Part shown: in pieces, positions 1-64,000 of the stretch
Layout of the letters: the number at the start of each line of letters is the position of its first letter
How positions within the stretch are numbered: the first letter of the stretch is position 1
DNA from: Deltaproteobacteria bacterium
GTDB taxonomy: Bacteria > Desulfobacterota > GWC2-55-46 > UBA9637
DNA length: 64,000 nucleotides
NCBI GenBank assembly: GCA_016214995.1
Contig: JACRML010000027.1
Location: 1,766-65,765, forward strand
Direction: 5' to 3'
Translations under genes and position numbers: made by a program
Notes under the pieces: generated by a model
Seen by the model: the letters and a program-made list of their open reading frames with translations, nothing else
Told to the model about the DNA's origin: nothing
Databases searched by the model: none

Positions 1-178
1 CTATCTCCTCGGGGCTTGCGCCATCAAGTTTTGTTGTTACGGTAACGGTTGGCAAATCTACCTTTGGAAAGAGGTCAACGCCAAGCTCCCGGTACGAGGC
101 AAGCCCGAGAACCACAAGGCTCATAATAAGCATTGTAGCAAAGACAGGTCTTCTTACGCAGATTTCGTATAATGACAT
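1..178 (-). CDS. RND (AcrB-type) efflux permease, N-terminal fragment running off the window
   Basis: Too short for the ORF track. Minus-strand ATG at 178-176 reads [59 protein letters not shown], the typical RND pump N-terminus (TM1 followed by LFPxVDxPxVxV). Confidence 0.65.
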
Positions 179-183
179 AATTA

Positions 184-262
184 TTAGCGTATAGCGTATA
201 GCGGATAGCGAATAGAAAAACTATACGCTATGCGTCTCTCCTATACGCTATCCGCTATTTCC
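184..262. repeat. Degenerate heptamer-array hairpin (AGCGTAT/AGCGGAT units, then inverse CTATACG/CTATCCG units)
   Basis: agcgtat agcgtat agcggat agcgaat ag ... ctatacgctatgcg ... ctatacgctatccgctatt; period 7, arms roughly inverse-complementary. Confidence 0.7.
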
Positions 263-1298
263 TATCCGGCATTATCTTCACATCAACCGTCATCCCCAAT
301 TTGAAAGGCGTCTTTTCCTTGAGCAGTATCTTCACCTGAATGACCTTCATATCCAGATTCTTGGCAGGATTATTCGGCTTCACCTTTCTCTGCCCGACAT
401 AATCAAAAATCTCCTGAATCTCTCCTTTGAAAACCTTGCCCGGATAGCTGTCTGATGTAACCTCTGCCGGGTCTCCGACCTGTATCCTGCCTATGTCTGT
501 CTCGTCCACTTCTGTGTTTATCCTTGTTCTATCAACATCAGCAACAGCAGCTATCGGTGTTTCAGGGATTGCCGTCTCACCTTCCTCAAGATACTTGCGG
601 ATTACCTTGCCTGAGATTGGAGACTTTATAATTGTCTTTTCCAGAAACCTTTTATAATACTCTACTGTTGCCTCAGCCTGAGACACAGCATCCTTGTAAA
701 TTTTTAATGTCTCCTGTTTCGGCCCTTTTTCCAGAAGCCTTTTCCCTTGTTCCGCTTCTCTGGCTTTTGCCTTTGCAACCTTAAACAAACCCTTCTTTTC
801 ATCAAGAAGCGCCTTTGATATCACGTCCTCTTTGTAAAGCTGTTCATATCTTTCAAGGTTTGTTTTTGCCAACTCCATATCCGCCTCCGCAGCCTCAAGA
901 GCAGCCTCCGCCCTTTTAATCTCCTCTTCCCTTGAGCCAGAGGCAACCTCTTCATACCGCGCCTTTGCAACAGCCAGTTCAGCATCTGCCGCCTTAAACC
1001 TTGCCTGAATATCTTTATTATCCAGCCTTACTATTACCGCGCCTTTTTCTACACGATCCCCTTCATTAACAAAAAACTTGTCAATCCTTGCAATCATATC
1101 AGCACCCACCTCTATCTCCATGCCTGGCATTGCCTCCACCTTTCCTTCAGCGGCCACATACATAGCGGTGGTATGTAATAATGCCTTGTCATCATTCTTG
1201 CCGGCCTTTGTTTCTTGTGTGCCTGATTTTAACAAAAAGAATACGCCTGAAATCAGCAAAGCAATGAAAATTATGGCTGCAAACACCAGCTTTTTCAT
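255..1298 (-). CDS. HlyD/MacA-type periplasmic adaptor (membrane fusion protein)
   Basis: ORF 255..1421. Likely real start is MKKLVFAAIIFIALL (ATG at 1298), giving a signal anchor, long coiled-coil hairpin and beta-barrel region typical of HlyD_D23 adaptors. The 41 upstream codons translate a REP-like palindrome. Confidence 0.85.
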   Translation of the reverse strand: MKKLVFAAIIFIALLISGVFFLLKSGTQETKAGKNDDKALLHTTAMYVAAEGKVEAMPGMEIEVGADMIARIDKFFVNEGDRVEKGAVIVRLDNKDIQARFKAADAELAVAKARYEEVASGSREEEIKRAEAALEAAEADMELAKTNLERYEQLYKEDVISKALLDEKKGLFKVAKAKAREAEQGKRLLEKGPKQETLKIYKDAVSQAEATVEYYKRFLEKTIIKSPISGKVIRKYLEEGETAIPETPIAAVADVDRTRINTEVDETDIGRIQVGDPAEVTSDSYPGKVFKGEIQEIFDYVGQRKVKPNNPAKNLDMKVIQVKILLKEKTPFKLGMTVDVKIMPDRK

Positions 1299-1317
1299 CT
1301 GTCTTTGCTCCGAAAAT

Positions 1318-1410
1318 ACCCCATCCCCACCCCAACCCTCCCCTTGAAGGGGATGGAGTAAAATAGTCTCCTCTCCCTCAGGGAGAGGATTAAGGTGAGG
1401 GTGGGGTAAA
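1318..1410. repeat. REP-like nested palindromic element
   Basis: ccccaccc...tccccttgaagggga...cctctccctcagggagagg...gggtgggg; inner hairpins enclosed by an outer stem. Confidence 0.55.
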
Positions 1411-1437
1411 TTTTCATGCACCTTTGTGAGCCTATGC

Positions 1438-2127
1438 TCATGTGGGTTTCTCCTGACTTATAATTTTTCCGTCCTCCAGATGCACAACCGTATGCGCTAC
1501 ATCTAAAGCATTTGGATCATGACTGACAATAACTACCGCCTTACCTGACTCCACAGCCAGATTTCTCAAAACCCCTAATACATCTTTCCCTGTCCTGGAA
1601 TCAAGGTTTGCCGTAGGTTCATCGGCAAGGATAATCGGCGGCTCACCTGCCAACGCTCTGGCAAAGGCAACCCTCTGTTTCTCGCCTCCGCTCAGATCAC
1701 GCGGATAAAAATCAGCCCTTTCCCCAAGACCTACCTTTTTCAAAAGATTCACGGATTCAGTCTTCAACTCTTTCTTGTCCCACCCCTTGAGCCTTAAAAC
1801 AGCCTCCACATTTTCCGCTGATGTAAGCGATGGGAACAGATTGAATGACTGAAATACAAAACCAAAATACTTTTTCCTGATGTCAGGAAGCGCATCTTCC
1901 GTGAGATTGCCAACCATACGGCCATCCACAACCACATCGCCTTTTGTCGGATGCAGGATGCACCCCATCATGGAAAGAAGCGTTGTCTTGCCTGAACCGG
2001 ACGGCCCCATGATAAGCAGCGCCTCGCCCTTCTTAATGCTGAGTGATACAGAGTCCACAGCCACTACCTTTGCGGCCCCTTCCTGATACACCTTGCTGAC
2101 ATCTAATATTTCAAGTATTGGATTCAT
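1438..2127 (-). CDS. ABC transporter ATP-binding protein (MacB/LolD/DevA-like)
   Basis: Walker A GPSGSGKTTLL, signature LSGGEKQRVAFARAL, Walker B IILADEPTANLD. Confidence 0.95.
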   Translation of the reverse strand: MNPILEILDVSKVYQEGAAKVVAVDSVSLSIKKGEALLIMGPSGSGKTTLLSMMGCILHPTKGDVVVDGRMVGNLTEDALPDIRKKYFGFVFQSFNLFPSLTSAENVEAVLRLKGWDKKELKTESVNLLKKVGLGERADFYPRDLSGGEKQRVAFARALAGEPPIILADEPTANLDSRTGKDVLGVLRNLAVESGKAVVIVSHDPNALDVAHTVVHLEDGKIISQEKPT

Positions 2128-2131
2128 CCGG

Positions 2132-3250
2132 TCACACTCTAAAAACCATAGCAGGGTCTAACTTCCGCACCTTTCTCACAGAAAAATATGCGGATAAAAG
2201 GCATATTAAAAGTATTATAAAAAACAATGAAAGAAATAAACCTGCGCTCAGATATAAAGTTACTCCTGCCTTTTCAACACCGTCTTTTACAAGGAGAATA
2301 AATAGAGCGCCAACCGCATAACCTATGACCGCATTTATGCCGGCCTGGCTGAAGATTATCTTATAAAGGTCTATATTCCTTGCGCCAACAGCCTTTAATG
2401 TGCCGAACTCATGTAGATGCTCCATTGTATTAGCATAAATTGTCTGCCCTACTATAGCCCCGCCGACTGTAAGGCCGAGTATAGCTGTAAGAAAAAAACC
2501 CATACCCATCCCTGTCGTGACAGTCCAATACATAACACTCTTATAAACAAACTCTCTGGTGGTATATACATCATTATCCTTCATAGATGCCTTTAATATC
2601 CTTACGGCATCGCCTATCTTTTCTTTTTCCTTAACCTTTGCAACTATGAATGATGTGTTCCCCGGCGGATAAAAACTCTGCGCATTATTATAGGACATAA
2701 ATATCATCGGGGAAGTGGTGAAGCTCTTTATCCCCTGCGACAGTCCTGCAAGTTTAAACCTGTTCGCGTTTAATTCCCAAATAGTGCCGATTTCTAATCC
2801 GCCAAGCCTTTGCTCAGAGGTCTTGTCAATAATCATATACCTTCCGCCCTTTACATCAAAAGGCTCTCCTGCCAGCATTGACCAGGGCGCGCCAACGGCT
2901 GTGTCTGGGTTATATCCGACTATCTGAACCTGCTCCTGGCCTCCGCCTGCCAATTTTAAAAAACCCCATGTAAGCACAAGCCTCTCTGTCCATGAGATTT
3001 GAGGGAGCGCATTAACCCTGTTTATCCTCTCTTCAGGAAACGGATTTGCAAAATCAAAATTCTGAATATTCCTGGATGCTATCCAGATATCCGCATCAAT
3101 ATGACGGATTATGGCTGTGGCATTTCCCATCATGCCAAGATACATGGAAACCTGAACAATCGTAAGGATGGTGGAAAACGTAATCCCCATCAGGGTTATA
3201 AAAAGCCTCCCCTTTTCATAAAAAAGTGTTTTTATCGCAAGCCAGAACAT
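2132..3250 (-). CDS. ABC transporter permease, FtsX/MacB (DevC-like) family
   Basis: 372 aa: N-terminal TM, large periplasmic domain, C-terminal 3-TM FtsX-like block. Lies 4 nt upstream of the ATPase gene. Confidence 0.85.
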   Translation of the reverse strand: MFWLAIKTLFYEKGRLFITLMGITFSTILTIVQVSMYLGMMGNATAIIRHIDADIWIASRNIQNFDFANPFPEERINRVNALPQISWTERLVLTWGFLKLAGGGQEQVQIVGYNPDTAVGAPWSMLAGEPFDVKGGRYMIIDKTSEQRLGGLEIGTIWELNANRFKLAGLSQGIKSFTTSPMIFMSYNNAQSFYPPGNTSFIVAKVKEKEKIGDAVRILKASMKDNDVYTTREFVYKSVMYWTVTTGMGMGFFLTAILGLTVGGAIVGQTIYANTMEHLHEFGTLKAVGARNIDLYKIIFSQAGINAVIGYAVGALFILLVKDGVEKAGVTLYLSAGLFLSLFFIILLICLLSAYFSVRKVRKLDPAMVFRV

Positions 3251-3312
3251 AAATTTAAAACAATTATGAATTAAGAATTAAATTCCTAATTCGTAATCCC
3301 TAATTTTTAATG

Positions 3313-3430
3313 CTCGTTCCCAAGCTCTGCTTGGGAACGCAATTGCTGTTGAAGCTCCAGCTTCGTAAAAAGATTTTGAAGCAGGAGCTTCCGGGACATC
3401 TACATTCCCAAGCTGGAGCTTGGGAACGAG
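3313..3430. repeat. REP/MITE-like element built from four small palindromes
   Basis: cgttcccaagctctgcttgggaacg (3315-3339), gaagctccagcttc (3351-3364), gaagcaggagcttc (3379-3392), ttcccaagctggagcttgggaa (3406-3427). The first and last are inverse copies. ORF 3278..3466 is its spurious translation. Confidence 0.65.
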
Positions 3431-3437
3431 AAGATAA

Positions 3438-3514
3438 GTAAGGAGTAGGCAGTAAGCAGCAGACAAAACGTTTCATTCTTTTACTGCATACTCCATACTG
3501 CTTACTGCTTACTC
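3438..3514. repeat. Degenerate heptamer-array hairpin (GCAGTAA family)
   Basis: ggagtag gcagtaa gcagcag ... ctgcata ctccata ctgctta ctgctta ctc. The right arm supplies the last codons (ESKQ*) of the adaptor gene. Confidence 0.7.
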
Positions 3515-4641
3515 TCTTTCGTTTCTATTCTTGCTCCGTCAAATAATTGGTCAAGGCCTGTTGTGGCAACCTTCTCGCCAGGCTTAATCCCTTCCATAAT
3601 CTCCACCCATCCTTGCTCACGGATGCCTGTTTTTACAAAACGTTCTGCGGCCGCACCATTCACAATCACATAAACCTTGTTTATACCTGCAAAAGAATAT
3701 ACAGCAGTCTCAGGGACAAAGGGGACGGTTTTTTCTTGCTTTGTTTTTATAACAACCTTGGCAAAAAAGCCTGATTTCAGCATATTGCTGTGATTTGGCA
3801 CCCTGGCCTCAATGGAAAACGTTCTCGTCTTTTCATCAATTGACGGGCTTACACGAATAATCTTGCCGGCAAATACATGATCAGGGAATGCATCTATGCG
3901 GACGGTAATATCCTGTCCAACATCTATCTCCGGGGCAAATGATTCCGGCACAGCGCCCTGAAATTTCAGCGGGTCATTTTTTACTAATATAAAAAGTGGG
4001 CTCTTGTCTTTTAACGTCTCTCCCGCAGATACAAACCTTTTTTTCACATAGCCTGATATGGGTGATATTATCTCCGTATCTGCAAGACGTTTCTTTGAAA
4101 GCTCAAGCTGGGCCTTTGCCAGATTGACCTGCGCCTCTGCCTGTTTTAACTGGGCGTCTGCAACATCATATTGTGTCTGCATTGCATCTCTTTGACTAAT
4201 AGAAATAACACCTTCCGAGAAAAGATTGACATATCTCTTGAGGTTTGCGCCGGCATCCTGCCATACAGCCTTTGCCCTCTCAAGACTACGGATATTTGTC
4301 TCCAGCAGAGCCTCGGATACGGCAAGATTTGTTTTGGCATCCTTCTGGTCTAATCGCAGCAGGAGGCCGCCTTCATCCACCCCGTCGCCAAGGTCAACAA
4401 AAACCTTATCTACTGTGCCGGCTGCCTCGTTGCCAATAGTTACTTCATCCCACGGGGCAAGGGTTCCTGTTGTCTCAATCGTTCTCTGGATAGCCTTGCC
4501 AACCGTTACTGCGGTAGTGACCTTAAATACTTTATCATCTTTTTTTTCACTTTGCTTGACCGCCCTATTTTCATTAGAGCAGGATGAAAGGACGAGCAGG
4601 GCAGCAAATAGACACAGGGTTATCTTTGCAATATTTTTCAT
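3502..4641 (-). CDS. Efflux RND-type periplasmic adaptor lipoprotein
   Basis: Lipobox LVLSSC, then a biotinyl-lipoyl-like domain, coiled-coil hairpin and beta-barrel architecture. Confidence 0.85.
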   Translation of the reverse strand: MKNIAKITLCLFAALLVLSSCSNENRAVKQSEKKDDKVFKVTTAVTVGKAIQRTIETTGTLAPWDEVTIGNEAAGTVDKVFVDLGDGVDEGGLLLRLDQKDAKTNLAVSEALLETNIRSLERAKAVWQDAGANLKRYVNLFSEGVISISQRDAMQTQYDVADAQLKQAEAQVNLAKAQLELSKKRLADTEIISPISGYVKKRFVSAGETLKDKSPLFILVKNDPLKFQGAVPESFAPEIDVGQDITVRIDAFPDHVFAGKIIRVSPSIDEKTRTFSIEARVPNHSNMLKSGFFAKVVIKTKQEKTVPFVPETAVYSFAGINKVYVIVNGAAAERFVKTGIREQGWVEIMEGIKPGEKVATTGLDQLFDGARIETKESKQ

Positions 4642-4697
4642 TGGAATCCTCGTTCAAATAAAAATAAATTTCTAATTCGTTCACTAAAAATTTCCAA

Positions 4698-6041
4698 TTA
4701 CTTCCCCATCTCCTCCAACAGAATCCCCACTCGTTTCTTTAATTCCAGGATTGCAATCTGTAAATCATATTGTGCATTTGTAAGACCTCGCTGGCTTGAG
4801 ACCAGGGTTGCATTTGCATCAATCACATCAACATTTGTTGCAAGGCCATAGCTGAATTGCTTAAAAACCATATTATAATTCTCTTCTGCAAAAGACATCT
4901 GCCTTTTATACGATTCTATAATGGGATTAAATGCCTCAAGGTTATGAAAAGTCTCCCTTACCTCCAGTTCAATGTCCTTTCTCATTCTTACTCTCTTAAA
5001 TTCAGCCTGCCTTTTTTTACTCTTTGCCTCATTCAGTTCAGCCTTTCTTAAACCGCCTTCAAATATAGGAAAGGTAAAGGTAATTCCTGCATACATACTT
5101 TCTGCATTAAAAAGCGTTGATTTTGGATTCTGATCCCTGTTTGAATACACGCCTTCCAGCTTAAGGCTCGGCAGGAAGTTTCCAACAGCATATTTGACCG
5201 CCTCGTCGGCAATGTCTTCGCCTATTTTACTTTGGATATAATCCTGCCTTTTCTCCAGAGAAAGCGATATCAATCTGTCCAGACCGGCATCTGGGATAGG
5301 TTGAATATCAGGCTCGGCAACCTTAAATTGCTCGGACATACCTATAAAGCGCGCCAGCTTATCTTTCGCCACTAAAAGGTCTTTCTTTGCATTGGCAAGT
5401 TCTGTTTCTGCGCCTGCCACCTCTGCTTCTGCTCGCAACAATATAGCCTTTGTAACCTCTCCAACTTGAAATCTTGCGCTGGCCACCCTCCTCTGCTCTA
5501 TTGCCCTTTTTAAGGCAGCCTCCTTTATTTCTACTGTCTTTTCTGATTTCAAAACAGTGTAATATATTTTTGAAACATTGAGCACAATATCTTCTTTCGC
5601 AGCATCAAGGCTGTATTTGCCTGCCTCTGTCTTTTTCCTGGCCTGCCTTAAGAGGCTCCATTCCTTGCCTCCTGAATAGAGAGGCTGGCTGAGTTTTATG
5701 CTAAAAGATGAGCTGTTGTCGGGTTGAATACTAGACGCTCCGGAGGTCTTGCTTTCAGAATATTCTGTATAATTGCTATCTACAGTAACAGTTGGCATCA
5801 CCTGAGAAATTGCCTTGTCAATCCCTACCTCTGCCTGATACAGGTCTTCCTGAGATAATATAACAGACTCATAGTTAGAAACCGCAAGGAGAGAGGCATC
5901 GGTAAGGGTAATGGTCTTTTCTTCGGCATGAACTACAGTGAACAGTGAACAGTACACGGTGAATAGCAATAAAATTTTTTTGAAATCTGAAATTTGCCCC
6001 CGATTGATTCTATCGGGGGTGAAATTTGAAATTTTATTCAT
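4698..6041 (-). CDS. TolC-family outer membrane efflux protein
   Basis: 447 aa with two OEP repeats. Overlaps the TetR stop by 4 nt. The signal-peptide core is encoded by a CAGTGAA heptamer array (5931-5967). Confidence 0.85.
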   Translation of the reverse strand: MNKISNFTPDRINRGQISDFKKILLLFTVYCSLFTVVHAEEKTITLTDASLLAVSNYESVILSQEDLYQAEVGIDKAISQVMPTVTVDSNYTEYSESKTSGASSIQPDNSSSFSIKLSQPLYSGGKEWSLLRQARKKTEAGKYSLDAAKEDIVLNVSKIYYTVLKSEKTVEIKEAALKRAIEQRRVASARFQVGEVTKAILLRAEAEVAGAETELANAKKDLLVAKDKLARFIGMSEQFKVAEPDIQPIPDAGLDRLISLSLEKRQDYIQSKIGEDIADEAVKYAVGNFLPSLKLEGVYSNRDQNPKSTLFNAESMYAGITFTFPIFEGGLRKAELNEAKSKKRQAEFKRVRMRKDIELEVRETFHNLEAFNPIIESYKRQMSFAEENYNMVFKQFSYGLATNVDVIDANATLVSSQRGLTNAQYDLQIAILELKKRVGILLEEMGK

Positions 6042-6652
6042 ACCTGTCTCCTCTCCATACCCTCAAAAAATATATTCACAAATACATCTATCACTTTTTT
6101 TACAGGCATCTTGAAAAATTTTTTCATACCATAAACCTCCTGCATCATGGTGTAGTGAAGAATCATAGCGAGGAACGCCCTCGCCGCCAGATGTGCATTT
6201 ACATTCTTGAATCTCCCATCCTTTGTAAGGTTGTTGATATATTTTGCCAGATAATCCAGTATTTCCAATCCTCGTGTCTTTATAAATATGTCAGAGAGCT
6301 TATGTCCCTCTAATGCACTGAACATAAGCAGCTTCATAAAAGTTGGGTCTTCAAGATGCTTTTGTATAAGGAAGGAGGCTATCTCTCTAAAAACATCCCT
6401 CCCTTCTTTGTTTTCCAGCCTTTTCATTAAGATGGATTGCCCCAGCTTGTCATTGCACTGCATGTCAATTATAGCGGAATAGAGTTTTTCTTTTTTGGCA
6501 AAATGCTTAAAGATAATTGCCTCACTAATCCCGGCATGCTGTGCTATTTCCCTCGTTGTGGTGCCCTTGAAGCCTTTTTGGGAAAAAAGCCTCATGGCAA
6601 CCTTAACAATCTGGGCATATCTTTCTTCTGCTGTCAATCTCTTTTTGGCCAT
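6038..6652 (-). CDS. TetR/AcrR family transcriptional regulator
   Basis: HTH FSQKGFKGTTTREIAQHAGISEAIIFKHF. Start taken at MAKKRLTAEERY (ATG 6652). Confidence 0.9.
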   Translation of the reverse strand: MAKKRLTAEERYAQIVKVAMRLFSQKGFKGTTTREIAQHAGISEAIIFKHFAKKEKLYSAIIDMQCNDKLGQSILMKRLENKEGRDVFREIASFLIQKHLEDPTFMKLLMFSALEGHKLSDIFIKTRGLEILDYLAKYINNLTKDGRFKNVNAHLAARAFLAMILHYTMMQEVYGMKKFFKMPVKKVIDVFVNIFFEGMERRQV

Positions 6653-6872
6653 TTTGCACACACCTTTTACGGCTGAATTCAGGCAATGCATCTGCATTTT
6701 CTGATACGGTCAGCCCCATGAGAAATGCCCTTCATGAAAACCTAAGAAAATAACCAAGAGTGCAATTCCGAAGGGTAGATTTCTGATTGGGTTAGTGAGT
6801 GCTTACTTTATACCAAGATTTAGAGCTTGTCAAGTGTTGACTGCCGCTGATTGCTTTGATACAATCCCTTTC

Positions 6873-7817
6873 ATGGAAACTTTTCTCACTGATACTCCGA
6901 CCAAGATTAGCTCGTTACAGAAAAATCTGGAAAAGATAATCAAAGGAAAACCGCAAATCATCAAGCAGGCAATAACAGCCCTTATTGCAAGAGGGCATCT
7001 GCTTATAGAAGATATACCTGGGGTTGGCAAGACAACCCTGGCCCATGGGCTAGCGAGGTCGATAAACTGCACCTTCCAGAGGATTCAGTTTACCAGCGAT
7101 CTCCTCCCCTCTGATATAATTGGCGTTACCATTTATAATCAGGAAAGACATGGGTTTGAGTTTAAACCAGGCCCTATATTTGCCAACATTATCCTGGCGG
7201 ACGAGATAAACCGCACCACACCAAAAACGCAGAGCTCACTGCTTGAGGCAATGAACGACAGGCAAGTATCTGTCGATAAGATAACCCATCCCCTGCCGGA
7301 GCCTTTTATGGTGATTGCCACACAAAATTCATTGGAATATGTAGGGACATACCCGTTGCCAGAATCCCAGCTGGACAGGTTTATGATGAGGATAAGGATT
7401 GGCTATCCGGAGGCAGCGGCTGAAAAGGAAATACTACTCTCATCTTCCACCGAACTTCAGCCTCAACGTCTTAATCCTGTTTTATCCACAGAGGAAGTAA
7501 TATACCTCCAAACGCTTGTAGATAAAATAAAAGTGGATGACGACCTGGTGGAATATATCCTGACAATTGCAGATGCTACAAGGAAATCCAGCATGTTGCG
7601 ATTGGGCGCAAGCCCCCGCGGAGCCATGATGTTGTATCGCGCTGCCCAGGCATTTGCCCTTGTAGAAGGCAGAGCATACTGCGTCCCTGATGACATAAAG
7701 AGGCTTTCTATATCTGTTTTAAGCCACAGGGTAGTCGCTATGCAAGGCATGGAAGAGGAAACAGATGTTGAAGGAATTATACAAGAAATAGTAGATGGGA
7801 TAGAAGTACCGTTATAG
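6873..7817 (+). CDS. MoxR-family AAA+ ATPase
   Basis: Walker A GVGKTT, Walker B ILADEINR, and the typical MoxR C-terminus. ATG at 6873 (METFLTD) preferred over the upstream GTG. Confidence 0.9.
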   Translation: METFLTDTPTKISSLQKNLEKIIKGKPQIIKQAITALIARGHLLIEDIPGVGKTTLAHGLARSINCTFQRIQFTSDLLPSDIIGVTIYNQERHGFEFKPGPIFANIILADEINRTTPKTQSSLLEAMNDRQVSVDKITHPLPEPFMVIATQNSLEYVGTYPLPESQLDRFMMRIRIGYPEAAAEKEILLSSSTELQPQRLNPVLSTEEVIYLQTLVDKIKVDDDLVEYILTIADATRKSSMLRLGASPRGAMMLYRAAQAFALVEGRAYCVPDDIKRLSISVLSHRVVAMQGMEEETDVEGIIQEIVDGIEVPL

Positions 7818-7886
7818 GCGCGTAGCTGATAGCTGATAGTTGATAGCTGTTAATTTTTTACTGTGAGCTATGAACTATGAGCTATT
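7818..7886. repeat. Degenerate heptamer-array hairpin (TAGCTGA / GAGCTAT units)
   Basis: tagctga tagctga tagttga tagctgt ... gagctat gaactat gagctat. The right arm contains the DUF58 start codon. Confidence 0.7.
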
Positions 7887-8962
7887 TATCCGCACCATTG
7901 CCTTGGCTTACTGCGGCTGCCAACCTGCTGACCAGACAAAAGCAAATCAGCAAAAAGAAAATAGGTTTATTTGTCCTGCCAAGAACGCTCTCATTTACAA
8001 AAGAAGGAAAAAGGTTTATTGCAATCCTTTTTGTCATTGGTATAGCCGCCATCAATACAGGAAATAATCTCCTCTATCTTATTGTAGCAATGATGCTGTC
8101 CATTATAGTTATATCAGGGATACTTTCAGAATCTACATTAAGAGGCGTGGAGGTATGCAGAATATTACCAAGACATATATTCGCAGGAACTCCGGTAATA
8201 GTGAAATGGAACATTTCAAATAAAAAGAGGATTTTCCCGTCATTCTCTCTTGTAATAGACGAAGCCCTTCCCAATAAACTTACAGCAGAATCAGGTTATA
8301 TCCTGAAATTGCCTGCACGCACCACTCTTGCACAAATACGGCCGTATATATTCCATAAAAGAGGGCTGTATAAACTGGAAGGATTTAAAACAAAAACCAG
8401 TTTCCCATTCGGTTTTTTTCTAAAAGGAAGAAGACTGGATATGCCGGAAGATGCGCTGGTATATCCGAATATAAGACCCACGAAGCAAATAGCCGCAGTA
8501 AAATTTTCAAAAAGCGGGGAATTACCTGAAAAGATAAAAGGCTACGGAACACACCTTTACAGCCTCAGGGATTATACGCTTATGGATGATGCAAGAGTTA
8601 TCCATTGGAAGTCAACAGCAAAAACTACAAAATTAATGGCAAAAGAATTTGAACAAGAGGGAAATAAAAAGGTGAAGATTATCTTTTATAATACACTCAC
8701 TGAATCCACATCCCTCCCCGCTAATAAAGAGGAAACCATCAGCGGTTTAAAAGATGAGTTTGAAGAGAAGGTAGAGGAAGCTGCCAGCCTGGCCAATTAT
8801 TTTATAACTTCCGGTTTTGAGGTTGGTTTTAAAAGTCTGACCACAGAATTGCCATGCAGGTCAGGTAAAGAACAGCTTTACAGGATACTAAGAGAGCTTG
8901 CACTAATAGAGCCTGCTGCAGGCAGTAAAAATATGCCTCTGACTGTGGTTGTAAGCAAATAA
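7877..8962 (+). CDS. DUF58 (vWA-like) domain protein
   Basis: Two N-terminal TM segments and a LRDYTLMDDARVIHWKSTAKTTKLMAKEFEQE motif typical of DUF58. Classic partner of MoxR. Confidence 0.8.
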   Translation: MSYLSAPLPWLTAAANLLTRQKQISKKKIGLFVLPRTLSFTKEGKRFIAILFVIGIAAINTGNNLLYLIVAMMLSIIVISGILSESTLRGVEVCRILPRHIFAGTPVIVKWNISNKKRIFPSFSLVIDEALPNKLTAESGYILKLPARTTLAQIRPYIFHKRGLYKLEGFKTKTSFPFGFFLKGRRLDMPEDALVYPNIRPTKQIAAVKFSKSGELPEKIKGYGTHLYSLRDYTLMDDARVIHWKSTAKTTKLMAKEFEQEGNKKVKIIFYNTLTESTSLPANKEETISGLKDEFEEKVEEAASLANYFITSGFEVGFKSLTTELPCRSGKEQLYRILRELALIEPAAGSKNMPLTVVVSK

Positions 8963-8967
8963 TGTCT

Positions 8968-9004
8968 GATTACACAGATTAGGTAGGAGTAAGATTACAC
9001 AGAT
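8968..9004. repeat. Two direct copies of the 12-mer GATTACACAGAT
   Basis: Copies at 8968-8979 and 8993-9004. Confidence 0.8.
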
Positions 9005-9104
9005 TTAAGCATGGTCATCAATCAGTATAACCCAAAAATAGACATTGATTTTTGGGTTATAATCACTCTCTTGATTTGTGTAATCATGCAAGGATTATAC
9101 ATCG

Positions 9105-11174
9105 ATGAGATTTTCTGCATACTTCATTCTAATCTCTTATCTTATGGCAGGCACAGGGCTTGTGGCAGTCAGCCTGACCAATATAATAAGCCCTGTCTTT
9201 CTTATAGCAACGGGTATTCTTATATCCTTAAGTTTTTTCTTAAGCATTCTTGGTAAGCCCATTAATATACAGCGGCTTGTTTGGAACAGCCTTGCAATAA
9301 TTATATTGGCAGCCGGCCTTATAGACTATCTTCTTATATCACTCTCACTTATAGATGCGTCAGTCCGTTTTCTCACCATATTAATGGTTGCCAAACTCTT
9401 TGACCTCAAGACAAACAGGGATTATGCCACATTATATCTGCTGACATTTTTCCAGCTTCTTGCAGCATCTGCATCAACAGTAAATCTTTCATTTTTATTT
9501 GCTCTGGCATTATACATTCTGACGGGCATATGGGCGCTTACAATATTTAATCTTAAAAGAGACTGGGAAGAAAAATCAGTTGCCCATAATGAGATAGCAA
9601 AGAATATTCTCGACCCATATTTTTTCATCGTAACCGCAGGGCTTGCGGCTTTATCCCTTATAATCACCCTCTCCCTATTCTTTGTCATACCAAGGATGGG
9701 CGTAGGATTTTTTCCAAAACAGACCGCTGATACCATAAAAATATCGGGTTTTTCAGAAAAGATAGATATTGGAGACCTTGGACCAATCAAGCTGGACCCT
9801 TCGATAGTTATGCGAGTAGAATTGTCTGGCTATAAAACCCCTGCCACGTCCCGCCTGTATTTCAGGGGAATATCATTTGACACTTACAATGGCGCACAGT
9901 GGCAGCAAACAATAAAAGAGTTGGTAGCATTGCATAAAAACAGCAAAGGCATATGGAATTTAAAATCCGAAATCCAAAATTCAAATTCTGAAATTATTAT
10001 ACAAACAATCCTTCTGGAGCCAATAGAAACAAATGTCATCTTTGCAGCATCCACAGGCATAGGAGTTTCCGGCAATTTTCAGAATATAGCTGCCGACAAG
10101 ATGGGTTCATTTTATCTGCCGGCCCCGTTTTATTCCAGAATTGAATACACTGCATATTCCTTGCTGCCGGCTCACCCTAAACCCATATTGCCGGAACAGA
10201 GTTATTATAAAGAGGTGCCTTTGCAGTATCTTCATATACCATCCGGCCTTGATAGAGTTTCTGTGCTTGTTAAAGGCATCACCTCGGGTAAAAAGACACC
10301 GCTTGATAAGGCAATTTCAATAGAGGAATATCTCAAAAAAAATTACCGCTACACACTAAGCCCAGGCATCCCAGATAGAAGCATTCGGAAACAGGAAGGC
10401 AAAAACCCGGTAGAAGATTTTATTTTTTATACAAAGGCAGGCTACTGCGAACAATATGCAACCACAATGGCAATCATGCTGCGAACCATAGGCATACCTA
10501 GCAGGATTGTGACAGGTTTTCTGCCGGGAGAGTGGAACAAATTTGGGAATTATTTCATCATACGCAACAGAGATGCGCATTCGTGGGTAGAGGCTTACAT
10601 GCCTGGCGCAGGCTGGACTACATTTGATCCAACACCTTCTGCTGACACAGTTGGGGCAATGCCGGCGGCAACGACCGCTATAGGCCTGTATATTGATACG
10701 CTGAAGTGGAAATGGAATAGATATATAGTAAATTATTCTTTCCAAGATCAGATGAATCTGGCAAAGACGGTAGAAGGTAAAGGCCGCTCCATGCTGTCAA
10801 AGTTACGAGGGAGTTTTAATACCAAAACCGTAGCCTCTAAGTGGAAAGATATGCTCCTATTGATAACAGCGGTGGTAATTGCAGCTATTATTCTTATAAC
10901 CATAAGAAGCTTGGTTTTGAGGGCAAAAGGCAAGACAAGATGGCCGAATACCCCGCTGTTTTATAAAGATATGTTAGTGCTTTTGGCAAAAAAGGGTAAG
11001 ACAAAAAAGACGGGTGAAACTGCACTGGAATTTGCTGACTCAGTAGCTATTGAAGGGGTTAAGGCTGCAACAGATATTTATTATAATATAAGATTTGGCG
11101 GGCATAAACCAACAGACGAGGAAAAGGCTCAGATATCGGCTTATTTAATTAGCATACGAAAGACGCTGCCATAG
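9105..11174 (+). CDS. Transglutaminase-like membrane protein (DUF3488 + transglutaminase core)
   Basis: Multi-TM N-terminus and Cys-His-Asp core GYCEQYATTMAIMLR ... RDAHSWVEAY ... WTTFDPTP. Confidence 0.85.
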   Translation: MRFSAYFILISYLMAGTGLVAVSLTNIISPVFLIATGILISLSFFLSILGKPINIQRLVWNSLAIIILAAGLIDYLLISLSLIDASVRFLTILMVAKLFDLKTNRDYATLYLLTFFQLLAASASTVNLSFLFALALYILTGIWALTIFNLKRDWEEKSVAHNEIAKNILDPYFFIVTAGLAALSLIITLSLFFVIPRMGVGFFPKQTADTIKISGFSEKIDIGDLGPIKLDPSIVMRVELSGYKTPATSRLYFRGISFDTYNGAQWQQTIKELVALHKNSKGIWNLKSEIQNSNSEIIIQTILLEPIETNVIFAASTGIGVSGNFQNIAADKMGSFYLPAPFYSRIEYTAYSLLPAHPKPILPEQSYYKEVPLQYLHIPSGLDRVSVLVKGITSGKKTPLDKAISIEEYLKKNYRYTLSPGIPDRSIRKQEGKNPVEDFIFYTKAGYCEQYATTMAIMLRTIGIPSRIVTGFLPGEWNKFGNYFIIRNRDAHSWVEAYMPGAGWTTFDPTPSADTVGAMPAATTAIGLYIDTLKWKWNRYIVNYSFQDQMNLAKTVEGKGRSMLSKLRGSFNTKTVASKWKDMLLLITAVVIAAIILITIRSLVLRAKGKTRWPNTPLFYKDMLVLLAKKGKTKKTGETALEFADSVAIEGVKAATDIYYNIRFGGHKPTDEEKAQISAYLISIRKTLP

Positions 11175-11264
11175 AAGAAATTTAAAGCTCTGGTGGGCTA
11201 CTTCCCGAAAAAGGAGACTATCAATGGACAGAAAGGATAATCTTCTCTATTGTGCAGTTCATTA

Positions 11265-11340
11265 TGGAGGCGGCGAGCGGATTTGAACCGCTGCATCGCA
11301 GTTTTGCAGACTGCTCCCTTAGCCACTTGGGTACGCCGCC
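11265..11340 (-). tRNA. tRNA-Cys (GCA), CCA encoded
   Basis: Minus strand GGCGGCG-TA-CCCAAGTGGCTAAGGGA-G-CAGT-CTGCAAA-ACTG-CGATGC-AGCGGTTCAAATCCGCT-CGCCGCC-TCCA. 7-bp acceptor stem, anticodon loop CU-GCA-AA, T-loop GTTCAAATC. Confidence 0.9.
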
Positions 11341-11482
11341 GTGATATTGTAGTAAACAGTATAATTACCCCACCTGTTATTTGTCAAGGCAAAAAGGATC
11401 TCTGTGCAAAAAAGATCTCTACTTGCATTGCTTAATATTCCAGCAAACCTTCCCTAATCTGCCAAACAAAAACTTGTGATAA

Positions 11483-12388
11483 TCAACCTAATTCCTCTAT
11501 ATATTTTTCTGCCATAAATGCAGCAATGGCGCCGTCTCCGACCGCCGTTGCTACCTGTTTGAGAGACGTTGTTCTGCAATCGCCTGCTGCAAATATACCT
11601 TTTACCGATGTCTGCATATTCTGGTCGGTCTTTATAAAACCCTGCTCATCTTTTTCAACGTCAACAAAATCGCTTGTCGGATTTATGCCGACAAAAACAA
11701 AAACCCCTTCCACATCAAGTTCTCTTACACTGTTATCCTTGAGATTCTGCAACACAACCTTCTCAACCACTGTCTTTCCTTTTATTCCCTTTAAGACATG
11801 GCTTAAGACCATCTCTATATTTGATGTGGAAAGGGCTTTCTCCTGTATTACCTTCTCAGCCCTGAGTTGGTCTCGCCTGTGGGCAAGATAGACCTTGCTT
11901 GCAATCTTGGACAGGTAGACTGCCTCTTTTACAGCAGTATCGCCGCCGCCGACAACCAAAACCTGCTGTCCTTTAAAAAATGGGCCGTCGCAGGTTGCGC
12001 AGTAGGAAACACCCTTGCCTGTAAATTCTTTCTCTCCGGGAACACCCAATCTTTTTGGTTTTGCACCGGTAGCTACAATTACTGCCTTTGTTGTTAAATC
12101 CCCTTCAGAAGTTTTGATAATCTTTTGTTTGCCTTCATCTTGAATATCCGCAACATCTGCCAGTTTTATCTCAAGCCCAAAACCTCTTGCCTGCTGTTCA
12201 AACTTTTCCATAAGGCCGGCACCGCTTATTGATGGAAAACCAGGGTAATTTTCTATAACATCGCTGACAGCAATCTGACCACCCACCACTTCCTTTTCTA
12301 AAAGAAGTGTTTTAAGCCTTGCCCTCTGGGCATAAATGCCTGCGGTAAGTCCTGCAGGACCTCCGCCGATGATGATGAGATCATACAT
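11483..12388 (-). CDS. trxB: Thioredoxin-disulfide reductase
   Basis: MYDLIIIGGGPAGLTAG FAD motif, redox-active CATCDG, NADPH motif VVGGGDTA. Start at ATG 12388. Confidence 0.92.
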   Translation of the reverse strand: MYDLIIIGGGPAGLTAGIYAQRARLKTLLLEKEVVGGQIAVSDVIENYPGFPSISGAGLMEKFEQQARGFGLEIKLADVADIQDEGKQKIIKTSEGDLTTKAVIVATGAKPKRLGVPGEKEFTGKGVSYCATCDGPFFKGQQVLVVGGGDTAVKEAVYLSKIASKVYLAHRRDQLRAEKVIQEKALSTSNIEMVLSHVLKGIKGKTVVEKVVLQNLKDNSVRELDVEGVFVFVGINPTSDFVDVEKDEQGFIKTDQNMQTSVKGIFAAGDCRTTSLKQVATAVGDGAIAAFMAEKYIEELG

Positions 12389-12423
12389 AGTGAACTCCCT
12401 TCTAATACAAATTCCAAATAACA

Positions 12424-12534
12424 AATTTCTAATTTCTAAATCCTAATTTCTAATAAAATGTCAAATGTCAAAAAACATTGGAAATTTAGTCATCGGACAT
12501 TTCATTGGAAATTAGACATTAGGATTTAGGATTT
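12424..12534. repeat. Long degenerate heptamer-array hairpin (CTAATTT/CTAAATC family)
   Basis: ctaattt ctaaatc ctaattt ctaata ... aattagacattaggatttaggattt, with an inner gtcaaatgtcaaaaaacattg palindrome. Confidence 0.7.
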
Positions 12535-12539
12535 TCAAG

Positions 12540-13991
12540 TCATCCTTTCCAAAATATCGGAGTAAATAAAATCAAAAGTGTATATATCTCAAGCCTGCCA
12601 AGAAGCATGCAGAATATAAGAAGCCACTTGCCGATATAAGGGATCTCGCTGAAATTTGAAAGCGGACCGATAACCCCAAGGCCTGGCCCTACGCCGCCCA
12701 TTGTTGTAGCAACTGAGGAAATAGCGCTGACTATATCAAGCCCCAGAAATGTCATTGCCAGAGAAACCACAAAAAAGATAACAATATACAAAAATGTAAA
12801 ACCAATTGCGCCTGTCATAACCTCAGTAGGAACAACCCTGTCGCCAAGCTTTATCGGTATAACGGCATGAGGATGTATAAGGTGGCGAAGCTCTTTATAT
12901 CCTTGTTTAAGCAATAACATAATTCTTAAGCATTTTATAGCCCCCGTTGTTGAGCCTGTTGAACCACCAATGAGCATCAATACAACGAGAATAAGCTGTG
13001 AGAAAGAAGGCCACTTTGCAAAGTCAGTAGATGAAAAACCAGTGCATGTTCCTATGGAAACAACCTGAAATGACGCATATCTGAAAGATGAAATAATATT
13101 ATCATAAAATGAAAAACGGAGATTAACTGTAACAAGGAATATGGCAAGCAGTTGCAAACCAAAATAAAAACGAAATTCGGAATTCCGCCAGTATATCTTT
13201 GGCCCATGTTTCAAGATGTTTGTATGCAATGCAAAATTTGTTGCAGAGAGAAACATAAATATCGTGATAATAAATTCAATGAGCGGGCTGCGATAATATT
13301 CAACGCTTATGTCTTTATTGGAGAATCCGCCTGTTGCAACAGTGCCAAACGCATGTATAACTGCGTCAAAAGGCCCCATGCCTGCCAATATAAAGGCAGT
13401 CATTCCTGTGACGGTAATTCCAATATAAACCAGGCCGAACAGCTTAACAGTTTCAATAAGCCGCGGTGCCAGCTTATCGGAAGAAACCCCCACGCCCGTG
13501 GCCTCTGCCCTGTAAAGCTGCATCCCTCCTATCCCAAGTATCGGCAATATGGCTATAGATAAAAGGATTATTCCCATGCCCCCAATCCAGTGTGTTAAAC
13601 TTCTCCATAAGAGTATGCCATGCGGCAGATTTTCTACAGATGTAAAAACAGAGGCGCCTGTTGTTGTAAAACCTGATATGGACTCAAAATAGGCATCTAC
13701 GAAATTAAGCAGTGTCCCTGAAAAAAGATATGGCAACGCCCCAAATAAACCGGCGCTCATCCATGCAATTGCGGTTATGGCAAAACCCTCTCTGTGCGAA
13801 ACGTCTATCCGCTGTCCTTTAAAGAGCATGAATAAAACACCGCCAATGCCTGAAGTTAATATGGCTGATGACAATAGGGCTATTACCGCCGGCTCTCTAT
13901 ACGCAAGAGATATTGCAGCAGGAACCAGCATGGAAGAGCCAAGAACTATGCCCAATATCCCAAGAAGATACAAAATTACTTTGACTCTCAT
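12540..13991 (-). CDS. trkH: TrkH-family potassium uptake protein
   Basis: 483 aa polytopic protein with repeated selectivity-filter-like GFTTTG/ATGGFS/GSTGSTTGA/TMGGVGPG motifs. Adjacent to trkA. Confidence 0.9.
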   Translation of the reverse strand: MRVKVILYLLGILGIVLGSSMLVPAAISLAYREPAVIALLSSAILTSGIGGVLFMLFKGQRIDVSHREGFAITAIAWMSAGLFGALPYLFSGTLLNFVDAYFESISGFTTTGASVFTSVENLPHGILLWRSLTHWIGGMGIILLSIAILPILGIGGMQLYRAEATGVGVSSDKLAPRLIETVKLFGLVYIGITVTGMTAFILAGMGPFDAVIHAFGTVATGGFSNKDISVEYYRSPLIEFIITIFMFLSATNFALHTNILKHGPKIYWRNSEFRFYFGLQLLAIFLVTVNLRFSFYDNIISSFRYASFQVVSIGTCTGFSSTDFAKWPSFSQLILVVLMLIGGSTGSTTGAIKCLRIMLLLKQGYKELRHLIHPHAVIPIKLGDRVVPTEVMTGAIGFTFLYIVIFFVVSLAMTFLGLDIVSAISSVATTMGGVGPGLGVIGPLSNFSEIPYIGKWLLIFCMLLGRLEIYTLLILFTPIFWKG

Positions 13992-14011
13992 TATCGCTTC
14001 ACCACATTTTC

Positions 14012-14060
14012 AAGGTTAAGTGATTTTCTTTCCTCAACCTCAGCCTTAACCTTAACCTAT
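14012..14060. repeat. Heptamer hairpin, AGGTTAAG/CTTAACC family
   Basis: caaggttaag ... ctcaacctcagccttaaccttaacct. The same family recurs at 18120-18197. Confidence 0.6.
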
Positions 14061-14062
14061 CT

Positions 14063-15430
14063 TTAAAAATACTCCGGTTTTACCATAAGCATCTTTTCAA
14101 TCTTTGGTACCGCCTTCGCAAGGGTAAAAATGATGACCTTATCGCCAGGCTGAATCACTGTTTCTCCTTCAGGTATAACAACATTACTATTTTCTTTAAC
14201 AACCGCGCCTATCAATGCCCCCTGAGGAAGCTTGAGTTCTTTTAATGGCCGGCTGACAATATCCGCTGTCTCCATGGCTACTGTTTCAATTGCCTCAACC
14301 CTTTCCTCCATCAATTGAGTTACCGCCAGTATTTTCCCTCTTCTCACAAATTGCAATATTCCGCTCACAGAGGCAAGCCGCGGAGAAACACCCACATCTA
14401 TCCCTATAGTAGAGACCATGGATAGATATTCGGGCTTATCAATCAACGAAATGCATCTGCTGGCGCCCATTCTCTTAGCCAAAAGAGCGCTCAATATATT
14501 GGCCTCCTCATCGTTAGTAACTGCAATAAAGGTGTCTATATCCATCACATTTTCTTCCATAAGGAGATTCTGGTCTGTGCCGTCTCCTCTGATAACTATC
14601 GTTTTATTCAACTTATCTGCGATAAACTCAGCCCTTTTCTCATTTCTTTCTATAACCTTTACAGAAAAACCTCTTTTCTCAAGCCACTGGGCAAGGTAAA
14701 AACCAATATCACCCCCGCCAACCATCATAACCTTGCTGCCTGCCTTCTCTTTTCTGCCGAGGAGTTTAATGAGGTTAGGTATCTCAGCAGGAACAGTCAC
14801 GGCAAAAACAAGGTCACCTGTCTCAAGAATAGTAGATCCGTTTGGTATTATGGTTTCGCTCCCCCTGTAAATGGCTACTATTATAACCCTGTGATCCGGA
14901 TGCAGATCTTTCAGGTCTTTGAGTTTTTGCCCAACAGCGCCGCATGTTTGTGTAAGTTTTATGCCTACTAATTTGACCTTGCCATCTGCGAATTCAACTA
15001 CATCCAATGCCCCGGATACCTCTATAATCCTCAATATCCTCTCTGCAGCAGCCTTTTCAGGATTTATATTAAAATCCAAATCCAGATAATCCTTTTCAAA
15101 TATCTGGGTGTAGTTGGCATAGTCAGGTTCTCTTATCCTTGCTATCTTTTTTGGAATCTTTGACTGGCTGCCTGCAATAAGACAGGCTATCATATTAACC
15201 TCATCGCTGTCGGTTACAGCAATAACAATATCCGAACGTTCTACCCCGGCCTCCATTAAGACCCTTGGGCTGCTGCCGCTGCCGTGTATAACCTTTACAT
15301 CCAGATTTTCTGCCACTTCTCTAATACGCCTCTCATCCTTTTCTATTATAACTACATCCTGAGCCTCGGAAGAAAGTCTTTTTGCAATGGTATGTCCCAC
15401 TACACCTGCGCCGATTATTATAACCTTCAT
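14063..15430 (-). CDS. trkA: Trk system potassium transporter subunit TrkA
   Basis: Two RCK/NAD-binding repeats (IIGAGVVG and MVGGGDIG). Confidence 0.92.
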   Translation of the reverse strand: MKVIIIGAGVVGHTIAKRLSSEAQDVVIIEKDERRIREVAENLDVKVIHGSGSSPRVLMEAGVERSDIVIAVTDSDEVNMIACLIAGSQSKIPKKIARIREPDYANYTQIFEKDYLDLDFNINPEKAAAERILRIIEVSGALDVVEFADGKVKLVGIKLTQTCGAVGQKLKDLKDLHPDHRVIIVAIYRGSETIIPNGSTILETGDLVFAVTVPAEIPNLIKLLGRKEKAGSKVMMVGGGDIGFYLAQWLEKRGFSVKVIERNEKRAEFIADKLNKTIVIRGDGTDQNLLMEENVMDIDTFIAVTNDEEANILSALLAKRMGASRCISLIDKPEYLSMVSTIGIDVGVSPRLASVSGILQFVRRGKILAVTQLMEERVEAIETVAMETADIVSRPLKELKLPQGALIGAVVKENSNVVIPEGETVIQPGDKVIIFTLAKAVPKIEKMLMVKPEYF

Positions 15431-15587
15431 TCATGCCTCCCATACTAATGTGCAGTCAACGCCATAAATAAGAAACAAATTCTTTTTAAATAAAAATCAA
15501 AACAGTGGAAATTCGATCACTGGGTGTTTTATTAGAAACATGTCCCCGAAGGTCTTCATCGTGGATTAGACATTCGGATTTTCTCTC

Positions 15588-16619
15588 TCAATGTTTGTCT
15601 TTCTGCATAACTATCTTTTTTGCTGCTGCAGACAGGGCGCTTGAAACATTTTTACTTTTCGCAATATGCTGAACATCTTTCTCGTGTAATTGACTTATAA
15701 GCCGCATGGCAACGGCTAAAGGTGTCTTGGGGTTATTAACCATGCCCAATTTTACGGGATATTTTTTTAGCCACTCCTTGTTGTTTGCCACCTGCCTGAG
15801 TATATCGTCTGAAATACTTCTTGAGTTGACTACCTTTACAACCTCGTCTTCAGTAATCCTCGGATTTTTTAATACGGTAGATGAAATAAGCTTATTGGAA
15901 TCCTTCAAAAGTATGTCCCTCGCCTCCTTATTGCCAAGCAGGGCCAGCTTAATCCTTTCCGCAACATTCATACGCTGCACTTTTTTATAAAAACTTTCCT
16001 TCTCTGCCTCCGTCACAGCTTCCTTTTCTGTTTTCAAATCAGCATCAATGGCCGATGCTTCTTTAGCCGTCTCCCTTATGGAGGGGGGTTCTATTTCAGC
16101 AGGCTTAGGTACATCCTCTGGCTTTGGAGCGGGCCTTCCAATTGATACAAGAAAGGCCTCCACCCTGTCAACAACAGATTTGCCAACACAAGGATTGGCT
16201 TTAAGAGCATCCAGCAGGGATGGGTTGCGCATGAGCCTTGTTTCATTTTCTGCTACGATATTTGCCACATTCTCAGGGCCATTGGAGGCCAGGAATGTCA
16301 TTGTCTCATCGTCCGTATTGCGATTCAATGCAACCATCACAAGTATCGCCTCATCTCTCTGATGAATATTTGCAATGGCCTTTGTCACAGCAGGGTTCAA
16401 ATCACCATCCAAAACCGTCAGCAATAAATCGGCAGGAACCCCTTCGAGGCTTTTTTTTGCCGTTTCACTAACATCATGGTCGCTATCGCCTAAAAGCATG
16501 CAAAGAAGCGTAACCATATCCTTTGGTTCCATGGGAAAGGCAGCCTTAGCCGCCATAAGCCTTGTTTCCTTACTGGTTTGAGGGGAGACAAACTTCTCCA
16601 AATTGGCTGGTATTTTCAT
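15588..16619 (-). CDS. Hypothetical protein, alpha-helical repeat (HEAT/ARM-like)
   Basis: ORF 15588..16643. ATG 16619 lies 9 nt downstream of GGAG. No recognisable catalytic motif. Confidence 0.5.
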   Translation of the reverse strand: MKIPANLEKFVSPQTSKETRLMAAKAAFPMEPKDMVTLLCMLLGDSDHDVSETAKKSLEGVPADLLLTVLDGDLNPAVTKAIANIHQRDEAILVMVALNRNTDDETMTFLASNGPENVANIVAENETRLMRNPSLLDALKANPCVGKSVVDRVEAFLVSIGRPAPKPEDVPKPAEIEPPSIRETAKEASAIDADLKTEKEAVTEAEKESFYKKVQRMNVAERIKLALLGNKEARDILLKDSNKLISSTVLKNPRITEDEVVKVVNSRSISDDILRQVANNKEWLKKYPVKLGMVNNPKTPLAVAMRLISQLHEKDVQHIAKSKNVSSALSAAAKKIVMQKDKH

Positions 16620-16642
16620 GGTCGCTTTACTCCATGCAAACA

Positions 16643-16791
16643 AAATCCTAAACGCAGGAAAATCCTAAATCCTAACTTCTAAATCCTAAACAAATTCAAA
16701 ACCCAAAAGTCCAAATGTTCAAAACTGTTTTGAATTTAGAATTTTGGTCATTTGATATTATTTAGGATTTCGGATTTAGAAATTAGAATTT
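16643..16791. repeat. ~150-nt degenerate heptamer-array palindrome (AATCCTA family)
   Basis: aatccta aatccta acttcta aatccta aa ... caaattcaaaac/gttttgaatttag ... tttaggatttcggatttagaaattagaattt. Confidence 0.7.
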
Positions 16792-16817
16792 GTCTTTCCA
16801 TATTATATCCCAACATC

Positions 16818-17315
16818 TCAATCCTTATCCTTTACCGCTTCCTTCTGCCTTCTAATCCTGCCAATAATACCTGGTATTGTCTTTCTGAATAACATGCCAA
16901 GAAATTTATTTATGGGATTAGACCTTTTCGCGAACGGTATTATAGGCTTTTCCACAGCTCCAAGTTTTACCAACTCATTACAGATGATACTGTTTTCAGG
17001 GTCAATCATAAGCCCTTTTTTTAAAACAGCAACAGCCCCTTTTTTATTATCAATCTTAAGATATACCTTGGCAAGGTTTATATAATATTCGGTTTTAGAA
17101 AAGTCTTTCTTTACCGCTTTTGTGCAAAGCTCAATCCCCAACCCTATCTCACCCCATCGCAAGGCGGCGCACATTCCATAATAAGACATATATTTTGCAT
17201 TCTCCTTATCCTCTTTATATGCCTTTTCAAACGCCCTTGTTGCCTTTTCCAAGATACCCTCTTTTAAAAAGTGTAATCCTTGCTTAAATTGCTCCTCTGA
17301 AGATTCTGTTGCCAT
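16818..17315 (-). CDS. Tetratricopeptide-repeat protein
   Basis: 165 aa with a TPR-like helical repeat pattern. Abuts coaX. Confidence 0.6.
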   Translation of the reverse strand: MATESSEEQFKQGLHFLKEGILEKATRAFEKAYKEDKENAKYMSYYGMCAALRWGEIGLGIELCTKAVKKDFSKTEYYINLAKVYLKIDNKKGAVAVLKKGLMIDPENSIICNELVKLGAVEKPIIPFAKRSNPINKFLGMLFRKTIPGIIGRIRRQKEAVKDKD

Positions 17316-18109
17316 TATATATTCCTCTCATAAATAATCTTCAAACCCTCAAGAGTCAAAAATTCATCAACACGTTCAATTGTTCTGCTCTCAGGCGAAA
17401 TGAGTTTGGCAAGCCCGCCGGTAGCCACAACCTTGGCTTTTGAACCAACCTCCATCTTCATCATTTCGACAATACCGTCCACAAGCCCTACATAGCCATA
17501 GAATATACCGGCCTGCATGCTGTCAATGGTATTTTTGCCAACAATCTTTCTGGGCTTTGTTATTTCAACCCGTGGAAGTTTTGCAGCCCTCTGAAACAGA
17601 GCATCCGTTGATATGCCTATGCCGGGCGCAATGGCGCCGCCCATATATTCGCCTTTCTTAGATACATAGTCAAATGTCGTTGCAGTACCGAAATCAACAA
17701 TAATAACTGCATCTTTATAAATCTCGTATGCGGCGACTGCGTTCACAATCCTGTCTGCCCCAACCTCTTTGGGATTATCTGTCATAATGGGCATGCCTGT
17801 CTTGGTGCCAGGACCAACAACAAGAGGTTTAACGCCGAAATATCTTTCTCCCACCTCAAGGAATGTGTCAATCAAAGGCGGAACAACGCAGGATATGATA
17901 GCGCCGCCGATACTATCGGCTTCGATTTTGGTAAAGTTAAAAAGATCCATTATCATAATCCCATACTCATCAGCGGTCCTGCTCTTTTTTGTACCTATAC
18001 GCCAGTGATGGACAAGCCTTTGGCTTTTGTCATGGACAGATTTGTGCCTATCCGTATTATAAATGCCAACAACGATATTTGTATTGCCTATGTCGATAAC
18101 TAAAAGCAT
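17315..18109 (-). CDS. coaX: Type III pantothenate kinase
   Basis: [30 protein letters not shown] motifs. Confidence 0.9.
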
Positions 18110-18119
18110 ATTTAAAACA

Positions 18120-18197
18120 GGCTAAGGCTTAGGCTCAGGTTAAGAAAAAAACAAGCAACACTTTTTTATTTTTTATATTTCTCAACCTTAACCTTTA
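18120..18197. repeat. Heptamer hairpin, GGCTAAG/AGGTTAAG...CTTAACC family
   Basis: ggctaag gcttagg ctcaggt taag ... ctcaaccttaaccttt. The right arm overlaps the stop of V-ATPase D. Confidence 0.6.
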
Positions 18198-18814
18198 TCT
18201 TGCCTCCTCCTCTTGTACCTTTTCAATCTGTATATATCTTCCCTTTCCCTCTCCTCATGAACCCGTTCTATACCCTTCATGCCATACTGTATAGACGGCA
18301 TAATAATCTCCTCAAGGGCATTTATTCTTCTCATATCAGCCTTTATCTCCTCCCCTACCCTCTTTAGCCTTACCTCGCTTGATGCAATTGTAACAATGGC
18401 CTCAAGCACCTTTTCAAAACCCCTTGCAGTCTCAATGACCAGACTGCCCTCTCCTATCGGCGATATATCCCTCGCTTCAATATTTCTTACAAAGGCCTTC
18501 TGTTCTATCTCCGGTATATTTATCCCCCATATATTCTTCACCTTTATATCTATAGATATATCCCTTTTAGAGGCATATGCTGTTGAATAAATTATGTCGC
18601 CAAGAAATGCTTTGGCAAGATGCAGTGAGTATGTTGCATCCCTCATCTGAGAGTTTAACTTTGTCCTTAATTCAAGGCATTCTCCGACACATCTGAAAAA
18701 ATCCTTCATCAGGGCATCTCTCTTGCTTCTCAAGAGCTTGGCCCCGCTCTTTGACACGGAAAGCTGTGTATTTAAAAACAGAAGATTTATCCTTGTGGGC
18801 GAAAATTTTTCCAT
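18188..18814 (-). CDS. atpD: V-type ATP synthase subunit D
   Basis: MEKFSPTRINLL...LLRSKRDAL... typical of the central-stalk D subunit. Start at ATG 18814; upstream codons of the ORF translate a REP. Confidence 0.85.
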   Translation of the reverse strand: MEKFSPTRINLLFLNTQLSVSKSGAKLLRSKRDALMKDFFRCVGECLELRTKLNSQMRDATYSLHLAKAFLGDIIYSTAYASKRDISIDIKVKNIWGINIPEIEQKAFVRNIEARDISPIGEGSLVIETARGFEKVLEAIVTIASSEVRLKRVGEEIKADMRRINALEEIIMPSIQYGMKGIERVHEEREREDIYRLKRYKRRRQDKG

Positions 18815-18849
18815 AGTCAGTTCATGCGAAAATGGCTTTTTTAATACAG

Positions 18850-18906
18850 TGTAGGGGCGGCCCTTGTGGCCGCCCAAAAGCGGGAGAGGACAAGCCCCTC
18901 CCCTAC
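18850..18906. repeat. REP-like palindrome GTAGGGG...CCCCTAC
   Basis: gtaggggcggcccttgtggccgcccaaaagcgggagaggacaagcccctcccctac, with inner stem ggcggcc/ggccgcc. Confidence 0.6.
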
Positions 18907-20282
18907 GGAGAATGGGAATAGTATTTCTCTACAAACTCCTCCTTTATCCTTATAAGCTCTGTTTTTGGCAATGTTGACAAAAGAGTCCAGCCCAGTTTTA
19001 ACGTATCATCTATTGACCTGTCAGCATCACCCTGCCCTACAAACTGCTTTTCAAATTCATCTGCAAATTTCAGATACAGTCTATCCATAGAAGTTAAACC
19101 CTCTTCGCCTATAATTGTGGCAAGCCTTTTCGTATCCCTACCCTTTGCATAAAATGCATACAACTGGTCAGCCACGCCCCTGTGGTCATCTCTGGTCTTG
19201 TCCTTGCCTATGCCAAGATTCATGAGTCTTGAAAGCGATGGAAGCACATCCACTGGCGGATATATACCTTTCCTGAATAGCGCTCTGCTTAAGACAATCT
19301 GGCCTTCGGTTATATAGCCGCTTAAATCTGCTATCGGGTGGGTTATATCATCATCCGGCATTGTTAGTATAGGAATCAGTGTGATAGAACCATCCTTCCC
19401 CTTTATCCTGCCTGCCCGTTCATAAATTGTGGCAAGGTCTGTATACATATAGCCAGGATAACCCCTTCTTCCCGGTATCTCTTCCCTTGCGCTCCCTATC
19501 TCACGCATGGCCTCACAGTAGTTTGTCATATCTGTAAGTATTACCAGAACATGGTGCCCTTTTTCAAATGCAAGATATTCAGCAGCGGTCAAAGCGCTCC
19601 TCGGCGTAAACAGCCTTTCAATGGTCGGGTCTTCCGCCTTGTTTATAAAGGCCACAGTCCGCTCCATTACCCCGCTTTGTTCAAAAACCTTTTTAAAGAA
19701 AAATGCCTCCCTTGATGTAATCCCCATGGCGCCAAATACAATGGAAAACTGCTCGCCACCTGCAACCTTTGCCTGCCGGACTATCTGGGCTGCTATCTCA
19801 TTGGCAGGAAGACCTGCGCCGGAAAATATCGGCAGCTTCTGCCCCCGCACCAAAGTATTCAGACCGTCTATGGTTGATATGCCGGTCTGTATAAAATGAG
19901 CAGGCTTGTCCCGTGCAGTAGGATTTATGGGAAGACCGTTTATGTCCAGCCTTGCTTCGGGTATAATTGGGCAAAAGCCGTCTTCCGGCTCTCCAAGCCC
20001 ATTAAAAAATTTGCCGAGAATATCAATAGATACGCCAATCTTCGCAGTTTCTCCTTTAAGTCTAATCTTTGCCCCTAAAGTATCAACCCCTGATGTGCCT
20101 TCCAGCACCTGCACCACTGCAAGGCCTTCCGTAATCTGGAGTATCTGCCCTTTTCTTATTTCACCATCGGCAAGATGAATCTCCACCATCTCGCCAAGGC
20201 TTCCAGCCGTCACACCCTCAACAAATATGAGCGGTCCGGATATGCTGGTTATGGATTGGTATTCAAAGGTTAACAATCTCAT
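18903..20282 (-). CDS. atpB: V-type ATP synthase subunit B
   Basis: 459 aa, the non-catalytic alpha/beta-fold subunit (…[13 protein letters not shown]…, [15 protein letters not shown]). Confidence 0.95.
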
Positions 20283-20286
20283 GGCT

Positions 20287-21843
20287 TCACCCCTCCGCCA
20301 TCCTCATCTCAAGTATCCTCTCTATATTAAAAACCCTTTCGTCCATCCTCTTTGTGCAGAATGCCTCTAAACCGAGAAACTTCTTTCCCTGATACTCCAG
20401 TTCTCCCATATATTTCGGGATAATTGTCCTCCTTGTTTTTTCATCCTTTGCCTTGAGATACACAATATCTAATTTTCTTTCTTCCTTTATTGCCAGTTCA
20501 ATCAGGCTAATCCTCTGTTCAAGAGGCTGTCTTTGTTTTGCCCGTTTATACTGATACTTTGTTACAAACTCCACAATTCTCCTGTCCATAAATATATGCT
20601 TCTTCATAATCGGCTTTTTCAGAATAATCCCATCAAGGTTAGTGCACCTTGACAGCGCCACATAAAGCTGCCCATGTGAAAATGTACCCCTGCCTATATC
20701 TATAATCATCCTGTCAAATGTCAAACCCTGACTCTTGTGAATGGTAACCGCCCATGCAAATTTGATGGGATACTGCGTGAATCTGCCTGTAATCTCCGAC
20801 GCTACCATATTTTTACTCCTATCATAATTAAATTCATACATCTCCCATGTGTAAGGCGCAACATCCACGCGCTCCCCGTCAGAGAGTTCCACCCATATTA
20901 CATCAGGCTCATTTTTAATCTTTTCAATCTCAACAATCTTTCCTATGCTTCCATTTATCCACCGTCCGGAAGAATCATTATTTAAGAGCATGACCTGCGC
21001 CCCGACCTTAATCGTAATATCCTCTGCTGTAGGCAAATCCTTTGCCTCAAAGTCTCCGTCAACTAAGCCGTGATACTTATATTCCTTTCCTTGAATCTCC
21101 GATAGTTTTTTCTGGTTGATGTTATCCGCAAGTTCATTTGTTGTAGTTAGGCAGATATAGAATTCCCCATTGTCCTCAAAATCCGGAAGGTGTTTTAAGT
21201 TTATAGCCGTGAAATCATCATCCGTTGCTGTATTATTCCTTATTGCATTCAGGATGTTCAGAAACCTTGCATCTTTCTGGCGATAGACCTTCTCAAGTTC
21301 AATAAATTCCATGTCCAGACCATTTGAAAAGACCTTTGAATCAAAAAAATACGGACTTTTGTAATAATCTGCAAAAATAGTCTTCTCACGGTATCGGACA
21401 ACAGGGGGAAGTTGATAGAGGTCTCCTATAAATATCATCTGTATTCCGCCGAAGGGAAGAGACTTCTTTTTGCCGTGGATCCTTAAAAATATATCTATGC
21501 AGTCAAGAATGTCAGCCCGCACCATGGATATCTCATCTACTACAATGGCATCAAGGTTTTTGTAAATAGATTTATCCCTTGGCCTAATCTTCTTTACGGT
21601 ATCAGGGGTTACATCTATCTTAAAGTTGAAGAATGAGTGGATGGTCTGTGCCTTCACATTCACCGCAGCCACGCCTGTCGGCGCGATAACCGCAATGGCC
21701 TTTTTTGTGCTGTCCCTGAAATGCTGAAGAAGGGTTGACTTGCCTGTGCCTGCCCTTCCTGTAACAAAGACATTCCTGTCCGTATCCTCCATGATATGGA
21801 GGGCTTTAAGGAAGTGTTCATTTAAATCAAGTTTAATAGACAT
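20287..21843 (-). CDS. Pif1/RecD-like SF1B DNA helicase with C-terminal WYL-like domain
   Basis: Walker [10 protein letters not shown], Walker B VVDEISMV, motif [14 protein letters not shown]-terminal ~70 aa ([53 protein letters not shown]) fit the WYL-domain pattern. Confidence 0.8.
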
Positions 21844-22001
21844 AAATAGAGGGGCATACAGGAAGCGGCTGCCTGTATCTGTATCTGGATTTGGATTCTA
21901 TGTTTTGCGATGCAACTGTTCTTAAAACCATATTTTTATTTTGCGTCATATTTTAAATCTTAAACCTTCTTGCTTCTCTCCTCGTCCTGTAATCTTTGCA
22001 G

Positions 22002-22044
22002 TAATGCCTGCCCATAGGTTGATAAAATCGCATATAAAGACAAC
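22002..22044. repeat. ~45-bp direct repeat, copy 1 (flanks the AbrB-PIN module)
   Basis: taatgcctgcccataggttgataaaatcgcatataaagacaac versus copy 2 at 22801. Confidence 0.75.
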
Positions 22045-22063
22045 CATCCCATTTTTTCATATC

Positions 22064-22498
22064 TTACTCACTTTTAAATATCCTTAAAAATTCCGAAGCG
22101 CTTACAATCTTGACAGACTTGTACCTGCCCATATCCAGCAAATCCTTGTCTCCTGTGATAATAAAATCCGCTGATGCAGATACAGCACAGCCAATGAATT
22201 TATCATCATCGGCGTCCCTGCATACTCCTTTGATTTTATCCGTAACTTCAATTACTTCAAAGAAAGGCAGAACTTCTTCCTCAATAATCACCTTCATCTC
22301 TTGTGCTGTCAGAGAAAATTTCGGATATTCAAGAACGGCCTTAAACTCGTCAAAAGTATCTCTGGAGAGAATTGGGATAATCTTGCCTTTTTTCCAAAGG
22401 TCTACGACTCTTGCAAGTTCGCCTTTAAACAGCAGAGACGATATAAGAATATTGGTATCAAGGACTATCTTGACTGCCGCTTTTTCTTTCTTGCCCAT
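22064..22498 (-). CDS. PIN-domain toxin (type II TA)
   Basis: IVLDTNILISSL ... CRDADDDKFIGCAVSASADFIITGDKDLL, the PIN acidic residues. Confidence 0.85.
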   Translation of the reverse strand: MGKKEKAAVKIVLDTNILISSLLFKGELARVVDLWKKGKIIPILSRDTFDEFKAVLEYPKFSLTAQEMKVIIEEEVLPFFEVIEVTDKIKGVCRDADDDKFIGCAVSASADFIITGDKDLLDMGRYKSVKIVSASEFLRIFKSE

Positions 22499-22713
22499 TT
22501 GACTGCCTCGTCAACAACACCTTCGGTAACGCCAAGTTTTTCCAGTTTGTCCCTTATGCCTTCAAGAGCCGCATCAGCAGGGGTTATCCTGACCGGCATA
22601 AGAATTATCTTTCTTTCCTTTACCGAAACATCAAAGTATTCGGCATCAGGGAACGACTTGACGACCTCCTTCGGCAGGGTTAGCTGATTTTTGGATGTCT
22701 TCTTTGCAAGCAT
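22465..22713 (-). CDS. AbrB/MazE/SpoVT-family antitoxin
   Basis: KNQLTLPKEVVKSFPDAEYFDV swapped-hairpin motif. Overlaps the PIN gene. Confidence 0.8.
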   Translation of the reverse strand: MLAKKTSKNQLTLPKEVVKSFPDAEYFDVSVKERKIILMPVRITPADAALEGIRDKLEKLGVTEGVVDEAVKWARKKKRQSR

Positions 22714-22800
22714 ATTTCCTTACCTCCTTACTGTAAGGATACATTATTTAGCCCAAATATTGCAATCATAAAATACAGCCAAAAAGATCCGCATGGTTTT

Positions 22801-22846
22801 TAATGTCTGCCCCCATAGGTTGACACAATCGTATATAAAGATAATC
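22801..22846. repeat. ~45-bp direct repeat, copy 2
   Basis: taatgtctgcccccataggttgacacaatcgtatataaagataatc; about 85% identical to copy 1. Confidence 0.75.
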
Positions 22847-22864
22847 GTTCTCAGTTTATCGCCG

Positions 22865-24250
22865 TTATTCTCTTAATATTATTTCCTCAACCCTCTGTTT
22901 AGCTTTATTAATAATTTCAGATGCCTCTGCTTTAAGCCTTTCAGCCTCTGACATTCGCTTTTTGACTTCTTCAGCGATTTTGTTTTGGATTTCAAGAGGA
23001 GGAAGGAGGAGTTGAATGTTTTTCAATGCGTTTTGACTTAAATGTCCCATAATAGCGCCAGTGCTGATTCTGTTAAATAACTGTTTGGTTATATTACTGT
23101 TCAACCAGATAGCAATATAATGAGGATTCACATTTTCTTTCTTTAACACAACTCTAAATATCTCTGAACTGATTATCGTTCTCTTATGCTCATCATCTAC
23201 AACGACTGCAATTCCATAAGTGCCTTTTCTTGTAATTAATAAATCTCCACTATCTAATTCAATGTCTTTTGATATGTTGAATGCCGGAATGAATTTAACA
23301 TCTATTAAATCAAAAGAATTAGGTTTTATGTTTGATACTCTGAGATATGGAATTCCCGTTTCTGTAAATTCTCGGAAATCTAGTCCGTTTATTATTTTGG
23401 TTGATATTGCCTCTAATGAGTAAGTCTCAAAAGGTGCATGTTGTATCGCTTCCATTAATTCTATAAACTTTGGCTGATAATAATAAGCATCCACTCTATT
23501 GTCCCGCATTTCTTCGGAGTCAACAACAAAGCACATCTTATCCTCAACCTCTGGAAGTTTTATGCCTAATTCGTCAAGGACATAGCTGTCAATAGAATCC
23601 AAAAGCCTCTGCACCTCGGCTTCCATTTGTTTCTTCTGAGAGTATGCAGACTGCATGATGTCAACGATTTTATTTTGAATTGAGAGAGGTGGGAGAGGGA
23701 TAAGTAAATTATTTATGACGGTTCTGTCCAGATAATTTACTGCATTATTTGCTATCAACAGTAAATTCATCTGTCTTTTGCTATTTTCAAAACATAAGGC
23801 GTAAACAATATACTTTGCGTTAATTCCTTCTTTGACCTGAAATCTAAATATACTTCCGTTTACGATTGCTCTTAGAGGTTCTTTCTCTACAAAACACACT
23901 GATTTGTTTGACGCAATCGTTGCTCCCTTTACAGCAAGCAATATATCATTCTGTCGTAATCGTGCTCTTTCATTTTTATTGTAAATCTCAGGTACAGGAA
24001 TTGAATTTGTAAAATCTATTTCAAAATCCGGCATCAATTCGGTTGCTCTCACCAAAAGTATCTCACCACCCTCTGAATAACATTCACTCGGTGGCAAAAC
24101 ACCGTAAGAACCACTGCCGATAATTGCCCCCAACTTGACTGAATATTTTGATTTTATCTGGTCGTTCAAAAAAGATTTAAATTGAGGCGTGTAACTGAAG
24201 GGATCGAATCTTTCTTTTATCTTATCTGCGTAAACAACAAAACACTGCAT
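22865..24250 (-). CDS. Restriction-modification specificity subunit (HsdS/BcgI-B-like, two TRDs)
   Basis: 461 aa with two target-recognition domains, each followed by the conserved helix ...PLPPLSIQNKIVDIM... / ...LLPPLEIQNKIAEEV.... Confidence 0.85.
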   Translation of the reverse strand: MQCFVVYADKIKERFDPFSYTPQFKSFLNDQIKSKYSVKLGAIIGSGSYGVLPPSECYSEGGEILLVRATELMPDFEIDFTNSIPVPEIYNKNERARLRQNDILLAVKGATIASNKSVCFVEKEPLRAIVNGSIFRFQVKEGINAKYIVYALCFENSKRQMNLLLIANNAVNYLDRTVINNLLIPLPPLSIQNKIVDIMQSAYSQKKQMEAEVQRLLDSIDSYVLDELGIKLPEVEDKMCFVVDSEEMRDNRVDAYYYQPKFIELMEAIQHAPFETYSLEAISTKIINGLDFREFTETGIPYLRVSNIKPNSFDLIDVKFIPAFNISKDIELDSGDLLITRKGTYGIAVVVDDEHKRTIISSEIFRVVLKKENVNPHYIAIWLNSNITKQLFNRISTGAIMGHLSQNALKNIQLLLPPLEIQNKIAEEVKKRMSEAERLKAEASEIINKAKQRVEEIILRE

Positions 24251-24251
24251 T

Positions 24252-26026
24252 TTATTTACCCTTCAAAAATTTTATATATTCCTCATAAATCCCGTCAAAA
24301 TCATTTGCCGGGTCTTCTCTGCCAGTAGCGTCATAGCCGATATGTTCGGCTATTGCCATGAAAATTGGATACTTTGTTAATTTTTCATTTTCGCCTTTTC
24401 TTCTTAAAAACACAAGTGAAGATTTAACACCTGCGCCATAATGAGTGAAGGCAAACTGCGGCAGAGATACAACAGCCAATATCTGGCATTTCTCCATTAT
24501 GAAATTTCTCACATACTGCAAGGAGGAGTTTGTTAAAATCCCGTCCGGCAGAACTATTCCAATCCTGCCTGTCTTAGGCTTCACAAATTCAATACAACGC
24601 TCGATAAACATTATTTCTGTCTTCTGATTCTTTTTGCCCTTGCCAAGCTCATACTTTTCTAAATAATTTTTCTCTGTTGATTTGACAGTTGCGCCAAACG
24701 GCGGGTTAGTGAGAATAATATCAAAATAATCCTTCTTGAAGCCTTTATGTATATCCGTAATTTCCTTAATATCCCTTAACGAATCTGTGCTGATTACATT
24801 GGTATGTCCATCATCATGAATAATCATATTCATTTTGCAGACCCTTGCAATCTGGTCGTTAATCTCAATGCCATAAAGATTATTCATGGCAAAATTATGC
24901 CAGTGTTCCCATGCTTCTCTATCGTCATAATTTTCTTCTGCAAACTTTTTGACTAAATCCATGGCATTAAGCAGGAAACCACCGCTTCCACAAGCAGGGT
25001 CTAAGATTAAATCAGTTCTTTCAGGATTTAGCATCTTGATGGCAAATTCAACAATTGGACGAGGAGTAAAGAACTGCCCCATCTTGCCTTTAAAAAAGTC
25101 CTGCATAAATCGCTCGAATGCGACCCCTTTAGTATCCAGATCAATCTTGTTTATAGCCAACTCCTGCAGGTGCTCAACTACATTATAGACAATCTTTGCG
25201 TCTAACCGAATGTCCTCTCTGAAAACCTCTGAGTCTTCCTTTTTTGCTTTTTGATAAATAGAATCAACTCTATCGTAAACTTCTTCTGCTGATTCATGAG
25301 TGCCAATTTGGAATTTGTAGGTATCGCCCTTCTTCGTACCCTTTTCGTCTTTCAGTTTGCAGAAAAGAAGTTTTGAAACTTCGTCAAAAGCTGTTGTTGG
25401 CGCAAGTCTGCCGCCCTGCCAGACAGTGTCGTGGGATTTCTCTAAAGCCCTGATGAGTTCTTCTCTTGAAACGACTTTTAAATCTCTTGCTGGATCGCCT
25501 TTAATGAACCTGTATTTCGGGGTTTTCCCATATCGTACAGAAACATCGGAGATTACATTTCTTTCTCTTTCGCTCGGGTTGAAACCCGCTACATCAAAGC
25601 TAGTTTTTGTTGTGCCGGCAATAACGGCAGCGAACTTTGCCCTTAAGCTGTTTGCATTGCCAAAAGCCTGTTCAATAGCCTGTTTAAATTCAGCATCTGT
25701 GATTCCGTCTTTTTTGCACTCAACAACCAGATAGGGCTTCTTAAGTTCGTCGTCTTCATAGATAACTATATCTGCCCTGTCTTCAGGTTTTCTTCGCGGA
25801 ACAATAACCTCGATGTCTATCTTTTGTTGGGATACTCATAATCCAGAACCAGTTCGGCAAAATAAGATGCCCTTACTTTCTCCTCGGGTTTTTTGAAACT
25901 TGTCGTATAGTCTCGGCTGCAGTGATATGTAATCTTGGAGTTATCAGCAGAAAAGGATATACAACCCTTTTCTACTCCACTTTGGATATTTTTCATAAAA
26001 ATTGAATCGTGATTGCTAGTTGTCAT
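24252..26026 (-). pseudogene. PD-(D/E)xK nuclease + gamma-class N6-adenine methyltransferase fusion (BcgI-A/type IIB-like), frameshifted
   Basis: ORF 25817..26026 ends ...YEYPNKR*. The next frame is open from 25835 to 24252 with no ATG/GTG/TTG until 25160, and reads KIDIEVIVPRRKPEDRADIVIYEDDELKKPYLVVECKK (D...ExK), then FTPRPIV, DPACGSGGFL (motif I) and LTNPPFG (motif IV). The frames overlap at a T4/A4 run (25822-25825). Confidence 0.7.
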
Positions 26027-26431
26027 TTTATAACCTCAATCAATATTTATAAATAATATTTTTGCCGCTCACAGCTGTAATTAGGCACAGCAACCATTAC
26101 CATCTATTCCATCTATCACAAATTTATGCTCAATAGAACATACTCTTGTTGATAAAGCAAAGTATCTCCCCGCTTCCGGCCGAGTTGCTGGAGTCTTTCA
26201 ATAACCTTCAAACTTGTCCCCCGTATCAAGTACGGGGCAGGCTCTGCAAGCCTGCCCTCGAATGCTTCTATCGGGGGTATTAAGCAGGGATCAGTGTCTG
26301 TGGCTTCGTTTATTTTTAGCATAACTATTTAAACAACCCCTCGGTATTGATATTACCCGCCATGTTTGACAAAACAATTTATCTCATGATAGATTGTTCT
26401 ATAAATTCTAACCTTTACCAAGGAGATTATT

Positions 26432-26602
26432 ATGAAATTGCATGTAATAATTGAACAGGATGAGGCAGGTTATTATGTTGCTGAAGTTCCTGCGCTTCCC
26501 GGCTGTCTTTCTCAGGGCAAAACTTATGAAGAAGCTGTGTCCAATATCAAAGAGGCTGTTGAAGCATGGCTTGAGGTAATGGAATCTAAACAGCAGTTAT
26601 AA
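26432..26602 (+). CDS. HicB-like (UPF0150) antitoxin-family protein, no HicA partner seen
   Basis: Not in ORF track (56 aa). AGGAG-N8-ATG, MKLHVIIEQDEAGYYVAEVPALPGCLSQGKTYEEAVSNIKEAVEAWLEVMESKQQL, the canonical HicB N-domain signature. Confidence 0.7.
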   Translation: MKLHVIIEQDEAGYYVAEVPALPGCLSQGKTYEEAVSNIKEAVEAWLEVMESKQQL

Positions 26603-26621
26603 CCACGGTCTACCAGTTCTC

Positions 26622-28298
26622 TCATTTTGCCATTCCTCCTAAACCCACATCTATCTCCCCAATCATCTCCCCTGCCCTTTGCTTGAACACGTTGCTCGGT
26701 ATATCCTGCATACGCATAAGTCTTGCTGCAATCGGGCTTGCGAGTATCTTATCCAAATATGTCCCCTCGCCTAATGCCTTTTTAGCCCTACCATAAAACT
26801 CAATTATGCACTTCATCATCCAATATTGTTTTTCCATGGTGCAGAATGCATCTGCATCGTTAAATACGCTCTGTCTTAAAAATACCTCCTTGACAAGCCT
26901 TCCAAGTTCCATGGTAAGCCTGTCTGCATCCCTATCTCGGAGTAAAATAGCATCTTCTGCCACTTCTCTCGTAAACCACTCTTTCAGTGAACTATAATAG
27001 AGGCTGAAACTTTTATTCCAGTCAACTGCCGGAAAGTGTCTCCTGTATGCCAGGTCTGTATCAAGGGCCCACAAAGCGCCCGCCACCCTTAGAGATGCCT
27101 GCGTTACCGGCTCGGAGAAATCTCCACCGGGCGGCGATACTGCGCTTACAATAGTAACAGAGCCTGTTCTTTCAACGTTGCCGAGACACTTTACCTTTCC
27201 CGCCCTTTCATAAAAATTTCCGAGCCGTGTTGCAAGATACGGCGGATAACCCTCTTCGCCCGGCATCTCCTCCATTCTGGATGATATCTCCCTGAGTGCC
27301 TCTGCCCATCTTGAGATAGAGTCTGTCATGAGCGCAACGTTGTATCCCATATCCCTGAAATATTCGGCGATAGTTGCGCCAATAAAGATAGACGCCTCCC
27401 TTGCTGCAACAGGCATATTTGATGTATTTACTATAAGGACGGTTCTTAAACTTAATGGCAGGCCAGTGGATGGATCTAAAAGTTTTGGAAAGTCTGTCAA
27501 GACCTCGGTCATTTCATTCCCACGTTCTCCGCATCCGACATAAACAATAATGCCTGATTTTGCATATCTTGCAAGGGTCTGCTCCACAATGGTCTTGCCT
27601 GTTCCAAATCCGCCCGGCACAATGGCTGCACCGCCCTCTGCCACCGGAAACATGGTGTCAAATATACGTTGACCTGTAAAAAAAGGGGTATCGGGCGACA
27701 ATCTTTGTTTAAACGGCCTGGGTTGTCTAACAGGCCATTCGTGATATAGCGAAATGGTGTTTTTATCTTCAAGGATTACAACAGGTTCATCACCTGCAAT
27801 ATTTCCGCTTTTTATCTCTTTAACAACGCCATTTTTATATGGCGGCACAAGAATTCTATGCTCTATACTTTCATTTTCTTTGACAATGCCAATAACATCT
27901 CCTGCACCAATAGCATCTCCTTTTTTTATTTTAGGAATAAATTCCCATGTTTTATCCAATAATACATCAACGTTAATCCCCCTGCTTATAAAATTGCCTG
28001 CCTTGAGCCTTAATGATTCAAGCGGCCTTTGTATACCGTCAAAAACATTTGATAGAAGGCCGGGGCCGAGCCTTATAGCAAGAGATTTGCCATAGTTTAC
28101 AACCTCCTGCCCGATTGAAAGCCCTGTTGTATCCTCATAAACCTGCAATATGGCCTGCTCCCCTTGAATCTTTATAATCTCGCCGAGAAGACCGTCTTTG
28201 CCGACAAAGGCGGTTGTGTGCATCTTAGCGCCGCTCATGCCTTTAGCGGTAACCGTTGGTCCGGAGATGCCGGAGATTTTTCCTTTGATGGTCTGCAT
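26622..28298 (-). CDS. atpA: V-type ATP synthase catalytic subunit A
   Basis: P-loop GGFGTGKT. 558 aa, with no intein-sized insertion. Confidence 0.95.
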   Translation of the reverse strand: MQTIKGKISGISGPTVTAKGMSGAKMHTTAFVGKDGLLGEIIKIQGEQAILQVYEDTTGLSIGQEVVNYGKSLAIRLGPGLLSNVFDGIQRPLESLRLKAGNFISRGINVDVLLDKTWEFIPKIKKGDAIGAGDVIGIVKENESIEHRILVPPYKNGVVKEIKSGNIAGDEPVVILEDKNTISLYHEWPVRQPRPFKQRLSPDTPFFTGQRIFDTMFPVAEGGAAIVPGGFGTGKTIVEQTLARYAKSGIIVYVGCGERGNEMTEVLTDFPKLLDPSTGLPLSLRTVLIVNTSNMPVAAREASIFIGATIAEYFRDMGYNVALMTDSISRWAEALREISSRMEEMPGEEGYPPYLATRLGNFYERAGKVKCLGNVERTGSVTIVSAVSPPGGDFSEPVTQASLRVAGALWALDTDLAYRRHFPAVDWNKSFSLYYSSLKEWFTREVAEDAILLRDRDADRLTMELGRLVKEVFLRQSVFNDADAFCTMEKQYWMMKCIIEFYGRAKKALGEGTYLDKILASPIAARLMRMQDIPSNVFKQRAGEMIGEIDVGLGGMAK

Positions 28299-28310
28299 AG
28301 CTGTTAGTTA

Positions 28311-28373
28311 AATAGCGAATTAGCGGATTAGCGAATTAGTTTTTCTAATCTCCAATTATCTAATCCCTAATTC
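28311..28373. repeat. Octamer-array hairpin (TAGCGAAT/TAGCGGAT ... CTAATC units)
   Basis: aatagcgaattagcggattagcgaattag tttttc taatctccaattatctaatccctaattc. Confidence 0.7.
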
Positions 28374-28374
28374 T

Positions 28375-28704
28375 CTATCTCTTAATTTTCACCTGATACC
28401 CTATTGCCCTTCTGATAAGCCGTGCGATATACGACTCCATCTCTACCTCGCTATGCCATGATTTTGGTGTATTTATCGGAACAATAACAGGTATGCCTGT
28501 CTTTCTAATCCTCTTTAAAATGCCTTCATCAACCTTTGTCAGCAATTTTTCTTCTATAGCCAGAAGGCCGTAGCCGCCGGTTTTTACGATGTCATTCAGA
28601 ACAGCCGTGATATCCTCACCCTCTTGAACCTCTTTGACCTCAACACCTGCAAGGTTAAAACCAAGAGATGTGTCTGGATATGTGATTACAAGGAGTTTGG
28701 ACAT
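28375..28704 (-). CDS. atpF: V-type ATP synthase subunit F
   Basis: MSKLLVITYPDTSLGFNLAGVEV..., the F-subunit fold pattern. ATG 28704 preferred over the TTG at 28719. Confidence 0.8.
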   Translation of the reverse strand: MSKLLVITYPDTSLGFNLAGVEVKEVQEGEDITAVLNDIVKTGGYGLLAIEEKLLTKVDEGILKRIRKTGIPVIVPINTPKSWHSEVEMESYIARLIRRAIGYQVKIKR

Positions 28705-28710
28705 ATCAAA

Positions 28711-28793
28711 AAGTTGCAAGTTCCAAGTTGCAGGTTTTAAGTTTAAAAAATGTAGTTCAAATCTTGAAACTTGTTACTTGAAACTTGAAACTT
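28711..28793. repeat. Heptamer-array hairpin (AAGTTGC / GAAACTT family)
   Basis: aagttgc aagttcc aagttgc aggtttt aagttta ... cttgaaa cttgtta cttgaaa cttgaaa ctt. The same family occurs at 47801-47843. Confidence 0.75.
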
Positions 28794-29838
28794 ATATTAT
28801 AAACCTTCTCACCTCAATTGCTGGTATGTCAAAAATCTTTGCACGGGCAATAAGCCTTAAATTTTTTACTTCCCTTATCTTTTTATAAACAAAACAGATG
28901 GCAAGGGCTATGCTTAACGGCTCCACCACAGTCAGCCTGCAAACTTTTTGTCTTAGCAGTTCCTCAAGCCGTTCCTCCAGAAAAAAAGCGTTCTCAGGTT
29001 CTGCTGAGCCAACTAACTTTTTCCAGTAGCTGTCTTTTAAGAAATCATAGAGCTCTTTCATAAGCTCGGTTTTATTCCGGCTCTTTGTGAGTCTCAAAAA
29101 ATCATCTTTATCAATTATATCCCCGCCGGCAAGAAAATAACCGCCGGCATCTGCAATGGCAATATCTTCACCAGCCAATTTTAATAATGTGGATATGTTT
29201 ATGCTGTCTACTCTCTGCGCTATAAACTGCTCAATTATTTTTTTATTTATATCGCTTCCAGCCGTGTCATAGATAGCATGGTTAGCAGCAAAGCGATCCA
29301 GGGCAAGTTCAAGAATTATGAGATGCCTTTCGCGCATATACTGCCCCATGACATGCTGCATGGGTCTTGCATATGGGCTTCCCCATGTAGAAAGAAGTTT
29401 TATAACCTCAAACACATCCCTCTGCTGGTTCAATTCCTTTAATGCAGACTCGTTCATCTCGCCGGCTGGTATGAGGACAGATGCGCTCTCATCGGGTGAA
29501 ACCCCATTTACCCTGGCCCTTAATATCGCCTTTAAGTTGTATACCTCCCATATAGAGAATATTGCCCGCAGTAAAACCCTCATCTCATCAGAAGAACAAC
29601 CCCACAATCCCTTGAAGGCCTTGGCAAGATTTCCCTTAAGCCCAGCCTCTATAACTTCTCTCTCATTTTTATACCTTGCAGAGGCTATCTCTATATCCCG
29701 TGCATAGGTGGTTGCTTTTAAATGACTTATGAAACTCTGAATACCATCTGAGGCAATAAGTCCGTCATATGCCTCTTTGGTAAGAAGTTCACCTTTCCAT
29801 GCCCTTATCCGGGCATTGAGATAACTCAAATCCATCAT
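28792..29838 (-). CDS. atpC: V-type ATP synthase subunit C (eukaryotic d-like)
   Basis: 348 aa all-helical protein. Position and size fit the C subunit. Confidence 0.8.
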   Translation of the reverse strand: MMDLSYLNARIRAWKGELLTKEAYDGLIASDGIQSFISHLKATTYARDIEIASARYKNEREVIEAGLKGNLAKAFKGLWGCSSDEMRVLLRAIFSIWEVYNLKAILRARVNGVSPDESASVLIPAGEMNESALKELNQQRDVFEVIKLLSTWGSPYARPMQHVMGQYMRERHLIILELALDRFAANHAIYDTAGSDINKKIIEQFIAQRVDSINISTLLKLAGEDIAIADAGGYFLAGGDIIDKDDFLRLTKSRNKTELMKELYDFLKDSYWKKLVGSAEPENAFFLEERLEELLRQKVCRLTVVEPLSIALAICFVYKKIREVKNLRLIARAKIFDIPAIEVRRFII

Positions 29839-29888
29839 AAAAATAAATTTTAAATTCTAAGAGCTTGTTGAAAAACTCAACAATCTCT

Positions 29889-29971
29889 GATTACACAGAT
29901 AAAAAATCAGATTACACAGATTAAAACTCCTTGAAATATCTGTGTAATCATTTTTTATAATCTGTGTAATC
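29889..29971. repeat. GATTACACAGAT cruciform: two direct + two inverted copies
   Basis: Forward copies at 29889-29900 and 29910-29921; inverted copies (ATCTGTGTAATC) at 29938-29949 and 29960-29971. Confidence 0.85.
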
Positions 29972-30024
29972 AAGGCTGTTGGTGTCTTTTTCAGCAGCCC
30001 TTTTTTCATGTTAACTGTTAGGCA

Positions 30025-30633
30025 TTAGGATTTAGGAATTTCACTAAACAATATCTTGTCAATCGTTGAAACAAGTTCTGCTTTTGCCTTCTCTAATCTT
30101 GAATCCAAGGTGTTTACCATCTTATATTTTTTATCCTTGCTCATAATAACAATCCCTGGCGGCATATTCTCTGTTTGATAAGGAATGAACTCAAAACCAG
30201 AGGCATTGTTTAAATCGGCCAAAATAGCAATATCCTTTTTTGATACAATAACTTCCGCCTTTGTATCTCCCATATATATCTGCCATTTGTCCGCAGCTTC
30301 TTTAAAAAGCCTTTTTAATATATTCGGATAATCTTTATCATGCCGCAGATCTTCAAGCCTGTTGTATGCCATGTCCAAAACCTTGTTTATGGCAAGTTGC
30401 CTCTCCTTCAGTATAAATTCCTTGGCATACAACCTCGCATTGGCTAACATTCCTACCTTTTGCAGCTCTATGGATCTCTTAGCCTTTTCAAACTCTTTTT
30501 GCCTTAATCCATTTGCCTCTTCAGCGGCTGCCTTTAAAATCGCATCCGCCTCTTTCCCAGCCTCTTCAATAATGGCGGCATATTCCCTTCTGGCATCTTG
30601 TTCCAGCGCTTTTAATAATTCTTTTTCGTTCAT
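30025..30633 (-). CDS. atpE: V-type ATP synthase subunit E
   Basis: 202 aa with a long N-terminal charged helix and a globular C-terminus. Operon position fits. Confidence 0.75.
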   Translation of the reverse strand: MNEKELLKALEQDARREYAAIIEEAGKEADAILKAAAEEANGLRQKEFEKAKRSIELQKVGMLANARLYAKEFILKERQLAINKVLDMAYNRLEDLRHDKDYPNILKRLFKEAADKWQIYMGDTKAEVIVSKKDIAILADLNNASGFEFIPYQTENMPPGIVIMSKDKKYKMVNTLDSRLEKAKAELVSTIDKILFSEIPKS

Positions 30634-30642
30634 TATTTTGGG

Positions 30643-30724
30643 GATTACACAGATTTCAAAACATGATTACACAGATTAAAAAACAAATAATCTGTGTAAT
30701 CCGTATTCCATGATCAGCGTAATC
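30643..30724. repeat. GATTACACAGAT cluster: two direct, one inverted, one degenerate inverted copy
   Basis: Forward at 30643-30654 and 30665-30676; inverted at 30690-30701; degenerate agcgtaatc at 30716-30724. Confidence 0.8.
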
Positions 30725-30734
30725 AATCCTTTCT

Positions 30735-30944
30735 TTAAGCTAAGATAAGATAGGCTATTACAAAACCAAGTATTACCATGGTTTCCGGTATTGCCGTCAA
30801 GATAATGACAATGCCGCTCAATTCTGGTTTTTCTGCCAAAGCTCCGGCGCCGGCAGAGCCTATCTTGCTCTGCGCCCATGCAGTTGCAAGCGCCGGAATC
30901 GCTATAGCAAGAGCCGCCGCTAACGCAATAAGACCTTTTTCCAT
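30735..30944 (-). CDS. atpK: V-type ATP synthase proteolipid subunit K (c-ring)
   Basis: Two-TM hairpin with the conserved ion-binding Glu in IPETMVILGF. GGAGG lies 5 nt before ATG 30944. Confidence 0.85.
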   Translation of the reverse strand: MEKGLIALAAALAIAIPALATAWAQSKIGSAGAGALAEKPELSGIVIILTAIPETMVILGFVIAYLILA

Positions 30945-30963
30945 AAACACCTCCATTCAGTTT

Positions 30964-31024
30964 ATTAGAGAATTGGTGGATTAGTTAATTTGTTTTTCTA
31001 ATTCGCTAATCTCTAATTCTCTGA
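30964..31024. repeat. Low-complexity hairpin (GATTAG/CTAATC family)
   Basis: agagaattggtggattagttaatt tgttttt ctaattcgctaatctctaattctct. Confidence 0.65.
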
Positions 31025-31025
31025 T

Positions 31026-32939
31026 TTATTTTCCTGTCTTTCTAAACGGTTCATATCTTCTTCCGCCTGCCTGATAAAATTTGCTGAAAAACTCCACATA
31101 GTGGAGTCTCAGTGATTGAATACCCGGACTAAGTATGCCCAGTAATATGTTTATGACATGTATTATGCCGGCTATGAATATGCCAAGGATAACATTGCCG
31201 GTCAAGCCGCCCAATTTATTCGCCACCAGCGCCAATGCAACAGATGCGGTTCCAATGGCCATGATACGGGCATATGAAAGAATATTGCCGATTGTCTTCA
31301 ATGCCTCCAATGGCCCGATAATCCCTTCAAACAATATAAGTATAATAAAGGCAGCCAGCATAATAACTACACCGGGTGTAATGAGTCCCTTTGGCAGATA
31401 ACCTGCCAGGATGGCCACTATAGTAATCAGGGCAAGCATCAATATCAAAGTAGATGCCTTTGCCATAGCCTCCTTACCCTTGCCCCTGTGGATATAATTA
31501 ACTATTGCAAGCATTAAACCAAGGAGTATATGTCCTATGCCTATTCCAATCGCTAATACCAGAAAAACCTTCATGGCCTTCACTCTGTCAAAGATTATTG
31601 GATGAAGCAGGCCAAACCTTTCCCCCAAATCTCCAAAAAATTCTCCGAAAAATATTCCAAATGCCACTGCAAACAGGCTTGAAATAGTTAAGACAGAGGC
31701 AAGATTGGCAAGATACTCTTTTGCCTTAAATCGCTTTTTGAGATAAAGACTCAACATAAAGAGTATGCCGCCATATCCGATATCGCCGAGTATGAGGCCA
31801 AAAAATGTTGGAAAGAATAATGCAAGATATGGCGTTGGGTCTACAGAACCATACTTAGGCGGTGGCAGGATATTTAAAAAAACCTCAAAGGGCTTTAAAA
31901 GTTTTGGGTTTTTTATATACACAGGTATTAAGTCTATCTCATCCTCCCTTATCTCCATCTCCCGCACCATAACCTTATCACTAAACTTATCCATGATAGC
32001 TATGGAAAGGGCATGGAATTTATCCTTAGGAATCCATCCAACTATAACAAACGTAAACCTTGTATGGGCGCAATATACAAGGGTCTTTAACTCATCAATC
32101 GTGTCACGCAGAAGCCTCATCAACAATTCAAGCTTTTTATACCATTCAAGCGCTAACCCATTTAATTTATTATCAATATTCATTACCAGAACAGGCATTT
32201 CTTCCCTTCTCTTTATCATAACCTTGAGCGCATCAAAGAGCGTCATATCGGTATATCTTTCTGGAAGCTTTATCTCTGCTATGGCCTCGCTGGCGATAAG
32301 CGCCTTCATCTTTGCATCATATTTTTTAGGGTAGGTAATTACAATGCCAATAGTATCTTTATCTATATCTTTTACAAAAAACTGATGCCTCTCTTCTGCA
32401 ATACGGCCTACCTCATTCTCAAGCAAAGGGATAATATCCTCTTTGGCCCTGTCAATGGTAATGCCGATTGTCTCAAAATTATTAAGCCCCTTTAATTTTG
32501 CCACAAGAGGCGCAATGCCCTTTAATATCTTTTCATAACGTCCGATAGATGAAATTTCCTCTGAAAGCCCTGCCTTTTCAGCATGCAGCCCTTTAACCTC
32601 TTTCTCCAATTTATCCACTTCATCCAGAAAGGCATGAGATGTAATATCTGCAAGCAAAACAGGCATATCGCCTGTCATCAAGCCTTCTTCCCTTCCTGCC
32701 CCTGATGCAGGAAGCAGAAGATATATACCCTTCAGCCGTTCAAGTATCTTCTCAAGCCTTTCCTTGAGCAAAGCCTTTTCTCTTTCAATAGGCTGTCTTC
32801 TTAAGTATGAATCTTCAAGCCCAATCCTTGCAGGTATACTCTCTATATGAACAATGCCAAGATTATGGAGCAGCCTTATAACCTCATCCAGAAGCGCCTT
32901 GGAACCAATAAGCTGTACCTTGCTCATTACCTTTATCAT
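31026..32939 (-). CDS. atpI: V-type ATP synthase subunit I (a-subunit, stator/proton channel)
   Basis: 637 aa: soluble coiled N-half and a 7-8 TM C-half with the conserved Arg region (LSYARIMA). Confidence 0.85.
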   Translation of the reverse strand: MIKVMSKVQLIGSKALLDEVIRLLHNLGIVHIESIPARIGLEDSYLRRQPIEREKALLKERLEKILERLKGIYLLLPASGAGREEGLMTGDMPVLLADITSHAFLDEVDKLEKEVKGLHAEKAGLSEEISSIGRYEKILKGIAPLVAKLKGLNNFETIGITIDRAKEDIIPLLENEVGRIAEERHQFFVKDIDKDTIGIVITYPKKYDAKMKALIASEAIAEIKLPERYTDMTLFDALKVMIKRREEMPVLVMNIDNKLNGLALEWYKKLELLMRLLRDTIDELKTLVYCAHTRFTFVIVGWIPKDKFHALSIAIMDKFSDKVMVREMEIREDEIDLIPVYIKNPKLLKPFEVFLNILPPPKYGSVDPTPYLALFFPTFFGLILGDIGYGGILFMLSLYLKKRFKAKEYLANLASVLTISSLFAVAFGIFFGEFFGDLGERFGLLHPIIFDRVKAMKVFLVLAIGIGIGHILLGLMLAIVNYIHRGKGKEAMAKASTLILMLALITIVAILAGYLPKGLITPGVVIMLAAFIILILFEGIIGPLEALKTIGNILSYARIMAIGTASVALALVANKLGGLTGNVILGIFIAGIIHVINILLGILSPGIQSLRLHYVEFFSKFYQAGGRRYEPFRKTGK

Positions 32940-32974
32940 AGGTCGCTATGCTCCATTGCAAACACAGAAATGAG

Positions 32975-33093
32975 GAGAGAGGAAACAGGAAAGAGTTTCT
33001 CTCTTTTCTAATTCCTAATTTCTCTTTCCTGTTTTGCTATAACTTTGCATTTTCCAATTTACAATCTTCAATCTACAATTTTCAATCTACAAT
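32975..33093. repeat. Inverted repeat plus CAATCTA heptamer array
   Basis: aggaaacaggaaagag / ctctttcctgttt, then caatctt caatcta caatttt caatcta caat. The last units encode the C-terminus of the H/G-like protein. Confidence 0.65.
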
Positions 33094-33399
33094 ATGCCGC
33101 ACAACTATCTCAACAGCCTTTTCCTGCCTCTTCTCTACCCTCAGCCTTAATTCTTCAGCCTGTTTTTTTGCCTCTGCCTTTATAATATCAGCTTCTTTTT
33201 CAATCTTCTCCATCTCCTCTTTTTTATGCTCATGCAGCATCCTTTCAACCTGTTTTGACATGGATACCCTCATCTCTTCTGCCCTATGCAGTGCATCCTG
33301 TTTAATCTTCAGCGCCTTTTGCTTGGCCTCATTCAACAGGTTCTCCAGTTCATCTTCTTTTCGCTTCAAAGATTCTATGACGTCTGTTTCATTCATCAT
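33082..33399 (-). CDS. V-type ATPase peripheral-stalk subunit (H/G-like), K/E-rich coiled coil
   Basis: ~105 aa single charged helix immediately upstream of subunit I. Assignment rests on position and composition only. Confidence 0.5.
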
Positions 33400-33583
33400 C
33401 CTTCTCCCCTTGCTCCTCTTTGCTTTCTTGCTCAACCTCTACAGAATATTTTCCATCTGCCCATTTGCCCAGGTCAATAAGACTGCATCTTTCTGAACAG
33501 AATGGCCTGAAAGCATTCTCTTGCCATCCGGTTTCCTTGCCGCATACAGGGCATTTAATCTTTGTATTCATCATTTTGTGCAT
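33389..33583 (-). CDS. yacG: DNA gyrase inhibitor YacG (zinc finger)
   Basis: [33 protein letters not shown], the canonical YacG C4 motif followed by an acidic tail. Confidence 0.8.
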
Positions 33584-34920
33584 CAAAAATCAAGCGGACT
33601 TTTCACCTCTTTGACGGTCTGGCTCTTAATCGTATGAGTATATATCATGGTCGTCCTTACATCGCTGTGTCCCAGCATCTCCTGAATAGTGCGAATATCG
33701 TAATTGGCCTGCAAGAGATGCGTTGCAAAACTGTGGCGAAAGGTGTGTGACGACACCCTCTTCAATATCTTTGTCTTCCTCACAGCCCGCCGTATCGCCT
33801 TATTCACATGGGTTTCATGGAGATGATACCTCCTGTATTTGCCCTCATCGGGGACAAGGGTTAATGTCTTGGCCGGAAAGAACCACTGCCAGATCAACTC
33901 CCTCCCGATATTCTTATACTTCTTTTCAAGAAGTCCGTCAACAAACGCTCCCGCATAACCGGCATCGAGGTCTTTTTTATGCAGTTCCGTCACATCGGAG
34001 AGATGCTTCCTGATATCCGGAATGATAGACCTTGGAAGCGGCACAGTCCTGTCTTTCTTCCCCTTCCCGTCATGCACCGTCAATACCCCTGCATCCAAAT
34101 TAAAATTGTGCAGCCTGAGCTTCATGCACTCAAACAACCGGAGGCCGCAACCGTACAAAAGCCTGACCACAAGGTCATAAGGATAATTGAGGTTGGCTAT
34201 CACAGAATCCACTTCCTCCCGAGACAGCACAACAGGTATATATCTGGTTCGCCTGGCCCTCACATTATCGCTCTGGTCTCCGAAATCGGTCTTTAATACA
34301 TGCCTGTACAAAAACAAGAGTGCGTTAAAAGCCTGGTTTTGGGAAGAAGCTGATACGCGGCATTGCACAGCCAGAAAGCGTATGAACTCCTTTACATCGG
34401 ATGGATTCAAGTCAGAAGGTTTCTTGCTTTTTATAAAGGCTTGAAACTTTCTCACCCATGTAGAATATGATCTCAATGTCTTAGGGGAATAATGCCTTAC
34501 CTTAATCTCCGCAAACAGGTCTGAGTATGCCTTCTGCCAATCATACTCTATGCTCCCCTCCTTTTTAATATTCCTCTCGCCCATCATGAGTGAGGGGACT
34601 GTCCCAGATTTACCGGCGGAGTGACACGGAGCGGTAGAATTGGGACTGTCCCCGGCTTTGCTATCTTCCAGCATCTCATAATAAATAGCCACCGCCCTCG
34701 CCGCCTCCTCCTGCATCACAGTAGATTGATTCTTCTCATGCAATTTGATCATGAAGTGCTTAAGGGATTCCCTGTCAGCATACCTGTGACAGTATTTATG
34801 ACAGAAATCAAGATAGTACCTCAACCACTTCTTGTAGTTATTATGAAGGGAATTTGAAACCGATTTTTTATTCAGCAAGAGACTATATTTAGTAAATAAA
34901 GCAGCAGGGATATTTAGCAT
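33583..34920 (-). CDS. intI: Integron integrase (IntI-type tyrosine recombinase)
   Basis: Catalytic R (GCGLRLFE), [10 protein letters not shown] and MIYTH. IntI-specific extra segment [40 protein letters not shown] and C-terminal [13 protein letters not shown]...SPLD. An alternative start at M112 (34587) gives the usual ~334 aa. Confidence 0.85.
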
Positions 34921-35134
34921 GAATACTTATCCTATTTCTTAATATCACTCAAATTGTGGTGCTAACGGGTTAGAAATTATATTTATGATGATTATATATG
35001 TCAAGAAAAATGTTATTTTTTGCTTGACTATACCCTGTTTCTTGGTTAAATAGAGAAAACTTGTTAAATATATAGTTGGGCGGCAGGTGTGGGCAATCGT
35101 AGTTTGTATTCAATCGACCAATAGAGGAAACGAC

Positions 35135-35503
35135 ATGACGACTAGAGACATCATCCAAAACTACTTTGATAGCCTCAAACAGAAGAGTGGGTGGAAGGCC
35201 TTCTTGGCTGATGAAATGACGTTCACCAGCTTTGTTAGCCCGATTAAGCGGGTCGCGGGTAAAGGTGCGTACCTTGAAGCCACAAAGCGCTTCTTCTCCA
35301 TGATCACCGCAGTGGAGGTAAAAAACCTTATTGTGGATGGAGACAGAGCTTGCGCTTTGACCCGATACGAACTTCAGCCGCCTGGCGGCCCTGTCTTTGA
35401 CAGCCACGTCGCCGAAGTATTCGAGGTACGAGATGGAAAGATCGCGTCTCTTGACATCTACTTTGACAGCACGCCTTTCCCAAAGCCTCCGACTGCCGCC
35501 TAA
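35135..35503 (+). CDS. SnoaL/NTF2-like (ketosteroid-isomerase fold) protein, integron cassette 1
   Basis: GAGGAA-N5-ATG; MTTRDIIQNYFDSLKQK...FEVRDGKIASLDIYFD, typical SnoaL-like termini. The stop overlaps the R'' box of attC1. Visibly GC-richer than its surroundings. Confidence 0.7.
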   Translation: MTTRDIIQNYFDSLKQKSGWKAFLADEMTFTSFVSPIKRVAGKGAYLEATKRFFSMITAVEVKNLIVDGDRACALTRYELQPPGGPVFDSHVAEVFEVRDGKIASLDIYFDSTPFPKPPTAA

Positions 35504-35560
35504 CATGGCGTTCGAGAGGGACGCGCCAAAAGCGGCGCGCCCCTCAACTTTACGTTGGCA
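35498..35560 (+). other. attC-like recombination site 1 (63 nt)
   Basis: GCCTAAC-ATGGC-GTTCGAGAGGGACGCGCC-AAAAGC-GGCGCGCCCCTCAAC-TTTAC-GTTGGCA. R''/L''/L'/R' layout with unpaired bases, like classical 60-nt attC sites. Confidence 0.7.
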
Positions 35561-35575
35561 CTCCGCTTCGCGGAG

Positions 35576-35709
35576 TGCCAACGCCGCGCGTATCAATGTT
35601 CTGCTGGCTGGCCTCCGCTTCGCTACGGCCAACCAGCGGATCGAGCGGACTACAGCTACGGCGAGCTCGCTCGCCTTCGCTTCCGCCGCTCATCCGCGCG
35701 GCGTTATAC
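35576..35709 (+). other. attC-like recombination site 2 (134 nt)
   Basis: TGCCAAC-GCCGCGCG ... CGCGCGGC-GTTATAC, an 11-bp perfect basal stem AACGCCGCGCG/CGCGCGGCGTT. Internal stem CTGGCTGGCC/GGCCAACCAG. Confidence 0.55.
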
Positions 35710-35759
35710 ATTAAAAGACATCGGCAGATAACGATAAATTTCCAGCTCTTATTTATTTC

Positions 35760-35788
35760 TTGCCTATAAAAAATAGATTTTATACAAT
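35760..35788 (+). promoter_or_regulatory. Sigma70-like promoter inside cassette, predicted leaderless methyltransferase mRNA
   Basis: TTGCCT (35760-35765), 17-nt spacer, TACAAT (35783-35788). The ATG at 35795 lies 7 nt after the -10 and has no SD. Confidence 0.5.
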
Positions 35789-35794
35789 AATGCC

Positions 35795-36739
35795 ATGAAA
35801 GCATTAGAGACAATAAACCATCTTTTCAGAAAAGAAGAAATAAGCATCGGCAAAACATATCAAATTCAAGCCGAAAGCTCAGGTTTTAGACTACACTATC
35901 AACACCCGAACGGGAAACTTTATCAAGGAGACAGTATCGCTTGGCTAAATTCATTAGAAGACGAGAGTGTAGATTTAATATTTGCTGATCCCCCGTATAA
36001 CATCAATAAAGCAGAGTGGGATAATTTTGAGAGTCAAGAACATTATATAGAGTGGTCATTAAAATGGATTGAACCATCAGCCCGGATTTTAAAGCCGCAC
36101 GGCTCGTTATACGTCTGTGGATTTTCAGAGATATTGGCTGATCTCAAACATCCAACCTCAAAATATTTTAAATCATGTCGCTGGTTAATATGGCATTATA
36201 AGAACAAAGCAAATCTTGGAAACAACTGGGGACGCTCCCACGAAAGCATTATTCATTTTCGCAAATCTTCAAAAGGTAATCTGAACATAGATGATATTCG
36301 TATTCCTTACGGAGCACATACTTTAAAATATCCATCACACCCACAGGCTATAACCAGTCAGTACGGGAATGGCGAGCATCGAGAACATTGGAGGCCACAC
36401 CCAAGAGGCGCAAAACCCAAAGACGTTATAGACATTCCAACCACTTGCAATGGCATGGGAGAAAAAACACCTCATCCCACGCAAAAACCGGAAGAACTTG
36501 TACGTAAGTTTGTTCTGGCATCCTCCAATAAAGATGATATTGTTCTTGATCCTTTTTCAGGTTCAGGCACTACGCTTGTTGTAGCAGAACAGTTAAACCG
36601 TAACTGGTTAGGATGTGAAATAAACACAGAGTATAACGAATTGGCAATTGAACGGCTTGAATACGTTAGAAAAATGTCGGTAGAAGATTGGATCGAACAT
36701 GACAGAAAAGTTCAAGAGAGACGGGAGTCTATCAGGTGA
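35795..36739 (+). CDS. Type II DNA methyltransferase, beta-class (N6-adenine or N4-cytosine)
   Basis: Motif IV IFADPPYN precedes motif I LDPFSGSGTT (beta permutation). Confidence 0.9.
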   Translation: MKALETINHLFRKEEISIGKTYQIQAESSGFRLHYQHPNGKLYQGDSIAWLNSLEDESVDLIFADPPYNINKAEWDNFESQEHYIEWSLKWIEPSARILKPHGSLYVCGFSEILADLKHPTSKYFKSCRWLIWHYKNKANLGNNWGRSHESIIHFRKSSKGNLNIDDIRIPYGAHTLKYPSHPQAITSQYGNGEHREHWRPHPRGAKPKDVIDIPTTCNGMGEKTPHPTQKPEELVRKFVLASSNKDDIVLDPFSGSGTTLVVAEQLNRNWLGCEINTEYNELAIERLEYVRKMSVEDWIEHDRKVQERRESIR

Positions 36740-37653
36740 CATTATCAAAAATAGTCAAGATTGCATCAAATAAGGAAAAATTCTTAACTCTCAAAGATTA
36801 TATCGGATTTTGCAAGTCTTATTTAGAAGTTATTGCTGATGGACTTCAAGCGGTAATAATATCCCAGAACGAAAACCATTACCGTTTTTATCAGTATAAA
36901 AAGGACGGTCATTTCAACATTACGAGACCAATTAATTCAAATCTGATGTATGAATTTTCTGATGTCTCAACGATTGAAAAAGAGTTTTTGAAAATCCTCC
37001 ACTCGGTTAGAGACATTCCCGCAAATGATAAGCATAACCGCGAATTGATAAGACGAGGCATATACACTGTTCAACAATCAATCGGTGCAGCACTTGACGC
37101 TTTACCTGCTGGTGCATCGAACATAGCCAGAAAAGTTAATGGAGATCTTTTTGAGAGGTTTATCCAACTGTTGATTAAAGAAATAGGGGTCAAATGCAAG
37201 ACGGGGACTGTACAAGTTCCGGTATATCTCAACAATGAACTCCAGTTTCATATGAGTTATCAGCATGACCTTCTTCTATACAATAATGATGACTTGAAGG
37301 TTATAGGGTCAGTAAAAACTTCAAGCAAAGATAGAATTGACAAAATATTTCTAGATAAGTTTCTTTACTGTAAACTAACAAATACTATGCTCCCGCATAT
37401 CGCTATTTTCCTGAATGATGTGCAAAGAAAAAACAGCAAGCGGCAAGATGAATATGGAATTAATGCTACCTTCCTTCCCGGACATTTCAAAGCTTTTACA
37501 GTCAAATTAAACCCGCTTGATGGGGTCTATTATTGTGACATTAGACCGAATATGGAGACAGACGACCTCTTGAAAAAACATATACGAACAATAGACCACT
37601 TTTTTTGTTCCGATATTTGGTCTTTCATAGAGAGTTCAAGGCTTATAATTTAA
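36736..37653 (+). CDS. Putative type II restriction endonuclease (PD-(D/E)xK candidate)
   Basis: GTG start overlaps the methyltransferase stop (GTGA). Candidate catalytic block HDLLLYNNDDLKVIGSVKTSSKDR (D ... SxK ... DR) recalls Cfr10I/NgoMIV-type enzymes. No other family assignable. Confidence 0.6.
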   Translation: MTLSKIVKIASNKEKFLTLKDYIGFCKSYLEVIADGLQAVIISQNENHYRFYQYKKDGHFNITRPINSNLMYEFSDVSTIEKEFLKILHSVRDIPANDKHNRELIRRGIYTVQQSIGAALDALPAGASNIARKVNGDLFERFIQLLIKEIGVKCKTGTVQVPVYLNNELQFHMSYQHDLLLYNNDDLKVIGSVKTSSKDRIDKIFLDKFLYCKLTNTMLPHIAIFLNDVQRKNSKRQDEYGINATFLPGHFKAFTVKLNPLDGVYYCDIRPNMETDDLLKKHIRTIDHFFCSDIWSFIESSRLII

Positions 37654-37658
37654 GAAAT

Positions 37659-37791
37659 GTATAACAAGTCATTGGAGTGAACGAGTGCCACAGGACACTT
37701 TTTCAGTTGAGCAGAGCTTTAAGGTTTCCAAATCGTTTTCATGCTCTTTAACATTTTGCAGTGGCACTCGTCGCTCAATTTTACGTTAAAC
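37659..37791 (+). other. attC-like recombination site 3 (133 nt)
   Basis: GTATAAC-AAGTC-ATTGGAGTGAACGAGTGCCAC ... GTGGCACTCGTCGCTCAAT-TTTAC-GTTAAAC. R' fits GTTRRRY. R'' is the exact complement of the GTTATAC that opens this cassette. Confidence 0.7.
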
Positions 37792-37843
37792 ATAACCTCA
37801 TCCCAACACAACCCCTTGCCGTTCAGGCGCTTTCTGTTGACCT

Positions 37844-38939
37844 TTATTTTCCCCTCAAAAGGAATGCCTCCATAAACTCATCCAATTTTCCATCCAGCAC
37901 AGCATCTACATTTCCTGATTCAAAACCTGTTCTGTGGTCTTTGATTAAACGATACGGCTGCAGCACATAGGAGCGAATCTGACTCCCCCATGTTATCTCT
38001 TTTTTCTCCTTATGGAACTGATCCATTTTCTCTTCCTGTTCTTTGAGCTTTAATTCATAAAGCCTTGACCGCAGTATCTTCATGGCCAATGCCCTGTTTT
38101 TATGCTGACTTCTTTCAGCCTGGCATGCAACTATTATGCCGCTCGGCACATGCGTTATCCTCACGGCGGTTTCCACCTTGTTGACATTCTGACCGCCAGC
38201 TCCGCCTGACCTGAATGTGTCAACCTTTAAATCAGTATCTTTTACGTCCACTTCAATATCATCTTCAATTTCAGGATAGACAAACACAGATGCAAAGGAT
38301 GTGTGTCTCCGCTGGTTGGCATCAAACGGCGATATTCTGACAAGGCGATGCACGCCAACCTCTGCCTTAAGATAGCCATAGGCATACTCACCCTCTATGG
38401 TCAAGGTAACACTCTTTACCCCTGCCTCTTCTCCTGCCTGATAATCAACTACCTCTACCCTGTATCTGTTTTTTTCTGCCCATCTTGTATACATCCGCAG
38501 AAGTATCTCTGCCCAATCCTGGGCCTCCGTGCCGCCGGAACCTGGATGAATTGACAGAATGGCGCTGAGCCTGTCATGTTCTCCGCCGAGCATCCTCTGG
38601 ATATCCAGATGATGCATCCGTTTTTCTGTATCGGATAATTTGTCTTCTGCCTCTTTGGCTGTTCCGGGGCTCTGCTCCGAGACAGCAAGCTCCAAAAGCA
38701 CTGAGGCATCTTCAAGGTCTTTGCCAATGCTGTCAATTGAAGCAATCTCTGACTTTAAAGCCGCCTGTATTTTCAGCAGGTTTTGCGCCTCATGAGCCTT
38801 TTCCCATAGGGCAGGGTCTGCAACTAATTTCTCTAGCTCTCCCAGTCTTTTAGCCTTTGAATCCAAGTCAAAGATAACCTCGTATCTCAATCAATCTGTT
38901 TTGCAGCCCCTTCAGCCTCTCCTGAATCTCGTCAAACAT
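37844..38939 (-). CDS. prfB: Peptide chain release factor 2 (programmed +1 frameshift)
   Basis: ATG 38939 gives [23 protein letters not shown], then in-frame TGA at 38870-38868. The +1 frame continues [10 protein letters not shown]... with SPF and GGQ ([11 protein letters not shown]) motifs. Confidence 0.92.
38867..38873 (-). promoter_or_regulatory. RF2 autoregulatory +1 frameshift site CTT TGA C
   Basis: GAGGT TAT CTT TGA C on the minus strand: SD-like element, slippery CUU, UGA followed by C. Confidence 0.9.
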
Positions 38940-38954
38940 GTTTATTCCCCTCTT

Positions 38955-40598
38955 TTATTTATTTTTTGACCTATTTAAACCTAAAACCCATAACCCATAG
39001 CCTGCAACTATAATCATGCACCCGATTGCAAATATATCACCATATCTTGAATAGAATGTAAATTGGTTTATATCCTTTATTTTGATATATCCCGCCATGG
39101 CTTCTCTTGTAAATATATCGCTTTTCAATATAATTCTCCCGACAGGGTCAATCACCCCGCTTACGCCTGTATTCGCTGCCCTTATTAAGAATACCTTATT
39201 TTCCACAGCCCGAAATACCGCTTGAGAAAAGTGCTGATAGGGCGCCGATGTCCTGCCGAACCATGCATCGTTTGTTATATTTACAAGAAACCCCGCCCCC
39301 TCATTGATAAAACCCCTTGCAAGCTCTGGAAATATTGATTCAAAGCATATCAAGACCCCGAAACTATCGCCGTCCAATTCAAGCGGTTTAAGCCATTTTC
39401 CGGAGCTGAAATCTCCAACTCCTACAACAAGCTTATGTATAAACGGCAGATAATTTTTGAGCGGCACATATTCTCCAAACGGGACAAGATGGATTTTATC
39501 ATATTTCCCAACAAGCTCACCCTTTGGCGATATGAGAAAGGCGCTGTTATAATATTTTACTTCACCGTCAAAGCCTAGCCCGTATGCATCGTTGCCGGTA
39601 AAGAGGTAGGCATTGGCCTCCCTGGGCAAATTAAATACCTCAGGGCCTAACTCTTTATCAGATTGAAGATAGAATGGGATTGCTGTTTCAGGCCAGATAA
39701 TGAGCCTTACCCCTTGTTTTGCCAATGCCATGTTTAAATTTTTATAAATATCCACGGTCTCTTTTTTAAAAGATATATCCCATTTTCTGCCCTGGTCTAT
39801 ATTGCCCTGAGCAATGCCTATTTTTAAGGTTTTCCAATTTTGCGATATCTTGTCTGTCTCATATATTCTGAAAAAACCATAAATCAAAACAATAATTAAA
39901 ATGAAAGAAACAACAAACCCGCTTTTTAAGAAAGGTGAAAGCTGAAAGCTTACAGTTGATAGTTCTTTATCTTCTTTGAGCTTTGAGCTTTTAGCTTGTA
40001 TCGCAAGAAATATAAACATATTTACCATGACTATCAAAAAAGAAACGCCGTATACGCCTGTAATATCCGTTATCTGGATAATGGGAAGGAGTGAAGACTG
40101 GGAATAGCCTAAAAGAACCCATGGGAAGCCTATGGTAATCATGTTAGTCCTTATGTATTCCAGGCCAACCCATAATGACGAGGTAAACAAAACCTTTAAT
40201 AATAAATTTGTTTTTATGGATAATACAATTGAGGTGCCAAATCCAAAGGCAGCGAAGAAAAGGGCAAGATATAATACCAGCAAAAGGAGAACCAAAATAC
40301 TGGTGAAGAACGGAACACCTCCGTAATTAACCATTGAGTTCACCACCCAATAGACTGTGCCAAGAAAAAAGATAATGCCCCACAAAAGACCGAGTAAAAA
40401 CCCTCTTTTGCAAAATTTAGGCAAGGAAATTCCAGCGCCTTTCCTGACCCCCGCCCCCTGACTCCCGACTGCTGTATCACTAAGCGCAAAGAAAAATGGC
40501 ACCATCCCAACCCATGCAAAAAAACCAATATCAATGGGCGGGAATGCTGCAATAAGCATGGCCCCTGAAAGTATGCTCAGAAAAATAGTGCGCGTCAT
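38955..40598 (-). CDS. lnt: Apolipoprotein N-acyltransferase
   Basis: Multi-TM N-half and CN-hydrolase domain with IIWPETA, K and VLICFES catalytic motifs. Confidence 0.9.
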   Translation of the reverse strand: MTRTIFLSILSGAMLIAAFPPIDIGFFAWVGMVPFFFALSDTAVGSQGAGVRKGAGISLPKFCKRGFLLGLLWGIIFFLGTVYWVVNSMVNYGGVPFFTSILVLLLLVLYLALFFAAFGFGTSIVLSIKTNLLLKVLFTSSLWVGLEYIRTNMITIGFPWVLLGYSQSSLLPIIQITDITGVYGVSFLIVMVNMFIFLAIQAKSSKLKEDKELSTVSFQLSPFLKSGFVVSFILIIVLIYGFFRIYETDKISQNWKTLKIGIAQGNIDQGRKWDISFKKETVDIYKNLNMALAKQGVRLIIWPETAIPFYLQSDKELGPEVFNLPREANAYLFTGNDAYGLGFDGEVKYYNSAFLISPKGELVGKYDKIHLVPFGEYVPLKNYLPFIHKLVVGVGDFSSGKWLKPLELDGDSFGVLICFESIFPELARGFINEGAGFLVNITNDAWFGRTSAPYQHFSQAVFRAVENKVFLIRAANTGVSGVIDPVGRIILKSDIFTREAMAGYIKIKDINQFTFYSRYGDIFAIGCMIIVAGYGLWVLGLNRSKNK

Positions 40599-40940
40599 TT
40601 TATATTGTAGAAGCAGGATTTACCTCTATCTTACTCTACATAGGTAACCATTTTATTTCAACCCAAAAAATGCAGTGCAAATCTTTAAATTCGCATTTAC
40701 TAGGTTAACTCATACTATAAAAATTTTTTAAAATTTACGGATTTGGGGATTCAAGCCTTGAAGAAAAAATTTCCTGAAGAAGCAAAAAAGGCAAAACATA
40801 TTGACATACTTCTGACTGTATCTAAAAAAAACTCATGTAGTTAAAGATGGTCGTGACTTAATAACCAATTTGGTTCAGAGAATATCATTATTTATGAAGA
40901 AAAAGGAAGTGGAGAGGAGTTTGCAAAGAGGTGATTCTTG

Positions 40941-43514
40941 TCAGAACTTTATAGAATAAAACCTTAATTTCCGCTTATAATGCAGGCTATTTCTATCTTC
41001 AGAATCAAATCTGAGTGCAGCATCAAAGTAGTCAACTGCTTTGTTAAAATTGCCGGCAGCGTAGTATGCCCTTCCAATTAGGTTATAGCGGCTGGCTAAA
41101 AACTTACGCTCCATTTTTCTGCTTATCATCTCTTTACTGCTGTATTGTTGAGATATCACGAGATAGGGTAAGATTGTTTCTTTATATTTCAAAAGTTCTG
41201 CAATGTTTGGCGAGATGGTATTAACATTCAGGCTTTTGGGACCTGTGAATTCTATAAGAGGCATGTCATCGGTTACAATTGACGCATTCTTTGAATAAGC
41301 CCTTACCATATCCTCGTTCATTAAAAAGGTATTTAGAATCTCCAACGGGTCTTCCATGTCTATTTCTTTCAAAAGGGCCCTTACATTAGGCAGAGCAAGT
41401 CTTTCTTCTATGAGGGCGTAACTTATATTAGTTCTGGTGCTGGAGCCTATCATGAATATATCCGTATTTGCTACCCAGATGGTCGTGTGTGGAAAAACAG
41501 AATTAAATGTTTTTACCAGCATCCGTACATCCTCTATGGAAAGATTATATAAGGGAATCCACTGTGACATGATTCCGCCGTCCTTAAGGTGTGCCTTAGT
41601 CAGCTCATAATATTCCTTTGTATAGAGGTTAACAACGCCTGCCAGAGAGGGATGCATTGGTTCCTCTGTTATGACATCATATTTTTTTGAAGTTACCTCA
41701 AGATAACTTCTCCCATCATCTATAATTATCCTTGATTTTAGGTTATGCAAGACATCCATGTTTTCTTTTGCAAAGTATGGCGCTCCCTTAATCACTGTGC
41801 TGGCAATCTCTACATTATCAACCTGATTTACATCAAACTGACTTAAGGTGCCAAATGTCGTACCTGACCCAAAGCAAATGACTAGAACTTCCTTTGGATT
41901 GGGATGAATTATCATGGGGAGAACACCCTGAAACCTGTTAATCTGCAGGCCCTCATAAAATGCGGCTGTAGCCATGTTTCCATTTACCCATAGCCGCTTA
42001 TTGGACGCTGTAATATCTATTCCCTCTCTCTCCGCAATCATCACAGTAGCGGCGGCACCCTCTTCATAAAAGAGCATGCTTTCGTTGCTTTTCAGGAAGC
42101 TTTTGTGAAGAGACTTCGGCATATTCTGAGGTAGCAACAAAATAAGGGCAACGGTAACTGCAAAACTAACTGACAGGAACATATATTTAAATTTATTCGT
42201 GATAAAGGGGTTAAAAAACATAAACAGAATACCCAGCCCCAGGTTTACATATCCCATAAGAACAATGCTATTCTGCATACCAAAAAACGGAATCAAAACA
42301 AACCCACTTGCAAAAGAACCGAAAATTCCACCGATAGTATTAACTGAATAGATATTCCCTATCTTGCTGCCTATTTTCTCAATCCGCCAACCGTATATCT
42401 TGCACACTAAGGGGAAGGTAGCCCCAAAGAGGAAGGTTGGTAAAAAGAGGGATATGAACGATGTAAAGAAGTTGAGATATACAAATTCGCCCCATATAGG
42501 TGTTGCATCTATTTTATTGTAGAATTCAAATGCTGGCATCTTATCATACAGAATAATTAAACCAATGGAGCTTAAACCTATCAGGGCCTCTACTACAGCA
42601 AGCATACTAATCACCCAGCCTAATCCCCTGAAGCGATCAAGGAATTGTGAAAAGACAAAGCTACCTACTGCTATTCCGGTGAGAAAGGTGGCCAACACTA
42701 TAGCAAAAGCATATATTGTTCCAGTTAGAATAAAACCAAGCACCCTCGTCCATATTACCTCATAGGCAAGACCTGTAAAACCTGACAATGCAAAACCCAA
42801 TATCAGTAAGGTAAAAAAATAGCTAGGCATGCGCTCACTGTCTATAGAAGATGGTTGTCCTTTAGGCATAGAGTCTGTTTGGGTTTTATAGTTTTTGGAG
42901 TATACTTTACTGACGGATATTGCGATGCCACCTATAACAATATTTAATACCCCTGTTGAATAAAGGATGGTTTTCATCCCCATGTTGGGAATCAGGAAAA
43001 AAGCAGTTGCAAGAGCCCCAACCACTGCCCCCATCGTGTTGATAGCATATAGGCCACCAATATTTTTTGCAAAACGGGTTTGAGAGTTGGCAAGTATTTT
43101 ACTTAGTATTGGGAGCGTAGCCCCCATTAGTGTCGTTGGAATGGCAAGAAGCATGGTTGAAAGTATGAATTTCAATATACTCAGGGCATAAAAATCCATC
43201 ATCAGTCGCTGGGCAATCAGCACATAGATAGAATTATTGAAATTAAGCAACAAGGAAAAAAGAAGGGCATATAATCCAATAAGTATTTCTGCCAGACCAT
43301 ACCATTTTAAACCGTCTTCATGATTGTCTATCCATCGCCCCCCTAAATAGCCTCCAAGAGCTAGTCCGCCAAAAAAGCTTGTCAACACAGTGCTGACGGC
43401 CATAGTGGTTACACCAAAGGTAAGGGTCAACAACTTGATCCATAGCATCTGGTATATAAGACCAGCCATACCTGAGCCAAGGAAAAGTAACAATATTATT
43501 ACTCTCATCATCAA
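40941..43514 (-). CDS. Fused polytopic membrane (MFS-like) / spermidine-synthase-like protein with C-terminal TPR
   Basis: ~470 aa of TM helices, then VLVICFGSGTT (SAM-type fold) and DVITEEPMHPSLAGVVNLYTKEYY, then a TPR-like tail. Confidence 0.8.
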   Translation of the reverse strand: MMMRVIILLLFLGSGMAGLIYQMLWIKLLTLTFGVTTMAVSTVLTSFFGGLALGGYLGGRWIDNHEDGLKWYGLAEILIGLYALLFSLLLNFNNSIYVLIAQRLMMDFYALSILKFILSTMLLAIPTTLMGATLPILSKILANSQTRFAKNIGGLYAINTMGAVVGALATAFFLIPNMGMKTILYSTGVLNIVIGGIAISVSKVYSKNYKTQTDSMPKGQPSSIDSERMPSYFFTLLILGFALSGFTGLAYEVIWTRVLGFILTGTIYAFAIVLATFLTGIAVGSFVFSQFLDRFRGLGWVISMLAVVEALIGLSSIGLIILYDKMPAFEFYNKIDATPIWGEFVYLNFFTSFISLFLPTFLFGATFPLVCKIYGWRIEKIGSKIGNIYSVNTIGGIFGSFASGFVLIPFFGMQNSIVLMGYVNLGLGILFMFFNPFITNKFKYMFLSVSFAVTVALILLLPQNMPKSLHKSFLKSNESMLFYEEGAAATVMIAEREGIDITASNKRLWVNGNMATAAFYEGLQINRFQGVLPMIIHPNPKEVLVICFGSGTTFGTLSQFDVNQVDNVEIASTVIKGAPYFAKENMDVLHNLKSRIIIDDGRSYLEVTSKKYDVITEEPMHPSLAGVVNLYTKEYYELTKAHLKDGGIMSQWIPLYNLSIEDVRMLVKTFNSVFPHTTIWVANTDIFMIGSSTRTNISYALIEERLALPNVRALLKEIDMEDPLEILNTFLMNEDMVRAYSKNASIVTDDMPLIEFTGPKSLNVNTISPNIAELLKYKETILPYLVISQQYSSKEMISRKMERKFLASRYNLIGRAYYAAGNFNKAVDYFDAALRFDSEDRNSLHYKRKLRFYSIKF

Positions 43515-43869
43515 TATATCAGTAGTGTAAACTTCGGTACTGTAAACTCCTGTCTGTGAATTCTAAAACGGGTATAATTTTCAGGGATTCGTAAAGGCTT
43601 CAGTGAACTACCGGCAATCAAACTGGCTGGCAATTCACTTCATCGAGGAATTTCTCACACTTTAATTTCTTTTGCTGGCCGAGGTATAAAAAGCTCATTT
43701 GACTCATCAGAACATCTCCTTACTGGTTATAATAATATCAGTTTCTTATGCAAAGTAGCGGTTTTTCAGAGCACCCTAAAAAAGGCTATCAAAAACAAGC
43801 AATAAAGTCATTAAGTAATTTCAAATAATTTCAATGACAATAATTGACAATCTGTCGGGTTCCCAATGC

Positions 43870-43913
43870 TCAAAGTAAACTACTACCGCCTAAAGGCGGT
43901 AGTAGTTTACTTT
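43870..43913 (-). terminator. Perfect 20-bp hairpin at the 3' end of the dgkA-PAP2 gene (no U-tract)
   Basis: CAAAGTAAACTACTACCGCC-TAAA-GGCGGTAGTAGTTTACTTTG. One arm includes the stop codon. Confidence 0.4.
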
Positions 43914-44641
43914 GATACTACAGAAAAGATATAGAAAATAAGAAAGGTTATGCCTGTTCCAAAGAGGGCGCCGAGAAATACCTCTAGATTTGTGTGAATA
44001 CCTGCAACCAAGCGGCTGTGACTTACCATAAGCGCAATAATAAATGTAAGGAGTGTAACAAGAGGATTGAGGGTCAATAAAACCACTGACACCCAGAGAG
44101 AGAAGGCAACAGCAGAATGTCCGCTCGGCATACCGCCGTGAAGCGGGATCCCTTTACCAAAATATGCCTTTGATGCAACAACGGTTATAAGAACAATCAG
44201 TAACGCAACAACGGCAATATGTCCGGTAAAGGCCTTCATAGTTTGCAGACCTACGGCAAAGGGATTAATAAGATATTTTGAAAATATAAGATAACCCATT
44301 ATAAATACACCAATGGATGATAAAAGAACAGCTCCTGCCGAAATATCTTTTGCAACTTTTGCAAGTGGATGAAATTTTTTGCCGCACACAAGGTCTATGG
44401 TTGACTCAATAGCAGTGTTTATCATCTCTGCAAACAATAATATTACAATAGAAACTGAAAAAAGCACAAACTCAATTTCAGGGAGATTCAGGATAAGACT
44501 CAGAAGCAGCACTGCTGCAGCTATAGCAAAGAAATATCTTATATGCCTCTGATGTTTAAGTGCATATATGATGCCTTCTATTGCGCAGTTAAGGCTTTCA
44601 AATATATTTTTCGGCTTTATTAACTCTTTATCTTCTTCCAA
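43907..44641 (-). CDS. Diacylglycerol/undecaprenol kinase (DgkA) fused to PAP2 phosphatase
   Basis: N-half AIEGIIYALKHQRHIR ... EMINTAIESTIDLV (DgkA). C-half PSGHSAV ... SHSRLVAGIHT (PAP2 motifs). Confidence 0.8.
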   Translation of the reverse strand: MEEDKELIKPKNIFESLNCAIEGIIYALKHQRHIRYFFAIAAAVLLLSLILNLPEIEFVLFSVSIVILLFAEMINTAIESTIDLVCGKKFHPLAKVAKDISAGAVLLSSIGVFIMGYLIFSKYLINPFAVGLQTMKAFTGHIAVVALLIVLITVVASKAYFGKGIPLHGGMPSGHSAVAFSLWVSVVLLTLNPLVTLLTFIIALMVSHSRLVAGIHTNLEVFLGALFGTGITFLIFYIFSVVSK

Positions 44642-45132
44642 TTTGTAATCTCCAATTGCGTTGCATTTTGCAATTTGTATTTTGCAATCTTCAGCAGTCT
44701 CTCCTCTTCTTTTCTCATCCTCCTGGCCTCTTTGCTGCTTTTCTCGTGGTCAAAGCCAAGAAGGTGCAAGATGCCGTGAATCAAAAGCCTTGCCAACTCT
44801 TCCTTCAAAGTTACGTCATTTTCTTTAGCCTGGGTTTTTGCAGTTTCCAGAGATATAACAATATCGCCCAAAATGAGTTGGGAGTTCGGAGTTCGGAGTT
44901 CGGAGTTAAAATCCCACATTGGAAACGAAAGCACATCCGTAGGTCTGTCCTTTTTTAAATATCTCTTGTTTAGCCTCTGAATACCATTATTGTCAGTTAA
45001 AAGTATGCTCAGCTCTGCATCACGGCAACCCAAATCTTTTAACACCGTCCTTGCTAAACCACTTATCTTTTTTAGCCCCGCCCTCTCCTTCTGATTGTTT
45101 TGTATCAGGACCTTCACTAATTTCCCCCTCAA
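44620..45132 (-). CDS. ybeY: rRNA maturation RNase YbeY
   Basis: HGILHLLGFDH zinc motif. The start is uncertain because the ORF overlaps the upstream gene by 113 nt. Confidence 0.85.
   Translation of the reverse strand: MRGKLVKVLIQNNQKERAGLKKISGLARTVLKDLGCRDAELSILLTDNNGIQRLNKRYLKKDRPTDVLSFPMWDFNSELRTPNSQLILGDIVISLETAKTQAKENDVTLKEELARLLIHGILHLLGFDHEKSSKEARRMRKEEERLLKIAKYKLQNATQLEITNWKKIKS
44874..44908. repeat. GGAGTTC heptamer tandem array (5 units) inside the ybeY coding sequence
   Basis: tgagttg ggagttc ggagttc ggagttc ggagtta. Encodes the ...FNSELRTPNSQL... loop just before the conserved LGDIVIS. Confidence 0.85.
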
Positions 45133-46735
45133 ATATATAATCTGCCGGCTCCGGATACTCTATCCTTTGATGAAACATCCCGGCAAGCGCCCTGTTGAAG
45201 CTTTTGGCAATGATATTAAGGTCTTTAAGCATCAGTTCGCATTCATCAAGCTGGCCGTCCACAAATATCTTGTTTATAATCTTTTGAACCATATTGTGAA
45301 TCTTTGCGGCAGTTGGGTCAGGAATGGTTTTGGATGCCGCCTCAACCGCATCAGCCAGCATCACTAATCCTGCTTCCTTGGTTCTAGGTTTTGGCCCCGG
45401 ATATCTAAAATCCTTTTCATTTACCTCGGCAATGGTTATACCTTCTTTATTTTTTGCCTTCTGATAGAAATAACTTATCAGTGATGTGCCGTGGTGCTGC
45501 TGAATTATATCTATAATTTCCTCACCAAGCCTGTGATCCTGTGCAAGTTCCACACCTTCAGTTACATGCGATATAAGTATCCTGGCGCTGATATCAGGAG
45601 TAAGGATGTCGTGCCTATTCTCGCCTCTCATATTTTCAATAAAGTATAATGGGTTCTTTACCTTGCCTATATCATGATAGTATGCGCTAACCTTTGCCAG
45701 AAGAGGATTGGCATTGATTGCCTCTGCTGCCGCCTCCACCATGCTTCCGATTATGATTGAATGATGGTATGTGCCAGGGGCGTGAAGGGCAAGCTCTTTT
45801 AAAAGCGGATGATCCATTCTTGCCAGTTCAAGATGTCTTATATTGGTGGTATATCCGAATACCATCTCAAATATAGGTGCAATGCCTGTTACTATCACCG
45901 ATGTTATCTGTCCGCCAATAAACCCAAAAAGGACTGTAAAAATATCCTCTCGTACAGACCATCTGCCATTTATGATTATCAAGCTTACAATGGTGAGGAT
46001 ATTTACGAAGCCCAGTATAATGCCTGCCTTTGTTATTGTAACCCTTTGTGTGGCATGGCGAATACCTTTAGCCGCTATAATCCCTCCAATAAAAAAATAT
46101 GCCGCAAGGTTTAGGCTTCCCTCTAAAAATATACCTGAGATTAAACTTATCACCGCAGCAAAAACCAAGGCTGTTTCTGAATTCAGGAAAAGTCTTATGA
46201 GCATTGGTCCTGCGGCTATTGGCAGAAGATATAGATATACATGAGACGATATAACCGGAAATGTGGTTTCGATAGACTTTGCAACAAATAGAGAAAGTTT
46301 TGCCAGCACAAGAATAGTCACAAGCACAACGCCCATGAGAAGGACATCTTTTGGCGATGAGGCAAATTTTCTTATATTCTTTGCAGAAAATGTATAGGCG
46401 GAGTAAAAGAGGATGATGATGAAAAAGAAAATGCCAATGGTGGAAATAAAAAACCCTTTGCCGTAAGAGGCCTCTTGAGCCACCCTTAATCTTTTAATTA
46501 TATCTTCTGTAACCTTATCCCCTGCCCTTACTATACTCTCACCTTGCTTTATATCCGCACCTTCTATAGTGATATTTTGGTCGGCCGTAACATTTGCAAC
46601 TGCAATATCGCCAACCTTGTATGAATATCCTATGAACGAGATGTTTTTGGAAAATAAGACAGCAGCAATGCCGCCAACTAAAATAGCAATGGCCCACTTT
46701 TGAAATACAAGAGATTTTATAGATGCTCTATGCAT
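45020..46735 (-). CDS. 7TM-HD family phosphohydrolase (PgpH/YqfF-like)
   Basis: 7 TM helices followed by an HD domain (HHSIIIGSM ... YYHDIGK ... QHHGT). Confidence 0.85.
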   Translation of the reverse strand: MHRASIKSLVFQKWAIAILVGGIAAVLFSKNISFIGYSYKVGDIAVANVTADQNITIEGADIKQGESIVRAGDKVTEDIIKRLRVAQEASYGKGFFISTIGIFFFIIILFYSAYTFSAKNIRKFASSPKDVLLMGVVLVTILVLAKLSLFVAKSIETTFPVISSHVYLYLLPIAAGPMLIRLFLNSETALVFAAVISLISGIFLEGSLNLAAYFFIGGIIAAKGIRHATQRVTITKAGIILGFVNILTIVSLIIINGRWSVREDIFTVLFGFIGGQITSVIVTGIAPIFEMVFGYTTNIRHLELARMDHPLLKELALHAPGTYHHSIIIGSMVEAAAEAINANPLLAKVSAYYHDIGKVKNPLYFIENMRGENRHDILTPDISARILISHVTEGVELAQDHRLGEEIIDIIQQHHGTSLISYFYQKAKNKEGITIAEVNEKDFRYPGPKPRTKEAGLVMLADAVEAASKTIPDPTAAKIHNMVQKIINKIFVDGQLDECELMLKDLNIIAKSFNRALAGMFHQRIEYPEPADYIFEGEISEGPDTKQSEGEGGAKKDKWFSKDGVKRFGLP

Positions 46736-46802
46736 AATGCGTTTGTTGCGTTTATAGCGTTATTGCGTTTATAACCCGCTATAACCATCCGCGCTATAAC
46801 GT
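46736..46802. repeat. Low-complexity hairpin (GCGTTTAT / ATAACGC family)
   Basis: gcgtttgttgcgtttatagcgttattgcgtttataacccgctataaccatccgcgctataacg. Confidence 0.65.
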
Positions 46803-47807
46803 TTCAGCTTCGTTCTCTTCTTTCTTCCTTCCCCTCCCCTCATACGCCTTTATTACCTCTTGAACCAATGGATGCCTTACAACATCCTTTTCAGTAAAAT
46901 AGGCAAAGCCTATGCCTTCAACACCTTGCAGTATCTTCTGGACCTCCACCAGACCGGACGGCTTTGCAAACGGCAGGTCTATCTGTGTAACATCTCCTGT
47001 TATAACAGCCTTTGAGCTGAACCCAAGCCGTGTCAAAAACATCTTCATTTGTTCTGATGTGGTATTCTGGGCTTCATCCATTATCACGAAAGAGTCGTTT
47101 AATGTCCTGCCTCGCATGAATGCAAGCGGAGCAACCTCTATAGTGCCTCTCTCTATCAGCTTCTCCGCCCGTTCAAAATCAATCATGTCATGAAGCGCAT
47201 CGTATAGCGGCCTTAGATATGGGTCAACCTTTGCAGCCAGATCTCCTGGCAAAAATCCAAGTTTTTCACCAGCCTCTACTGCAGGTCTGGTAAGTATTAT
47301 CCTCTCTACTTCTCTTTTAGATAATGCAGCAACTGCCATTGCCATAGCGAGATATGTTTTGCCTGTGCCTGCCGGCCCTATGCCAAAGACGATGTCATAT
47401 TTTCGTATGGTGTCTATATATCTTTTCTGCGCAGGACTTTTTGGCGAAATAATCTTTTTCTTGAACGATATATAGACAGTATCAGTGAATATATCCGCAA
47501 GGTGAGTTTCTCTATCTGTCTCAATCGCCCTTATGGCATAATCTATATCAGTTGGATGAAGTCCATAACCCTTTTGTAAAAGGTCTGTCAGTTCATTCAA
47601 AAGCCTCTCCGCTACAGAGACCCTCTGCGCCTCACCGTGGACTACTACCATATTCCCCCTTGTATCAAGCTTTACCCCCAGCTTCTTTTCCAGACGCTTC
47701 AGGTTCTCGCCTGTTTCGCCAAAAAGGGCGGCTGCAATGGCATTATCCTCTATGGTAATATGTTTAAATATTTTTTCTTCTACGTTCAACATATAAAAAA
47801 GTTTCAA
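46794..47807 (-). CDS. phoH: PhoH-family ATPase (YbeZ-like)
   Basis: Walker [14 protein letters not shown] box. The start may be the internal MLNVEEK. Confidence 0.9.
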
Positions 47808-47843
47808 GTTGCAAGTTTCAAGTAAAAAACCTGCATTGCAACT
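47801..47843. repeat. Heptamer hairpin (AAGTTGC family, second locus)
   Basis: gtttcaagttgcaagtttcaagtaaaaaacctgcattgcaact. Confidence 0.65.
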
Positions 47844-47855
47844 ATGGTATCTGGT

Positions 47856-49589
47856 CTACTTAAACTCCAACTCCTTAAACCACGCAATATCAATATCAGG
47901 AAATAGTTCGTCCCTTTTTTGGCACATTTCAAGAAAGTTTTTATCATTTACAGTAAGCTCATCTCCTCCACCTTTTATCCTGGCAATTTCAGCAAGCCTT
48001 TTGAAATCTTCATAATGCCTTACAATCCTTGCCTCTGCATAATCCTTTGCAGAAAAGGTGCTTATAAGAAACTGCCAGTCGGATGCCTCAAGGATAAAAA
48101 GCTCTCTGGCAGCCTGCTTCAAAATATCCTGTAAAAGGCTATCTTCTTTCTTATCACCATATTTCCTGGCAAGTTTAATCATCTCTTTTTCTACCTCATA
48201 TATATGCTTCCAGGTCCACTGATTCGTATCGTTAAGCCATATCCAGTGATAACCGCCCTCTCCCCACGAACCTTCTGGTATGGATATGACTTCTGTCGGC
48301 CTGCTTTTATCAAGATATCCACCAGCAGTTACTAAATCCACGCTTCCGTCAAGATGGATGGCCTTGATTACACTGTAGAGCCACTCAGGACCTTCAAACC
48401 ACCAATGGCCAAATAGTTCAGCATCGTAAGGAGATACCACTATGCCCGGTTCTTTATTAGTTTTGAGATGTTCCATCAGATTTACCTTGATAAGCTCCTT
48501 AAAATGGTCCGCCTGGGCGGAAATCTTTGCATAAACAGCTTCAGGCACATATTTCTCCTTGTCTGCAAGGTCGGCCTTTGCGCTGGTAACCCTCCAATAT
48601 TTCATGCCACCAGGAAATCTCTTCTTATGAAAATCAAGATAGTTCCCATCTCCCGGATAGCCCCACTCGCCGCTCCATACCTGAAGACCTGTCTTTGGGT
48701 CTCTTGTAAAAACCGCCACCGGCATCTTCCCCTCTGATGAAGAACCAACCCAGTATGTCTTATAGGGTGTCTTCTCTGTGGTTTCAGGCAGCGGCTTATA
48801 CTGTTCGGAAAATCTTGACCAGAGATTCTGGAGTGCGTCAAACCTGTCAAGATATACACCTATTGCCTTTCCTCCTTTTAACAGGTGGGCATCTATAAAG
48901 AAGTATTCAATATGATTCTCACTTAAAAATTCTTCCACGCCCTTCCTGTTATAAGGCTCTGTTTTATTTGCCGTATCAACAGGCGGCGACCATTTATATC
49001 CCGGTCTATAGGCGCATTCCGGAAGCCATATACCTCTCGGCTGTTTTCCGAAATGCCTTTTATAGGATGACACAGCCTGTTTTATCTGGGCCTGTATGCT
49101 TATATCTTGCGAAAGGAGCGGAAAATATCCATGTGTTGCGCCGCAGGTGATTATTTCTATATGCCCTTGATTCTGTAAATCTGCAAAGGCCTTTACAATA
49201 TTCTGTTCATATTTTTCAACAAAATCCTTATATATATTTCTGTAAAAATCCTTCCACATTTTGGCAACCTTTGCAAAATCAGGCTGACCAAGTGTCTCAA
49301 ACTCTGTAATGTCTTTTCCGGCTGCCTCCAGCCTCTGTCCAAGATATGTTTTAAATTCTGCTTTGAAAGATTGGCTTGCAAGCATCTCTGTTAGAACAGG
49401 TGTAAGACCTAATGTTATCTTTGGGCTTATCCCCTCTGCAACTAAACGGTTAAAGACATTCAAGAGCGGTATATAGGTCTCTGCTGCCGCCTCATTCAAC
49501 CAATCTGTTCCATGCGGCCATCTCCCATGAGACAGGACATAGGGAAGATGGGAGTGCAAAACAAAGGTGAATGAACCATTTTTTTTCAT
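47856..49589 (-). CDS. GH57-family 1,4-alpha-glucan branching enzyme
   Basis: FVLHSHLPYV N-terminus, WLPECAY, DAELFGHWWFEG motifs typical of GH57 + DUF1957. Confidence 0.85.
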   Translation of the reverse strand: MKKNGSFTFVLHSHLPYVLSHGRWPHGTDWLNEAAAETYIPLLNVFNRLVAEGISPKITLGLTPVLTEMLASQSFKAEFKTYLGQRLEAAGKDITEFETLGQPDFAKVAKMWKDFYRNIYKDFVEKYEQNIVKAFADLQNQGHIEIITCGATHGYFPLLSQDISIQAQIKQAVSSYKRHFGKQPRGIWLPECAYRPGYKWSPPVDTANKTEPYNRKGVEEFLSENHIEYFFIDAHLLKGGKAIGVYLDRFDALQNLWSRFSEQYKPLPETTEKTPYKTYWVGSSSEGKMPVAVFTRDPKTGLQVWSGEWGYPGDGNYLDFHKKRFPGGMKYWRVTSAKADLADKEKYVPEAVYAKISAQADHFKELIKVNLMEHLKTNKEPGIVVSPYDAELFGHWWFEGPEWLYSVIKAIHLDGSVDLVTAGGYLDKSRPTEVISIPEGSWGEGGYHWIWLNDTNQWTWKHIYEVEKEMIKLARKYGDKKEDSLLQDILKQAARELFILEASDWQFLISTFSAKDYAEARIVRHYEDFKRLAEIARIKGGGDELTVNDKNFLEMCQKRDELFPDIDIAWFKELEFK

Positions 49590-49716
49590 AGGCCTCCTCT
49601 GAAAAAATACAAAAATCAGAAATTAGGAATTGGAAAAGTGTTAATAAAAATAGTATCTTCTTATTTATCTTTTTTTAAAAAGCTATCACAAGGTTATATC
49701 TTTTGCAATTTTAATT

Positions 49717-50595
49717 TTAGCCATTTTTTAAAATGTATGCACTCGCAGCAGCCCTATATTTCTTAACAAAGCCAATCGGCCTGTAAGTCATTTTGGCCTG
49801 CCTCATTCCTTCATCACCCAAATCCTGCTCCCTATTTATGAATTTGTATTTATCCGGAAGTATGGCGGCAAAGCTCTGATTAACAAACTGATATAATCCC
49901 TTATAATCACCCACAGCCTTTTCAAAGTGAATCACAAAATTTTTGCCTCCCCTCAATTCTTCACCCAATGTATAAGCTGCTGGTTTCCCATCTACATAGT
50001 AAATACCGCCGCATAACTGCAGTTCTTCTGCCTTTTCCAATGCCTCTTTTGCAGCAACATAATCACCATAATCGTCTTTTCCCTGTCTCCACATATCCAA
50101 AACTGATACAGCATCATTCATGTATTCTTTCAAAAGAGGTTTAGCCTCGTATGAATAGCTGCTGATAAAAGCATTGACCATATTCTTCTTTCTGTGAAAT
50201 TTAGCGCCAGGCAATTTCACTAATTCTTCCCTCAGGTAAAGATAATCAAAGTTATTACGGTCTTCTGCAACAAAATACCCCATCTCAGCAAGCGCAGATG
50301 CATGGCTCACAGAAACACATTTCATAAAAACAAATTCATGGAAGAGTTTATCCAGAAAATCTTTTTCAGGCAAATCAAATGGGATCATAAAAAATGGGCT
50401 TCCCTTATCATTACCGGCAATCAAAAAAAGATTATCCTTTAATTTAGAAATCCTATAATTATGAGTTTCTCTGAAAAGATACAGATTTGCAAAAGTAAAC
50501 TCTGAAATTCCATGTTGCAGGTCTTTTAAAAAAGGATGAATATCTGGCCGCAACTCCATGTGAAAACCAGAAAATTTTGGGTAGTCCGGAATCAT
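49717..50595 (-). CDS. DUF2156 domain protein (lysyl-PG synthase C-terminal-domain-like acyltransferase fold)
   Basis: EFTFANLYLFR motif and size. Confidence 0.65.
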   Translation of the reverse strand: MIPDYPKFSGFHMELRPDIHPFLKDLQHGISEFTFANLYLFRETHNYRISKLKDNLFLIAGNDKGSPFFMIPFDLPEKDFLDKLFHEFVFMKCVSVSHASALAEMGYFVAEDRNNFDYLYLREELVKLPGAKFHRKKNMVNAFISSYSYEAKPLLKEYMNDAVSVLDMWRQGKDDYGDYVAAKEALEKAEELQLCGGIYYVDGKPAAYTLGEELRGGKNFVIHFEKAVGDYKGLYQFVNQSFAAILPDKYKFINREQDLGDEGMRQAKMTYRPIGFVKKYRAAASAYILKNG

Positions 50596-50758
50596 CTATC
50601 CTCTCTATTTCTATCAGGCAAAGTAAAAAGCCCACCTTCCGAAATGGGTTAAGGTTTAAAACAAGGCTGACTTTTTGCAGTATGCTGCTTACGAAAACCG
50701 CAACAACACCGCTATGGGCAACCCAACCGAAGGTTGTGGCATGCTTTTTACAAAACCG

Positions 50759-50980
50759 TCATTTCTTGAGAAGATAAAATATCAGGCTCACTATAAGGCT
50801 TATAATAATAGAGGTAGTAAGCGGGAAATAGAATGTAAAATCTTCTTTTTTTATATATATGTCTCCGGGAAGGCGGCCTAACCATTTGAAACTCCCACCC
50901 AAACTTAAAAACACGCCGATCCCGAATAAAAACAAACCCACTACTATCAAAAATCTTGCCAACCCGGAAAACTCACTCAT
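50759..50980 (-). CDS. DUF2905 small membrane protein
   Basis: LGRLPGDIYIKKEDFTFYFPLTTSIIISL signature. Confidence 0.75.
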   Translation of the reverse strand: MSEFSGLARFLIVVGLFLFGIGVFLSLGGSFKWLGRLPGDIYIKKEDFTFYFPLTTSIIISLIVSLIFYLLKK

Positions 50981-51051
50981 AGGTAGTATTTACAAAAAAA
51001 TGTAACTGCATTTTTTGGCCGTAAAAATCACTGTCTGTTTTTGGGTTTGAG

Positions 51052-53796
51052 TTAAGATTCTCTTTTCCGCTCCGCACCTGTTTTAGCCTCTTCATACCAG
51101 TTATCAAAGTGATGTTTAAACAGAAGTTTTGAAAATTCAGAATCTTTATTGACCATCTCATAGACGGTTTTTGGGGTTGTTGACTCGAAGCCCTTAAATA
51201 TTATTTCCCCCGCTTTACAAAATATCTCTACATGTTTAATCCCTTCTATAACGAATACGCCAAACCACAATTCTAACAATTTAACGTGGAAGAAAAATGC
51301 GCTTTGTATCTCTTTGTCCAGTTCTGATACCGGAACCTCCCGCTTAAAAAACAATCCTTTTCCTTTAGTTTCTCTTATATATTCCTTTAATGCATCTTCA
51401 CTTAACGCTTGCCCTTTATTATATATATCGCCAGTAATGTTTAATATTCTGAGAGAAGAAAGTGGCTCCCCTGAAACAATTCTTCTGAAATCCTTAAAAC
51501 ATTCCTGCGCCAACACTTGCGCCAAATCTTTTGCCTCAGACACGTTCTTATGTACAATGACATTTTCCAGCTTGTCGTCCAGACTCGGAGGCATGAGCAA
51601 GCCATAAGTCTTATCAATGTAAATATCCAACGGATATTTGAGGTTGTGGTTATTCCTTTTCAGTCTTTCTTCTTCAAGCAGTCTTTCCCTCTTTGCCCTT
51701 ACCATAGAACTTCTATCGGTACCTCTGGCAGCCTCATTTATCTTCTCAGCAATAGCAACCTTTACCTCGCCCCAAAAACCGTCCTTCATTACAATAATCT
51801 CGGCCTTGCTGCCAAATGTGATAAAAAGACCTGCCTCCATCTCCTGCCCTATTGCAGCCTCCAGTTCCTCTCTATATGTTTTTTCCAGCCTGTATTCTTT
51901 TTCCTTTACCTCTAACATCTTGGCTTCTAATCCTTTTTCACCGCTCGATATAGCCTTCTCTATTGAAGCCTGCTCCCTGGCAAGCTCCTCTTTCATTGCC
52001 TCAAAGTTTTTATGAATGGTATGAAGAAGCTCCTCCTCTAACACATGAGGCACCCTTTTTTCCAATTGCTCTTTATATCTCTTCATAATAAGCCGAATAT
52101 CTCCTGCCAGGGCAATAAGATTAGAAACTCCGCCGGAAAATACGGCGGCATCGCCTAATAGGTTATTTAATTTTATGTTTCTTTTATCGCTTGTAATATC
52201 CGGAGTTGAAGAGCCGTATCTGCTCGCAACGTTGAGGATGGGCTTGTAAAAATTTGACTCCATGAAGTCAGCCATGGTGATTTCCTTGGCTCTCAGGGTT
52301 TTCCTTGTAAAATCCTTCATATCTACAAAAAGGTGCCCTTCGGCTTCAACCTCCAATTCTCTGAGAATCGGTCTCTCATCTGCAGAAAAAAGATAGAGCC
52401 TCCCCCTCTCGTATTCCATCCGCAATGTCTCGCTGGAAAACTCGCCGCGCCTATCAACCATCAGCCCACGCATAGAACTTACAAATCTTTCTACATCCTC
52501 GTCAAACTTGTATGCAACAAACGCCTCTATTATATCGGTAATAGCCGCACCCTTTTTCCTGCCTATTCTAAACAAATTGCGAAATGAAGTTTTTGTAATT
52601 GAAGCCACGAACTCCTCTATTACATTGATTCTTTCTAATCTAGCCGTATCATTTTGAAACTGTATCTTTACATCATCTAAACCTTGTTTCAGCCTCGTCA
52701 TTACTTTAGAATCAGTGGACAGCATCTGGATAAGTCTATTATCCGCATATAGTTCAGCAAGCATCGCATTAACCCCTATTCCAGGGGTGTCATAATCCAG
52801 AAGATAATCGCTTATCAGCTGTCTTAAATAATTTATATTAGAAAGCTTGAGGAGCTCTTCTGTAAGAGGTGAATCCTTTTTTACCTCATTCTCCATCGCA
52901 GCGATTATGCCTGCGACATCTTTAGCCTTTGCAGCCGTCTTATCATAAACCGGCCTCAATAAAGAAACCACATTATCCCCAAGCCCATATGGGTTTAAAT
53001 CGCTGTTAATAATATTTCCGCCTTGAATAGTCAGAAAACTCATCGGCGTAAACCATTCCTCAAAGCTTTCCAATTTTGCCGAACTATAGGAAGCCGCTAT
53101 CTGTTTCAGTTCAGATGCCACATTTTTTACAGCAGCTTTATAAACAAAATAGAGGGCAAGCCCTATCACCTGATCCAGTCTTTCGTAGTTAAAGCCTTTT
53201 ACCTTAGCGCTTCTTATAATACTGTCTTTCCTCTTTGCTGTGGCATTGACCATAGCCATAATTGCCAAAATAGAGGTCTTTTCCACGCCTTCCAGACGCA
53301 TCTCTTCAAGCACAGCCTTTCTCAATATTCCCCTAACCAGCGTATAATATCTCTTTCCATATCCATCTGCCCCAAGCCAAGTCTTTAATATTCCGCTATC
53401 AAGCATCGGAGTTGTGGTTAGTATTTCACATGCAATACCTTTCTCTGCTGAATCCGGCAAAAAATAATCTGCCCTGTATGTCTTATCTATAAGGATTGTT
53501 TTAATATCAAGAAGGGATGAGAAGCTGTCCTTTACTTCCTGTTCAGAATTTGGTTCAAAACGTCTTTTTAAAAGCAGTATCAATGACAGAATAGATTTTT
53601 CTATTACAGGTTCATCCTCTACCCCAAACAAGTAAGGTATCTTTAAATCTTTTACAGATTCACCCAGTCGGAATCTCATATAGGCAGGTTCTATCAGCCA
53701 TAATTTGCCTGTATTACAGTCAAACCCTTTCCGTAAAATATCATCAAAGAGATTGAGTCTATCTTTTATGAATTTATAATCGGCGTCTGCTGGCAT
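51052..53796 (-). CDS. Large hypothetical protein (914 aa) with a candidate split class-III-cyclase-like palm domain
   Basis: Long uninterrupted ORF. Residues ~485-695 carry HLFVDMKDFT, LLGDAAVFSG, then a ~90-aa coiled-coil insert, then GLFITFGSKAEIIV...GEVKVAIAEKINEAARG. Confidence 0.6.
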   Translation of the reverse strand: MPADADYKFIKDRLNLFDDILRKGFDCNTGKLWLIEPAYMRFRLGESVKDLKIPYLFGVEDEPVIEKSILSLILLLKRRFEPNSEQEVKDSFSSLLDIKTILIDKTYRADYFLPDSAEKGIACEILTTTPMLDSGILKTWLGADGYGKRYYTLVRGILRKAVLEEMRLEGVEKTSILAIMAMVNATAKRKDSIIRSAKVKGFNYERLDQVIGLALYFVYKAAVKNVASELKQIAASYSSAKLESFEEWFTPMSFLTIQGGNIINSDLNPYGLGDNVVSLLRPVYDKTAAKAKDVAGIIAAMENEVKKDSPLTEELLKLSNINYLRQLISDYLLDYDTPGIGVNAMLAELYADNRLIQMLSTDSKVMTRLKQGLDDVKIQFQNDTARLERINVIEEFVASITKTSFRNLFRIGRKKGAAITDIIEAFVAYKFDEDVERFVSSMRGLMVDRRGEFSSETLRMEYERGRLYLFSADERPILRELEVEAEGHLFVDMKDFTRKTLRAKEITMADFMESNFYKPILNVASRYGSSTPDITSDKRNIKLNNLLGDAAVFSGGVSNLIALAGDIRLIMKRYKEQLEKRVPHVLEEELLHTIHKNFEAMKEELAREQASIEKAISSGEKGLEAKMLEVKEKEYRLEKTYREELEAAIGQEMEAGLFITFGSKAEIIVMKDGFWGEVKVAIAEKINEAARGTDRSSMVRAKRERLLEEERLKRNNHNLKYPLDIYIDKTYGLLMPPSLDDKLENVIVHKNVSEAKDLAQVLAQECFKDFRRIVSGEPLSSLRILNITGDIYNKGQALSEDALKEYIRETKGKGLFFKREVPVSELDKEIQSAFFFHVKLLELWFGVFVIEGIKHVEIFCKAGEIIFKGFESTTPKTVYEMVNKDSEFSKLLFKHHFDNWYEEAKTGAERKRES

Positions 53797-53861
53797 AGAA
53801 TTAAGACAGAAATCAGGGATTAGGGGTTGGAGGCTGGTGGTTTTGCCTCGCTTCTCCTCGC

Positions 53862-54551
53862 TTAAATAGTTGCTGAAACAATCCCTTCAAAAATCTTTTT
53901 TCCGTTCTCCCCTCCAAGAATAGATTCGCACACCCTTTCAGGATGCGGCATAGTACCGAAGACATTCCCAGTTTTATTGATGATGGCTGCAATATTATTG
54001 ACGGAGCCGTTCGGGTTGGCATCTTCTGTGATTTTGCCGTCTTTGTCAGAATATCTGAATATTACCTGATTATTATCCTCTAATCTTTTAATAGTATCTT
54101 GATCTGCAAAATAGTTTCCATCCGCATGGGCAATGGGAATGTTAAGCACCTGATTTTTTTGATACGTCTTTGTAAAGGCGGTCCGGTTGTTCTCTATCCT
54201 TATATGAACATTTTTGCAGATAAATTTGAGCGTCTTGTTTCTCATCAAAACACCAGGCAAAAGCCCTGCTTCGGTCAATATCTGAAAACCATTGCATATA
54301 CCGATAACAAGGCCGCCATTTTTTGCAAATGCGGCTACCTCTTGCATAACCGGTGAGAATCTGGCAATGGCGCCGGTCCTTAAATAGTCGCCGTATGAAA
54401 ATCCGCCAGGGATGATAACACAGCCAAATCCCTTGAGACTTGTCTCCTTATGCCAGATGTATTCTGCCTTTTGATCAAAGATATGCTTTACAGCATGGTA
54501 GCAATCATGGTCGCAGTTGGAACCTGGAAATACTATGATGCCGAATTTCAT
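53862..54551 (-). CDS. purQ: Phosphoribosylformylglycinamidine synthase, glutaminase subunit
   Basis: GATase triad context GICNGFQIL and MPHPER. Confidence 0.92.
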
Positions 54552-54787
54552 TCTATCTCCACCTTATAGTCTTCAACAACAGTATTCGCCAAAAGTTTTT
54601 CGCACATCTCTTTAAGCCGTTTATCTGCATCTTTTTGAGATACGCCGTCAATCTCTATTTCTATAAACTTGCCTATGCGCAATCCTTTGACTTCTTTATA
54701 TCCCATAGATTCCAGCGCCCCGCATACAGCCTTTCCCTGCGGGTCAAGAACTCCTTTTTTCAATGTTACATAAACTTTTGCCTTCAT
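54548..54787 (-). CDS. purS: Phosphoribosylformylglycinamidine synthase subunit PurS
   Basis: [21 protein letters not shown]..., 79 aa. ATG 54787; overlaps purQ by 4 nt. Confidence 0.9.
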
Positions 54788-55221
54788 TTGTTTTCTCCCT
54801 GCAACAAAATTTCTTTGACCTTGCGATGTATATCTTCCAGCAGCGGACGGCTTACGCTGATAAATGTCTTGATGGAGTTCCACCGTATATCAAGATAATC
54901 ATGGGCTACGATATTTCTCAAGACCGCCCATGTCTCTATCTTTTTGCCGAAGTCTTCATGGAAATATCTTGCTCCGAAAGCAAACAACACTTCTTTATAT
55001 GTTTGAGGCATGGGAAAGTCTTCACCGGCAAGAAGAAGCTTGGCCATATCAATAGTTGAATTGACAAGATTTTCAATCCACCGCTCAAGATTTCTGCGTT
55101 TGTCTTTGTCGAACTGATAATCGTTCCATGAATACTCCGCAAATTTCCAAAAATCCGCCAATTCACCGGCAAAAAAATCCAGATGTCTTGCAAGCCGCTC
55201 TCTTTCTCTATTCGCCGGCAT
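54784..55221 (-). CDS. hepT: HepT-like (DUF86/HEPN) toxin
   Basis: RNIVAHDY (Rx4HxY) motif. Its stop overlaps the purS start by 4 nt. Confidence 0.85.
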   Translation of the reverse strand: MPANRERERLARHLDFFAGELADFWKFAEYSWNDYQFDKDKRRNLERWIENLVNSTIDMAKLLLAGEDFPMPQTYKEVLFAFGARYFHEDFGKKIETWAVLRNIVAHDYLDIRWNSIKTFISVSRPLLEDIHRKVKEILLQGENK

Positions 55222-55639
55222 GAGTCCTTATCTCCTCTTTCAGCTTCCAATAGCTTATGACAAATTCCCTGAAATCCTCGGCTTCGGCTGTAACCCTCAT
55301 CATAAAATCAACATACAACCCCCTGTCCTTTATCACAAGAGGCGCACCGCTTATAGCGCTCTCGGCAACGCTCGATGCCGCCCTGTTGAGAACCAACAGG
55401 TCAACCTCTTTGCCTAAAAGCCCCTCTATCTCACGCCATAAAACAGTTTCCCCATCATATCTTGCGTCGCTATCTTCCCATTCCAGTCGTGATGTTTTCG
55501 GTTTGAAATAAACCGCTATATCAACATCCGAATCCATCCCGCCTTTACCTTTTGCCCATGAACCGAAGAGAAAGGCCATAACAATATCGTCCCTCTTTTC
55601 AAAATATGGCTGTAAAAGTGTTATCATTTCATTCTTCAT
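55208..55639 (-). CDS. mntA: MntA-like nucleotidyltransferase antitoxin
   Basis: FLFGSWAKG...DSDVDIAV (GSx10DxD) minimal NTase motif. Confidence 0.85.
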   Translation of the reverse strand: MKNEMITLLQPYFEKRDDIVMAFLFGSWAKGKGGMDSDVDIAVYFKPKTSRLEWEDSDARYDGETVLWREIEGLLGKEVDLLVLNRAASSVAESAISGAPLVIKDRGLYVDFMMRVTAEAEDFREFVISYWKLKEEIRTHAGE

Positions 55640-55733
55640 AAACTACCTTCCCTGCCACAATCGTCTTCACAACCCGTCCCTTCATCTTCCATCCGTCAAA
55701 CGGCGTATTCCTGCTCTTTGATTTTAACTTTTT
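55629..55733 (-). pseudogene. Orphan 3'-terminal fragment of a dihydroorotase gene (duplicate of the pyrC end)
   Basis: Reads [34 protein letters not shown], versus [34 protein letters not shown] at the pyrC C-terminus. 31 nt are identical (55634-55664 = 58441-58471). Confidence 0.75.
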
Positions 55734-55737
55734 GGAT

Positions 55738-55799
55738 AATTCTGGGGACACCATACTGAACTGAACTCTCCCTGAATTGAGTAAGGTGTCCCCGGAATT
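55738..55799. repeat. 15-bp imperfect inverted repeat at the islet edge
   Basis: AATTCTGGGGACACC (55738-55752) ... GGTGTCCCCGGAATT (55785-55799), 32-nt loop. Confidence 0.7.
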
Positions 55800-55811
55800 C
55801 CTGAATCTTTA

Positions 55812-55940
55812 TTAATATCCAGCACCATCTACAGCGCAAACTGTGCAACCTTTTGATTCATCATATTTTGAAACATTGGCAGAACTCACAAGAATGTTTA
55901 CCTCTTTGCTTATCTCCTGTTCAGTTTTTTCAACTTCCAT
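55812..55940 (-). CDS. Candidate RiPP precursor peptide (42 aa)
   Basis: Not in ORF track. GGAAAGGAGGTG-N6-ATG, 26 nt downstream of the radical SAM gene: MEVEKTEQEISKEVNILVSSANVSKYDESKGCTVCAVDGAGY, followed by tandem stops. Confidence 0.55.
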   Translation of the reverse strand: MEVEKTEQEISKEVNILVSSANVSKYDESKGCTVCAVDGAGY

Positions 55941-55966
55941 GTATATCACCTCCTTTCCGTTATAGA

Positions 55967-57217
55967 TCAATTACTCACAACCAAGTCATACATCTTTTTA
56001 GTTTCCAAACACTTTAGCTCCAATGTGCTGTCTTTTTTATAAACCTCCTTGTAATAAGGACAAGTATGACATAATGGAAGACAATTGCATTTTTTACATT
56101 CAGCATCTAATGCAAGAGTTTCTTTTCTATATTCATTTAATTTTTGAAATTGATCCTTAAAAGGCACTTCATGTCTATAATCCACATATTTTTCTCTAAA
56201 CATAACACAAAAATGAATTTTAAAATCTAAAGAGATAAAACACTCTGATATTCCGACATTACAAAAATGTTCACCTTTATCTATCAATTCTTTTCTAAAC
56301 TCTTTTTCACTATCAAATATTTTTTTTAGATTTATTATCTTCTTCTCTGAAAAAATAAATTTGTCTAAACATTCTGGCTCAATTTCATGCTCCTTAGGTG
56401 CGCTATTTCCATCTAATGTATGTGCCATCACAGGATTAATATTGTGTTGGCTATTCATTTTATTACAGAAACGTCTCATGGCATTGAGGCTTGAATAATT
56501 TTCCTTTAATAAAACTGTCTGAATTACAAAGTTGAGATTATTTCTTGATAAAGCATCTATGCCATTTAAAAACTTATTATAATTATTTGCACTTCCTGTA
56601 ATTTGAATATATTCTTCTTCGGAAGAACCATACTGACTGACTTTTATCATCTTTGGGGGGTATTTATTGAAAGTGGCAACAACTTTAGGAATAAATGAGC
56701 CATTTGTTACAATGGAGACCACAAAACCTTTTCTTTTTGCATAAGTATAAATATCTATGAAATCTTTTCTTAAAGTGCATTCGCCGCCAGTAAACCAAAG
56801 AAATAAGACACCACTATCACATAAGTTGTCCAAAAGGTTTATTAATGAATCAAATGAAGGCTCTTTTTTCCCTTGCAGCGGTTTAGCATAGCAATGAATG
56901 CAATCAAAATTACATTGACCCGTAAGTTCAATTCCAACTTTCCATGGGTAAATATCATTTGAATTTGGCTTTGATAGATTCCTTTTGTTGGTGAAATTAG
57001 CTTTATCATTTATTTTCAGAAATTCTTCAAAGATTTGTTGAACTATATTATCCGGTATGGAAGCCTTATGGTTAAGTGTGCATTTTATGTCGCTCTCCAA
57101 AATTATCGCATTTTCATTACAGTATGAAATCTGCGGGTCTATCAACCACATTTTCCCCGCAATATTTCTGATTACTATTCTGTCCCAATATGCAATAAAC
57201 TCTTTTGAATATTTCAT
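55967..57217 (-). CDS. Radical SAM / SPASM-domain peptide-modifying enzyme
   Basis: CNFDCIHC (CX3CX2C). C-terminal auxiliary-cluster cysteines CNVGISEC ... CKKCNCLPLCHTC ... C. ~95-aa N-terminal extension. Confidence 0.88.
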   Translation of the reverse strand: MKYSKEFIAYWDRIVIRNIAGKMWLIDPQISYCNENAIILESDIKCTLNHKASIPDNIVQQIFEEFLKINDKANFTNKRNLSKPNSNDIYPWKVGIELTGQCNFDCIHCYAKPLQGKKEPSFDSLINLLDNLCDSGVLFLWFTGGECTLRKDFIDIYTYAKRKGFVVSIVTNGSFIPKVVATFNKYPPKMIKVSQYGSSEEEYIQITGSANNYNKFLNGIDALSRNNLNFVIQTVLLKENYSSLNAMRRFCNKMNSQHNINPVMAHTLDGNSAPKEHEIEPECLDKFIFSEKKIINLKKIFDSEKEFRKELIDKGEHFCNVGISECFISLDFKIHFCVMFREKYVDYRHEVPFKDQFQKLNEYRKETLALDAECKKCNCLPLCHTCPYYKEVYKKDSTLELKCLETKKMYDLVVSN

Positions 57218-57293
57218 ACTTATTGATTTTTCCTGAATGAAAACATATGAATGAAAACATAAAGAAACATAAATAGAAACAAAGGGGACAGAT

Positions 57294-57524
57294 TTATTTA
57301 AGCATTGCTTCGAAATCTTTGGGTCTTATAATTTTTGTATTATGGAATGAATCTAATACAAGAATATCCTCATCTCCTGTAATAAGATAATCGGCTTTCC
57401 CTTCCAATGCCACTCCAAGCAAAAAGTTATCTTTCTTATCCCTGCAAACATCAACCTTTTCACTTGGCAAAACTACTATTGCATAGCTGTCAAGAAGCGA
57501 AAAGAGTTCTTTGATTCTTTTCAT
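57294..57524 (-). pseudogene. PIN-domain toxin remnant (C-terminal half only)
   Basis: VCRDKKDNFLLGVALEGKADYLITGDEDILVL aligns with the C-half of the PIN protein at 22064..22498. The N-terminal ~65 aa, including the first acidic residue, are absent, with a stop 9 codons upstream. Confidence 0.55.
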
Positions 57525-57744
57525 ATCGCCTTTGCCTGACAGATTCTACCTCCCCGGTAATCTCCTCTATTGTTATAGGATATTTTCGGGCAGACTCCCT
57601 GAACTCTTTCAGAAGGCTTTTAAACCTCGCTGCAAATAGCTCTTTTTCCAGCATCGTCAACACCTCTATCTTTTTTGCCAATGGCAAACTCTTAACTGCC
57701 TTTTTAATTTCATTTAAACCTGAATCTGAAATTGTTTTTAGCAT
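57490..57744 (-). CDS. Putative antitoxin-like small protein (partner of the decayed PIN)
   Basis: GAAGGAGG-N7-ATG, 84 aa helical protein. Position and overlap with the PIN remnant are the only evidence. Confidence 0.4.
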   Translation of the reverse strand: MLKTISDSGLNEIKKAVKSLPLAKKIEVLTMLEKELFAARFKSLLKEFRESARKYPITIEEITGEVESVRQRRYEKNQRTLFAS

Positions 57745-57979
57745 AACAACACCTCCTTCAAATCATGGCAGTAATATTCAATATTGCCGTATATACCTTT
57801 TGATTTAATGCTAACAAAATCACCGGAGAGAGTAAAGTTTTTTGATATTGTGATATCCTTTCAAAAATAAATCTGATCCCCTTTATCCTTTAGATTCCTA
57901 TACGGTGCGCCTTTTAGGTCAACTGCCTTTGCCCTATCTTTTGTGAGATTTGCCCTTGGTATCCGTTTTTCCACAAGCC

Positions 57980-58234
57980 CTACTTCAACACCGTCTCCCC
58001 GGAAAAAACCGGGACAGGGATATACCGTGAAGGCTTTTTTTTCTGATACCTTTTAATAAATCTGTCGATTTTTGAAGAGACATCGGCGCTGAAGTATTTT
58101 TCACCGCACTGTTTGCATATATCTGCAGGCAGGTCTTCACAGATTATCAGTTCTTTTTGGATGTGAACCTCCAAATCTATTTTTTTATGCTCCAATTCCC
58201 CGCCGCATAGGTCGCAAAGGTCTTTCTCCTTCAT
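57980..58234 (-). CDS. YgiT-type (MqsA N-terminal-like) zinc-finger protein
   Basis: CDLCGG ... x ... CKQCGEKYF, two CxxC pairs with the typical spacing. ATG 58234. Confidence 0.7.
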   Translation of the reverse strand: MKEKDLCDLCGGELEHKKIDLEVHIQKELIICEDLPADICKQCGEKYFSADVSSKIDRFIKRYQKKKPSRYIPVPVFSGETVLK

Positions 58235-58282
58235 CTTGGCTCCATTGTCCCAATAGAACACCCTATTGATTTATATAGACTC

Positions 58283-58392
58283 GTAGGGTGGGCTGTGCCC
58301 ACCGCAAACATTGTCCTTTGTAATGGTGGGCGCAGCCCACCCTACCATTTTCATCCCCCTTTGTGCCTGCCTGTGCGTTGCACGCAGACAGG
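58283..58392. repeat. REP-like palindromes
   Basis: GTAGGGTGGGCTGTGCCCACC ... GGTGGGCGCAGCCCACCCTAC (58283-58345), and cctgcctgtgcgt tgc acgcagacagg (58366-58392). Confidence 0.65.
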
Positions 58393-58435
58393 AGCCAAAG
58401 GCTCGTGAGGGTTTACTCCGAAATGCTTTGTATTT

Positions 58436-59737
58436 TTATCCTTCATAAACTACCTTCCCTGCCACAATCGTTTTTGAAGCCATTCCCTTCATCCTCCATC
58501 CATTAAACGGAGTGTTTTTGCTTTTGGATTTTAATTTTTTAACATCAACAACCCATTCCATATTCAAATCAACAATTGTTATATCAGCATCTTTACCATT
58601 TGCAAGAGAGCCTTTTGTAGAAAGTCCTAAAATCTTTGCGGGGTTCGCAGAGAGTTTTTCAACAAGGGTGTTTAATGAGACAACCCCTTCGTCAACAAGT
58701 CTCAAAGATAGAGGTAGCGCTGTTTCAAGACCAATTATCCCGTTTGCTGCCTTATCAAACTCAACATCCTTTTCATCAATATTTTGAGGAGCATGGTCTG
58801 TTGCTATCGCATCTATGGTTCCGTCTTTAAGCCCAATCTTTATCGCATCAATATCGGTTTTGGCTCTAAGCGGAGGATTCATCTTGGCATTGGTATTATA
58901 ACCCATAACAGCCTCGTCTGTTAAAGTAAAATGATGCGGCGCAGCCTCTGCTGAAATATTTAATAACCCCCTTTGTTTTGCGTTTCTTACAAGTTCGACG
59001 GCCCCCTTCGTGCTGATATGGGCGATATGCAATCTCCCTCCCGTAAGCTCGGCCAGCGCAATATCCCTCGCAACCATAATATCTTCTTTGGCATTTGGAA
59101 TGCCTCTGAGCCCCAGTTTTGTTGATATAAAACCCTCGTTCATTACGCCGTCCGGCGCAAGCCCGGTATCCTCACAGTGGCTTATAATTAGAAAATTAAA
59201 AAGTTTTGCATATTCCATGGCCAATCTCATAAAGCCGCTGTTCACAATGGGTCTTCCGTCATCTGACAACGCAACGCATCCCGAATCTTTTAACTCCCCT
59301 ATCTCTGCAAGCGTCTCTCCTTTCAATTCTTTGCTTATTGCGCCCACAGGAAATACATTCACAGCGCCTTCTTCCGCAGCTTTTTTAAGTATATACCTTG
59401 CGACAGAGGCATTGTCGTTTACAGGGTTTGTATTTGCCATACATGCAATTGACGTGAATCCTCCGGCTGCGGCTGCCATTGTGCCTGTCTTTATCGTTTC
59501 TTTATATTCGTAGCCAGGCTCCCGCAAGTGCGTGTGCATGTCAATAAATCCTGAACAGACAATTAGGCCGGTTGCATCTATGATATTCCAGCCATCAGAC
59601 TGGGAATCTGGGGCTGGAGTAGAAAGATTCGGTTTTACAGCGGCAATTTTCCCGCCGACTGCATACACATCAAACAGACCGTCGATGCCGCTTGCAGGGT
59701 CAATCACCCTTCCGCCTTTGATCAAGAGCCTATTCAC
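58436..59737 (-). CDS. pyrC: Dihydroorotase
   Basis: [10 protein letters not shown] metal motif and DHAP near the C-terminus. 433 aa. Confidence 0.93.
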
Positions 59738-60656
59738 GAGCCCCTCCCATGAGCAAGTAAAATAAAGCCATCCTCACAGCAACGCCATTCTTCACCTGTT
59801 CAAGTATAAGCGAATACTTCCCGTCTGCAACATCGGATGAAATCTCAATGCCCCTGTTTACCGGCCCGGGATGAAGTATCACAACATTCTTTTTTGCATA
59901 TTCAAGTTTTTTGGAATCAAGACCAAACAACTGTGAATACTCTCTTGCTGTCGGAAACAAGCCTGTCTTCTGCCTTTCCAGTTGAATCCTCAACATCATT
60001 ATAACATCCGCATCCTTTATTGCATCTTCAATCCTATTAAACGCCCTGCATCCGGTTTTCTCAATTTCACAAGGCATCATTGTCGGAGGCCCTGCAATAT
60101 TTACCTCAGCCCCAAGCTTTGCAAAGCCGTATATATTGCTCCTTGCAACCCTTGAATGAAGGATATCGCCGATTATTGCAATCTTTAATCCTTGTATCTT
60201 GCCCAACCTTTGCTTCACGGTTAATAAATCAAGAAGCGCCTGGCTTGGATGCTCATGCGTGCCGTCGCCTGCATTTATAACAGAACATCTAAGAAGCCTT
60301 GATAAGATTTGAGGCGTACCACTTGAAGGATGCCTCAAAACGATGCAGTCGGGGCTCATTGCCTCAAGATTCTTTGCAGTATCCTTTAATGTCTCTCCTT
60401 TTACAGCACTGCTTGACGACGCAGATATATTTATTGCATCAGCGCTCATCCTCTTTGCAGCAATCTCAAAAGACGTTCTTGTCCTTGTGGATGCCTCATA
60501 AAACAGATTTATGATAGTCCTGCCTCTTAGAGTAGGAACCTTTTTTATTTCCCTGTCAGACACCTCTTTGAAAGATTCGGCAGTAGATAAAATAAGTTCT
60601 ATCTCATCCCTGCCAAGATCTTCAATTGTTAATATATCTTTCCTTTTAAGCCTCAT
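59730..60656 (-). CDS. pyrB: Aspartate carbamoyltransferase catalytic subunit
   Basis: STRTR, HPSQ and HPGP motifs. Confidence 0.95.
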
Positions 60657-61188
60657 TCTCTGCCTCTACAACTACCTCATCAACACCATCCGTTTCCTTT
60701 AAATGCACCTTAACTGTTTCCTGTATTGACGTCGGCACATTCTTGCCAACATAATCAGGTCTTATGGGAAGCTCCCTGTGCCCCCTGTCAATCAAGACAG
60801 CAAGATGAATGCTGCTCGGCCTGCCGAAATCCATTATTACATTCATGGCTGCCCTGATTGTCCTTCCGGTGAACAGGACATCATCAACAATAATAACCTT
60901 TTTATTATCAATTGGAACAGGTATATCTGTCTCTTTTAATATCGGCTGGTCGTGCTTCATTCCTATATCATCCCTGTAAAGCGTTGCATCAAGGCTGCCA
61001 ACCGGCAGGTTGATGTTTTCTATACTCTTTAATATATCCCTTAATCTCTTTGCAATATGCACTCCACGCGTTGGAATACCAAGGATGATTATGTCTTCAA
61101 TACCCTTGTTTTTTTCAATAATCTCGTGTGCTATCCTTGTAAATGCCCTTTCTATGCCTTTTGCATCTATGATACTTTTTTTCTTCAC
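60646..61188 (-). CDS. pyrR: Bifunctional pyr operon regulator / uracil phosphoribosyltransferase PyrR
   Basis: PRPP motif [13 protein letters not shown]. 180 aa. Confidence 0.93.
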
Positions 61189-61285
61189 TCAATTTCCCCC
61201 ATTCATTGCCCCATTAAAACCATGACCTTAAACCCCCTAGTCTTTATGATGAAAGAGAGAGTTTTAGATCTGACTGGGTTCATAC

Positions 61286-61327
61286 TAAAAAAATACCTCC
61301 TTGCCTTACTAACTGACAAGGAGGTAT
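61286..61327 (-). terminator. Intrinsic terminator of the pyr leader (attenuator)
   Basis: Minus strand ATACCTCCTTGTCAGTTAGTAAGGCAAGGAGGTAT followed by TTTTTTT. Confidence 0.8.
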
Positions 61328-61360
61328 CACAAAAATTATAATATAAGTTTTCATTTCTAA

Positions 61361-61387
61361 TCCCCTTCTTAACCTCTCCGGGCAAAA
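61361..61387 (-). promoter_or_regulatory. PyrR binding loop
   Basis: Minus strand TTTTGCCCGGAGAGGTTAAGAAGGGGA contains CCGGAGAGGTT, close to the PyrR consensus UCCAGAGAGGCU. Lies 5' of the terminator. Confidence 0.7.
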
Positions 61388-61433
61388 TTAAAAGGGCAGC
61401 CAATCTTACTCCAAAATGGATATTTATCTTTGG

Positions 61434-61811
61434 TTACTGTTTAGCCTTGATTGGTTTAACAGCCTTTATATCAAAAAAAAGCGTTTTGTTGTATTTATAT
61501 AAAAAGTTTATATCAATTTTATAGCTTACTGCAATCTCTATCTCGCTGTCTCTCCTTTCTAAAATAATATCTTTTTCTTCTATTGGAAGCTCAGACAGCT
61601 TAACTTTTTCCATGATATGTTTTATTACATCCTGGTCATGATGCAAGTATGCCATCCCTGCCTCTGCCTCAACCTCAATCTTAAACATGTAATAATTAAA
61701 ATATGGGGGAATAAGTTTTATGCCAAAATAGACTGTAACCACTATTAAAACAAACCAAAGCAATGCACTAATGCTTATATTACCATGCTTATCAGCCAAC
61801 TTAGCGCACAT
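61434..61811 (-). CDS. Hypothetical membrane-anchored protein
   Basis: 125 aa with a single N-terminal TM (ALLWFVLIVVTVYFGIKLI). No motif recognised. Confidence 0.5.
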   Translation of the reverse strand: MCAKLADKHGNISISALLWFVLIVVTVYFGIKLIPPYFNYYMFKIEVEAEAGMAYLHHDQDVIKHIMEKVKLSELPIEEKDIILERRDSEIEIAVSYKIDINFLYKYNKTLFFDIKAVKPIKAKQ

Positions 61812-61975
61812 TGTGCATATTTATACACAGCTATTACATACGAGTCAATATAATTCTATAAAAAATTCAAGAAAACTTTAAATCCCCCGCAAAAAACACA
61901 CTTTTTTAATTCCAAATAACAGCAAGATAATATATCTTGCAATCCGTATAAAAATTGATTAAAAATCAACTAATC

Positions 61976-63154
61976 ATGCCTGACAAGAAAATCTTCGGCT
62001 TTTCAAAGAATGTATTCGTAGCAGGGCTTGTAAGCCTTTTCATGGATATATCTTCTGAAATGATATATCCGCTGCTCCCCATTTTTCTGACCACTGTGCT
62101 CGGCGCAAGCAAGGCAACTGTAGGCATCATAGAAGGGATTGCAGAATCAACAGCAAGCATATTAAAGGTGTTTTCAGGGTGGCTCTCTGACAAAATGGGC
62201 AAACGAAAACTCCTCATGGGCATTGGATACGGCGTGTCAGTCCTTAGCAGGCCAATAATGGCAACCGCAGTAAACTGGGGAGAGGTTCTGACAGCAAGGT
62301 TTGTGGACAGGTTCGGCAAGGGAGTCCGCACGGCGCCGAGAGACGCAATCATTGCAGATTCAGTTGAAAACAATAACCTCGGCAAGGCATTCGGATTCCA
62401 CAGGGCAATGGACACATTAGGCGCTGTCATAGGCCCTGCAATAGCTTTTTTAGTACTCGCACTTTTCTTTAATAACTTTAGGCTTGTATTTTGGCTATCC
62501 GTTATTCCAGGGATAATCTCAGTCCTGTTAATAATATTTTTCATAACAGAGAAAGGACATAAACGGGAGGCTGCAAGCATCCCAAAACTTACAATAAAGG
62601 ACTTTAACGGCAATTTTAGATTTTATATCCTTATAATCTTTATCTTCTCCATCGGAAATTCAAGCGACGCATTCCTTATACTCAGGGCAGAAAATGTAGG
62701 CATATCAAAGGAATTTATCCCGATTATTTATCTCATCTTCAATCTTGTATACTCTTTATCCTCGACTCCTCTTGGTATGCTGGCGGATAAGGTTGGCATG
62801 AAAAGGATGATACTCTTTAGCTTTCTATTCTACGCGGGTATCTATGCTGGCCTTGCCTTTGTTTCCAATCAATATCAGATACTTGGTTTGTTTATTTTGT
62901 ACGGCCTCTTCAAGGGCATGAGCGAAGGCACTCAGAGGGCATATCTCGCAAGCCTTGCGCCGCCTGAAAGAAAGGCAACAGCATTTGGCATCTACCATAT
63001 GGCAGTCGGGTTTGCGCTTTTGCCTGCAAGCATTATAGCAGGCGCATTGTGGGATAAAATCGGGCCGGAGGCAACATTTTTATACGGGACAGTAACAGCC
63101 CTAATGGCTTTTATCCTGTTTGGTATGAGAAAGCGAACAGCACAAATTATGTAG
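61976..63154 (+). CDS. MFS transporter
   Basis: 12-TM pattern and the DRFGKG loop motif. ATG 61976 preferred over the TTG at 61955. Confidence 0.85.
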   Translation: MPDKKIFGFSKNVFVAGLVSLFMDISSEMIYPLLPIFLTTVLGASKATVGIIEGIAESTASILKVFSGWLSDKMGKRKLLMGIGYGVSVLSRPIMATAVNWGEVLTARFVDRFGKGVRTAPRDAIIADSVENNNLGKAFGFHRAMDTLGAVIGPAIAFLVLALFFNNFRLVFWLSVIPGIISVLLIIFFITEKGHKREAASIPKLTIKDFNGNFRFYILIIFIFSIGNSSDAFLILRAENVGISKEFIPIIYLIFNLVYSLSSTPLGMLADKVGMKRMILFSFLFYAGIYAGLAFVSNQYQILGLFILYGLFKGMSEGTQRAYLASLAPPERKATAFGIYHMAVGFALLPASIIAGALWDKIGPEATFLYGTVTALMAFILFGMRKRTAQIM

Positions 63155-63332
63155 TTATATTTGGTATTATAAAAAGAAGAAAATAGTTTATCCAGTGCCA
63201 GGTATTATAATATTACCTATGATTTATCAAACTGACTTCTTACCCTCGTCAAATTCTCCCTTGACTCTCCCCATAAGTTGACCTAAAATTCACAAAAGAT
63301 ACATACAGACATAAAAGAAGGTATAGCAGATA

Positions 63333-63924
63333 ATGAGCTACTTAAATTACATTCTTATCGGAGCACTTCTTATTATTCCAACTTCTTTTGGGGTATTTGG
63401 AATGGCTACTGAGATGGCCATATCAATAGGTGGCATCGTTGGTGATCTTTTTTTTTGCCAATCTTGAAAAGTTTTCCAAGTTCAAAGGTGCTGGTTTTGA
63501 AGCCGAGATGCATAATGCTGTTAGAGAAACTTATGCCGCACTTGAAGAACTCAAAGAACTTGCCCTATCGCTTTCTGCCCCAATTATAGATGAGCTTGCA
63601 GTTTCTGGAAGAATGCTTCAATACATCCCCCTCAAATATAAACTGGAACGGGTTGAGAAAATAGAAAAAACACTTGCAAAACTCGGGGCTCAAAAAGAAG
63701 AAATAGAAGAGATCTGCTACACCTTTTACAGTCGCGTTCATGATGACCATGTAAAGGCTATACTTAGATCCCTCAAAACAGCGAATCAAGATAAACAAGA
63801 TATACTTAAAGAATTGGAAGAAGGAGATGTTTCTGGCTGGAACGCTGAAAAGCTCCATGACTTTATTGAAACAAACAATATGGTTTGCGACGACCAAGTG
63901 ACTAGAGAACCTCACAGATTTTGA
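63333..63924 (+). pseudogene. Hypothetical membrane-anchored protein split by a frameshift in a T9 tract
   Basis: ATG 63333 gives MSYLNYILIGALLIIPTSFGVFGMATEMAISIGGIVGDLFF and stops at 63465-63467. ORF 63430..63924 continues ...ANLEKFSKFKG in the +1 frame. The junction is T9 at 63448-63456. Confidence 0.45.
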
Positions 63925-64000
63925 ATATTTTTCAAAAAATAAGAAGCTACGGCTGGAAGATAAGTGGCAGACCTGATTACGTCGAACCATGCAGTTCACC

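Follow-up and report, generated by a model that had tools for sequence, protein, structure and literature searches.

The 64,000-nt stretch of DNA analysed here (the window) comes from an uncultured groundwater 'Deltaproteobacteria' MAG lineage, and many of its gene junctions hold imperfect tandem heptamers followed by an array of the inverse-complement unit. What are these mismatched hairpins, and why do they lie between genes? The original prediction, made from the window sequence, described a genome-wide family of constant period and design but variable unit, present in at least 15 intergenic spacers, and considered the paired design unassignable to a described class of elements. The reading favoured here, with a probability of about 0.6, is that the window hairpins belong, as copies without an ORF, to a pan-prokaryotic class of palindromic elements resembling the intervening sequences (IVS) of ribosomal RNA.

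Period-7 arrays and their pairing into hairpins

TRF detects 860 period-7 arrays in the whole 1.98-Mb assembly, where a third-order Markov simulation yields 53. Periods 14 (239 versus 10), 21 (56 versus 3) and 8 (187 versus 59) are also in excess. Among 1109 merged arrays of the 7/8 type, 348 have an inverse-complement partner (score of at least 24, no more than 120 nt away), while 18 find such a partner in a flank taken from a different array and 32 have a direct-repeat partner. The strong enrichment over the Markov control and the excess of pairings bear out the predicted genome-wide family, and the predicted diversity of units is found as well, with 259 different canonical units in the genome.

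Strict hairpins composed of an array and its inverse array number 216 genome-wide when counted non-redundantly. Their arms have a median of 25 nt, their loops a median of 22 nt, and the MFE stem a median of 26 paired bp (IQR 22-31). Array lengths do not follow a decaying distribution but peak sharply at 31-32 nt (~4.5 units). The elements are singletons in 141 of the 216 cases, and their arms are complementary at the level of the unit consensus only (permutation rank 0.61). The 5' arm is purine-rich in 163 versus 47 ORF-less hairpins. Stems are AT-rich, with runs of A or T located in the loop and not 3' of the stem. Some dispersed families have conserved non-repetitive cores and occur in both orientations, and about 100 copies of GC mini-hairpins of ~23-27 nt are embedded within heptamer arrays of the genome. 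Folding energies show no sense/antisense asymmetry (73 versus 87) and therefore no signature of RNA-level selection.

The features of the window are listed below without strand, with folds scored against 200 dinucleotide shuffles each.

184..268: hairpin of TAGCGTA x4.4, A5 loop and CTATACG x5.6 (TRF; -35 kcal/mol, z -5.8), filling the junction between the stop of an HlyD-like gene (255) and the start of the next minus-strand gene (~177)
3255..3310: short AATTAAG/AATTCCT array hairpin (TRF; z -4.7), immediately upstream of the start of a MacB-like permease (3250)
3432..3520: AGTAAGC/TACTGCA array hairpin (TRF; z -4.7; in the element list), overlapping the stop of an HlyD-like gene (3502..4641, minus strand)
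5931..6040: ACAGTGA array plus GAAATTT units, the latter interrupted by a 23-nt GC mini-hairpin (5997-6019, CCCCCGATTGATTCTATCGGGGG) that accounts for most of the fold (z -3.3)
7818..7890: TAGCTGA x3.9 / ACTATGA x3.7 hairpin, T-rich in the loop (TRF; z -4.2), filling the junction of MoxR (stop 7817) and DUF58 (start ~7877)
12424..12540: nested hairpin of ~110 nt with outer CTAATTT/AGGATTT and inner AAATGTC/GACATTT arrays (z -5.9), from a dispersed 10-copy family with a conserved core, between the trkH stop and a trxB-like start
14005..14062: AGGTTAAG-type hairpin at the trkA-trkH junction (z -2.8)
15480..15590: 5'-truncated element of the CTAATTT family with an embedded mini-hairpin (15543-15565)
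16640..16800: nested hairpin of ~150 nt with outer AAATCCT and inner CAAAAGT arrays (z -3.8), ending shortly before the SD of the gene that follows
18115..18197: decayed AGGCTAA/AACCTTA arrays, fold not significant (z -0.4)
28305..28385: octamer hairpin of TAGCGAAT x3.4, T5 loop and a CTAATCTC-type arm (z -4.2), within the V-type ATPase operon
28705..28797: AAGTTGC/CTTGAAA heptamer hairpin (z -5.7), separating the V-ATPase genes for subunits C (AC39) and F
30960..31030: octamer hairpin of the TAGAGAAT type, paralogue of 28305 (z -7.7), upstream of the gene for the V-ATPase I subunit
33050..33100: solo CAATCTA x5.6 array without inverse arm (TRF; fold 0 kcal/mol)
39925..40000: GAAAGCT/CTTTGAG hairpin (z -5.3; Pfam), translated in frame in Lnt, in the linker that joins LNT_N to CN_hydrolase
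44655..44912: two solo arrays in ybeY (TRF; Pfam), TTGCAAT x4 coding for the C-terminal tail and GAGTTCG x4.7 (44875-44907) in frame within the YbeY domain
46733..46800: GCGTTTAT 8/9-mer array whose inverse arm is vestigial, fold not significant (z -1.4)
47795..47860: AAGTTTC x3.6 array with A6 loop and vestigial inverse arm, fold not significant (z -0.5), related to 28705, filling the GH57/PhoH junction

Strong folds (z -3.8 to -7.7, reached by 0/200 shuffles) are found at 184, 3255, 3432, 7818, 12424, 16650, 28305, 28705, 30960 and 39925, and moderate ones at 14005 and 5931. The figure of at least 15 hairpin spacers is thus an overcount: 10-12 loci fold (10 strongly, 2 moderately), while about five of those cited are solo or decayed arrays. 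Placement is intergenic for most, as stated, but the copies at 39925-40000 (Lnt), 44875-44907 (YbeY) and 9962 (TgpA) lie inside genes. Families do recur within the window, 28305 with 30960, 12424 with 16640, 28705 with 47795 and 14005 with 18115.

Insertion and turnover at gene junctions

Hairpin junctions are co-directional in 176 cases, convergent in 8 and divergent in 12, and the median distance from stop codon to hairpin arm is 7 nt. Filled and empty sites differ by insertions of 86-94 nt between stop and start, which are seen entire even at junctions where these codons otherwise overlap. The ORF-less hairpins are insertions between the stop and the next start of co-directional gene pairs. 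Two filled/empty comparisons gave no clear target-site duplication (a possible AAAG in one), the relatives being too divergent for exact boundaries, and no transposition intermediate was seen at filled/empty sites.

The comparison of orthologous spacers, which had been proposed with the prediction, reveals a turnover of the hairpins far quicker than that of the neighbouring genes. The element persists at about 2 (2-4) of 28 orthologous junctions, 12 have a different array, 10 another sequence and 4 are empty. Identical families are found at non-orthologous sites in sister species. In the window, the spacer orthologous to 12424..12540 is conserved in the relative G008, holds another family in G004 and G007, and is empty in G009. 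The hairpin 14005..14062 is missing in G007, which has a TAATG overlap, and in G004, which has a plain 30-nt spacer. G004 carries a full-length version of the truncated element at 15480..15590 and an ATTGCAA-family hairpin in place of 18115..18197. An otherwise conserved element contains a 17-nt indel. The hairpin 16640..16800 is ~95% conserved in G004, above its flanking genes (87-92%), a sequence difference that hints at a host function for some copies.

PF05635 cassettes and competing explanations

The three PF05635 genes of this genome (contigs C49, C10 and C65) all lie between an array and its inverse array, a position that 10 of all 1749 genes occupy. About 20 of 20 PF05635 genes in relatives, from genus to class level, are wrapped in the same way, with a different unit each time. 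Across 77 PF05635 loci from more than 15 phyla, archaea included, 81% have inverse-complementary flanks versus 8.6% of mismatched controls. The TRF periods in these flanks are 7 (115 occurrences), 14 (24), 8 (18), 21 (8) and 16 (8), any other period occurring at most 4 times. The gene is wrapped in 15 of 17 loci even where array density in the genome equals background. Its product is a small four-helix-bundle (S23p/Avd-like) protein, which in this genome matches Xanthomonas S23p (PDB 2GSC, E 3e-10); S23p, the 23S rRNA intervening-sequence protein, is a homologue of Avd, an accessory protein of DGRs (PMC10053308).

Cassettes and ORF-less hairpins share the period, the 31-32-nt arm mode, the purine-first chirality (5' arm purine-rich in 34 versus 18 PF05635 cassettes) and, within this genome, unit families. 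Cassette arms match 5-22 ORF-less hairpins, the window copy at 28312 among them, and the hairpin 28305..28385 forms one family with the arms of the C10 cassette. The two forms also interchange at orthologous gene junctions: between HK and RR genes, G000 and G008 carry an S23p cassette, G005 and G009 an ORF-less CAGTAGA hairpin, and other genomes different palindromes. A PF05635 ORF is absent from every window hairpin, which makes these copies ORF-less relatives of the class and no full members of it.

Among relatives at class level, array density rises with PF05635 (rho 0.84, or 0.76 as a partial correlation given Y1). The correlation is not replicated at phylum level (rho 0.12, n.s.), and array density stays at background in several genomes that carry 4-11 cassettes. 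S23p alone thus does not suffice to make ORF-less copies proliferate, and any causal role for it is hypothetical. This genome has 3 cassettes versus 216 hairpins, and most of its unit families are without a cassette.

Roles in gene expression offer one set of alternatives. The hairpins might benefit the host as operon punctuation, processing or stabilising polycistronic mRNA (RNase III sites, 3'-end protection) or tuning the translational coupling of neighbouring cistrons, with the PF05635 link secondary. The precise filling of co-directional stop-to-start junctions, stems of about 26 bp, the conserved element at 16640 and the several copies within the V-ATPase and trk operons all agree with this. 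It is nevertheless rather unlikely, since so few orthologous junctions retain the element, many having unrelated palindromes, folding lacks strand asymmetry, and like elements are found in frame within genes. Far less probable is a global DNA- or RNA-binding regulator with the arrays as its sites, as in published proposals for Geobacter Gmet_I sites and TAACTGA repeats: the arrays do adjoin start codons, but one genome holds 259 units and orthologous junctions have other units or none. Rho-independent terminators or attenuators with a repeat-built stem are scarcely credible. Although stable hairpins start a few nt past stop codons, a T-run follows 13% of them versus 12% in the background, convergent pairs are depleted (8 observed versus ~21 expected from 193/1792 pairs) and co-directional ones enriched, and the stems are AT-rich with their A/T runs in the loop. 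The possibility of ordinary terminators, named with the prediction as something that would overturn it, is itself refuted by these counts.

Two further alternatives concern the origin of the arrays. Replication slippage in which the lineage favours steps of 7 nt, combined with local strand switching to create the inverse arm, would produce simple-sequence repeats in situ with nothing mobile. Locus-specific units, the many singletons, complementarity confined to the unit consensus, the variation of heptamer copy number among Coxiella strains and the 17-nt indel speak for this process. The sharp mode of array length, the dispersed families with conserved cores in both orientations, their sharing at non-orthologous sites of sister species and the entire insertions of 86-94 nt make it improbable. 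Slightly less probable still are REP/REPIN-like elements moved in trans by many Y1 (RAYT/IS200-type) transposases. Such enzymes use DNA hairpins as substrates and leave no target duplication on insertion; the 2-Mb genome has 12-13 PF01797 genes, target-site duplications were not seen at insertions, and array density correlates with Y1 count (rho 0.58). That correlation falls to a partial value of -0.16 after controlling for PF05635, G010 has arrays without Y1, and G024 and G025 have Y1 without arrays. RAYT genes are normally flanked by their own REPs, but arrays lie within 600 nt of at most one of 12 Y1 (PF01797) genes, and sequence-specific Y1 enzymes are not expected to serve 259 units.

The proposed IVS-like class and its known counterparts

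If the hairpins are ORF-less IVS-like elements, the complete form would consist of a purine-rich array of 7-mers (sometimes 8-mers), a small PF05635 gene and the inverse-complement array. Such elements may act as selfish or near-neutral DNA tolerated in operon junctions. By analogy with the Coxiella IVS, and with a compatible stem length, the transcribed hairpins are probably RNase III substrates. Cleavage of the ~26-bp stem would cut the insert out of, or within, the RNA without terminating transcription, and the folded stem could bring stop and start codons back into proximity. Local slippage or conversion may homogenise the units, giving locus-specific units with periodic mismatches. A broader version is tentative: heptamer-array hairpins and PF05635 could together be a single class of mobile 'RNA-excisable' element, ancient and pan-prokaryotic, its ORF-less copies being non-autonomous. 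The S23p pentamer might then serve as a factor encoded by the element itself, for instance by binding ~4.5-5 heptamers (31-35 nt) per arm. If true, lineage-specific blooms of the ORF-less copies would be the cause of the bacterial excess of heptanucleotide repeats, STRR, Xanthomonas and Geobacter included, an excess reportedly noted by Mrazek in 2007.

REP/REPIN-RAYT elements and MITEs are likewise small, non-coding, palindromic, high-copy, mainly located at intergenic junctions and patchy between relatives. The present hairpins differ by their internally periodic arms without sequence conserved across copies, by the lack of a flanking RAYT or a clear TSD, and by an associated gene that codes for a four-helix-bundle protein and not a transposase; with neither a shared palindrome nor a Y1 association they do not belong to REP/REPIN-RAYT. 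Membership among intrinsic terminators is rejected as well (no T-run excess; 8 convergent versus 176 co-directional contexts). The resemblance to STRR drawn in the original prediction is reasonable. STRR heptanucleotide repeats and SDR of heterocystous cyanobacteria, said to have been described by Mazel in 1990 and Elhai in 2008, also feature intergenic tandem heptamers and GC mini-hairpins of ~23-27 nt inside heptamer arrays. Nevertheless, phylum and units are different and the inverse-array hairpin design is not emphasised for STRR; with other units in a 'Deltaproteobacteria' MAG, these are not canonical cyanobacterial STRR.

The paired design itself has precedents in Geobacter metallireducens, Xanthomonas and the Coxiella IVS, so that it is not, as had been thought, without a described counterpart. 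Xanthomonas has 70-75 convergent GGGAATC pairs per genome (PMC4692102). The GGGAATC repeats and the GGGGAYT repeats of Nostoc (Rehm et al. 2015, PMC4692102) share the intergenic heptamer excess and a repeat length that varies between species, but there one G-rich unit is dominant and was examined for its ability to form G-quadruplexes, whereas here units are AT-rich and diverse. A PF05635 cassette of Luteimonas (Xanthomonadales) has arms of the GGGATCT type. The Gmet_I classes 1-3 and Gmet_H4 of G. metallireducens, also from a deltaproteobacterial lineage, set 4-5 tandem 7/8-mers against a second array borne by the other strand, as the present hairpins do, and are multicopy, intergenic and sometimes intragenic (PMC2700814). 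They have few consensus units and were read as global-regulator sites, in contrast to the hundreds of units, quick turnover and physical PF05635 link found here; a type with a single or few consensus units per genome, as in Geobacter or Xanthomonas, is ruled out by the 259 canonical units.

The S23p IVS of Coxiella and Leptospira (PMC4990558) differ in location and number. The MAG lacks rRNA genes and the window copies, all ORF-less, reside in mRNA junctions and a few proteins instead of helix 25 or 45 of 23S rRNA; they are of a type that numbers hundreds per genome in many unit families, and cleavage by RNase III would be common to both by analogy. In the C. burnetii 23S rRNA IVS, a 28-bp terminal inverted-repeat stem and tandem GACAGAT heptamers surround the S23p ORF, GACAGAT copy number varies between strains, and RNase III cuts at the first repeat (PMC4990558). 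The elements described here likewise have a long terminal inverted-repeat stem (~25-30 bp) with tandem heptamers in its arms, and they share with the S23p IVS a variable copy number of these heptamers, a loop that holds a PF05635 ORF when the element is complete, a GC content low relative to the host and a presumed selfish nature.

Heptamer arrays and their inverted partners

TRF detects 860 period-7 arrays genome-wide while a third-order Markov simulation yields 53, which bears out the enrichment expected in the original prediction. Arrays of period 14 (239 vs 10), 21 (56 vs 3) and 8 (187 vs 59) also exceed the simulation, and 259 canonical units are found in the genome. The MAG (1.98 Mb in 99 contigs, window at C3:1766-65765, genes called crudely as longest ORFs) is 82% complete and contains no rRNA genes. 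Its nearest named relatives are the groundwater "Deltaproteobacteria bacterium RIFCSPHIGHO2_02_FULL_43_33" and NC_groundwater MAGs, and its class-level relatives are Syntrophales-like.

An inverse-complement partner lies at most 120 nt away (score of at least 24) for 348 of the 1109 merged arrays, compared to 18 when the flanks of other arrays are used and 32 for direct-repeat partners. The 216 hairpin elements defined have a median arm of 25 nt and a median loop of 22 nt. TRF recovered many period-7 arrays at the positions predicted along the window, where the sequences display an array followed by its inverse array, and the proposed recurrence of the same families at several window loci was confirmed. 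Hairpin formation held for most of these loci: compared with dinucleotide shuffles, folding is far better at ten and moderately better at two, while the folds at 18115, 46733 and 47795 are not significant against such shuffles and the array at 33050 is a solo one. The intergenic placement originally proposed does not apply to all arrays, some of which are translated in frame. Such arrays or hairpins are found in the interdomain linker of Lnt (window 39925-40000), in the carboxyl-terminal tail of YbeY (44661-44688) and inside its domain (44875-44907), and in the amino-terminal domain of TgpA (9962-9985).

The elements sit tightly between genes, with a median of 7 nt from the upstream stop codon to the 5' arm and of 11 nt from the end of the 3' arm to the downstream start as crudely called; the 3' arm often ends immediately 5' of an SD. 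Their stems, 26 bp long in the median, show a single mismatch about every 7 nt. Purines predominate in the 5' arm of 163 out of 210 elements, whichever strand is considered, and loops are enriched in runs of five or more A (26%) or T (14%) over a 6% background. Shuffling the order of units inside an arm costs little complementarity (27.7 vs 26.0, rank 0.61); the arms therefore match at the level of the unit consensus and are not mirror copies, and a recent palindromic origin by duplication of one arm was rejected on this basis. Array lengths peak sharply at 31-32 nt, corresponding to about 4.5 units or three helical turns. Singletons account for 141 of the 216 elements, and dispersed families, whose conserved non-repetitive cores are found in either orientation, form clusters of 13, 13, 10 and 7.

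Association with PF05635 genes

The genome has three genes coding for PF05635 proteins (S23p, the 23S-rRNA IVS protein) and all three are cassettes, i.e. they are wrapped between a 7/8-mer array and its inverse complement. Wrapping affects 10 of 1749 genes overall, the others being housekeeping genes located between two hairpin-filled spacers. The protein encoded on contig C10 matches Xanthomonas S23p (PDB 2GSC, E 3e-10), and PF05635 is homologous to Avd, the DGR accessory protein (PMC10053308). Cassette arms of this genome fall into unit families that also include hairpins devoid of an ORF, among them the one at window 28312.

Wrapping recurs in about 20 PF05635 loci of genus- to class-level relatives with a different unit each time. 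Across 77 loci of Acidobacteriota, Bacteroidota, Planctomycetota, Clostridia, Chloroflexota, Proteobacteria, Elusimicrobiota and archaea, the flanks are inverse-complementary in 81% of cases, as opposed to 8.6% for mismatched controls. Period 7 makes up nearly all of the repeat spectrum in these flanks, with minor components at 8, 14, 16 and 21. Cassettes and ORF-less hairpins have the arm-length mode in common, as well as the bias towards a purine-rich first arm (34 vs 18 in cassettes), and the 31-32-nt period-7 mode is also found beside PF05635 genes of distant phyla (loci L135-L214).

Some cassettes of relatives lie directly upstream of sequences coding type IV (pseudo)pilin amino termini (GFSLVELL..., GFTLLEAI...), at loci L055 in genome G002, L059 in G007 and L064 in G009. 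In G002 the S23p frame stays open across the pyrimidine arm and continues into the pilin, for a total of 379 aa.

In the 25 class-level relatives for which 15 kb or more was sampled, the density of period-7 arrays correlates with the number of PF05635 copies (rho 0.84; partial correlation 0.76 given Y1, the PF01797 IS200/RAYT-like transposase), as it does in the outgroups alone (0.71). At phylum level, a sample of 10 genomes with high and 9 with zero PF05635 copy number, taken from different families, showed no such correlation (rho 0.12), and the correlation was not taken as primary evidence. Several genomes of this sample with 4-11 cassettes have a background array density, and densities of at least 0.2/kb occur only in PF05635-positive genomes. 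In four "quiet" genomes the cassettes still have their own arms (15/17 vs 6.6%). Retention of arms in these genomes, together with the failure at phylum level, indicates that arms are integral to the cassette while blooms of ORF-less hairpins are lineage-specific. PF05635 is not sufficient for such a bloom and may be near-necessary for it.

Insertion and turnover at orthologous junctions

A contig of G004, a genome of the same genus, is syntenic with the window and 83-88% identical to it at the nucleotide level. The hairpin at 16640-16800 is conserved there (~95%) and one element is decayed, while several junctions have a different family or none; the same families are found at other G004 junctions. 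Among 28 orthologous junctions in fetched contigs of family-level relatives, 2 are conserved (plus 2 partially), 12 have a different 7/8-mer array, 10 have other sequence and 4 are empty. Filled and empty junctions differ by whole insertions of 86-94 nt between the stop and the next start, as exemplified by rpmH-rnpA, which reads ...AAATAATGGGG in genome G006. No clear target duplication was seen at filled/empty sites, the relatives compared being ~85% identical and too distant for exact insertion boundaries.

In the studied genome and in G008 the HK-RR junction contains orthologous S23p cassettes, whose arms are of the GAATTAG type. The same junction is occupied by an ORF-less CAGTAGA hairpin in G005 and G009, and by other palindromes in G002, G004 and G007; a CAGTAGA-armed cassette is present elsewhere in G009. 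Occupancy of this site (C10:18921-19452) is incongruent with genus, the cassette being shared by genera g1 (studied genome) and g3 (G008) and the hairpin by g1 (G005) and g2 (G009). The window element at 12424 is kept in G008 and replaced in the same-genus G004. Incongruent occupancy at both sites suggests recombination between lineages or old polymorphism.

Further repeats accompany the heptamer elements. A 23-nt GC mini-hairpin, CCCCCGAT-N7-ATCGGGGG, usually followed by CAGG (~27 nt in total), has ~100 copies genome-wide. It often lies inside heptamer arrays, which keep their phase once those 27 nt are left out (e.g. C98:992), and resembles the small dispersed repeats of cyanobacteria reportedly described by Elhai in 2008. 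A palindromic repeat in two copies, CTCGTTCCCAAGC...GCTTGGGAACGAG, placed between two heptamer hairpins of one spacer (3306-3431), resembles a small mobile element in its own right. At 18845-18902 a GC-rich palindrome, GTAGGGGCGGCC...GGCCGCCC...CCCCTCCCCTAC, takes up a junction where G004 has a hairpin of AGGTTGA heptamers; in G002 and G004 the HK-RR junction is filled by palindromes of a similar kind (CCCCTCC/GGAGGGG). Two copies of a 22-nt unit, GATTACACAGATTAAAAAACAT, are found at 30643-30685.

Mini-hairpin copies and Rfam matches in the window
5997-6019, GC mini-hairpin
15543-15565, GC mini-hairpin
26255-26277, GC mini-hairpin
11268-11340, tRNA gene (Rfam)
61288-61399, PyrR-binding leader (Rfam RF00515, 55.5 bits)

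Absence of terminator features and relation to known elements

The possibility that the hairpins are ordinary intrinsic terminators, raised with the original prediction, is not upheld. A T-run follows 13% of them compared to a 12% background, and their junctions are co-directional in 176 cases, convergent in 8 and divergent in 12, while the gene pairs of the genome number 1407, 193 and 192, respectively. Lack of T-run excess and depletion between convergent genes show that they are not terminators. The 259 units cannot serve a single sequence-specific regulator. G:U asymmetry gave no sign of selection at the RNA level, sense and antisense folds being equal (73 vs 87), and stops in all three frames are too modestly enriched in whole elements (59% vs 42%) to be the purpose of the units. 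The tRNA and the PyrR-binding leader are the two Rfam matches in the window, none being at hairpin loci.

Two routes of mobilization were also rejected. Spread by a reverse transcriptase, an idea drawn from the Avd homology, is contradicted by the absence of PF00078 from five array-rich genomes at least 90% complete and by a rho of -0.08 among class-level relatives. Y1 transposases show no physical association with the arrays and a partial correlation of -0.16. The 2-Mb genome has 12-13 Y1 genes (C99, C45, C11, C50, C9, C91, C90, C28 and others), at most one of 12 having heptamer arrays within 600 nt; their partners may be the mini-hairpins or other repeats.

The reading with most support is that the hairpins of the window represent ORF-less members of a class of IVS-like elements and are tolerated at operon junctions. 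By analogy with the IVS they are probably RNase III substrates, and this enzyme would process the transcribed hairpins. The elements would be selfish, their units homogenized locally, and the ORF-less forms could derive from cassettes.

The excess of heptanucleotide repeats in many bacterial genomes has been recognized for decades (STRR in 1990, Mrazek in 2007, Geobacter in 2009, Xanthomonas in 2015), and we know of no accepted origin or function for them. To our knowledge PF05635/S23p proteins are equally unexplained despite solved structures and the homology to Avd. If the two form one element class, both puzzles become testable. In practice the elements break operon junctions, contribute translated sequence to linkers, tails and signal peptides, and confound gene calling and MAG assembly of uncultured lineages.

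The 23S IVS of Coxiella, which was studied experimentally, combines an S23p ORF with a terminal stem of 28 bp and GACAGAT heptamers whose number varies by strain, and RNase III cuts it at the first repeat (PMC4990558). It is an experimentally studied member of the same element class.

Follow-up and report, generated by a model that had tools for sequence, protein, structure and literature searches.

How did the genes for subunits A and B of a V/A-type ATPase, which are normally adjacent, come to lie 6,339 nt apart in the genome of an uncultivated groundwater bacterium, and were the genes between them acquired together? The stretch of 64,000 nt analysed here (the window) comes from a contig of a metagenome-assembled genome (MAG). 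The open reading frame layout and Pfam searches, in which every ATPase subunit but H exceeded the cut-offs, give the order H/G-like, I, K, E, C, F, A, gap, B and D on the minus strand:

33082–33435, minus: small stalk subunit of the V/A-ATPase, H/G-like (PF16999 V-ATPase_G_2, E=8.5e-4, below cut-off)
31026–32939, minus: subunit I (a-subunit; PF01496, 78.7 bits)
30735–30956, minus: subunit K (c-ring proteolipid; PF00137, 57.6 bits)
30025–30633, minus: subunit E (PF01991, 65.3 bits)
29839–30024, no strand: E/C spacer with nested palindromic REP-like repeats, GATTACACAGAT four times (repeat count and hairpin)
28792–29838, minus: subunit C (AC39/d; PF01992, 177 bits)
28375–28719, minus: subunit F (PF01990, 51.6 bits)
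26622–28298, minus: catalytic subunit A (Pfam)
18903–20282, minus: subunit B (PF00006, 266 bits; PF22919, 100 bits)
18188–18877, minus: subunit D (PF01813, 140 bits)

The true start of the H/G-like gene is likely near 33399, and its position matches that of an ORF of 106–108 aa after yacG in relatives. Downstream of D follow coaX (17315–18109) and a TPR gene, a synteny kept in L002, L084, L087 and L088. The REP-like repeat (hairpin dG = -36.6) occurs in 10 copies in the window versus 0.33 expected, with a second cluster in the K/E spacer (30643–30701); in the intact relative L082, the spacers that these repeats have swollen in the window are compact.

A sequence-only reading of this DNA had proposed that a defence island of about 6.3 kb splits atpA from atpB. 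The split is real and no chance arrangement, and the premise that A and B are normally neighbours was confirmed in a survey of 135 other V/A-ATPase loci containing both genes, in which the gap, measured between tblastn matches, had a median of 73 nt. It exceeded 300 nt in only six loci, representing four distinct arrangements: L084-86 and L087, from the clade of the window, L063, and L135 (769 nt, with a partial atpA match). Locus L063 (UBP2), where the genes for a type IIG-like methyltransferase and a GIY-YIG protein lie in 6 kb between A and B, is an independent case at the phylum level. Within the clade, whose A and B are 76–82% and 86–90% identical to those of the window, the junction occurs in these states:

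L082/83 and L175: intact junction
L089 and L174: hairpin-rich spacer of 232 nt and 214 nt, respectively
L084-86: two toxin-antitoxin (TA) modules, Phd/ParE and MNT/HepT
L087: two small ORFs and an IS605-type TnpB
Window, L088 and L172: helicase layer
L176 and L002: A and B each on a contig of its own in the same MAG, JACQEJ01
L081: F-A alone

The gene trees were star-like and twice paired an intact with a disrupted genome, with 94–95% support, indicating that the state of the junction changed repeatedly. Backbone support was poor (14–68%) and fits either one ancestral break with later repair or several independent breaks, which cannot be separated. Other junctions of the same operon (C/F, B/D and D/coaX) were also used for insertions.

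The gene closest to atpB is a part of the gap that is common to other genomes:

20287–21843, minus: SF1B helicase of the Pif1 family with a WYL domain at its C-terminus (PF05970, 105 bits; PF13280, 24.9 bits)
20283–20296, minus: helicase-atpB junction (sequence)

At this junction, the last helicase codons include a GGAGG (20296–20292), followed by the TGA stop (20289–20287), the 4-nt spacer AGCC and the ATG of atpB (20282). The spacing of 4 nt noted in the sequence-only reading is thus correct, and the arrangement would place atpB for expression through the helicase gene, as that reading held. The same join was found again in two assemblies made independently, L088 (JGI Ga0209619) and L172 (CAZILF010000034); a single L172 contig holds atpA, a short segment plus a 168-aa ORF, the helicase and atpB, in this order and without R-M, TA module or hicB. 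Loci L084-86 retain a 130-nt relic of the junction (95% identity in L084), and its register is the same in the window, L088, L172 and the L084 relic. We therefore consider that the helicase is probably the oldest layer of cargo. Its dS was 0.43, versus 0.76–1.2 for atpA and atpB, and identity falls from 0.93–0.97 to 0.78–0.84 exactly at the atpB ATG, suggesting an exchange of this layer between lineages that postdates the divergence of the ATPase genes.

Among bacterial Pif1-WYL enzymes, the product itself is an ordinary one. Its match to PDB 8bns (SsPif1) runs end to end (1.9e-220, residues 5–515), its Pif1 and WYL domains both exceed the Pfam cut-offs, and PADLOC returned only partial matches to it. 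A 91%-identical homologue elsewhere sits in a housekeeping context, and the closest homologue outside the atpB-linked arrangement is flanked by DUF6982 and atpI-like genes. The bacterial Pif1 helicases that carry a WYL domain at the C-terminus include TePif1, DdPif1 and SsPif1 (PMC9964779, bioRxiv 10.1101/163188); unlike in this group, the window gene is head-to-tail with atpB and has a Shine-Dalgarno sequence for it embedded.

The rest of the gap contains the following features:

26432–26602, plus: orphan hicB-like antitoxin gene (PF15919, 45.7 bits)
26115–26322, minus: small ORF, or post-atpA segment (blastn to L172)
24252–26026, minus: R-M fusion of an N-terminal PD-(D/E)xK HSDR_N_2 domain and an N6-adenine methyltransferase (Pfam, PADLOC)
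22865–24250, minus: two-TRD specificity (S) subunit (PF01420 twice; PADLOC Specificity_I, 6.4e-45)
22812–22841, minus: 30-nt direct repeat, copy 1, upstream of AbrB-PIN (repeat search)
22465–22713, minus: putative AbrB/MazE-like antitoxin (PF04014, 18.7 bits, below cut-off; position)
22064–22498, minus: PIN-domain toxin (PF13470, 82 bits; TIGR00305, 73.8 bits)
22011–22040, minus: 30-nt direct repeat, copy 2, downstream of PIN (repeat search)

All the genes that the sequence-only reading named here are present, with the corrections that hicB lies on the plus strand and converges on atpA (stop codons 19 nt apart), and that a 1-nt frameshift, read from the sequence at around 25820, disrupts the R-M fusion. 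The list of ORFs contains no hicA partner near hicB, and hicB is missing from the corresponding position in L172, where the atpA stop directly precedes the homologue of window 26207–26115. The post-atpA segment, which includes a perfect hairpin (26235–26257), has its 3′ 93 nt in common with L172 (1369–1458, 83% by blastn). Once the frameshift is repaired, the R-M fusion is 591 aa long (PF13588, 55.5 bits; PF02384, 156 bits; PADLOC MTase_I, 2.9e-134), and its stop is overlapped by the start of the S subunit. Systems of type IIB (BcgI-like) or type I-like combine a nuclease-methyltransferase fusion with a separate S subunit, and the genes in the window resemble them in that PD-(D/E)xK and gamma-type N6-adenine methyltransferase domains share a single polypeptide and the gene for a two-TRD S subunit follows directly; unlike in those systems, the fusion gene is frameshifted. 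The 30-nt direct repeat around the TA pair, whose two ORFs overlap by 34 nt, has just these two copies in the window, with 0 expected. By their distribution, hicB, R-M/S and AbrB-PIN seem to be later layers specific to the window, and the label of defence fits only part of the cargo, namely the R-M with its frameshift, a single TA pair and an antitoxin without a partner. Foreign-looking genes do separate A from B, as had been claimed, with the qualification that the helicase layer is common to L088, L172 and the L084-86 relic; the claim of one island inserted as a unit is not supported. Comparison with relatives revealed the same arrangement for the helicase layer, an outcome that the sequence-only reading had itself named as one that would refute it, and a window-specific state for R-M/S, AbrB-PIN and hicB.

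We consider it likely that the A/B junction is a recurrent hotspot of the clade, with changing cargo, and that the 6.3 kb in the window are a stack of separate acquisitions. The first layer would have been the Pif1-WYL gene, joined directly to atpB so that the Shine-Dalgarno sequence ahead of the 4-nt spacer lies in its last codons, together with the short post-atpA segment; this layer, present in other genomes, would have spread between lineages by recombination after the ATPase genes diverged. The second layer, specific to the window, would comprise the orphan hicB, the R-M fusion, which is low in GC and frameshifted, together with the S subunit, and AbrB-PIN bounded by the 30-nt repeats. 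Cargo may turn over through recombination that uses the highly conserved atpA and atpB as anchors and pairs a homologous with an illegitimate join, probably without a site-specific integrase acting at the junction. The L084 locus offers a recombination footprint, since it retains the old helicase 3′ end and approximately the first 25 atpB codons, then MNT/HepT and then a complete atpB.

An integrase does exist nearby. The sequence-only reading rightly reported none at the gap edges, where we likewise found neither integrase nor direct repeats, and missed intI (33583–34920; TIGR02249, 364 bits vs cut-off 265), which matches VchIntIA 2a3v end to end and belongs to a complete small integron that adjoins the 5′ end of the operon, inserted between prfB and yacG. 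As in chromosomal integrons, intI has the IntI-specific extra domain and a divergent promoter region, followed by cassettes and then attC-like palindromes (one textbook-like attC and two attC-like palindromes beside intI, read by eye); unlike them, it has just three cassettes and adjoins a housekeeping operon. This bona fide intI, 7 kb upstream, could insert cassettes lacking a promoter into attC-like or secondary sites of the palindromic spacers, so that the operon would behave as a cassette array. The cargo is small, co-oriented and often TA, like that of chromosomal integrons, direct repeats flank AbrB-PIN, and the E/C spacer palindrome has CAACA...TGTTG flanks with attC-like geometry. Nevertheless, this is an unlikely explanation: no canonical attC was recognised in the A/B gap, where the heuristics were non-discriminating (10 hits vs around 24 in shuffles), neither the helicase nor the 3.2 kb R-M is a typical cassette, and the integron's own cassettes point away from the operon. 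Moreover, L084 and L087 carry A/B cargo with prfB and yacG adjacent and no intI on those contigs, and we found no link between the integron and the gap.

A single recent horizontal insertion of the whole 6.3 kb is rather less probable still. It would agree with the GC of the R-M/S segment (0.32–0.39), lower than that of the flanks, with R-M and TA genes being typical island cargo, and with the existence of an intact relative, but not with the helicase-atpB join in L088 and L172, which are not the same population as the window (atpB dS 0.8–0.9), or its relic in L084, with the reduced layout of L172, with the separate repeats around AbrB-PIN, or with the bare outer edges.

A further correction to the sequence-only reading concerns atpA, which has an in-frame deletion of 24 aa at around 26932–26944, in a conserved segment of the C-terminal domain, with the C-terminus itself intact. 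The segment 'xIMKxLEREGELKEVVQVIGLEALQ' is absent from the window product alone in an alignment to P0014, P0008, P0009, P0013, P0046 and P0065, and blastn gaps are consistent with the deletion. Because these 24 conserved residues are lacking, this particular operon may be impaired. The deletion, the spacers enlarged by repeats and the fragmented operons in L081 and L002/L176 could also mean that the lineage is losing its V/A-ATPase and that insertions pile up because selection is relaxed. We regard this as improbable, since all nine ATPase genes are full length, the Walker A loop of A is intact (GGFGTGKT), and dN/dS for atpA, atpB and atpD is 0.08–0.15 at dS 0.8–1.6, the same against intact and split relatives (0.08–0.10 for atpB against relatives); the ATPase genes are under purifying selection, with dN/dS around 0.1.

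A chimeric join of two genomic regions is the least credible alternative: the contig comes from a MAG, the atpA/hicB join is seen in this contig only, with no independent support, and the atpA deletion and the R-M frameshift are possibly assembly errors, but the helicase-atpB join was assembled independently twice, once on a single contig with atpA, and synteny on both flanks agrees with relatives, so that at least this right-hand junction is not chimeric.

With a layered hotspot as the preferred reading, the question arises of how B and D are expressed. Of the 28 cargo genes in the A/B, B/D and D/coaX gaps of the window, L084, L087, L172, L001, L002 and L063, 27 point in the same direction as the operon, a bias compatible with read-through expression of B-D. 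Co-orientation is not universal, given that two of the three genes in the C/F insertion of L084 are on the opposite strand, and the orientation of hicB would hinder read-through from the operon promoter. Scans for promoters and terminators were no better than shuffles (49 vs 40.9±6.8 and 17 vs 14.9±3.9, respectively). We infer that only co-oriented insertions persist, so that read-through or promoters within the cargo would drive transcription of atpB-atpD, and atpB translation would be coupled to the helicase gene. B-D also seems workable as an independent unit, as supported by the relative with A and B at separate loci.

Hotspots for defence and accessory genes between conserved core genes occur in the pan-genomes of E. 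coli, Pseudomonas and Vibrio. The A/B junction resembles them in its fixed position between conserved genes, in cargo (R-M, TA, IS) that differs per genome, in the lack of integrase at its edges and in the empty site of some relatives; it differs in that its flanks are adjacent cistrons of one operon, encoding partner subunits of one enzyme, and in that the neighbouring C/F, B/D and D/coaX junctions are also used. In cyanobacteria and chloroplasts, the ATP synthase genes are split into atp1 and atp2, with the beta and alpha genes in different transcription units; these splits are ancient, fixed and cargo-free. There, as in JACQEJ01, catalytic partner subunits need no co-transcription, whereas at A/B even close relatives differ in state and accessory genes occupy the gap. 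Finally, T6SS effector-immunity modules of Vibrio cholerae undergo sequential displacement, and the paper on this discusses homology-facilitated illegitimate recombination (PMC5361080); new modules there lie beside a conserved anchor gene and relics of displaced modules stay, a pattern whose apparent counterpart is the helicase 3′ end and truncated atpB copy upstream of MNT/HepT and the fresh atpB in L084, although at A/B the mechanism is deduced from this one footprint only. The split between A and B is real, yet it would represent a layered, clade-wide hotspot and not one recent island.

The V/A-type ATPase genes of the window are read from the minus strand, and the canonical ...F-A-B-D order is broken by 6,339 nt that separate the atpA stop (26622) from the atpB start (20282). 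Pfam models recognise I, K, E, C, F, A, B and D above their gathering scores, and the small H/G-like subunit gave a weak match (20.3 bits vs. a cut-off of 28). ORF layout and Pfam recover the same genes in the gap that a sequence-only reading had named, with atpB starting 4 nt after the helicase stop, as that reading had it; its gene list has to be amended in that hicB lies on the plus strand, the restriction-modification (R-M) fusion is frameshifted and atpA carries a 24-aa deletion.

Operon and A|B gap of the window (ATPase genes from ORFs and Pfam)
33435 down to 26622, minus strand: H-like, I, K, E, C, F and A
26432-26602, plus strand: HicB-like ORF, convergent with atpA (PF15919, 45.7 bits)
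26026 to 24252, minus strand: nuclease-methyltransferase (R-M) fusion (HSDR_N_2 and N6_Mtase; PADLOC MTase_I)
22865-24250, minus strand: S subunit with two TRDs (PADLOC Specificity_I)
22812-22841 and 22011-22040: 30-nt direct repeats, one copy on each side of the AbrB-PIN module
22713 to 22064, minus strand: AbrB/MazE-like ORF overlapping a PIN gene (ORF layout and Pfam)
21843 to 20287, minus strand: Pif1 helicase with a C-terminal WYL domain (Pfam)
20282 down to 18188, minus strand: B and D

The atpA product has 558 aa instead of about 584, and protein alignment locates the in-frame loss of 24 conserved residues of the C-terminal domain ('xIMKxLEREGELKEVVQVIGLEALQ', site about 26932-26944), a stretch conserved even among 60%-identical homologues; the Walker A loop is present. 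This deletion could be a real lesion of the catalytic subunit or an assembly error, and this particular enzyme may be impaired by it. In the non-homologous region of subunit A (around 27830, residues about 155-157), close relatives (P0008, P0009, P0013 and P0014) each carry a different proline/glycine-rich insertion of 10-26 aa, of which there is none in the window or in distant homologues.

Loci centred on atpB were collected from JGI metagenomes and from genomes (one for each GTDB species), and the window proteins were mapped onto them. Both genes are present in 135 loci; there the A and B matches lie a median of 73 nt apart, bearing out that the two are normally adjacent. Distances above 300 nt occurred only in close relatives of the window (L084-86 and L087), in L063, and also in L135 with its partial atpA match. 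Two further loci, L133 and L136 (atpB about 65% identical), have no atpA within 7-10 kb upstream of atpB, and may be additional instances of separated catalytic-subunit genes. The split is thus genuine and unusual for V/A-ATPases in general, and no relevant publication came up in a literature search on V-type ATPase operons with interrupting toxin-antitoxin (TA) genes or insertions; the surprise is tempered because the catalytic-subunit genes of F-type ATP synthase are likewise split in some lineages. In L063, from the unrelated candidate phylum UBP2 (UBA5202), the split is an independent one: 6 kb of co-oriented genes lie between A and B (4029-10000), namely those of a type IIG-like methyltransferase and a GIY-YIG protein plus three unknown ORFs, and a single 292-aa ORF lies between B and D (11414-12563).

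The close relatives, 76-82% identical to the window in atpA and 86-90% in atpB, present a range of junctions.

State of the operon in relatives of the window
L082/83 and L175: intact prfB-yacG-H-I-K-E-C-F-A-B-D, A and B 0-6 nt apart
L089 and L174: A and B separated by non-coding, hairpin-rich spacers (232 nt and 214 nt)
L084-86 (more than 24 contigs): Phd/ParE and MNT/HepT in A|B; separate 4.4-kb insertion in C|F
L087: two small ORFs and a split IS605-type TnpB in A|B
L001: AAA_21 ATPase and a 198-aa ORF in B|D
L176 and L002: A and B in one MAG (JACQEJ01) but not on the same contig, with yacG-H...A then ubiE on contig 27 and nth-B-(73 aa)-D...coaX on contig 18
L081: F-A alone, with unrelated genes around

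Neighbour-joining trees of atpA and atpB have a star-like backbone, so that the order of events is not recoverable from them; nevertheless, an intact genome is twice paired with disrupted ones at 94-95% bootstrap (L082 with L001, and L175 with L174/L089), and therefore the state of the junction changed more than once. The A|B junction is a recurrent, lineage-specific hotspot across the clade, and the gap of the window is its composite product. Accessory-gene hotspots between conserved genes are already known; here one lies inside the operon for a single enzyme. A repeat of 23-52 nt (AAATAAATCTGTCCCGGTTTTCC; as …GGAGAAAAGCGGGATGCAG.GAAAATAAATCTGTCCCGGTTTTCC…, 26-52 nt) is common to L084 and L087 and absent from the window; it flanks the two small ORFs of the A|B gap in L087 (11886-11908 and 12661-12711), and lies between parE and a helicase relic in L084 (12529-12804), as well as in L085 and L086.

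The sequence-only reading had taken the 6.3 kb for one inserted defence island, which the comparison does not support. The defence content recognized by PADLOC amounts to one R-M system (MTase_I, Specificity_I), frameshifted; the helicase gave partial-domain matches only, and PIN, AbrB and HicB no match. The R-M fusion carries a 1-nt frameshift within 25817-25823 (about 25820), in the A-rich run AAAAGATAG, which could be a pseudogene lesion, a phase-variable switch or a sequencing error; once repaired, the protein has 591 aa with HSDR_N_2 and N6_Mtase domains, and the domain architecture of the fusion plus S subunit would fit a Type IIB/BcgI-like system with a frameshifted gene. There is no HicA-like ORF on either side of hicB in the ORF layout, leaving hicB without the adjacent partner that defines HicAB. 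The PIN gene is well supported (PIN_3, 82 bits; TIGR00305, 73.8 bits) and overlaps by 34 nt a small upstream antitoxin gene, the layout of a VapBC-like type II TA system, with the AbrB-like domain match below threshold (18.7 vs. 24.7).

Nor does the gap have the edge integrase or recombinase and the flanking repeats of an integrase-mobilised genomic island. Their lack at the edges had been remarked in the sequence-only reading, and an ORF and Pfam survey of 20287-26621 found no recombinase gene, nor were direct repeats or att sites found flanking the whole 6.3 kb; the sole sequence common to both edges is GGAGG..ATGAGA, a Shine-Dalgarno sequence plus start codon. The helicase 3′ end and the 3′ region of atpA share a 26-nt match (20354 and 26839, 77%), which was considered as a flanking repeat; it is most likely due to chance, because the helicase C-terminus is the same in non-ATPase contexts. 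The sequence after the atpA stop was also considered as a relic of the atpB 5′ end and not accepted, its support being 'ATGAGA' and 13/31 matches.

The gap is instead a stack of differently aged layers, and an ordinary helicase gene forms one of them. Its product combines a SF1B Pif1 core (PF05970, 105 bits) with a C-terminal WYL domain (PF13280, 24.9 bits vs. a cut-off of 21.8), as in bacterial Pif1-WYL proteins, and matches Sulfurihydrogenibium Pif1 (PDB 8bns) over its full length (1.9e-220). Thousands of homologues at 60-72% identity occur in genomes labelled Nitrospirota and Thermodesulfobacteriota, and the 91%-identical P0122 lies on seven contigs between DUF6982 and atpI-like genes, away from V-ATPase genes. 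The helicase is thus not a defence gene in any test run, from the 8bns match and the homologues to PADLOC and the context of P0122. In that context (L168-L171) P0122, the nearest helicase homologue outside the ATPase arrangement, is convergent with atpI-like and ATPase_gene1 genes of an F/N-type ATPase cluster, a proximity that coincides with the atpB linkage in the window.

The helicase-atpB join occurs in identical register in the window and in two other loci. L088 (JGI Ga0209619) starts inside the same helicase and continues colinearly with atpB, atpD, coaX and a TPR gene, and L172 (CAZILF010000034) contains on one contig atpA, a short spacer, a 168-aa ORF, the helicase, atpB (again after a 4-nt spacer) and atpD. 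Since both have it, this right-hand junction is genuine and no assembly artefact; the left-hand join of atpA and hicB is seen in the window contig only. Between parE and MNT, L084-86 retain a relic that comprises a 130-nt stretch of the helicase 3′ end (at 95% identity) and roughly the first 25 codons of atpB; a complete atpB comes after hepT. The helicase-atpB join, common to other genomes, is therefore the oldest layer of the gap. In L172 a homologue of window positions 26207-26115 directly follows the atpA stop; compared with that locus, the window therefore contains an insertion of hicB and about 415 nt. L172 likewise lacks the R-M/S and AbrB-PIN modules. These later modules have separate origins, AbrB-PIN having its own 30-nt repeats and R-M/S the lowest GC of the region (0.32-0.39). 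Comparison with relatives, which the sequence-only reading had proposed, thus returned intact junctions together with a helicase layer that recurs in other genomes. That reading is supported in part: the split stands as genuine and unusual, and the single island gives way to the composite.

Substitution estimates (Nei-Gojobori)
atpA and atpB vs. relatives: dS 0.76-1.2, dN/dS 0.08-0.11
atpD vs. relatives: dS 1.1-1.6, dN/dS 0.09-0.15
Helicase vs. L172 (ATPase context) and vs. L169 (housekeeping context): dS 0.43, dN/dS 0.11

Precisely where the atpB ATG lies, nucleotide identity falls from 0.93-0.97 to 0.78-0.84. This drop, together with the lower dS of the helicase, means that the helicase layer has a more recent coalescence than the adjoining genes. 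The pattern points to a putative lateral exchange of this layer with a breakpoint at the atpB start. The footprint in L084, where the old junction and the atpB 5′ end remain and a new module plus a fresh atpB were added, would result from a homologous crossover in atpB combined with a single illegitimate join. It resembles the displaced relics of T6SS effector arrays, for which a published account invokes homology-facilitated illegitimate recombination (PMC5361080).

A small, apparently complete chromosomal integron lies between prfB (37844-38890) and yacG (33389-33586), which are adjacent in L082, L087 and L175, and it abuts the ATPase operon.

Integron of the window
33583-34920, minus strand: integron integrase (TIGR02249, 364 bits vs. 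a cut-off of 265)
35004 to 34976: perfect sigma-70 promoter TTGACA-17-TATAAT, reading into the integrase
35135-35503, plus strand: cassette 1, 122-aa ORF, with a candidate 63-nt attC at 35497-35559
35576-35709, plus strand: cassette 2, 134-nt palindrome lacking an ORF
35795-37653, plus strand: cassette 3, type II R-M pair (REase_II, 5e-104), then a 134-nt palindrome at 37659-37792

The integrase aligns to VchIntIA (PDB 2a3v, residues 13-316) with a single 1-residue gap, covering the additional domain specific to IntI-type tyrosine recombinases. The candidate attC, read by eye, has the R''-L''-L'-R' layout. A 220-aa ORF with a TTG start (34970-35632, minus strand) matches no family and overlaps both the 122-aa cassette ORF and the GC-rich attC region; it is probably not a gene.

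In spite of this neighbour, an integron-driven origin of the A|B cargo has a low probability: the relatives with cargo in A|B have no intI on the same contigs. Three heuristic scans for attC recognised no canonical site in the A|B gap or did worse than on shuffled sequences, and they are unusable as negative evidence. The operon spacers themselves are swollen with palindromic repeats, whereas those of the intact relative L082 are compact. A REP-like repeat, GATTACACAGAT, is present in the window in 10 copies, where 0.33 would be expected. The copies cluster between K and E and between E and C, and the repeat also occurs at other intergenic sites of L081, L084 and L087; its E|C copy has CAACA...TGTTG flanks in an attC-like geometry.

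Palindromic repeats of the window
29889-29971, 30643-30701 and 8968-9085: GATTACACAGAT family
28306-28364 (F|A) and 30959-31025 (I|K): second, 59-nt family with GAATTAG/CTAATTC motifs

It is conceivable, and we consider it very improbable, that such attC-like or REP palindromes make the operon an integration platform at which integrases of the neighbouring integron or of relatives would insert or swap promoterless, co-oriented cassettes (TA, R-M, small ORFs) riding on operon transcription; a housekeeping operon would then act as an integron cassette array. Rfam matches were limited to a tRNA-Cys and a PyrR element, both away from the region; the latter, a PyrR-binding leader (61288-61399, minus strand; RF00515, 55.5 bits), is unrelated to the split.

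Whatever the route of insertion into this hotspot, the ATPase genes are under strong purifying selection by Nei-Gojobori estimates against both intact and split relatives, and B-D can sit at a separate locus, as in JACQEJ01. Of the 28 cargo genes that seven genomes carry in the A|B, B|D and D|coaX gaps, 27 point the same way as the operon, hicB of the window being the exception; the C|F insertion of L084 includes two genes on the opposite strand. This suggests that surviving insertions were filtered for co-orientation, and those that persist would be the ones that permit read-through or supply a promoter. Window atpB would be transcribed along with the helicase, its translation coupled through the Shine-Dalgarno sequence embedded in the final helicase codons (GGAGG, 20296-20292). 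A scan for consensus promoters and terminators did no better than on shuffled sequences.

For the calling of islands these results advise caution, as an apparent single island may consist of differently aged layers. Insertion into an operon that encodes a multi-subunit machine would harm polarity and stoichiometry, and such operons are therefore usually presumed to be protected from it. Within this clade, one rotary ATPase is found in a natural series of states, from intact operons through short hairpin spacers and varied cargo to separated loci, with purifying selection maintained throughout. The series shows that the linkage of atpA and atpB is dispensable, and it provides a system for testing how far a V/A-ATPase depends on coupling of its genes at the transcriptional and translational levels.

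Follow-up and report, generated by a model that had tools for sequence, protein, structure and literature searches.

A BcgI/BsaXI-like type IIB cassette, composed of an RM gene and a separate S gene, is probably what lies in this deltaproteobacterial window (the whole 64,000-nt stretch of DNA that was analyzed), with an RM gene that, as assembled, is most likely a recently inactivated null allele. The source genome is a MAG (82.5% complete, 99 contigs, 1.98 Mb), and within it the cassette is carried by a 6.3-kb island of low GC content that is inserted between atpA and atpB of a V-type ATPase operon (39% GC in the island versus ~46% for atpA/atpB). By Pfam, the neighbors of the cassette are a Pif1-WYL helicase, a PIN/AbrB pair, and HicB. 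The features of the locus are collected in Table 1, in which residues are numbered along the repaired RM protein, that is, the ~591-aa product obtained when one A is added.

Table 1. Features of the RM/S cassette, in window coordinates
Feature	Position	Strand	Description
S gene	22865..24250	-	461 aa, two TRDs, intact; starts 1 nt past the RM stop codon
RM gene, 5' fragment	25817..26026	-	Codons 1-69 plus premature TAG; matches residues 1-69 of intact homologues
RM gene, remainder	24252..25835	-	-1 frame, 527 codons; nuclease core, helical connector, and methyltransferase
A4 run, site of 1-nt deletion	25822..25825	-	T4 on the plus strand; homologues have AAA-AAG (A5)
PD-(D/E)xK nuclease domain	25590..25888	-	Pfam HSDR_N_2, residues 47-146, E 8.4e-15; straddles the frameshift
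Nuclease catalytic residues	E73 25809-25811, D86 25770-25772, E103 25719-25721, K105 25713-25715	-	From the BsaXI alignment
Multi-helical connector	25026..25478	-	Residues ~184-334; from AF2 helices and the BsaXI connector alignment
Connector motif HDTVWQGG (H199, D200, W203)	25419-25433	-	Conserved
Gamma-class N6-adenine methyltransferase domain	24360..25136	-	Pfam N6_Mtase, residues 298-556, E 1.5e-45
TTG codon, L290	25158..25160	-	First common start in the downstream frame; GGAG abuts it with zero spacer
ATA codon, I70	25818..25820	-	Rare table-11 start overlapping the TAG stop

The RM subunit would thus be a protein of ~591 aa, devoid of an ATP motor, in which an N-terminal PD-(D/E)xK nuclease is joined through a multi-helical connector to a gamma-class N6-adenine methyltransferase. 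By analogy with BcgI, an A2B enzyme, and BsaXI, an (RM)2S enzyme, the S subunit of the intact enzyme would bind a bipartite site, one adenine would be methylated per half-site, and unmodified DNA would be cleaved beyond the site, always the same distance away. That a nuclease module and a methyltransferase are joined in one chain had been read from the DNA in the initial annotation, and Pfam matches to HSDR_N_2 and N6_Mtase bear this out. The motifs named at that time are all in place: RADIVIY holds D86, VVECKK (25713-25721) holds both E103 and K105, and the methyltransferase has motif I, DPACGSGGF, at 24975-25001 and motif IV, NPPF, at 24696-24707.

Alignment to BsaXI pairs E73, D86, E103, and K105 of the window protein with E73, D90, E105, and K107, nuclease residues of BsaXI that are essential as judged by mutagenesis (PMC11997821), and the four window residues are invariant in two alignments, of 13 and 36 homologues. 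In the connector, H199, D200, and W203 correspond by sequence alignment to BsaXI H221, N222, and W225, which hold the flipped methyl-adenine; the BsaXI connector wraps the DNA together with the methyltransferase domain (PMC11997821). An AF2 model of an intact homologue, P0001, has a pLDDT of 93.7 and displays a nuclease core of alpha-beta-beta-beta-alpha-beta topology. This model was built on a diverse alignment, as a shallow alignment of 75-95%-identical sequences gave a pLDDT of 60 and was discarded. Comparing the window with a homologous locus, L001, gives a dN/dS of 0.026 overall and of 0.02 for the nuclease core alone, indicating that purifying selection acts on the whole RM protein in the family; the window copy shows no added decay.

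Comparison to known structures points to BsaXI. The top PDB match by sequence is RM.BsaXI (8w0p_A, E 1.6e-54, query residues 22-550 against chain residues 18-627), with the PacII methyltransferase subunit second (7vru_A, 4e-24) and the first of the type I HsdM subunits at 1.7e-22. By fold, the best Foldseek matches of the P0001 model are three BsaXI entries (3e-29 to 6e-27), with type I HsdM next at 2e-17. BsaXI (PDB 8w0p, 8w2p, and 8w2q; PMC11997821) has the same order of nuclease, multi-helical connector, and gamma N6A methyltransferase, shares with the window RM the catalytic E-D-ExK residues and the H/W methyl-adenine pocket of the connector, and, like the window cassette, has a separate two-TRD S subunit without a motor subunit. 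However, RM.BsaXI is a protein of 916 aa with an inserted knob and a paddle at its C-terminus, neither of which is found in the window protein, identity between the window-family RM proteins and BsaXI is 21-24% in structural alignments, and the window copy is frameshifted.

BcgI is the archetype of type IIB enzymes, with an A subunit that is a fusion of type I R and M minus the ATP motor, in which the glutamate of PD...ExK is essential for cutting, and an HsdS-like B subunit (PMC3592470). The window proteins are likened to BcgI by description, not by sequence: the A subunit, at 71.6 kDa (PMC3592470), is close to the window RM, at roughly 68 kDa as estimated from its 591 aa, whereas the B subunit is 39 kDa and the window S protein is as large as a type I HsdS. 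The BcgI-like A/B architecture first proposed for the locus is supported by the match to BsaXI, best in both sequence and fold, the conserved E-D-ExK residues, the two-TRD S gene, and the lack of HsdR. Type IIB is a class defined biochemically, by cleavage on both sides of the site, and the putative assignment made here rests on architecture, sequence, and fold.

The S gene that had been noted after the methylase was likewise recovered, with two Methylase_S stretches (Pfam) in a single ORF. Its product matches EcoKI S (4e-21) and S.BsaXI (2.3e-06), and it shares 35-40% identity with its counterparts at loci where the RM protein is 74-95% identical to that of the window. Searching public assemblies for an exact copy of the S protein found none.

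The evidence for inactivation lies at the junction of two ORFs. As the initial annotation described, a 69-codon ORF is closed by a TAG (25817-25819), and the frame that continues, open from 25835 to a stop at 24252-24254, has no start for ~225 codons, its first ATG, GTG, or TTG being the TTG in Table 1. The 5' fragment, which has an SD-like GAGGT ~7 nt 5' of its ATG, supplies the nuclease domain with its N-terminal strands and its first helix (PEEKVRASYFAELVLDY), and the remainder is 95% identical to P0001. The proposal that the two ORFs are one gene, with an extra A in the A4 run restoring ...EYPNKKIDIEV..., also held, as the repair reproduces the homologue sequence exactly. Intact homologues (~595 aa, at most 95% identical) span the junction as DYEYPNKKIDFEV or DYEYPSKKIDIEV, and in DNA alignments AAC-AAAAG of the window stands against AATAAAAAG of the homologue. 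The five closest DNA homologues are 84-87% identical over ~1.76 kb, and the 1-nt gap is the sole gap in four of the five alignments; the fifth homologue, L033, has two gaps relative to the window. The frameshift is absent from all homologues aligned, each of which reads straight through.

As assembled, then, the RM frame is not intact, the 1-nt deletion bringing a TAG to codon 70. With A5 reduced to A4 at codon 69, translation would be expected to halt after a 69-residue fragment and to strand the four catalytic residues of the nuclease, together with the connector and methyltransferase, in a frame without a usable start. All three lie in a frame lacking a normal start, and hence it is the entire bifunctional protein that is lost. 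The earlier view that the frameshift cuts off the nuclease half was therefore right in that the nuclease cannot be made as assembled but too narrow in that the connector and methyltransferase go with it. The most likely state of the assembled locus is that cutting and methylation are both lost and that the S gene is orphaned.

It is unlikely, but carries appreciable weight, that the gene is intact in the organism and encodes a working type IIB-like system, the missing A being a consensus or assembly error of the MAG or a minority/majority variant in the population. Such an error or variant would fit a break of a single base, located in a homopolymer, in a gene with no other defect, whose protein is 95% identical to intact homologues with a dN/dS of 0.026. 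However, a run of A4/A5 is short for systematic sequencing error in short-read assemblies, the remaining ORFs of the window look intact, and long start-less frames are rare genome-wide. Open frames of at least 500 codons with a start-less leader of at least 84 codons number four in the 1.98-Mb genome, the RM frame being the most extreme. Together, the scarcity of start-less frames and the intactness of the other window ORFs indicate that indel errors do not abound in the assembly. In nature, RM genes are also commonly lost by frameshift, which counts against an intact gene. The same allele was found in no metagenome contig in two exact-pattern scans across the frameshift site, in which A4 or A5 was allowed. 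Elsewhere in the window, a T9 homopolymer run is visible.

If the deletion is real, some methylation might persist through an internal start. The initial annotation raised the idea of a restriction-minus, modification-plus state, with the methylase core initiated at the TTG at 25160. In such a state, the product from the TTG (302 aa), or alternatively one made by weak reinitiation at the ATA (522 aa), would act with S to keep the site methylated; we consider this state improbable. The TTG, at residue 290, is just ahead of the start of the Pfam N6_Mtase match at residue 298, the ATA that overlaps the stop would give an ORF retaining both connector and methyltransferase, and the S gene is intact. 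Nevertheless, the TTG product would be without the entire multi-helical connector, which in BsaXI serves in DNA wrapping and forms the methyl-adenine pocket, and the only SD-like element, GGAG, directly abuts the TTG and is badly spaced, making methylase synthesis from this codon unlikely. The ATA is the sole conceivable site of weak termination-reinitiation, and its use is something we can only infer. ATA is a very weak initiator, which counts against reinitiation there, and the resulting product would keep all four nuclease catalytic residues and so would not be cleanly restriction-minus. Inactivation of the whole RM protein thus stays the preferred reading of the assembled sequence.

The nature of the cassette itself can also be questioned, since public annotations name the RM family a type I M subunit or "N-6 DNA methylase" and the closest PADLOC profile, the REBASE-derived PDLC03030, is labeled "Type I methyltransferase." On this basis, the protein could be a variant of type I HsdM, extended by one more domain at its N-terminus and restricting only with an HsdR encoded elsewhere, and HsdR-like ORFs are indeed present in the genome, on contigs C14 (669 aa) and C20 (796 aa). 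We find this highly improbable. Both contigs have their own conventional hsdM (503 and 519 aa, respectively), which adjoins the HsdR-like ORF on C20 and is ~14 kb from it on C14. The methyltransferase fold and the S subunit of the window are homologous to those of type I HsdM/HsdS, such as EcoKI (M2S1), but the window RM differs from HsdM in carrying a fused N-terminal nuclease domain, and the HsdR motor gene is missing from the cassette, here and in related loci.

The absence of HsdR from the system, already claimed from the window, was confirmed on a broader scale. There are no ResIII/HsdR matches on the contig that carries the cassette (C3), and no HsdR is consistently present across 80 related loci; at most 6 of the 80 have a ResIII-like ORF within 8 kb, and its position is never consistent. 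These flanks were searched with an HMM made from the ResIII domains of the window's own genome, a heuristic based on Walker A and DExH motifs having been dropped because it missed most ResIII proteins of that genome. An S-like ORF is downstream in 53 of the 67 loci with enough flank. The four homologue contexts annotated with Pfam all show RM and S with no HsdR, and one of them sits between housekeeping genes on a 502-kb contig. A separate HsdR, with SF2 motor and nuclease, alongside hsdM and hsdS, as expected of a type I system, is therefore not what was found. Further arguments against an HsdM variant are the invariance of the nuclease catalytic residues under strong purifying selection, the rank of BsaXI as the best structural match, and the occurrence of single-chain R-M-S fusions in the same family. 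These fusions are RM relatives at 54-66% identity with one or two C-terminal Methylase_S domains, matching the arrangement of TstI/AloI-type single-chain type IIB/IIG enzymes (PMC4027205), in which S is fused in one chain, whereas the window S is a separate gene.

Two further candidates were set aside. Programmed -1 ribosomal frameshifting or a phase-variable switch at the A-run, suggested by a break in a homopolymer just 5' of a rare AGA codon and a stop, has next to no probability and was rejected, as CAA-CAA-AAG is not an X-XXY-YYZ slippery sequence, a +1 slip would lead into the wrong frame, known phase-variable tracts are much longer than four A's, and the shift is in no homologue. Separately, the top NCBIfam matches are MAD2 (308.8 bits) and MAD5 (103.8 bits) of MADS, and membership in MADS was rejected because these scores are far under the curated cut-offs (720 and 400, respectively) and the neighborhood has none of the remaining mad genes, which form an eight-gene operon in MADS.

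The RM plus S architecture of type IIB enzymes is already known and has been described structurally, and a MAG copy that is frameshifted contributes little beyond this. What is likely corrected is the annotation, from a type I methylase and S missing their R to a self-contained, motor-less RM pair broken by one base. More broadly, a very widespread and highly conserved "type I M protein" family has type IIB anatomy. The balance is about even as to whether the ~595-aa RM proteins form a distinct, minimal type IIB lineage that is spread across distant phyla and hidden under type I annotation, and to which the window copy would belong as a newly inactivated representative. Such a lineage may be characterized by the lack of knob and paddle and by an S subunit of type I size, and it may have spread nearly unchanged (~75-80% protein identity, dN/dS of ~0.03) over very distant phyla of bacteria and archaea, Patescibacteria and DPANN archaea among them. 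If this is true, the labels "type I M" and "N-6 DNA methylase" mask a large number of restriction enzymes that have no motor and whose S is programmable. Type IIB enzymes are of practical use: they cut out short tags, and exchanging S can give them a different specificity.

Among 40 related genomes, the window's own excluded, there is no close copy, the best match being 48% identical, and we found no experimentally characterized member of the ~595-aa clade. A more distant relative, at 30% identity, is the hsdRM of Trichormus variabilis plasmid D, which together with hsdS has been reported to block conjugative transfer (preprint 10.1101/2025.10.21.683720).

The nuclease-methyltransferase gene (RM) and the adjoining specificity gene (S) add one probably inactivated member to an already known type IIB-like architecture. 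Read against its homologues, the RM 5' ORF, which is preceded by GAGGT ~7 nt upstream of its ATG, and the downstream frame are one gene broken by one base. The earliest ATG, GTG or TTG in the downstream frame is the TTG at 25158-25160, which leaves an open stretch of 225 codons that contains no common start; the ORF list and translations agree with the initial annotation on both frames, this stretch and the A4 position. A search with the repaired protein (one A added, ~591 aa) matched thousands of intact ~595-aa proteins, the top one at 95% identity over 99% of the length. At the junction, intact homologues read DYEYPNKKIDFEV or DYEYPSKKIDIEV, exactly what the window gives with one A added, and AAC-AAAAG in the window stands against AATAAAAAG in the closest homologue. 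Among the five closest DNA homologues (84-87% DNA identity over ~1.76 kb), this 1-nt gap is the sole gap in four alignments; that to locus L033 has two. Junction proteins and DNA alignments thus bear out the proposal that the parts belong to one gene whose frame a single added base restores.

Features of the RM and S locus, its island and the type I-like gene sets of the same genome
Feature	Coordinates	Strand	Description
RM 5' ORF	25817..26026	minus	69 codons, ATG start, TAG end (ORF list and direct translation)
A4 run	25822-25825	minus	RM frameshift site
ATA	25818-25820	minus	rare start overlapping TAG stop; 522-aa product
RM downstream -1 frame	open from 25835 down to stop 24252-24254	minus	ORF list, translation
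S ORF	22865..24250	minus	461 aa, start one base past RM stop
Island genes	20283-26621		Pif1-WYL helicase, PIN/AbrB pair, S, RM, HicB
Contig C14 type I-like set	19857-21863; 5237-6043		HsdR-like ORF 669 aa, hsdM 503 aa
Contig C20 type I-like set	10147-12534; 13054-13785		HsdR-like ORF 796 aa, hsdM 519 aa

An assembly error, which would leave the gene intact, is the less likely source of the missing base; in its favor, the sequence comes from a MAG of 82.5% completeness in 99 contigs. Two scans of metagenome contigs did not find the window allele. A real mutation is favored because the remaining ORFs of the window look intact and only four open frames of at least 500 codons in the 1.98-Mb MAG have a start-less leader of at least 84 codons; we regard the A5-to-A4 deletion as probably real. 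Programmed frameshifting or phase variation at the A run is unlikely, since the shift is common to no homologue, the site lacks a slippery heptamer and an A4 tract is too short. Elsewhere in the window, a T9 run (63448-63456) lies within 63333-63924.

The identity of the repaired protein is as first proposed, an N-terminal nuclease module fused to an N6-adenine methyltransferase. Pfam places HSDR_N_2, a PD-(D/E)xK nuclease domain, at residues 47-146 (E 8.4e-15) and N6_Mtase at 298-556 (E 1.5e-45). The family profile matched type IIB RM.BsaXI (PDB 8w0p_A, E 1.6e-54) over residues 22 to 550, and so through the N-terminal domain. The next match was to the methyltransferase subunit of PacII (7vru_A, E 4e-24), followed by HsdM subunits of type I systems (from E 1.7e-22). 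According to the BsaXI cryo-EM study (PMC11997821), changing E73, D90, E105 or K107 to alanine abolishes cleavage, and type IIB enzymes in general conserve these residues. They pair in the HMMER alignment with E73, D86, E103 and K105, which are invariant in homologue alignments (n=13 and n=36). A conserved HDTVWQGG motif (H199, D200, W203) aligns to connector residues H221, N222 and W225, which hold the flipped methyl-adenine in BsaXI. AlphaFold performed badly when given a shallow alignment (pLDDT 60); from a diverse alignment, a 95%-identical intact homologue gave pLDDT 93.7 and pTM 0.89, with an alpha-beta-beta-beta-alpha-beta nuclease core, helical connector and methyltransferase fold. Foldseek against PDB ranked three BsaXI entries on top (E 3e-29 to 6e-27) and type I HsdM next (2e-17), so the predicted structure supports the assignment.

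The four catalytic residues of the nuclease, the connector and the methyltransferase all lie 3' of the break, in the frame without a common start, and loss of both activities would therefore be expected. The initial annotation took the nuclease as not made; the loss would not be confined to the nuclease half, as connector and methyltransferase are also out of frame. Weak reinitiation at the ATA, yielding the 522-aa product, is speculative. The restriction-minus, modification-plus state suggested to arise by initiation at TTG 25160 is unlikely: this codon is L290, so its product would lack the entire connector, and the sole Shine-Dalgarno-like GGAG touches the TTG with zero spacer.

Two Methylase_S stretches in the S protein, with matches to EcoKI S and S.BsaXI, confirm a two-TRD S gene beside RM. 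The reported lack of an HsdR gene also held: ResIII had no match on the window's contig, and HsdR is absent from four Pfam-annotated contexts of close homologues, each with RM then S (one a clean two-gene insert amid housekeeping genes on a 502-kb contig). Across 80 loci from named genomes, a ResIII-like ORF lay within 8 kb in at most six, its position never fixed. Of the 67 loci whose flank is long enough, 53 have an S-like ORF after RM, directly adjacent in 37 and after 0.26-1.3 kb, apparently holding a small gene, in 16. Locus L001 encodes there (11814-12287) a 157-aa DUF559 protein (Vsr-like endonuclease fold); the window has no such gene between RM and S.

With an RM fusion plus S, no motor, the BsaXI match and single-chain relatives, all type IIB features testable by sequence are present, and the BcgI-like reading seems essentially right, although the class is read from sequence whereas cleavage pattern defines type IIB. 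BcgI itself has an R-M fusion A subunit without an ATP motor and an HsdS-like B subunit (PMC3592470). Relatives at 54-66% identity are single chains (825-1186 aa) whose C-termini carry one or two fused Methylase_S domains, the R-M-S arrangement of type IIB TstI and AloI. The hsdRM of Trichormus variabilis plasmid D, a 30%-identical relative, is read as type IIB in a preprint, where with hsdS it blocked conjugative transfer (10.1101/2025.10.21.683720). Membership in MADS was rejected: the best NCBIfam matches (MAD2, 308.8 versus a cut-off of 720; MAD5, 103.8 versus 400) score far too low, and other mad genes are absent from the window neighborhood. That RM is a type I M subunit served by an HsdR in trans is unlikely, as contigs C14 and C20, where the HsdR-like genes lie, each have their own conventional hsdM and the fused nuclease is strongly constrained in the family. 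The type I-like sets on these contigs, whose HsdR-like ORFs both carry TGxGKT and DECH motifs, leave the genome with other restriction systems even if the window's RM is dead.

Against L001, dN/dS is 0.026 overall and 0.02 in the nuclease core 3' of the frameshift, indicating that selection keeps the whole bifunctional protein in the family and that the window copy has undergone no additional decay. RM is ~75-80% identical across Nitrospirota, Omnitrophota, Patescibacteria, Bacteroidota, Cyanobacteria and several archaeal groups, while S proteins of those loci share only 35-40% identity with the window's S, as is usual where a conserved catalytic subunit works with a variable specificity subunit. 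No close RM copy occurs among 40 related genomes (best 48% identity), and the island has 39% GC versus ~46% in the flanking atp genes, which together fit horizontal acquisition.

The 6.3-kb island lies between atpA and atpB and so interrupts the V-type ATPase operon. We compared this junction at loci L028 (G002), L029 (G004), L030 (G005) and L031 (G007). Spacing is 24 nt in congener G002; G007 has a 1.8-kb gap with a gene for a HepT-like toxin and a remnant of the Pif1 C-terminus (43 aa) 100% identical to the window's, and G004 has a Pif1 remnant with an internal deletion adjoining atpB. The junction appears to be a hotspot of recurrent insertion, with the Pif1 3' end kept beside atpB. Another restriction gene occupies the atpB neighborhood of congener G004, where a 1158-aa Eco57I-like type IIG RM protein (L029, 1000-4476) is encoded upstream of atpB; two ATPase genes of oligopeptide-type ABC transporters and the Pif1 remnant lie in between.

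Follow-up and report, generated by a model that had tools for sequence, protein, structure and literature searches.

Between the genes yacG and prfB, the 64,000-nucleotide stretch of DNA analysed here (the window) contains a tyrosine-recombinase gene and, divergent from it, imperfect palindromes that a first-pass annotation had taken for the parts of a chromosomal integron. The locus therefore raises the question of whether an integron integrase, an attI site and cassettes closed by attC sites are indeed all present, and how they came to lie in this position. Our results support that interpretation: a small complete chromosomal integron, consisting of an integrase gene, attI and three captured cassettes, very probably occupies positions ~33583-37843, with its insertion site between prfB and yacG. 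It is a known kind of element and an ordinary example, and its integrase has already been named by NCBI.

The integrase and its flanking genes

The integrase gene and the two genes that delimit the locus are as follows.

33389-33586, minus strand: yacG, left flank (PF03884, E 6e-22; synteny with relatives)
33583-34920, minus strand: intI, integron integrase of 445 amino acids (matches to TIGR02249, PF00589, PF13495 and PDB 2A3V)
37844-38939, minus strand: prfB, right flank (TIGR00020, 511 bits)

The intI open reading frame is uninterrupted and contains the recombinase motifs and the SPLD sequence that had been quoted for it. Its product scores 364.4 bits against the TIGR02249 'integron integrase' model (cutoff 265), matches both PF00589 and PF13495 in profile searches, and is identical to a protein that carries the name 'integron integrase' at NCBI. 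Over residues 139-442 it aligns with VchIntIA (residues 13-316; PDB 2A3V, E 3e-73), which is also the best structural match found by Foldseek (E 2e-20), and this alignment spans the integron-specific insert (LLEKKYKN...YRRYHLHE, corresponding to approximately VchIntIA residues ~190-250). The TIGR02249 score and the alignment across the insert identify a tyrosine recombinase with the IntI-specific additional domain, bearing out the integron-integrase hallmarks claimed earlier. All catalytic motifs are present: R (GLRLFE), K (GKGKKDR), HxxR (HTFRHS), H (GHSD) and Y (IYTH). The XerC, XerD and XerA models also match the integrase, as would be the case if the locus were a generic tyrosine-recombinase island, Xer-like or phage-like, with palindromes arising by coincidence. 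However, these matches reach 158-170 bits against cutoffs of 220-335 while the integron model is above its cutoff, and this explanation is rendered extremely improbable by two further observations described below, namely that the three attC matches are unique within the window and that the attI junction is common to seven other integron loci.

The flanks proposed earlier, yacG and prfB, were both confirmed by their family models. yacG has the same orientation as intI and directly abuts it; as read from the sequence, the stop codon of intI overlaps with what may be the start codon of yacG. prfB contains its +1 frameshift site, CTTTGAC, at 38873-38867. No transposon or plasmid genes were seen among the open reading frames of positions 28000-44000 or in the flanks common to relatives.

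attI, attC sites and cassettes

The region upstream of intI was aligned with those of seven other loci (eight in total, alignment A1), which delimits the following features.

34921-35081, plus strand: attI region (eight-locus alignment)
34962-34973, no strand assigned: palindrome CTAAC-GG-GTTAG, lying after the -10 hexamer of Pint and before the start codon of intI
34976-35004, minus strand: Pint, promoter-like site for intI (TTGACA-17-TATAAT, 12/12 consensus matches)

The loci are conserved between the intI start and the GTT of GTTGGGC (35075-35081) and no further, the sequence beyond being unrelated where the first cassettes differ; a GTTRNNN particular to each locus stands at this point, and the sequences after it are unrelated. 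The alignment thus places the attI crossover within GTTGGGC, between G35075 and T35076, so that attI adjoins intI and the first cassette is joined at the GTT. Of the two crossover candidates named in the first-pass annotation, GTTGGGC is the one retained; GTTAGAA near 34967 is instead one half of the palindrome, itself conserved, that follows Pint. The Pint sequence is conserved in most of the aligned loci, including one that has lost intI (L005), and the CTAAC-NN-GTTAG form of the palindrome is kept in 7/7 loci that retain intI, making it, from its sequence and position, a candidate operator or accessory IntI site. Two GTTAAATA repeats also lie in the attI region (35045-35052 and 35063-35070). 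No plus-strand sigma-70-like site with at least 9/12 matches was found in 33300-35150, the sole candidate for a Pc promoter being a weak TTGACT-17-TAAATA at 35024-35052. How cassettes 1 and 2 would be expressed is therefore not evident from the sequence, which counts against the integron reading.

To locate attC sites, the window was searched with a covariance model (R1) made for this analysis from 31 attC sites of other (metagenomic) integron loci; it is not the IntegronFinder model, and its training sites were chosen by a geometric filter of our own design that attC1 and attC3 likewise satisfy.

35498-35560, plus strand: attC1, 63 nt (39.5 bits, E 2.5e-9; geometric scanner score 12)
35627-35709, plus strand: attC2, 83 nt (30.3 bits, E 1.6e-6)
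37659-37791, plus strand: attC3, 133 nt (26.3 bits, E 2.7e-5; geometric scanner score 13.5)

These three are the significant matches in the 64 kb, all on the plus strand and 0.6-2.9 kb from intI; elsewhere in the window, on both strands, no position scores better than E 0.96. Around 80 related intI genes, matches of the geometric scanner that supplied the training sites are enriched 20-fold on the side where cassettes lie (57 matches in 168 kb vs 5 in 294 kb). Together with TIGR02249, the covariance model gives a positive outcome for both kinds of test that the first-pass annotation had proposed, an attC model and an IntI-specific one.

There is little sequence identity among the three sites. 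In attC1 (R'' GCCTAAC, R' GTTGGCA), the L''/L' stem leaves bases unpaired on its '' arm and the bottom strand folds with z = -2.74; as proposed, this site resembles a classical ~60-nt attC. The coordinates first given for attC1 and for attC3 (R'' GTATAAC, R' GTTAAAC) were recovered exactly by both the scanner and the covariance model. For attC2, the previously described right end, GTTATAC (35703-35709), was recovered as the R' box, while the left end was not: the model starts at GGCCAAC (35627) rather than at TGCCAAC (35576). attC2 is atypical, with a 3' spacer of 8 nt and a rival outer stem that uses another R'' box. It is possible, although we do not favor it, that the functional site is the longer one (35576-35709, 134 nt), in which case cassette 2 would be almost wholly one long branched hairpin. 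TGCCAAC (35576-35582) complements the cassette start GTTGGCA at 7/7 positions, compared to 6/7 for GGCCAAC; a perfect 14-bp hairpin connects it with the R' box of attC1; and the 142-nt bottom strand (35572-35713) folds at -43.8 kcal/mol (z = -5.05) into a three-way junction with an 11-bp outer stem. That outer stem, however, has neither an unpaired spacer nor a canonically spaced L box with an extrahelical base. It is rejected by the scanner, and the covariance model aligns over its full length from 35627. We therefore use the 83-nt attC2 below.

With these sites, the array resolves into three plus-strand cassettes in head-to-tail order, each closed by an attC site.

35076-35554, plus strand: cassette 1, 479 bp, SnoaL-like open reading frame (PF12680 SnoaL_2, E 1.2e-11; ends from alignment A1 and model R1)
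35555-35703, plus strand: cassette 2, 149 bp (delimited by the attC1 and attC2 R' boxes)
35704-37785, plus strand: cassette 3, 2082 bp, type II restriction-modification system (Pfam, PADLOC)
35760-35788, plus strand: promoter-like site of cassette 3, TTGCCT-17-TACAAT (promoter scan)
35795-36739, plus strand: methyltransferase of cassette 3 (PF01555, E 1e-51; PADLOC MTase_II, 236 bits)
36736-37653, plus strand: restriction endonuclease of cassette 3 (PADLOC REase_II PDLC03436, 346 bits, full length)

Each cassette opens with a sequence that pairs with the R'' box of the attC closing it: TTGGGC with GCCTAAC in cassette 1, with one G-T wobble; TTGGCA with GGCCAAC (or, in the longer site, TGCCAAC) in cassette 2; and TTATAC with GTATAAC in cassette 3 (7/7). 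For cassette 3, direct reading of the sequence confirms that the opening GTTATAC is the exact complement of the GTATAAC that starts attC3. Such pairing would be the signature of a once-circular cassette.

In cassette 1, the SnoaL-like gene most likely runs from ATG 35135 to 35503 and its stop codon falls within the R'' box of attC1; the open reading frame as listed starts at GTG 35087. Cassette 2 has no credible open reading frame in its 149 bp according to the list of open reading frames, and is essentially an attC preceded by the perfect 14-bp hairpin (35553-35583) at its start. Cassette 3 joins a methyltransferase and an endonuclease of type II families, the genes overlapping by 4 bp, and the endonuclease weakly matches the type II endonuclease PDB 6EKR. 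Judged by these families, the most likely role of the cassette is defence against phages; incidentally, it may also stabilise the array through addiction. GC content is 51-59% in cassettes 1-2 and 33-43% in cassette 3, with ~40% in the host.

By analogy with VchIntIA and IntI1, the integrase would bind the folded bottom strand of attC, recognising the R and L boxes together with extrahelical bases, and would cleave in the conserved AAC/GTT triplet of the R box. Circular cassettes would thereby enter at attI or be excised between attC sites.

History of the prfB-yacG site

Relatives of the host show this chromosomal site in several states. In three of them (L008, L009 and L010), prfB and yacG are 100-170 bp apart, and neither the window's integrase nor any attC is matched. 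The comparison of yacG-prfB gene order suggested earlier thus finds relatives that lack not only the integrase but the whole ~4.26 kb. Two others, L005 and L007, share the prfB-side end of the array, which only they and the window have in common.

37786-37843, plus strand: array-end segment, from the last crossover to the prfB stop codon (common to L005 and L007; no match in the integron-free L008-L010)

Window positions 37783-37836 match L005 11684-11737 at 96%, and 37783-37961 match L007 2300-2477 at 88%. In both, the junction is the same to within 2 nt of the crossover and is followed by different cassettes. We conclude that the location is inherited in the lineage, with insertion at prfB/yacG in all likelihood an event in an ancestor of that lineage, and, because the window, L005 and L007 differ in cassettes behind an identical distal junction, that cassettes were exchanged after insertion. 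The array would thus have turned over, in one of the two relatives with loss of intI: L005 has kept cassettes and at least one attC match, together with remnants of attI and Pint and 25 nt of intI, and the Pint remnant now lies directly upstream of yacG.

The decay seen in L005 also allows another reading, which we consider unlikely: that the window holds an intact but frozen relic of an old insertion, its cassettes now fixed chromosomal genes and IntI silent or kept for another reason, for example as the first gene of the yacG/V-ATPase transcription unit. The tiny array with its heterogeneous attC sites, the failure to find a Pc promoter on the plus strand of 33300-35150 and the overlap of the intI stop codon with the possible yacG start would be consistent with this. 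Against it stand the uninterrupted intI with every catalytic motif, the perfect consensus of Pint, and the exchange of cassettes after insertion, and we therefore retain the interpretation of a complete integron whose array has turned over. The series of empty site (L008-L010), complete integron (window) and decayed integrase-less array (L005) could help in the study of gain, turnover and loss of small chromosomal integrons.

The extra N-terminal domain and comparison with known integrons

This locus adds a well-delimited complete integron for an uncultured deltaproteobacterial lineage (the NCBI label; related MAGs are labelled Thermodesulfobacteriota), with attI crossover, cassette ends and insertion site all fixed through comparison with other loci. 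As described so far, it leaves current understanding unchanged. Its one less familiar feature, and the only one that could lead to something new, is a conserved extra N-terminal four-helix domain in the integrase. Residues 1-88 form this SAM-like domain (predicted helices 6-18, 23-42, 50-62 and 67-88, pLDDT ~90), followed by a disordered linker (89-122) and the canonical IntI (~123-445). The domain matches PF13495 at 24.9 bits (E 2.6e-5) and is conserved across 30 homologues, and a literature search found no paper describing it. We suggest, as a decidedly speculative idea, that the domain and its variable linker may mark out a large clade of 'long' integron integrases that has apparently not been described before. 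In these proteins the domain would be a duplicate, since diverged, of the SAM-like core-binding domain, and could provide an additional DNA-binding module, much as the arm-binding domain does in lambda integrase. Within attI, the GTTAAATA repeats and the CTAAC-NN-GTTAG palindrome would be candidate accessory sites; if true, binding there could give cassette recombination directionality or autoregulation.

Long-form integrases of Candidatus Brocadia, Scalindua, Nitrospirota and other deltaproteobacterial MAGs (P0002-P0120) are 51-91% identical to that of the window over their full length, including the N-terminal domain. In loci L001, L002 and L085-L089, the attI/Pint region can be aligned with that of the window, and long-form loci share its attC consensus; they differ in context and cassettes, with a NERD cassette in L085-L089 and DUF6883/DUF4926 beside intI in Brocadia.

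Like the Vibrio cholerae superintegron, the window's element has an integrase with the IntI-specific insert and all catalytic motifs, attI divergent from intI, cassettes co-oriented away from intI, attC sites of R''-L''...L'-R' geometry with unpaired bases on the bottom-strand '' arm, and, as in chromosomal integrons of environmental bacteria, a location between core genes of the chromosome. It differs in having three cassettes with dissimilar attC sites rather than a large array (tens of cassettes) of near-identical repeats, in the ~122 extra N-terminal residues (second SAM-like four-helix domain and linker) compared to VchIntIA, and in that no LexA box or Pc promoter could be made out. The class 1 mobile integron (IntI1) shares the same platform logic, and attC1 resembles a classical ~60-nt attC. 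However, the integrase reaches 253 bits with NF011946, the class-1-type equivalog model, whose cutoff is 435, and the flanks are core genes syntenic in relatives rather than a Tn402/Tn21 or plasmid context. The L005 locus, with cassettes and no intI, resembles a CALIN (IntegronFinder's term for an attC cluster without an integrase), whereas the window's intact intI makes it a complete integron. Finally, as in sedentary chromosomal integrons with defence cassettes (bioRxiv 10.1101/2024.07.02.601686), one cassette carries a compact, putative anti-phage system. In this case it is of the type II restriction-modification kind, with two genes and a defence function predicted from family membership, and the host phylum and integrase clade are different. 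The cassette is in line with the recent idea that integrons store genes for defence against phages.

The integrase gene and its attC sites

The first-pass annotation had proposed a chromosomal integron between yacG and prfB, made up of an integrase gene (intI) and three attC sites. The features of this locus, together with a palindromic repeat family found elsewhere in the window, are as follows.

Features of the integron and of the repeat family (window positions)
33583..34920, minus strand: intI, integron integrase of 445 aa (TIGR02249, Pfam and 2A3V alignment)
34962-34973: palindrome CTAAC-GG-GTTAG, between Pint and the intI start codon (sequence)
35004..34976, facing intI: Pint, promoter-like site for intI, a perfect TTGACA-17-TATAAT (sequence)
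35076-35554: cassette 1, SnoaL-like ORF (PF12680) with its stop codon within the R'' box
35498-35560, plus strand: attC1 (R1, 39.5 bits, E 2.5e-9; scanner)
35555-35703: cassette 2, 149 bp, no credible ORF
35627-35709, plus strand: attC2, with the start preferred by R1 (30.3 bits, E 1.6e-6)
35704-37785: cassette 3, type II methyltransferase and restriction endonuclease
37659-37791, plus strand: attC3 (R1, 26.3 bits, E 2.7e-5; scanner)
8968-9085, 29889-29971 and 30643-30701: GATTACACAGAT palindromic repeat family (window sequence)

The tyrosine-recombinase and integron-integrase motifs on which that proposal was based are present in the intI ORF, and the protein matches the Pfam families Phage_integrase and Phage_int_SAM_4. 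Against TIGR02249, the NCBIfam integron-integrase model, it scores 364.4 bits (cutoff 265); XerC, XerD and XerA were rejected as identities, the scores falling well under the cutoffs of those models. IntI residues 139-442 can be matched with no large gap to 13-316 of the integrase from the Vibrio cholerae integron (PDB 2A3V; E 3e-73), and both the insert specific to integron integrases and the catalytic motifs (R, K, HxxR, H and Y) fall inside the aligned stretch. The same structure is the best match of the AlphaFold model of the protein, which is good in two helical domains but of low quality in places within the catalytic domain (mean pLDDT 70). The name of the gene is already in the public record: NCBI lists an identical protein (P0001), encoded on a 68 kb contig and titled "MAG: integron integrase [Deltaproteobacteria bacterium]". 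This entry came from the homology database; a look-up of the exact IntI sequence gave no record.

attC sites were sought with a geometric scanner for a stem of L'' and L' arms set between AAC and GTT, with a 5-nt spacer on either side and bulges tolerated in the L'' arm alone. It was calibrated on 80 metagenomic loci encoding relatives of the window integrase. On the cassette side and strand of these loci it returned 57 matches in 168 kb; over 294 kb downstream of intI, the two strands gave 5 and 3. Genuine attC sites are thus picked up, against a background that is both measured and low. An alignment of 31 short attC sites, all from those other loci and with an L stem showing abundant compensatory changes and a one-base bulge, was used to train a covariance model (R1), which was run on all 64 kb with filters off. 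R1 returned three matches, all on the plus strand, the next best having an E value of 0.96. The measured scanner background (8 matches in 588 kb of strand downstream of the 80 intI genes) predicts about 1.7 such matches for the window. Two scanner matches outside the array, at 3242-3322 and 29875-29984, were rejected as unrelated to attC, neither place having an R1 match at an E value under 10. The second of these is a copy of the GATTACACAGAT repeat. Members of this short palindromic family form hairpins between genes, the V-ATPase operon containing two of them, and 10 copies with no more than one mismatch occur in the window (0.33 expected).

For attC1 and attC3, the R1 matches coincide with the coordinates originally proposed, as do those of the scanner, and both sites are confirmed to the base. 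For attC2, the proposed right end (GTTATAC, 35703-35709) stood; for the left end, R1 prefers the R'' box GGCCAAC at 35627, as the canonical start, to TGCCAAC at 35576. The longer form, a less likely candidate, folds strongly (z = -5.05), with a three-way junction and an 11-bp outer stem, and has no spacer and no L-box geometry. The R boxes do not pair in an unconstrained fold of attC1, as an unpaired spacer would lead one to expect, and minimum free energy folds alone were therefore not taken as a test. The extrahelical bases anticipated on the bottom strand of attC1 are found on the 3' ('') arm: folds, R1 and direct reading of the sequence all give one extra G directly after the L-box triplet, placed as in classical attC sites.

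Cassettes, attI and promoters

In the window sequence, the opening bases of each cassette can pair with the R'' box in the attC of that cassette, so that the signature of a once-circular cassette, pointed out earlier for cassette 3, is present for each. GC content sets the cassettes apart from the host (about 40%), being 51-59% in cassettes 1 and 2 and 33-43% in cassette 3. In cassette 3, the methyltransferase (PF01555 match; PADLOC MTase_II, 236 bits) and the endonuclease (PADLOC REase_II over the full length, 346 bits) are encoded by genes overlapping by 4 bp, with a TTGCCT-17-TACAAT site upstream of the pair. A perfect 14-bp hairpin, CGTTGGCACTCCGC-TTC-GCGGAGTGCCAACG (35553-35583), lies across the junction of attC1 and cassette 2, and cassette 2 in circular form would be self-complementary almost throughout.

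To locate attI, the intI-proximal region of the window was aligned with that of seven other loci: L085, L086, L087 and L089 (IntI 91% identical), L001 (84%), the Brocadia locus L002 (82%) and L005. Conservation among the eight loci extends from the start codon of intI as far as a GTT; the sequences past it are unrelated, and each locus has its own GTTRNNN at the divergence point, which in the window is GTTGGGC at 35075-35081. On this alignment, the attI crossover of the window is placed at 35075, the second of two candidates in the first-pass annotation. The first, GTTAGAA near 34967, is rejected: it lies about 105 bp to the intI side of the divergence point, within the CTAAC-GG-GTTAG palindrome, which is conserved in each of the seven loci still carrying intI.

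Pint is kept in most loci of the alignment. Because yacG and the V-ATPase operon run in the direction of intI, transcripts started at Pint may continue into both. Within 33581-33586, a possible ATG of yacG (33583-81) overlaps with the TGA that ends intI (33585-33583). No convincing cassette promoter was found on the plus strand, Rfam gave no family at E <= 0.1 within 33000-39000, and the LexA paper (PMC3108266) gives no motif applicable to this lineage. At the other end of the interval, prfB (minus strand) contains, within 38867-38939, CTTTGAC, the classical site of programmed +1 frameshifting, with a stretch rich in AGG ahead of it; because of this site, the ORF finder lists only the downstream 348-aa part of the gene.

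The prfB-yacG position in related genomes

Related loci were retrieved with prfB as anchor, one genome per species, and the window proteins were then located in them. Three loci (L008, L009 and L010; prfB 81-83% identical) share the gene order of the window (lnt, prfB, yacG, a 117-aa gene and the V-ATPase operon), with prfB and yacG 100-170 bp apart, compared with about 4.26 kb in the window. None has a match to the window integrase or to attC; in the synteny comparison suggested earlier, these three relatives without an integrase also lack the insert.

The closest relative, L005 (86%), has 2.1 kb at this position, with two ParE-type toxin-antitoxin pairs, a 183-aa ORF and at least one attC match. 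No intI is found in the interval; the gene itself is deleted, and what is kept, directly upstream of yacG (12981-13170), is the attI/Pint region together with 25 nt from intI codons ~56-63. L005 and the window have a common array-end segment (96% over 54 nt) that ends 2 nt past the R' box, and L007 (84%) has the same segment followed by a different attC and cassette. Since this segment is common to all three, the integron is concluded to have entered the site in their common ancestor. Judging from these sequences, cassette content has diverged since entry, and the integrase has been lost in L005. The divergence among the three is the strongest support, as indirect evidence, for a platform that has been active. 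Between prfB and the array-end segment of L005 lies a ParE/antitoxin module (11055-11694). An 11-bp direct repeat stands on either side of it, CAGAAAGCGTC at 11055-11065 and 11684-11694, and the module has no canonical attC and no GTT junction.

In the more distant L012 (prfB 70%), three attC matches lie between lnt and prfB (3688-9573), on the opposite side of prfB, with no intI match. The prfB neighbourhood may, from such comparisons, be a recurrent site for integrons or for attC clusters lacking an integrase (CALINs) in this clade. Two Brocadia assemblies, L002 and L003 (6730-7425), have identical IntI and differ upstream of intI, with two small ORFs in one and a NERD-domain gene in the other, which suggests cassette variation there too.

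The N-terminal domain and the place of the locus among integrons

Comparison of 30 full-length homologues shows residues 1-88 of IntI to be a conserved domain; the linker after it differs among them in both length and sequence and is predicted to be disordered at residues 90-121. In isolation, the domain matches PF13495 weakly (24.9 bits, E 2.6e-5). Its predicted structure has four helices (pLDDT ~90) that mirror the canonical SAM-like domain at residues 124-209. Nearly all of the best 120 homologues listed cover the whole of IntI, at about 420-620 aa; Brocadia, Scalindua, Nitrospirota and other deltaproteobacterial MAGs are among the sources. A search with the 90-aa domain matched 1638 cluster representatives, with the domain at the N terminus or a few residues from it in nearly every match listed; most of these representatives are short and probably come from genes cut off where contigs end. 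In the searchable literature, no integron integrase was found described with an N-terminal extension or with a second SAM-like domain. A reasonable, if speculative, idea is that the domain is a second DNA-binding module.

Taken together, the integrase model, the R1 matches, the attI alignment and the synteny bear out the chromosomal integron of the first-pass annotation as real and correctly interpreted. The significance of the locus is modest and lies in the clean comparative prfB-yacG series, a defence cassette of two genes and, in the integrase clade, an uncharacterised domain at the N terminus. Integrons in this lineage are reportedly already known from MAG surveys (PMC9668308 is an example), and the locus is a complete chromosomal integron of known kind.
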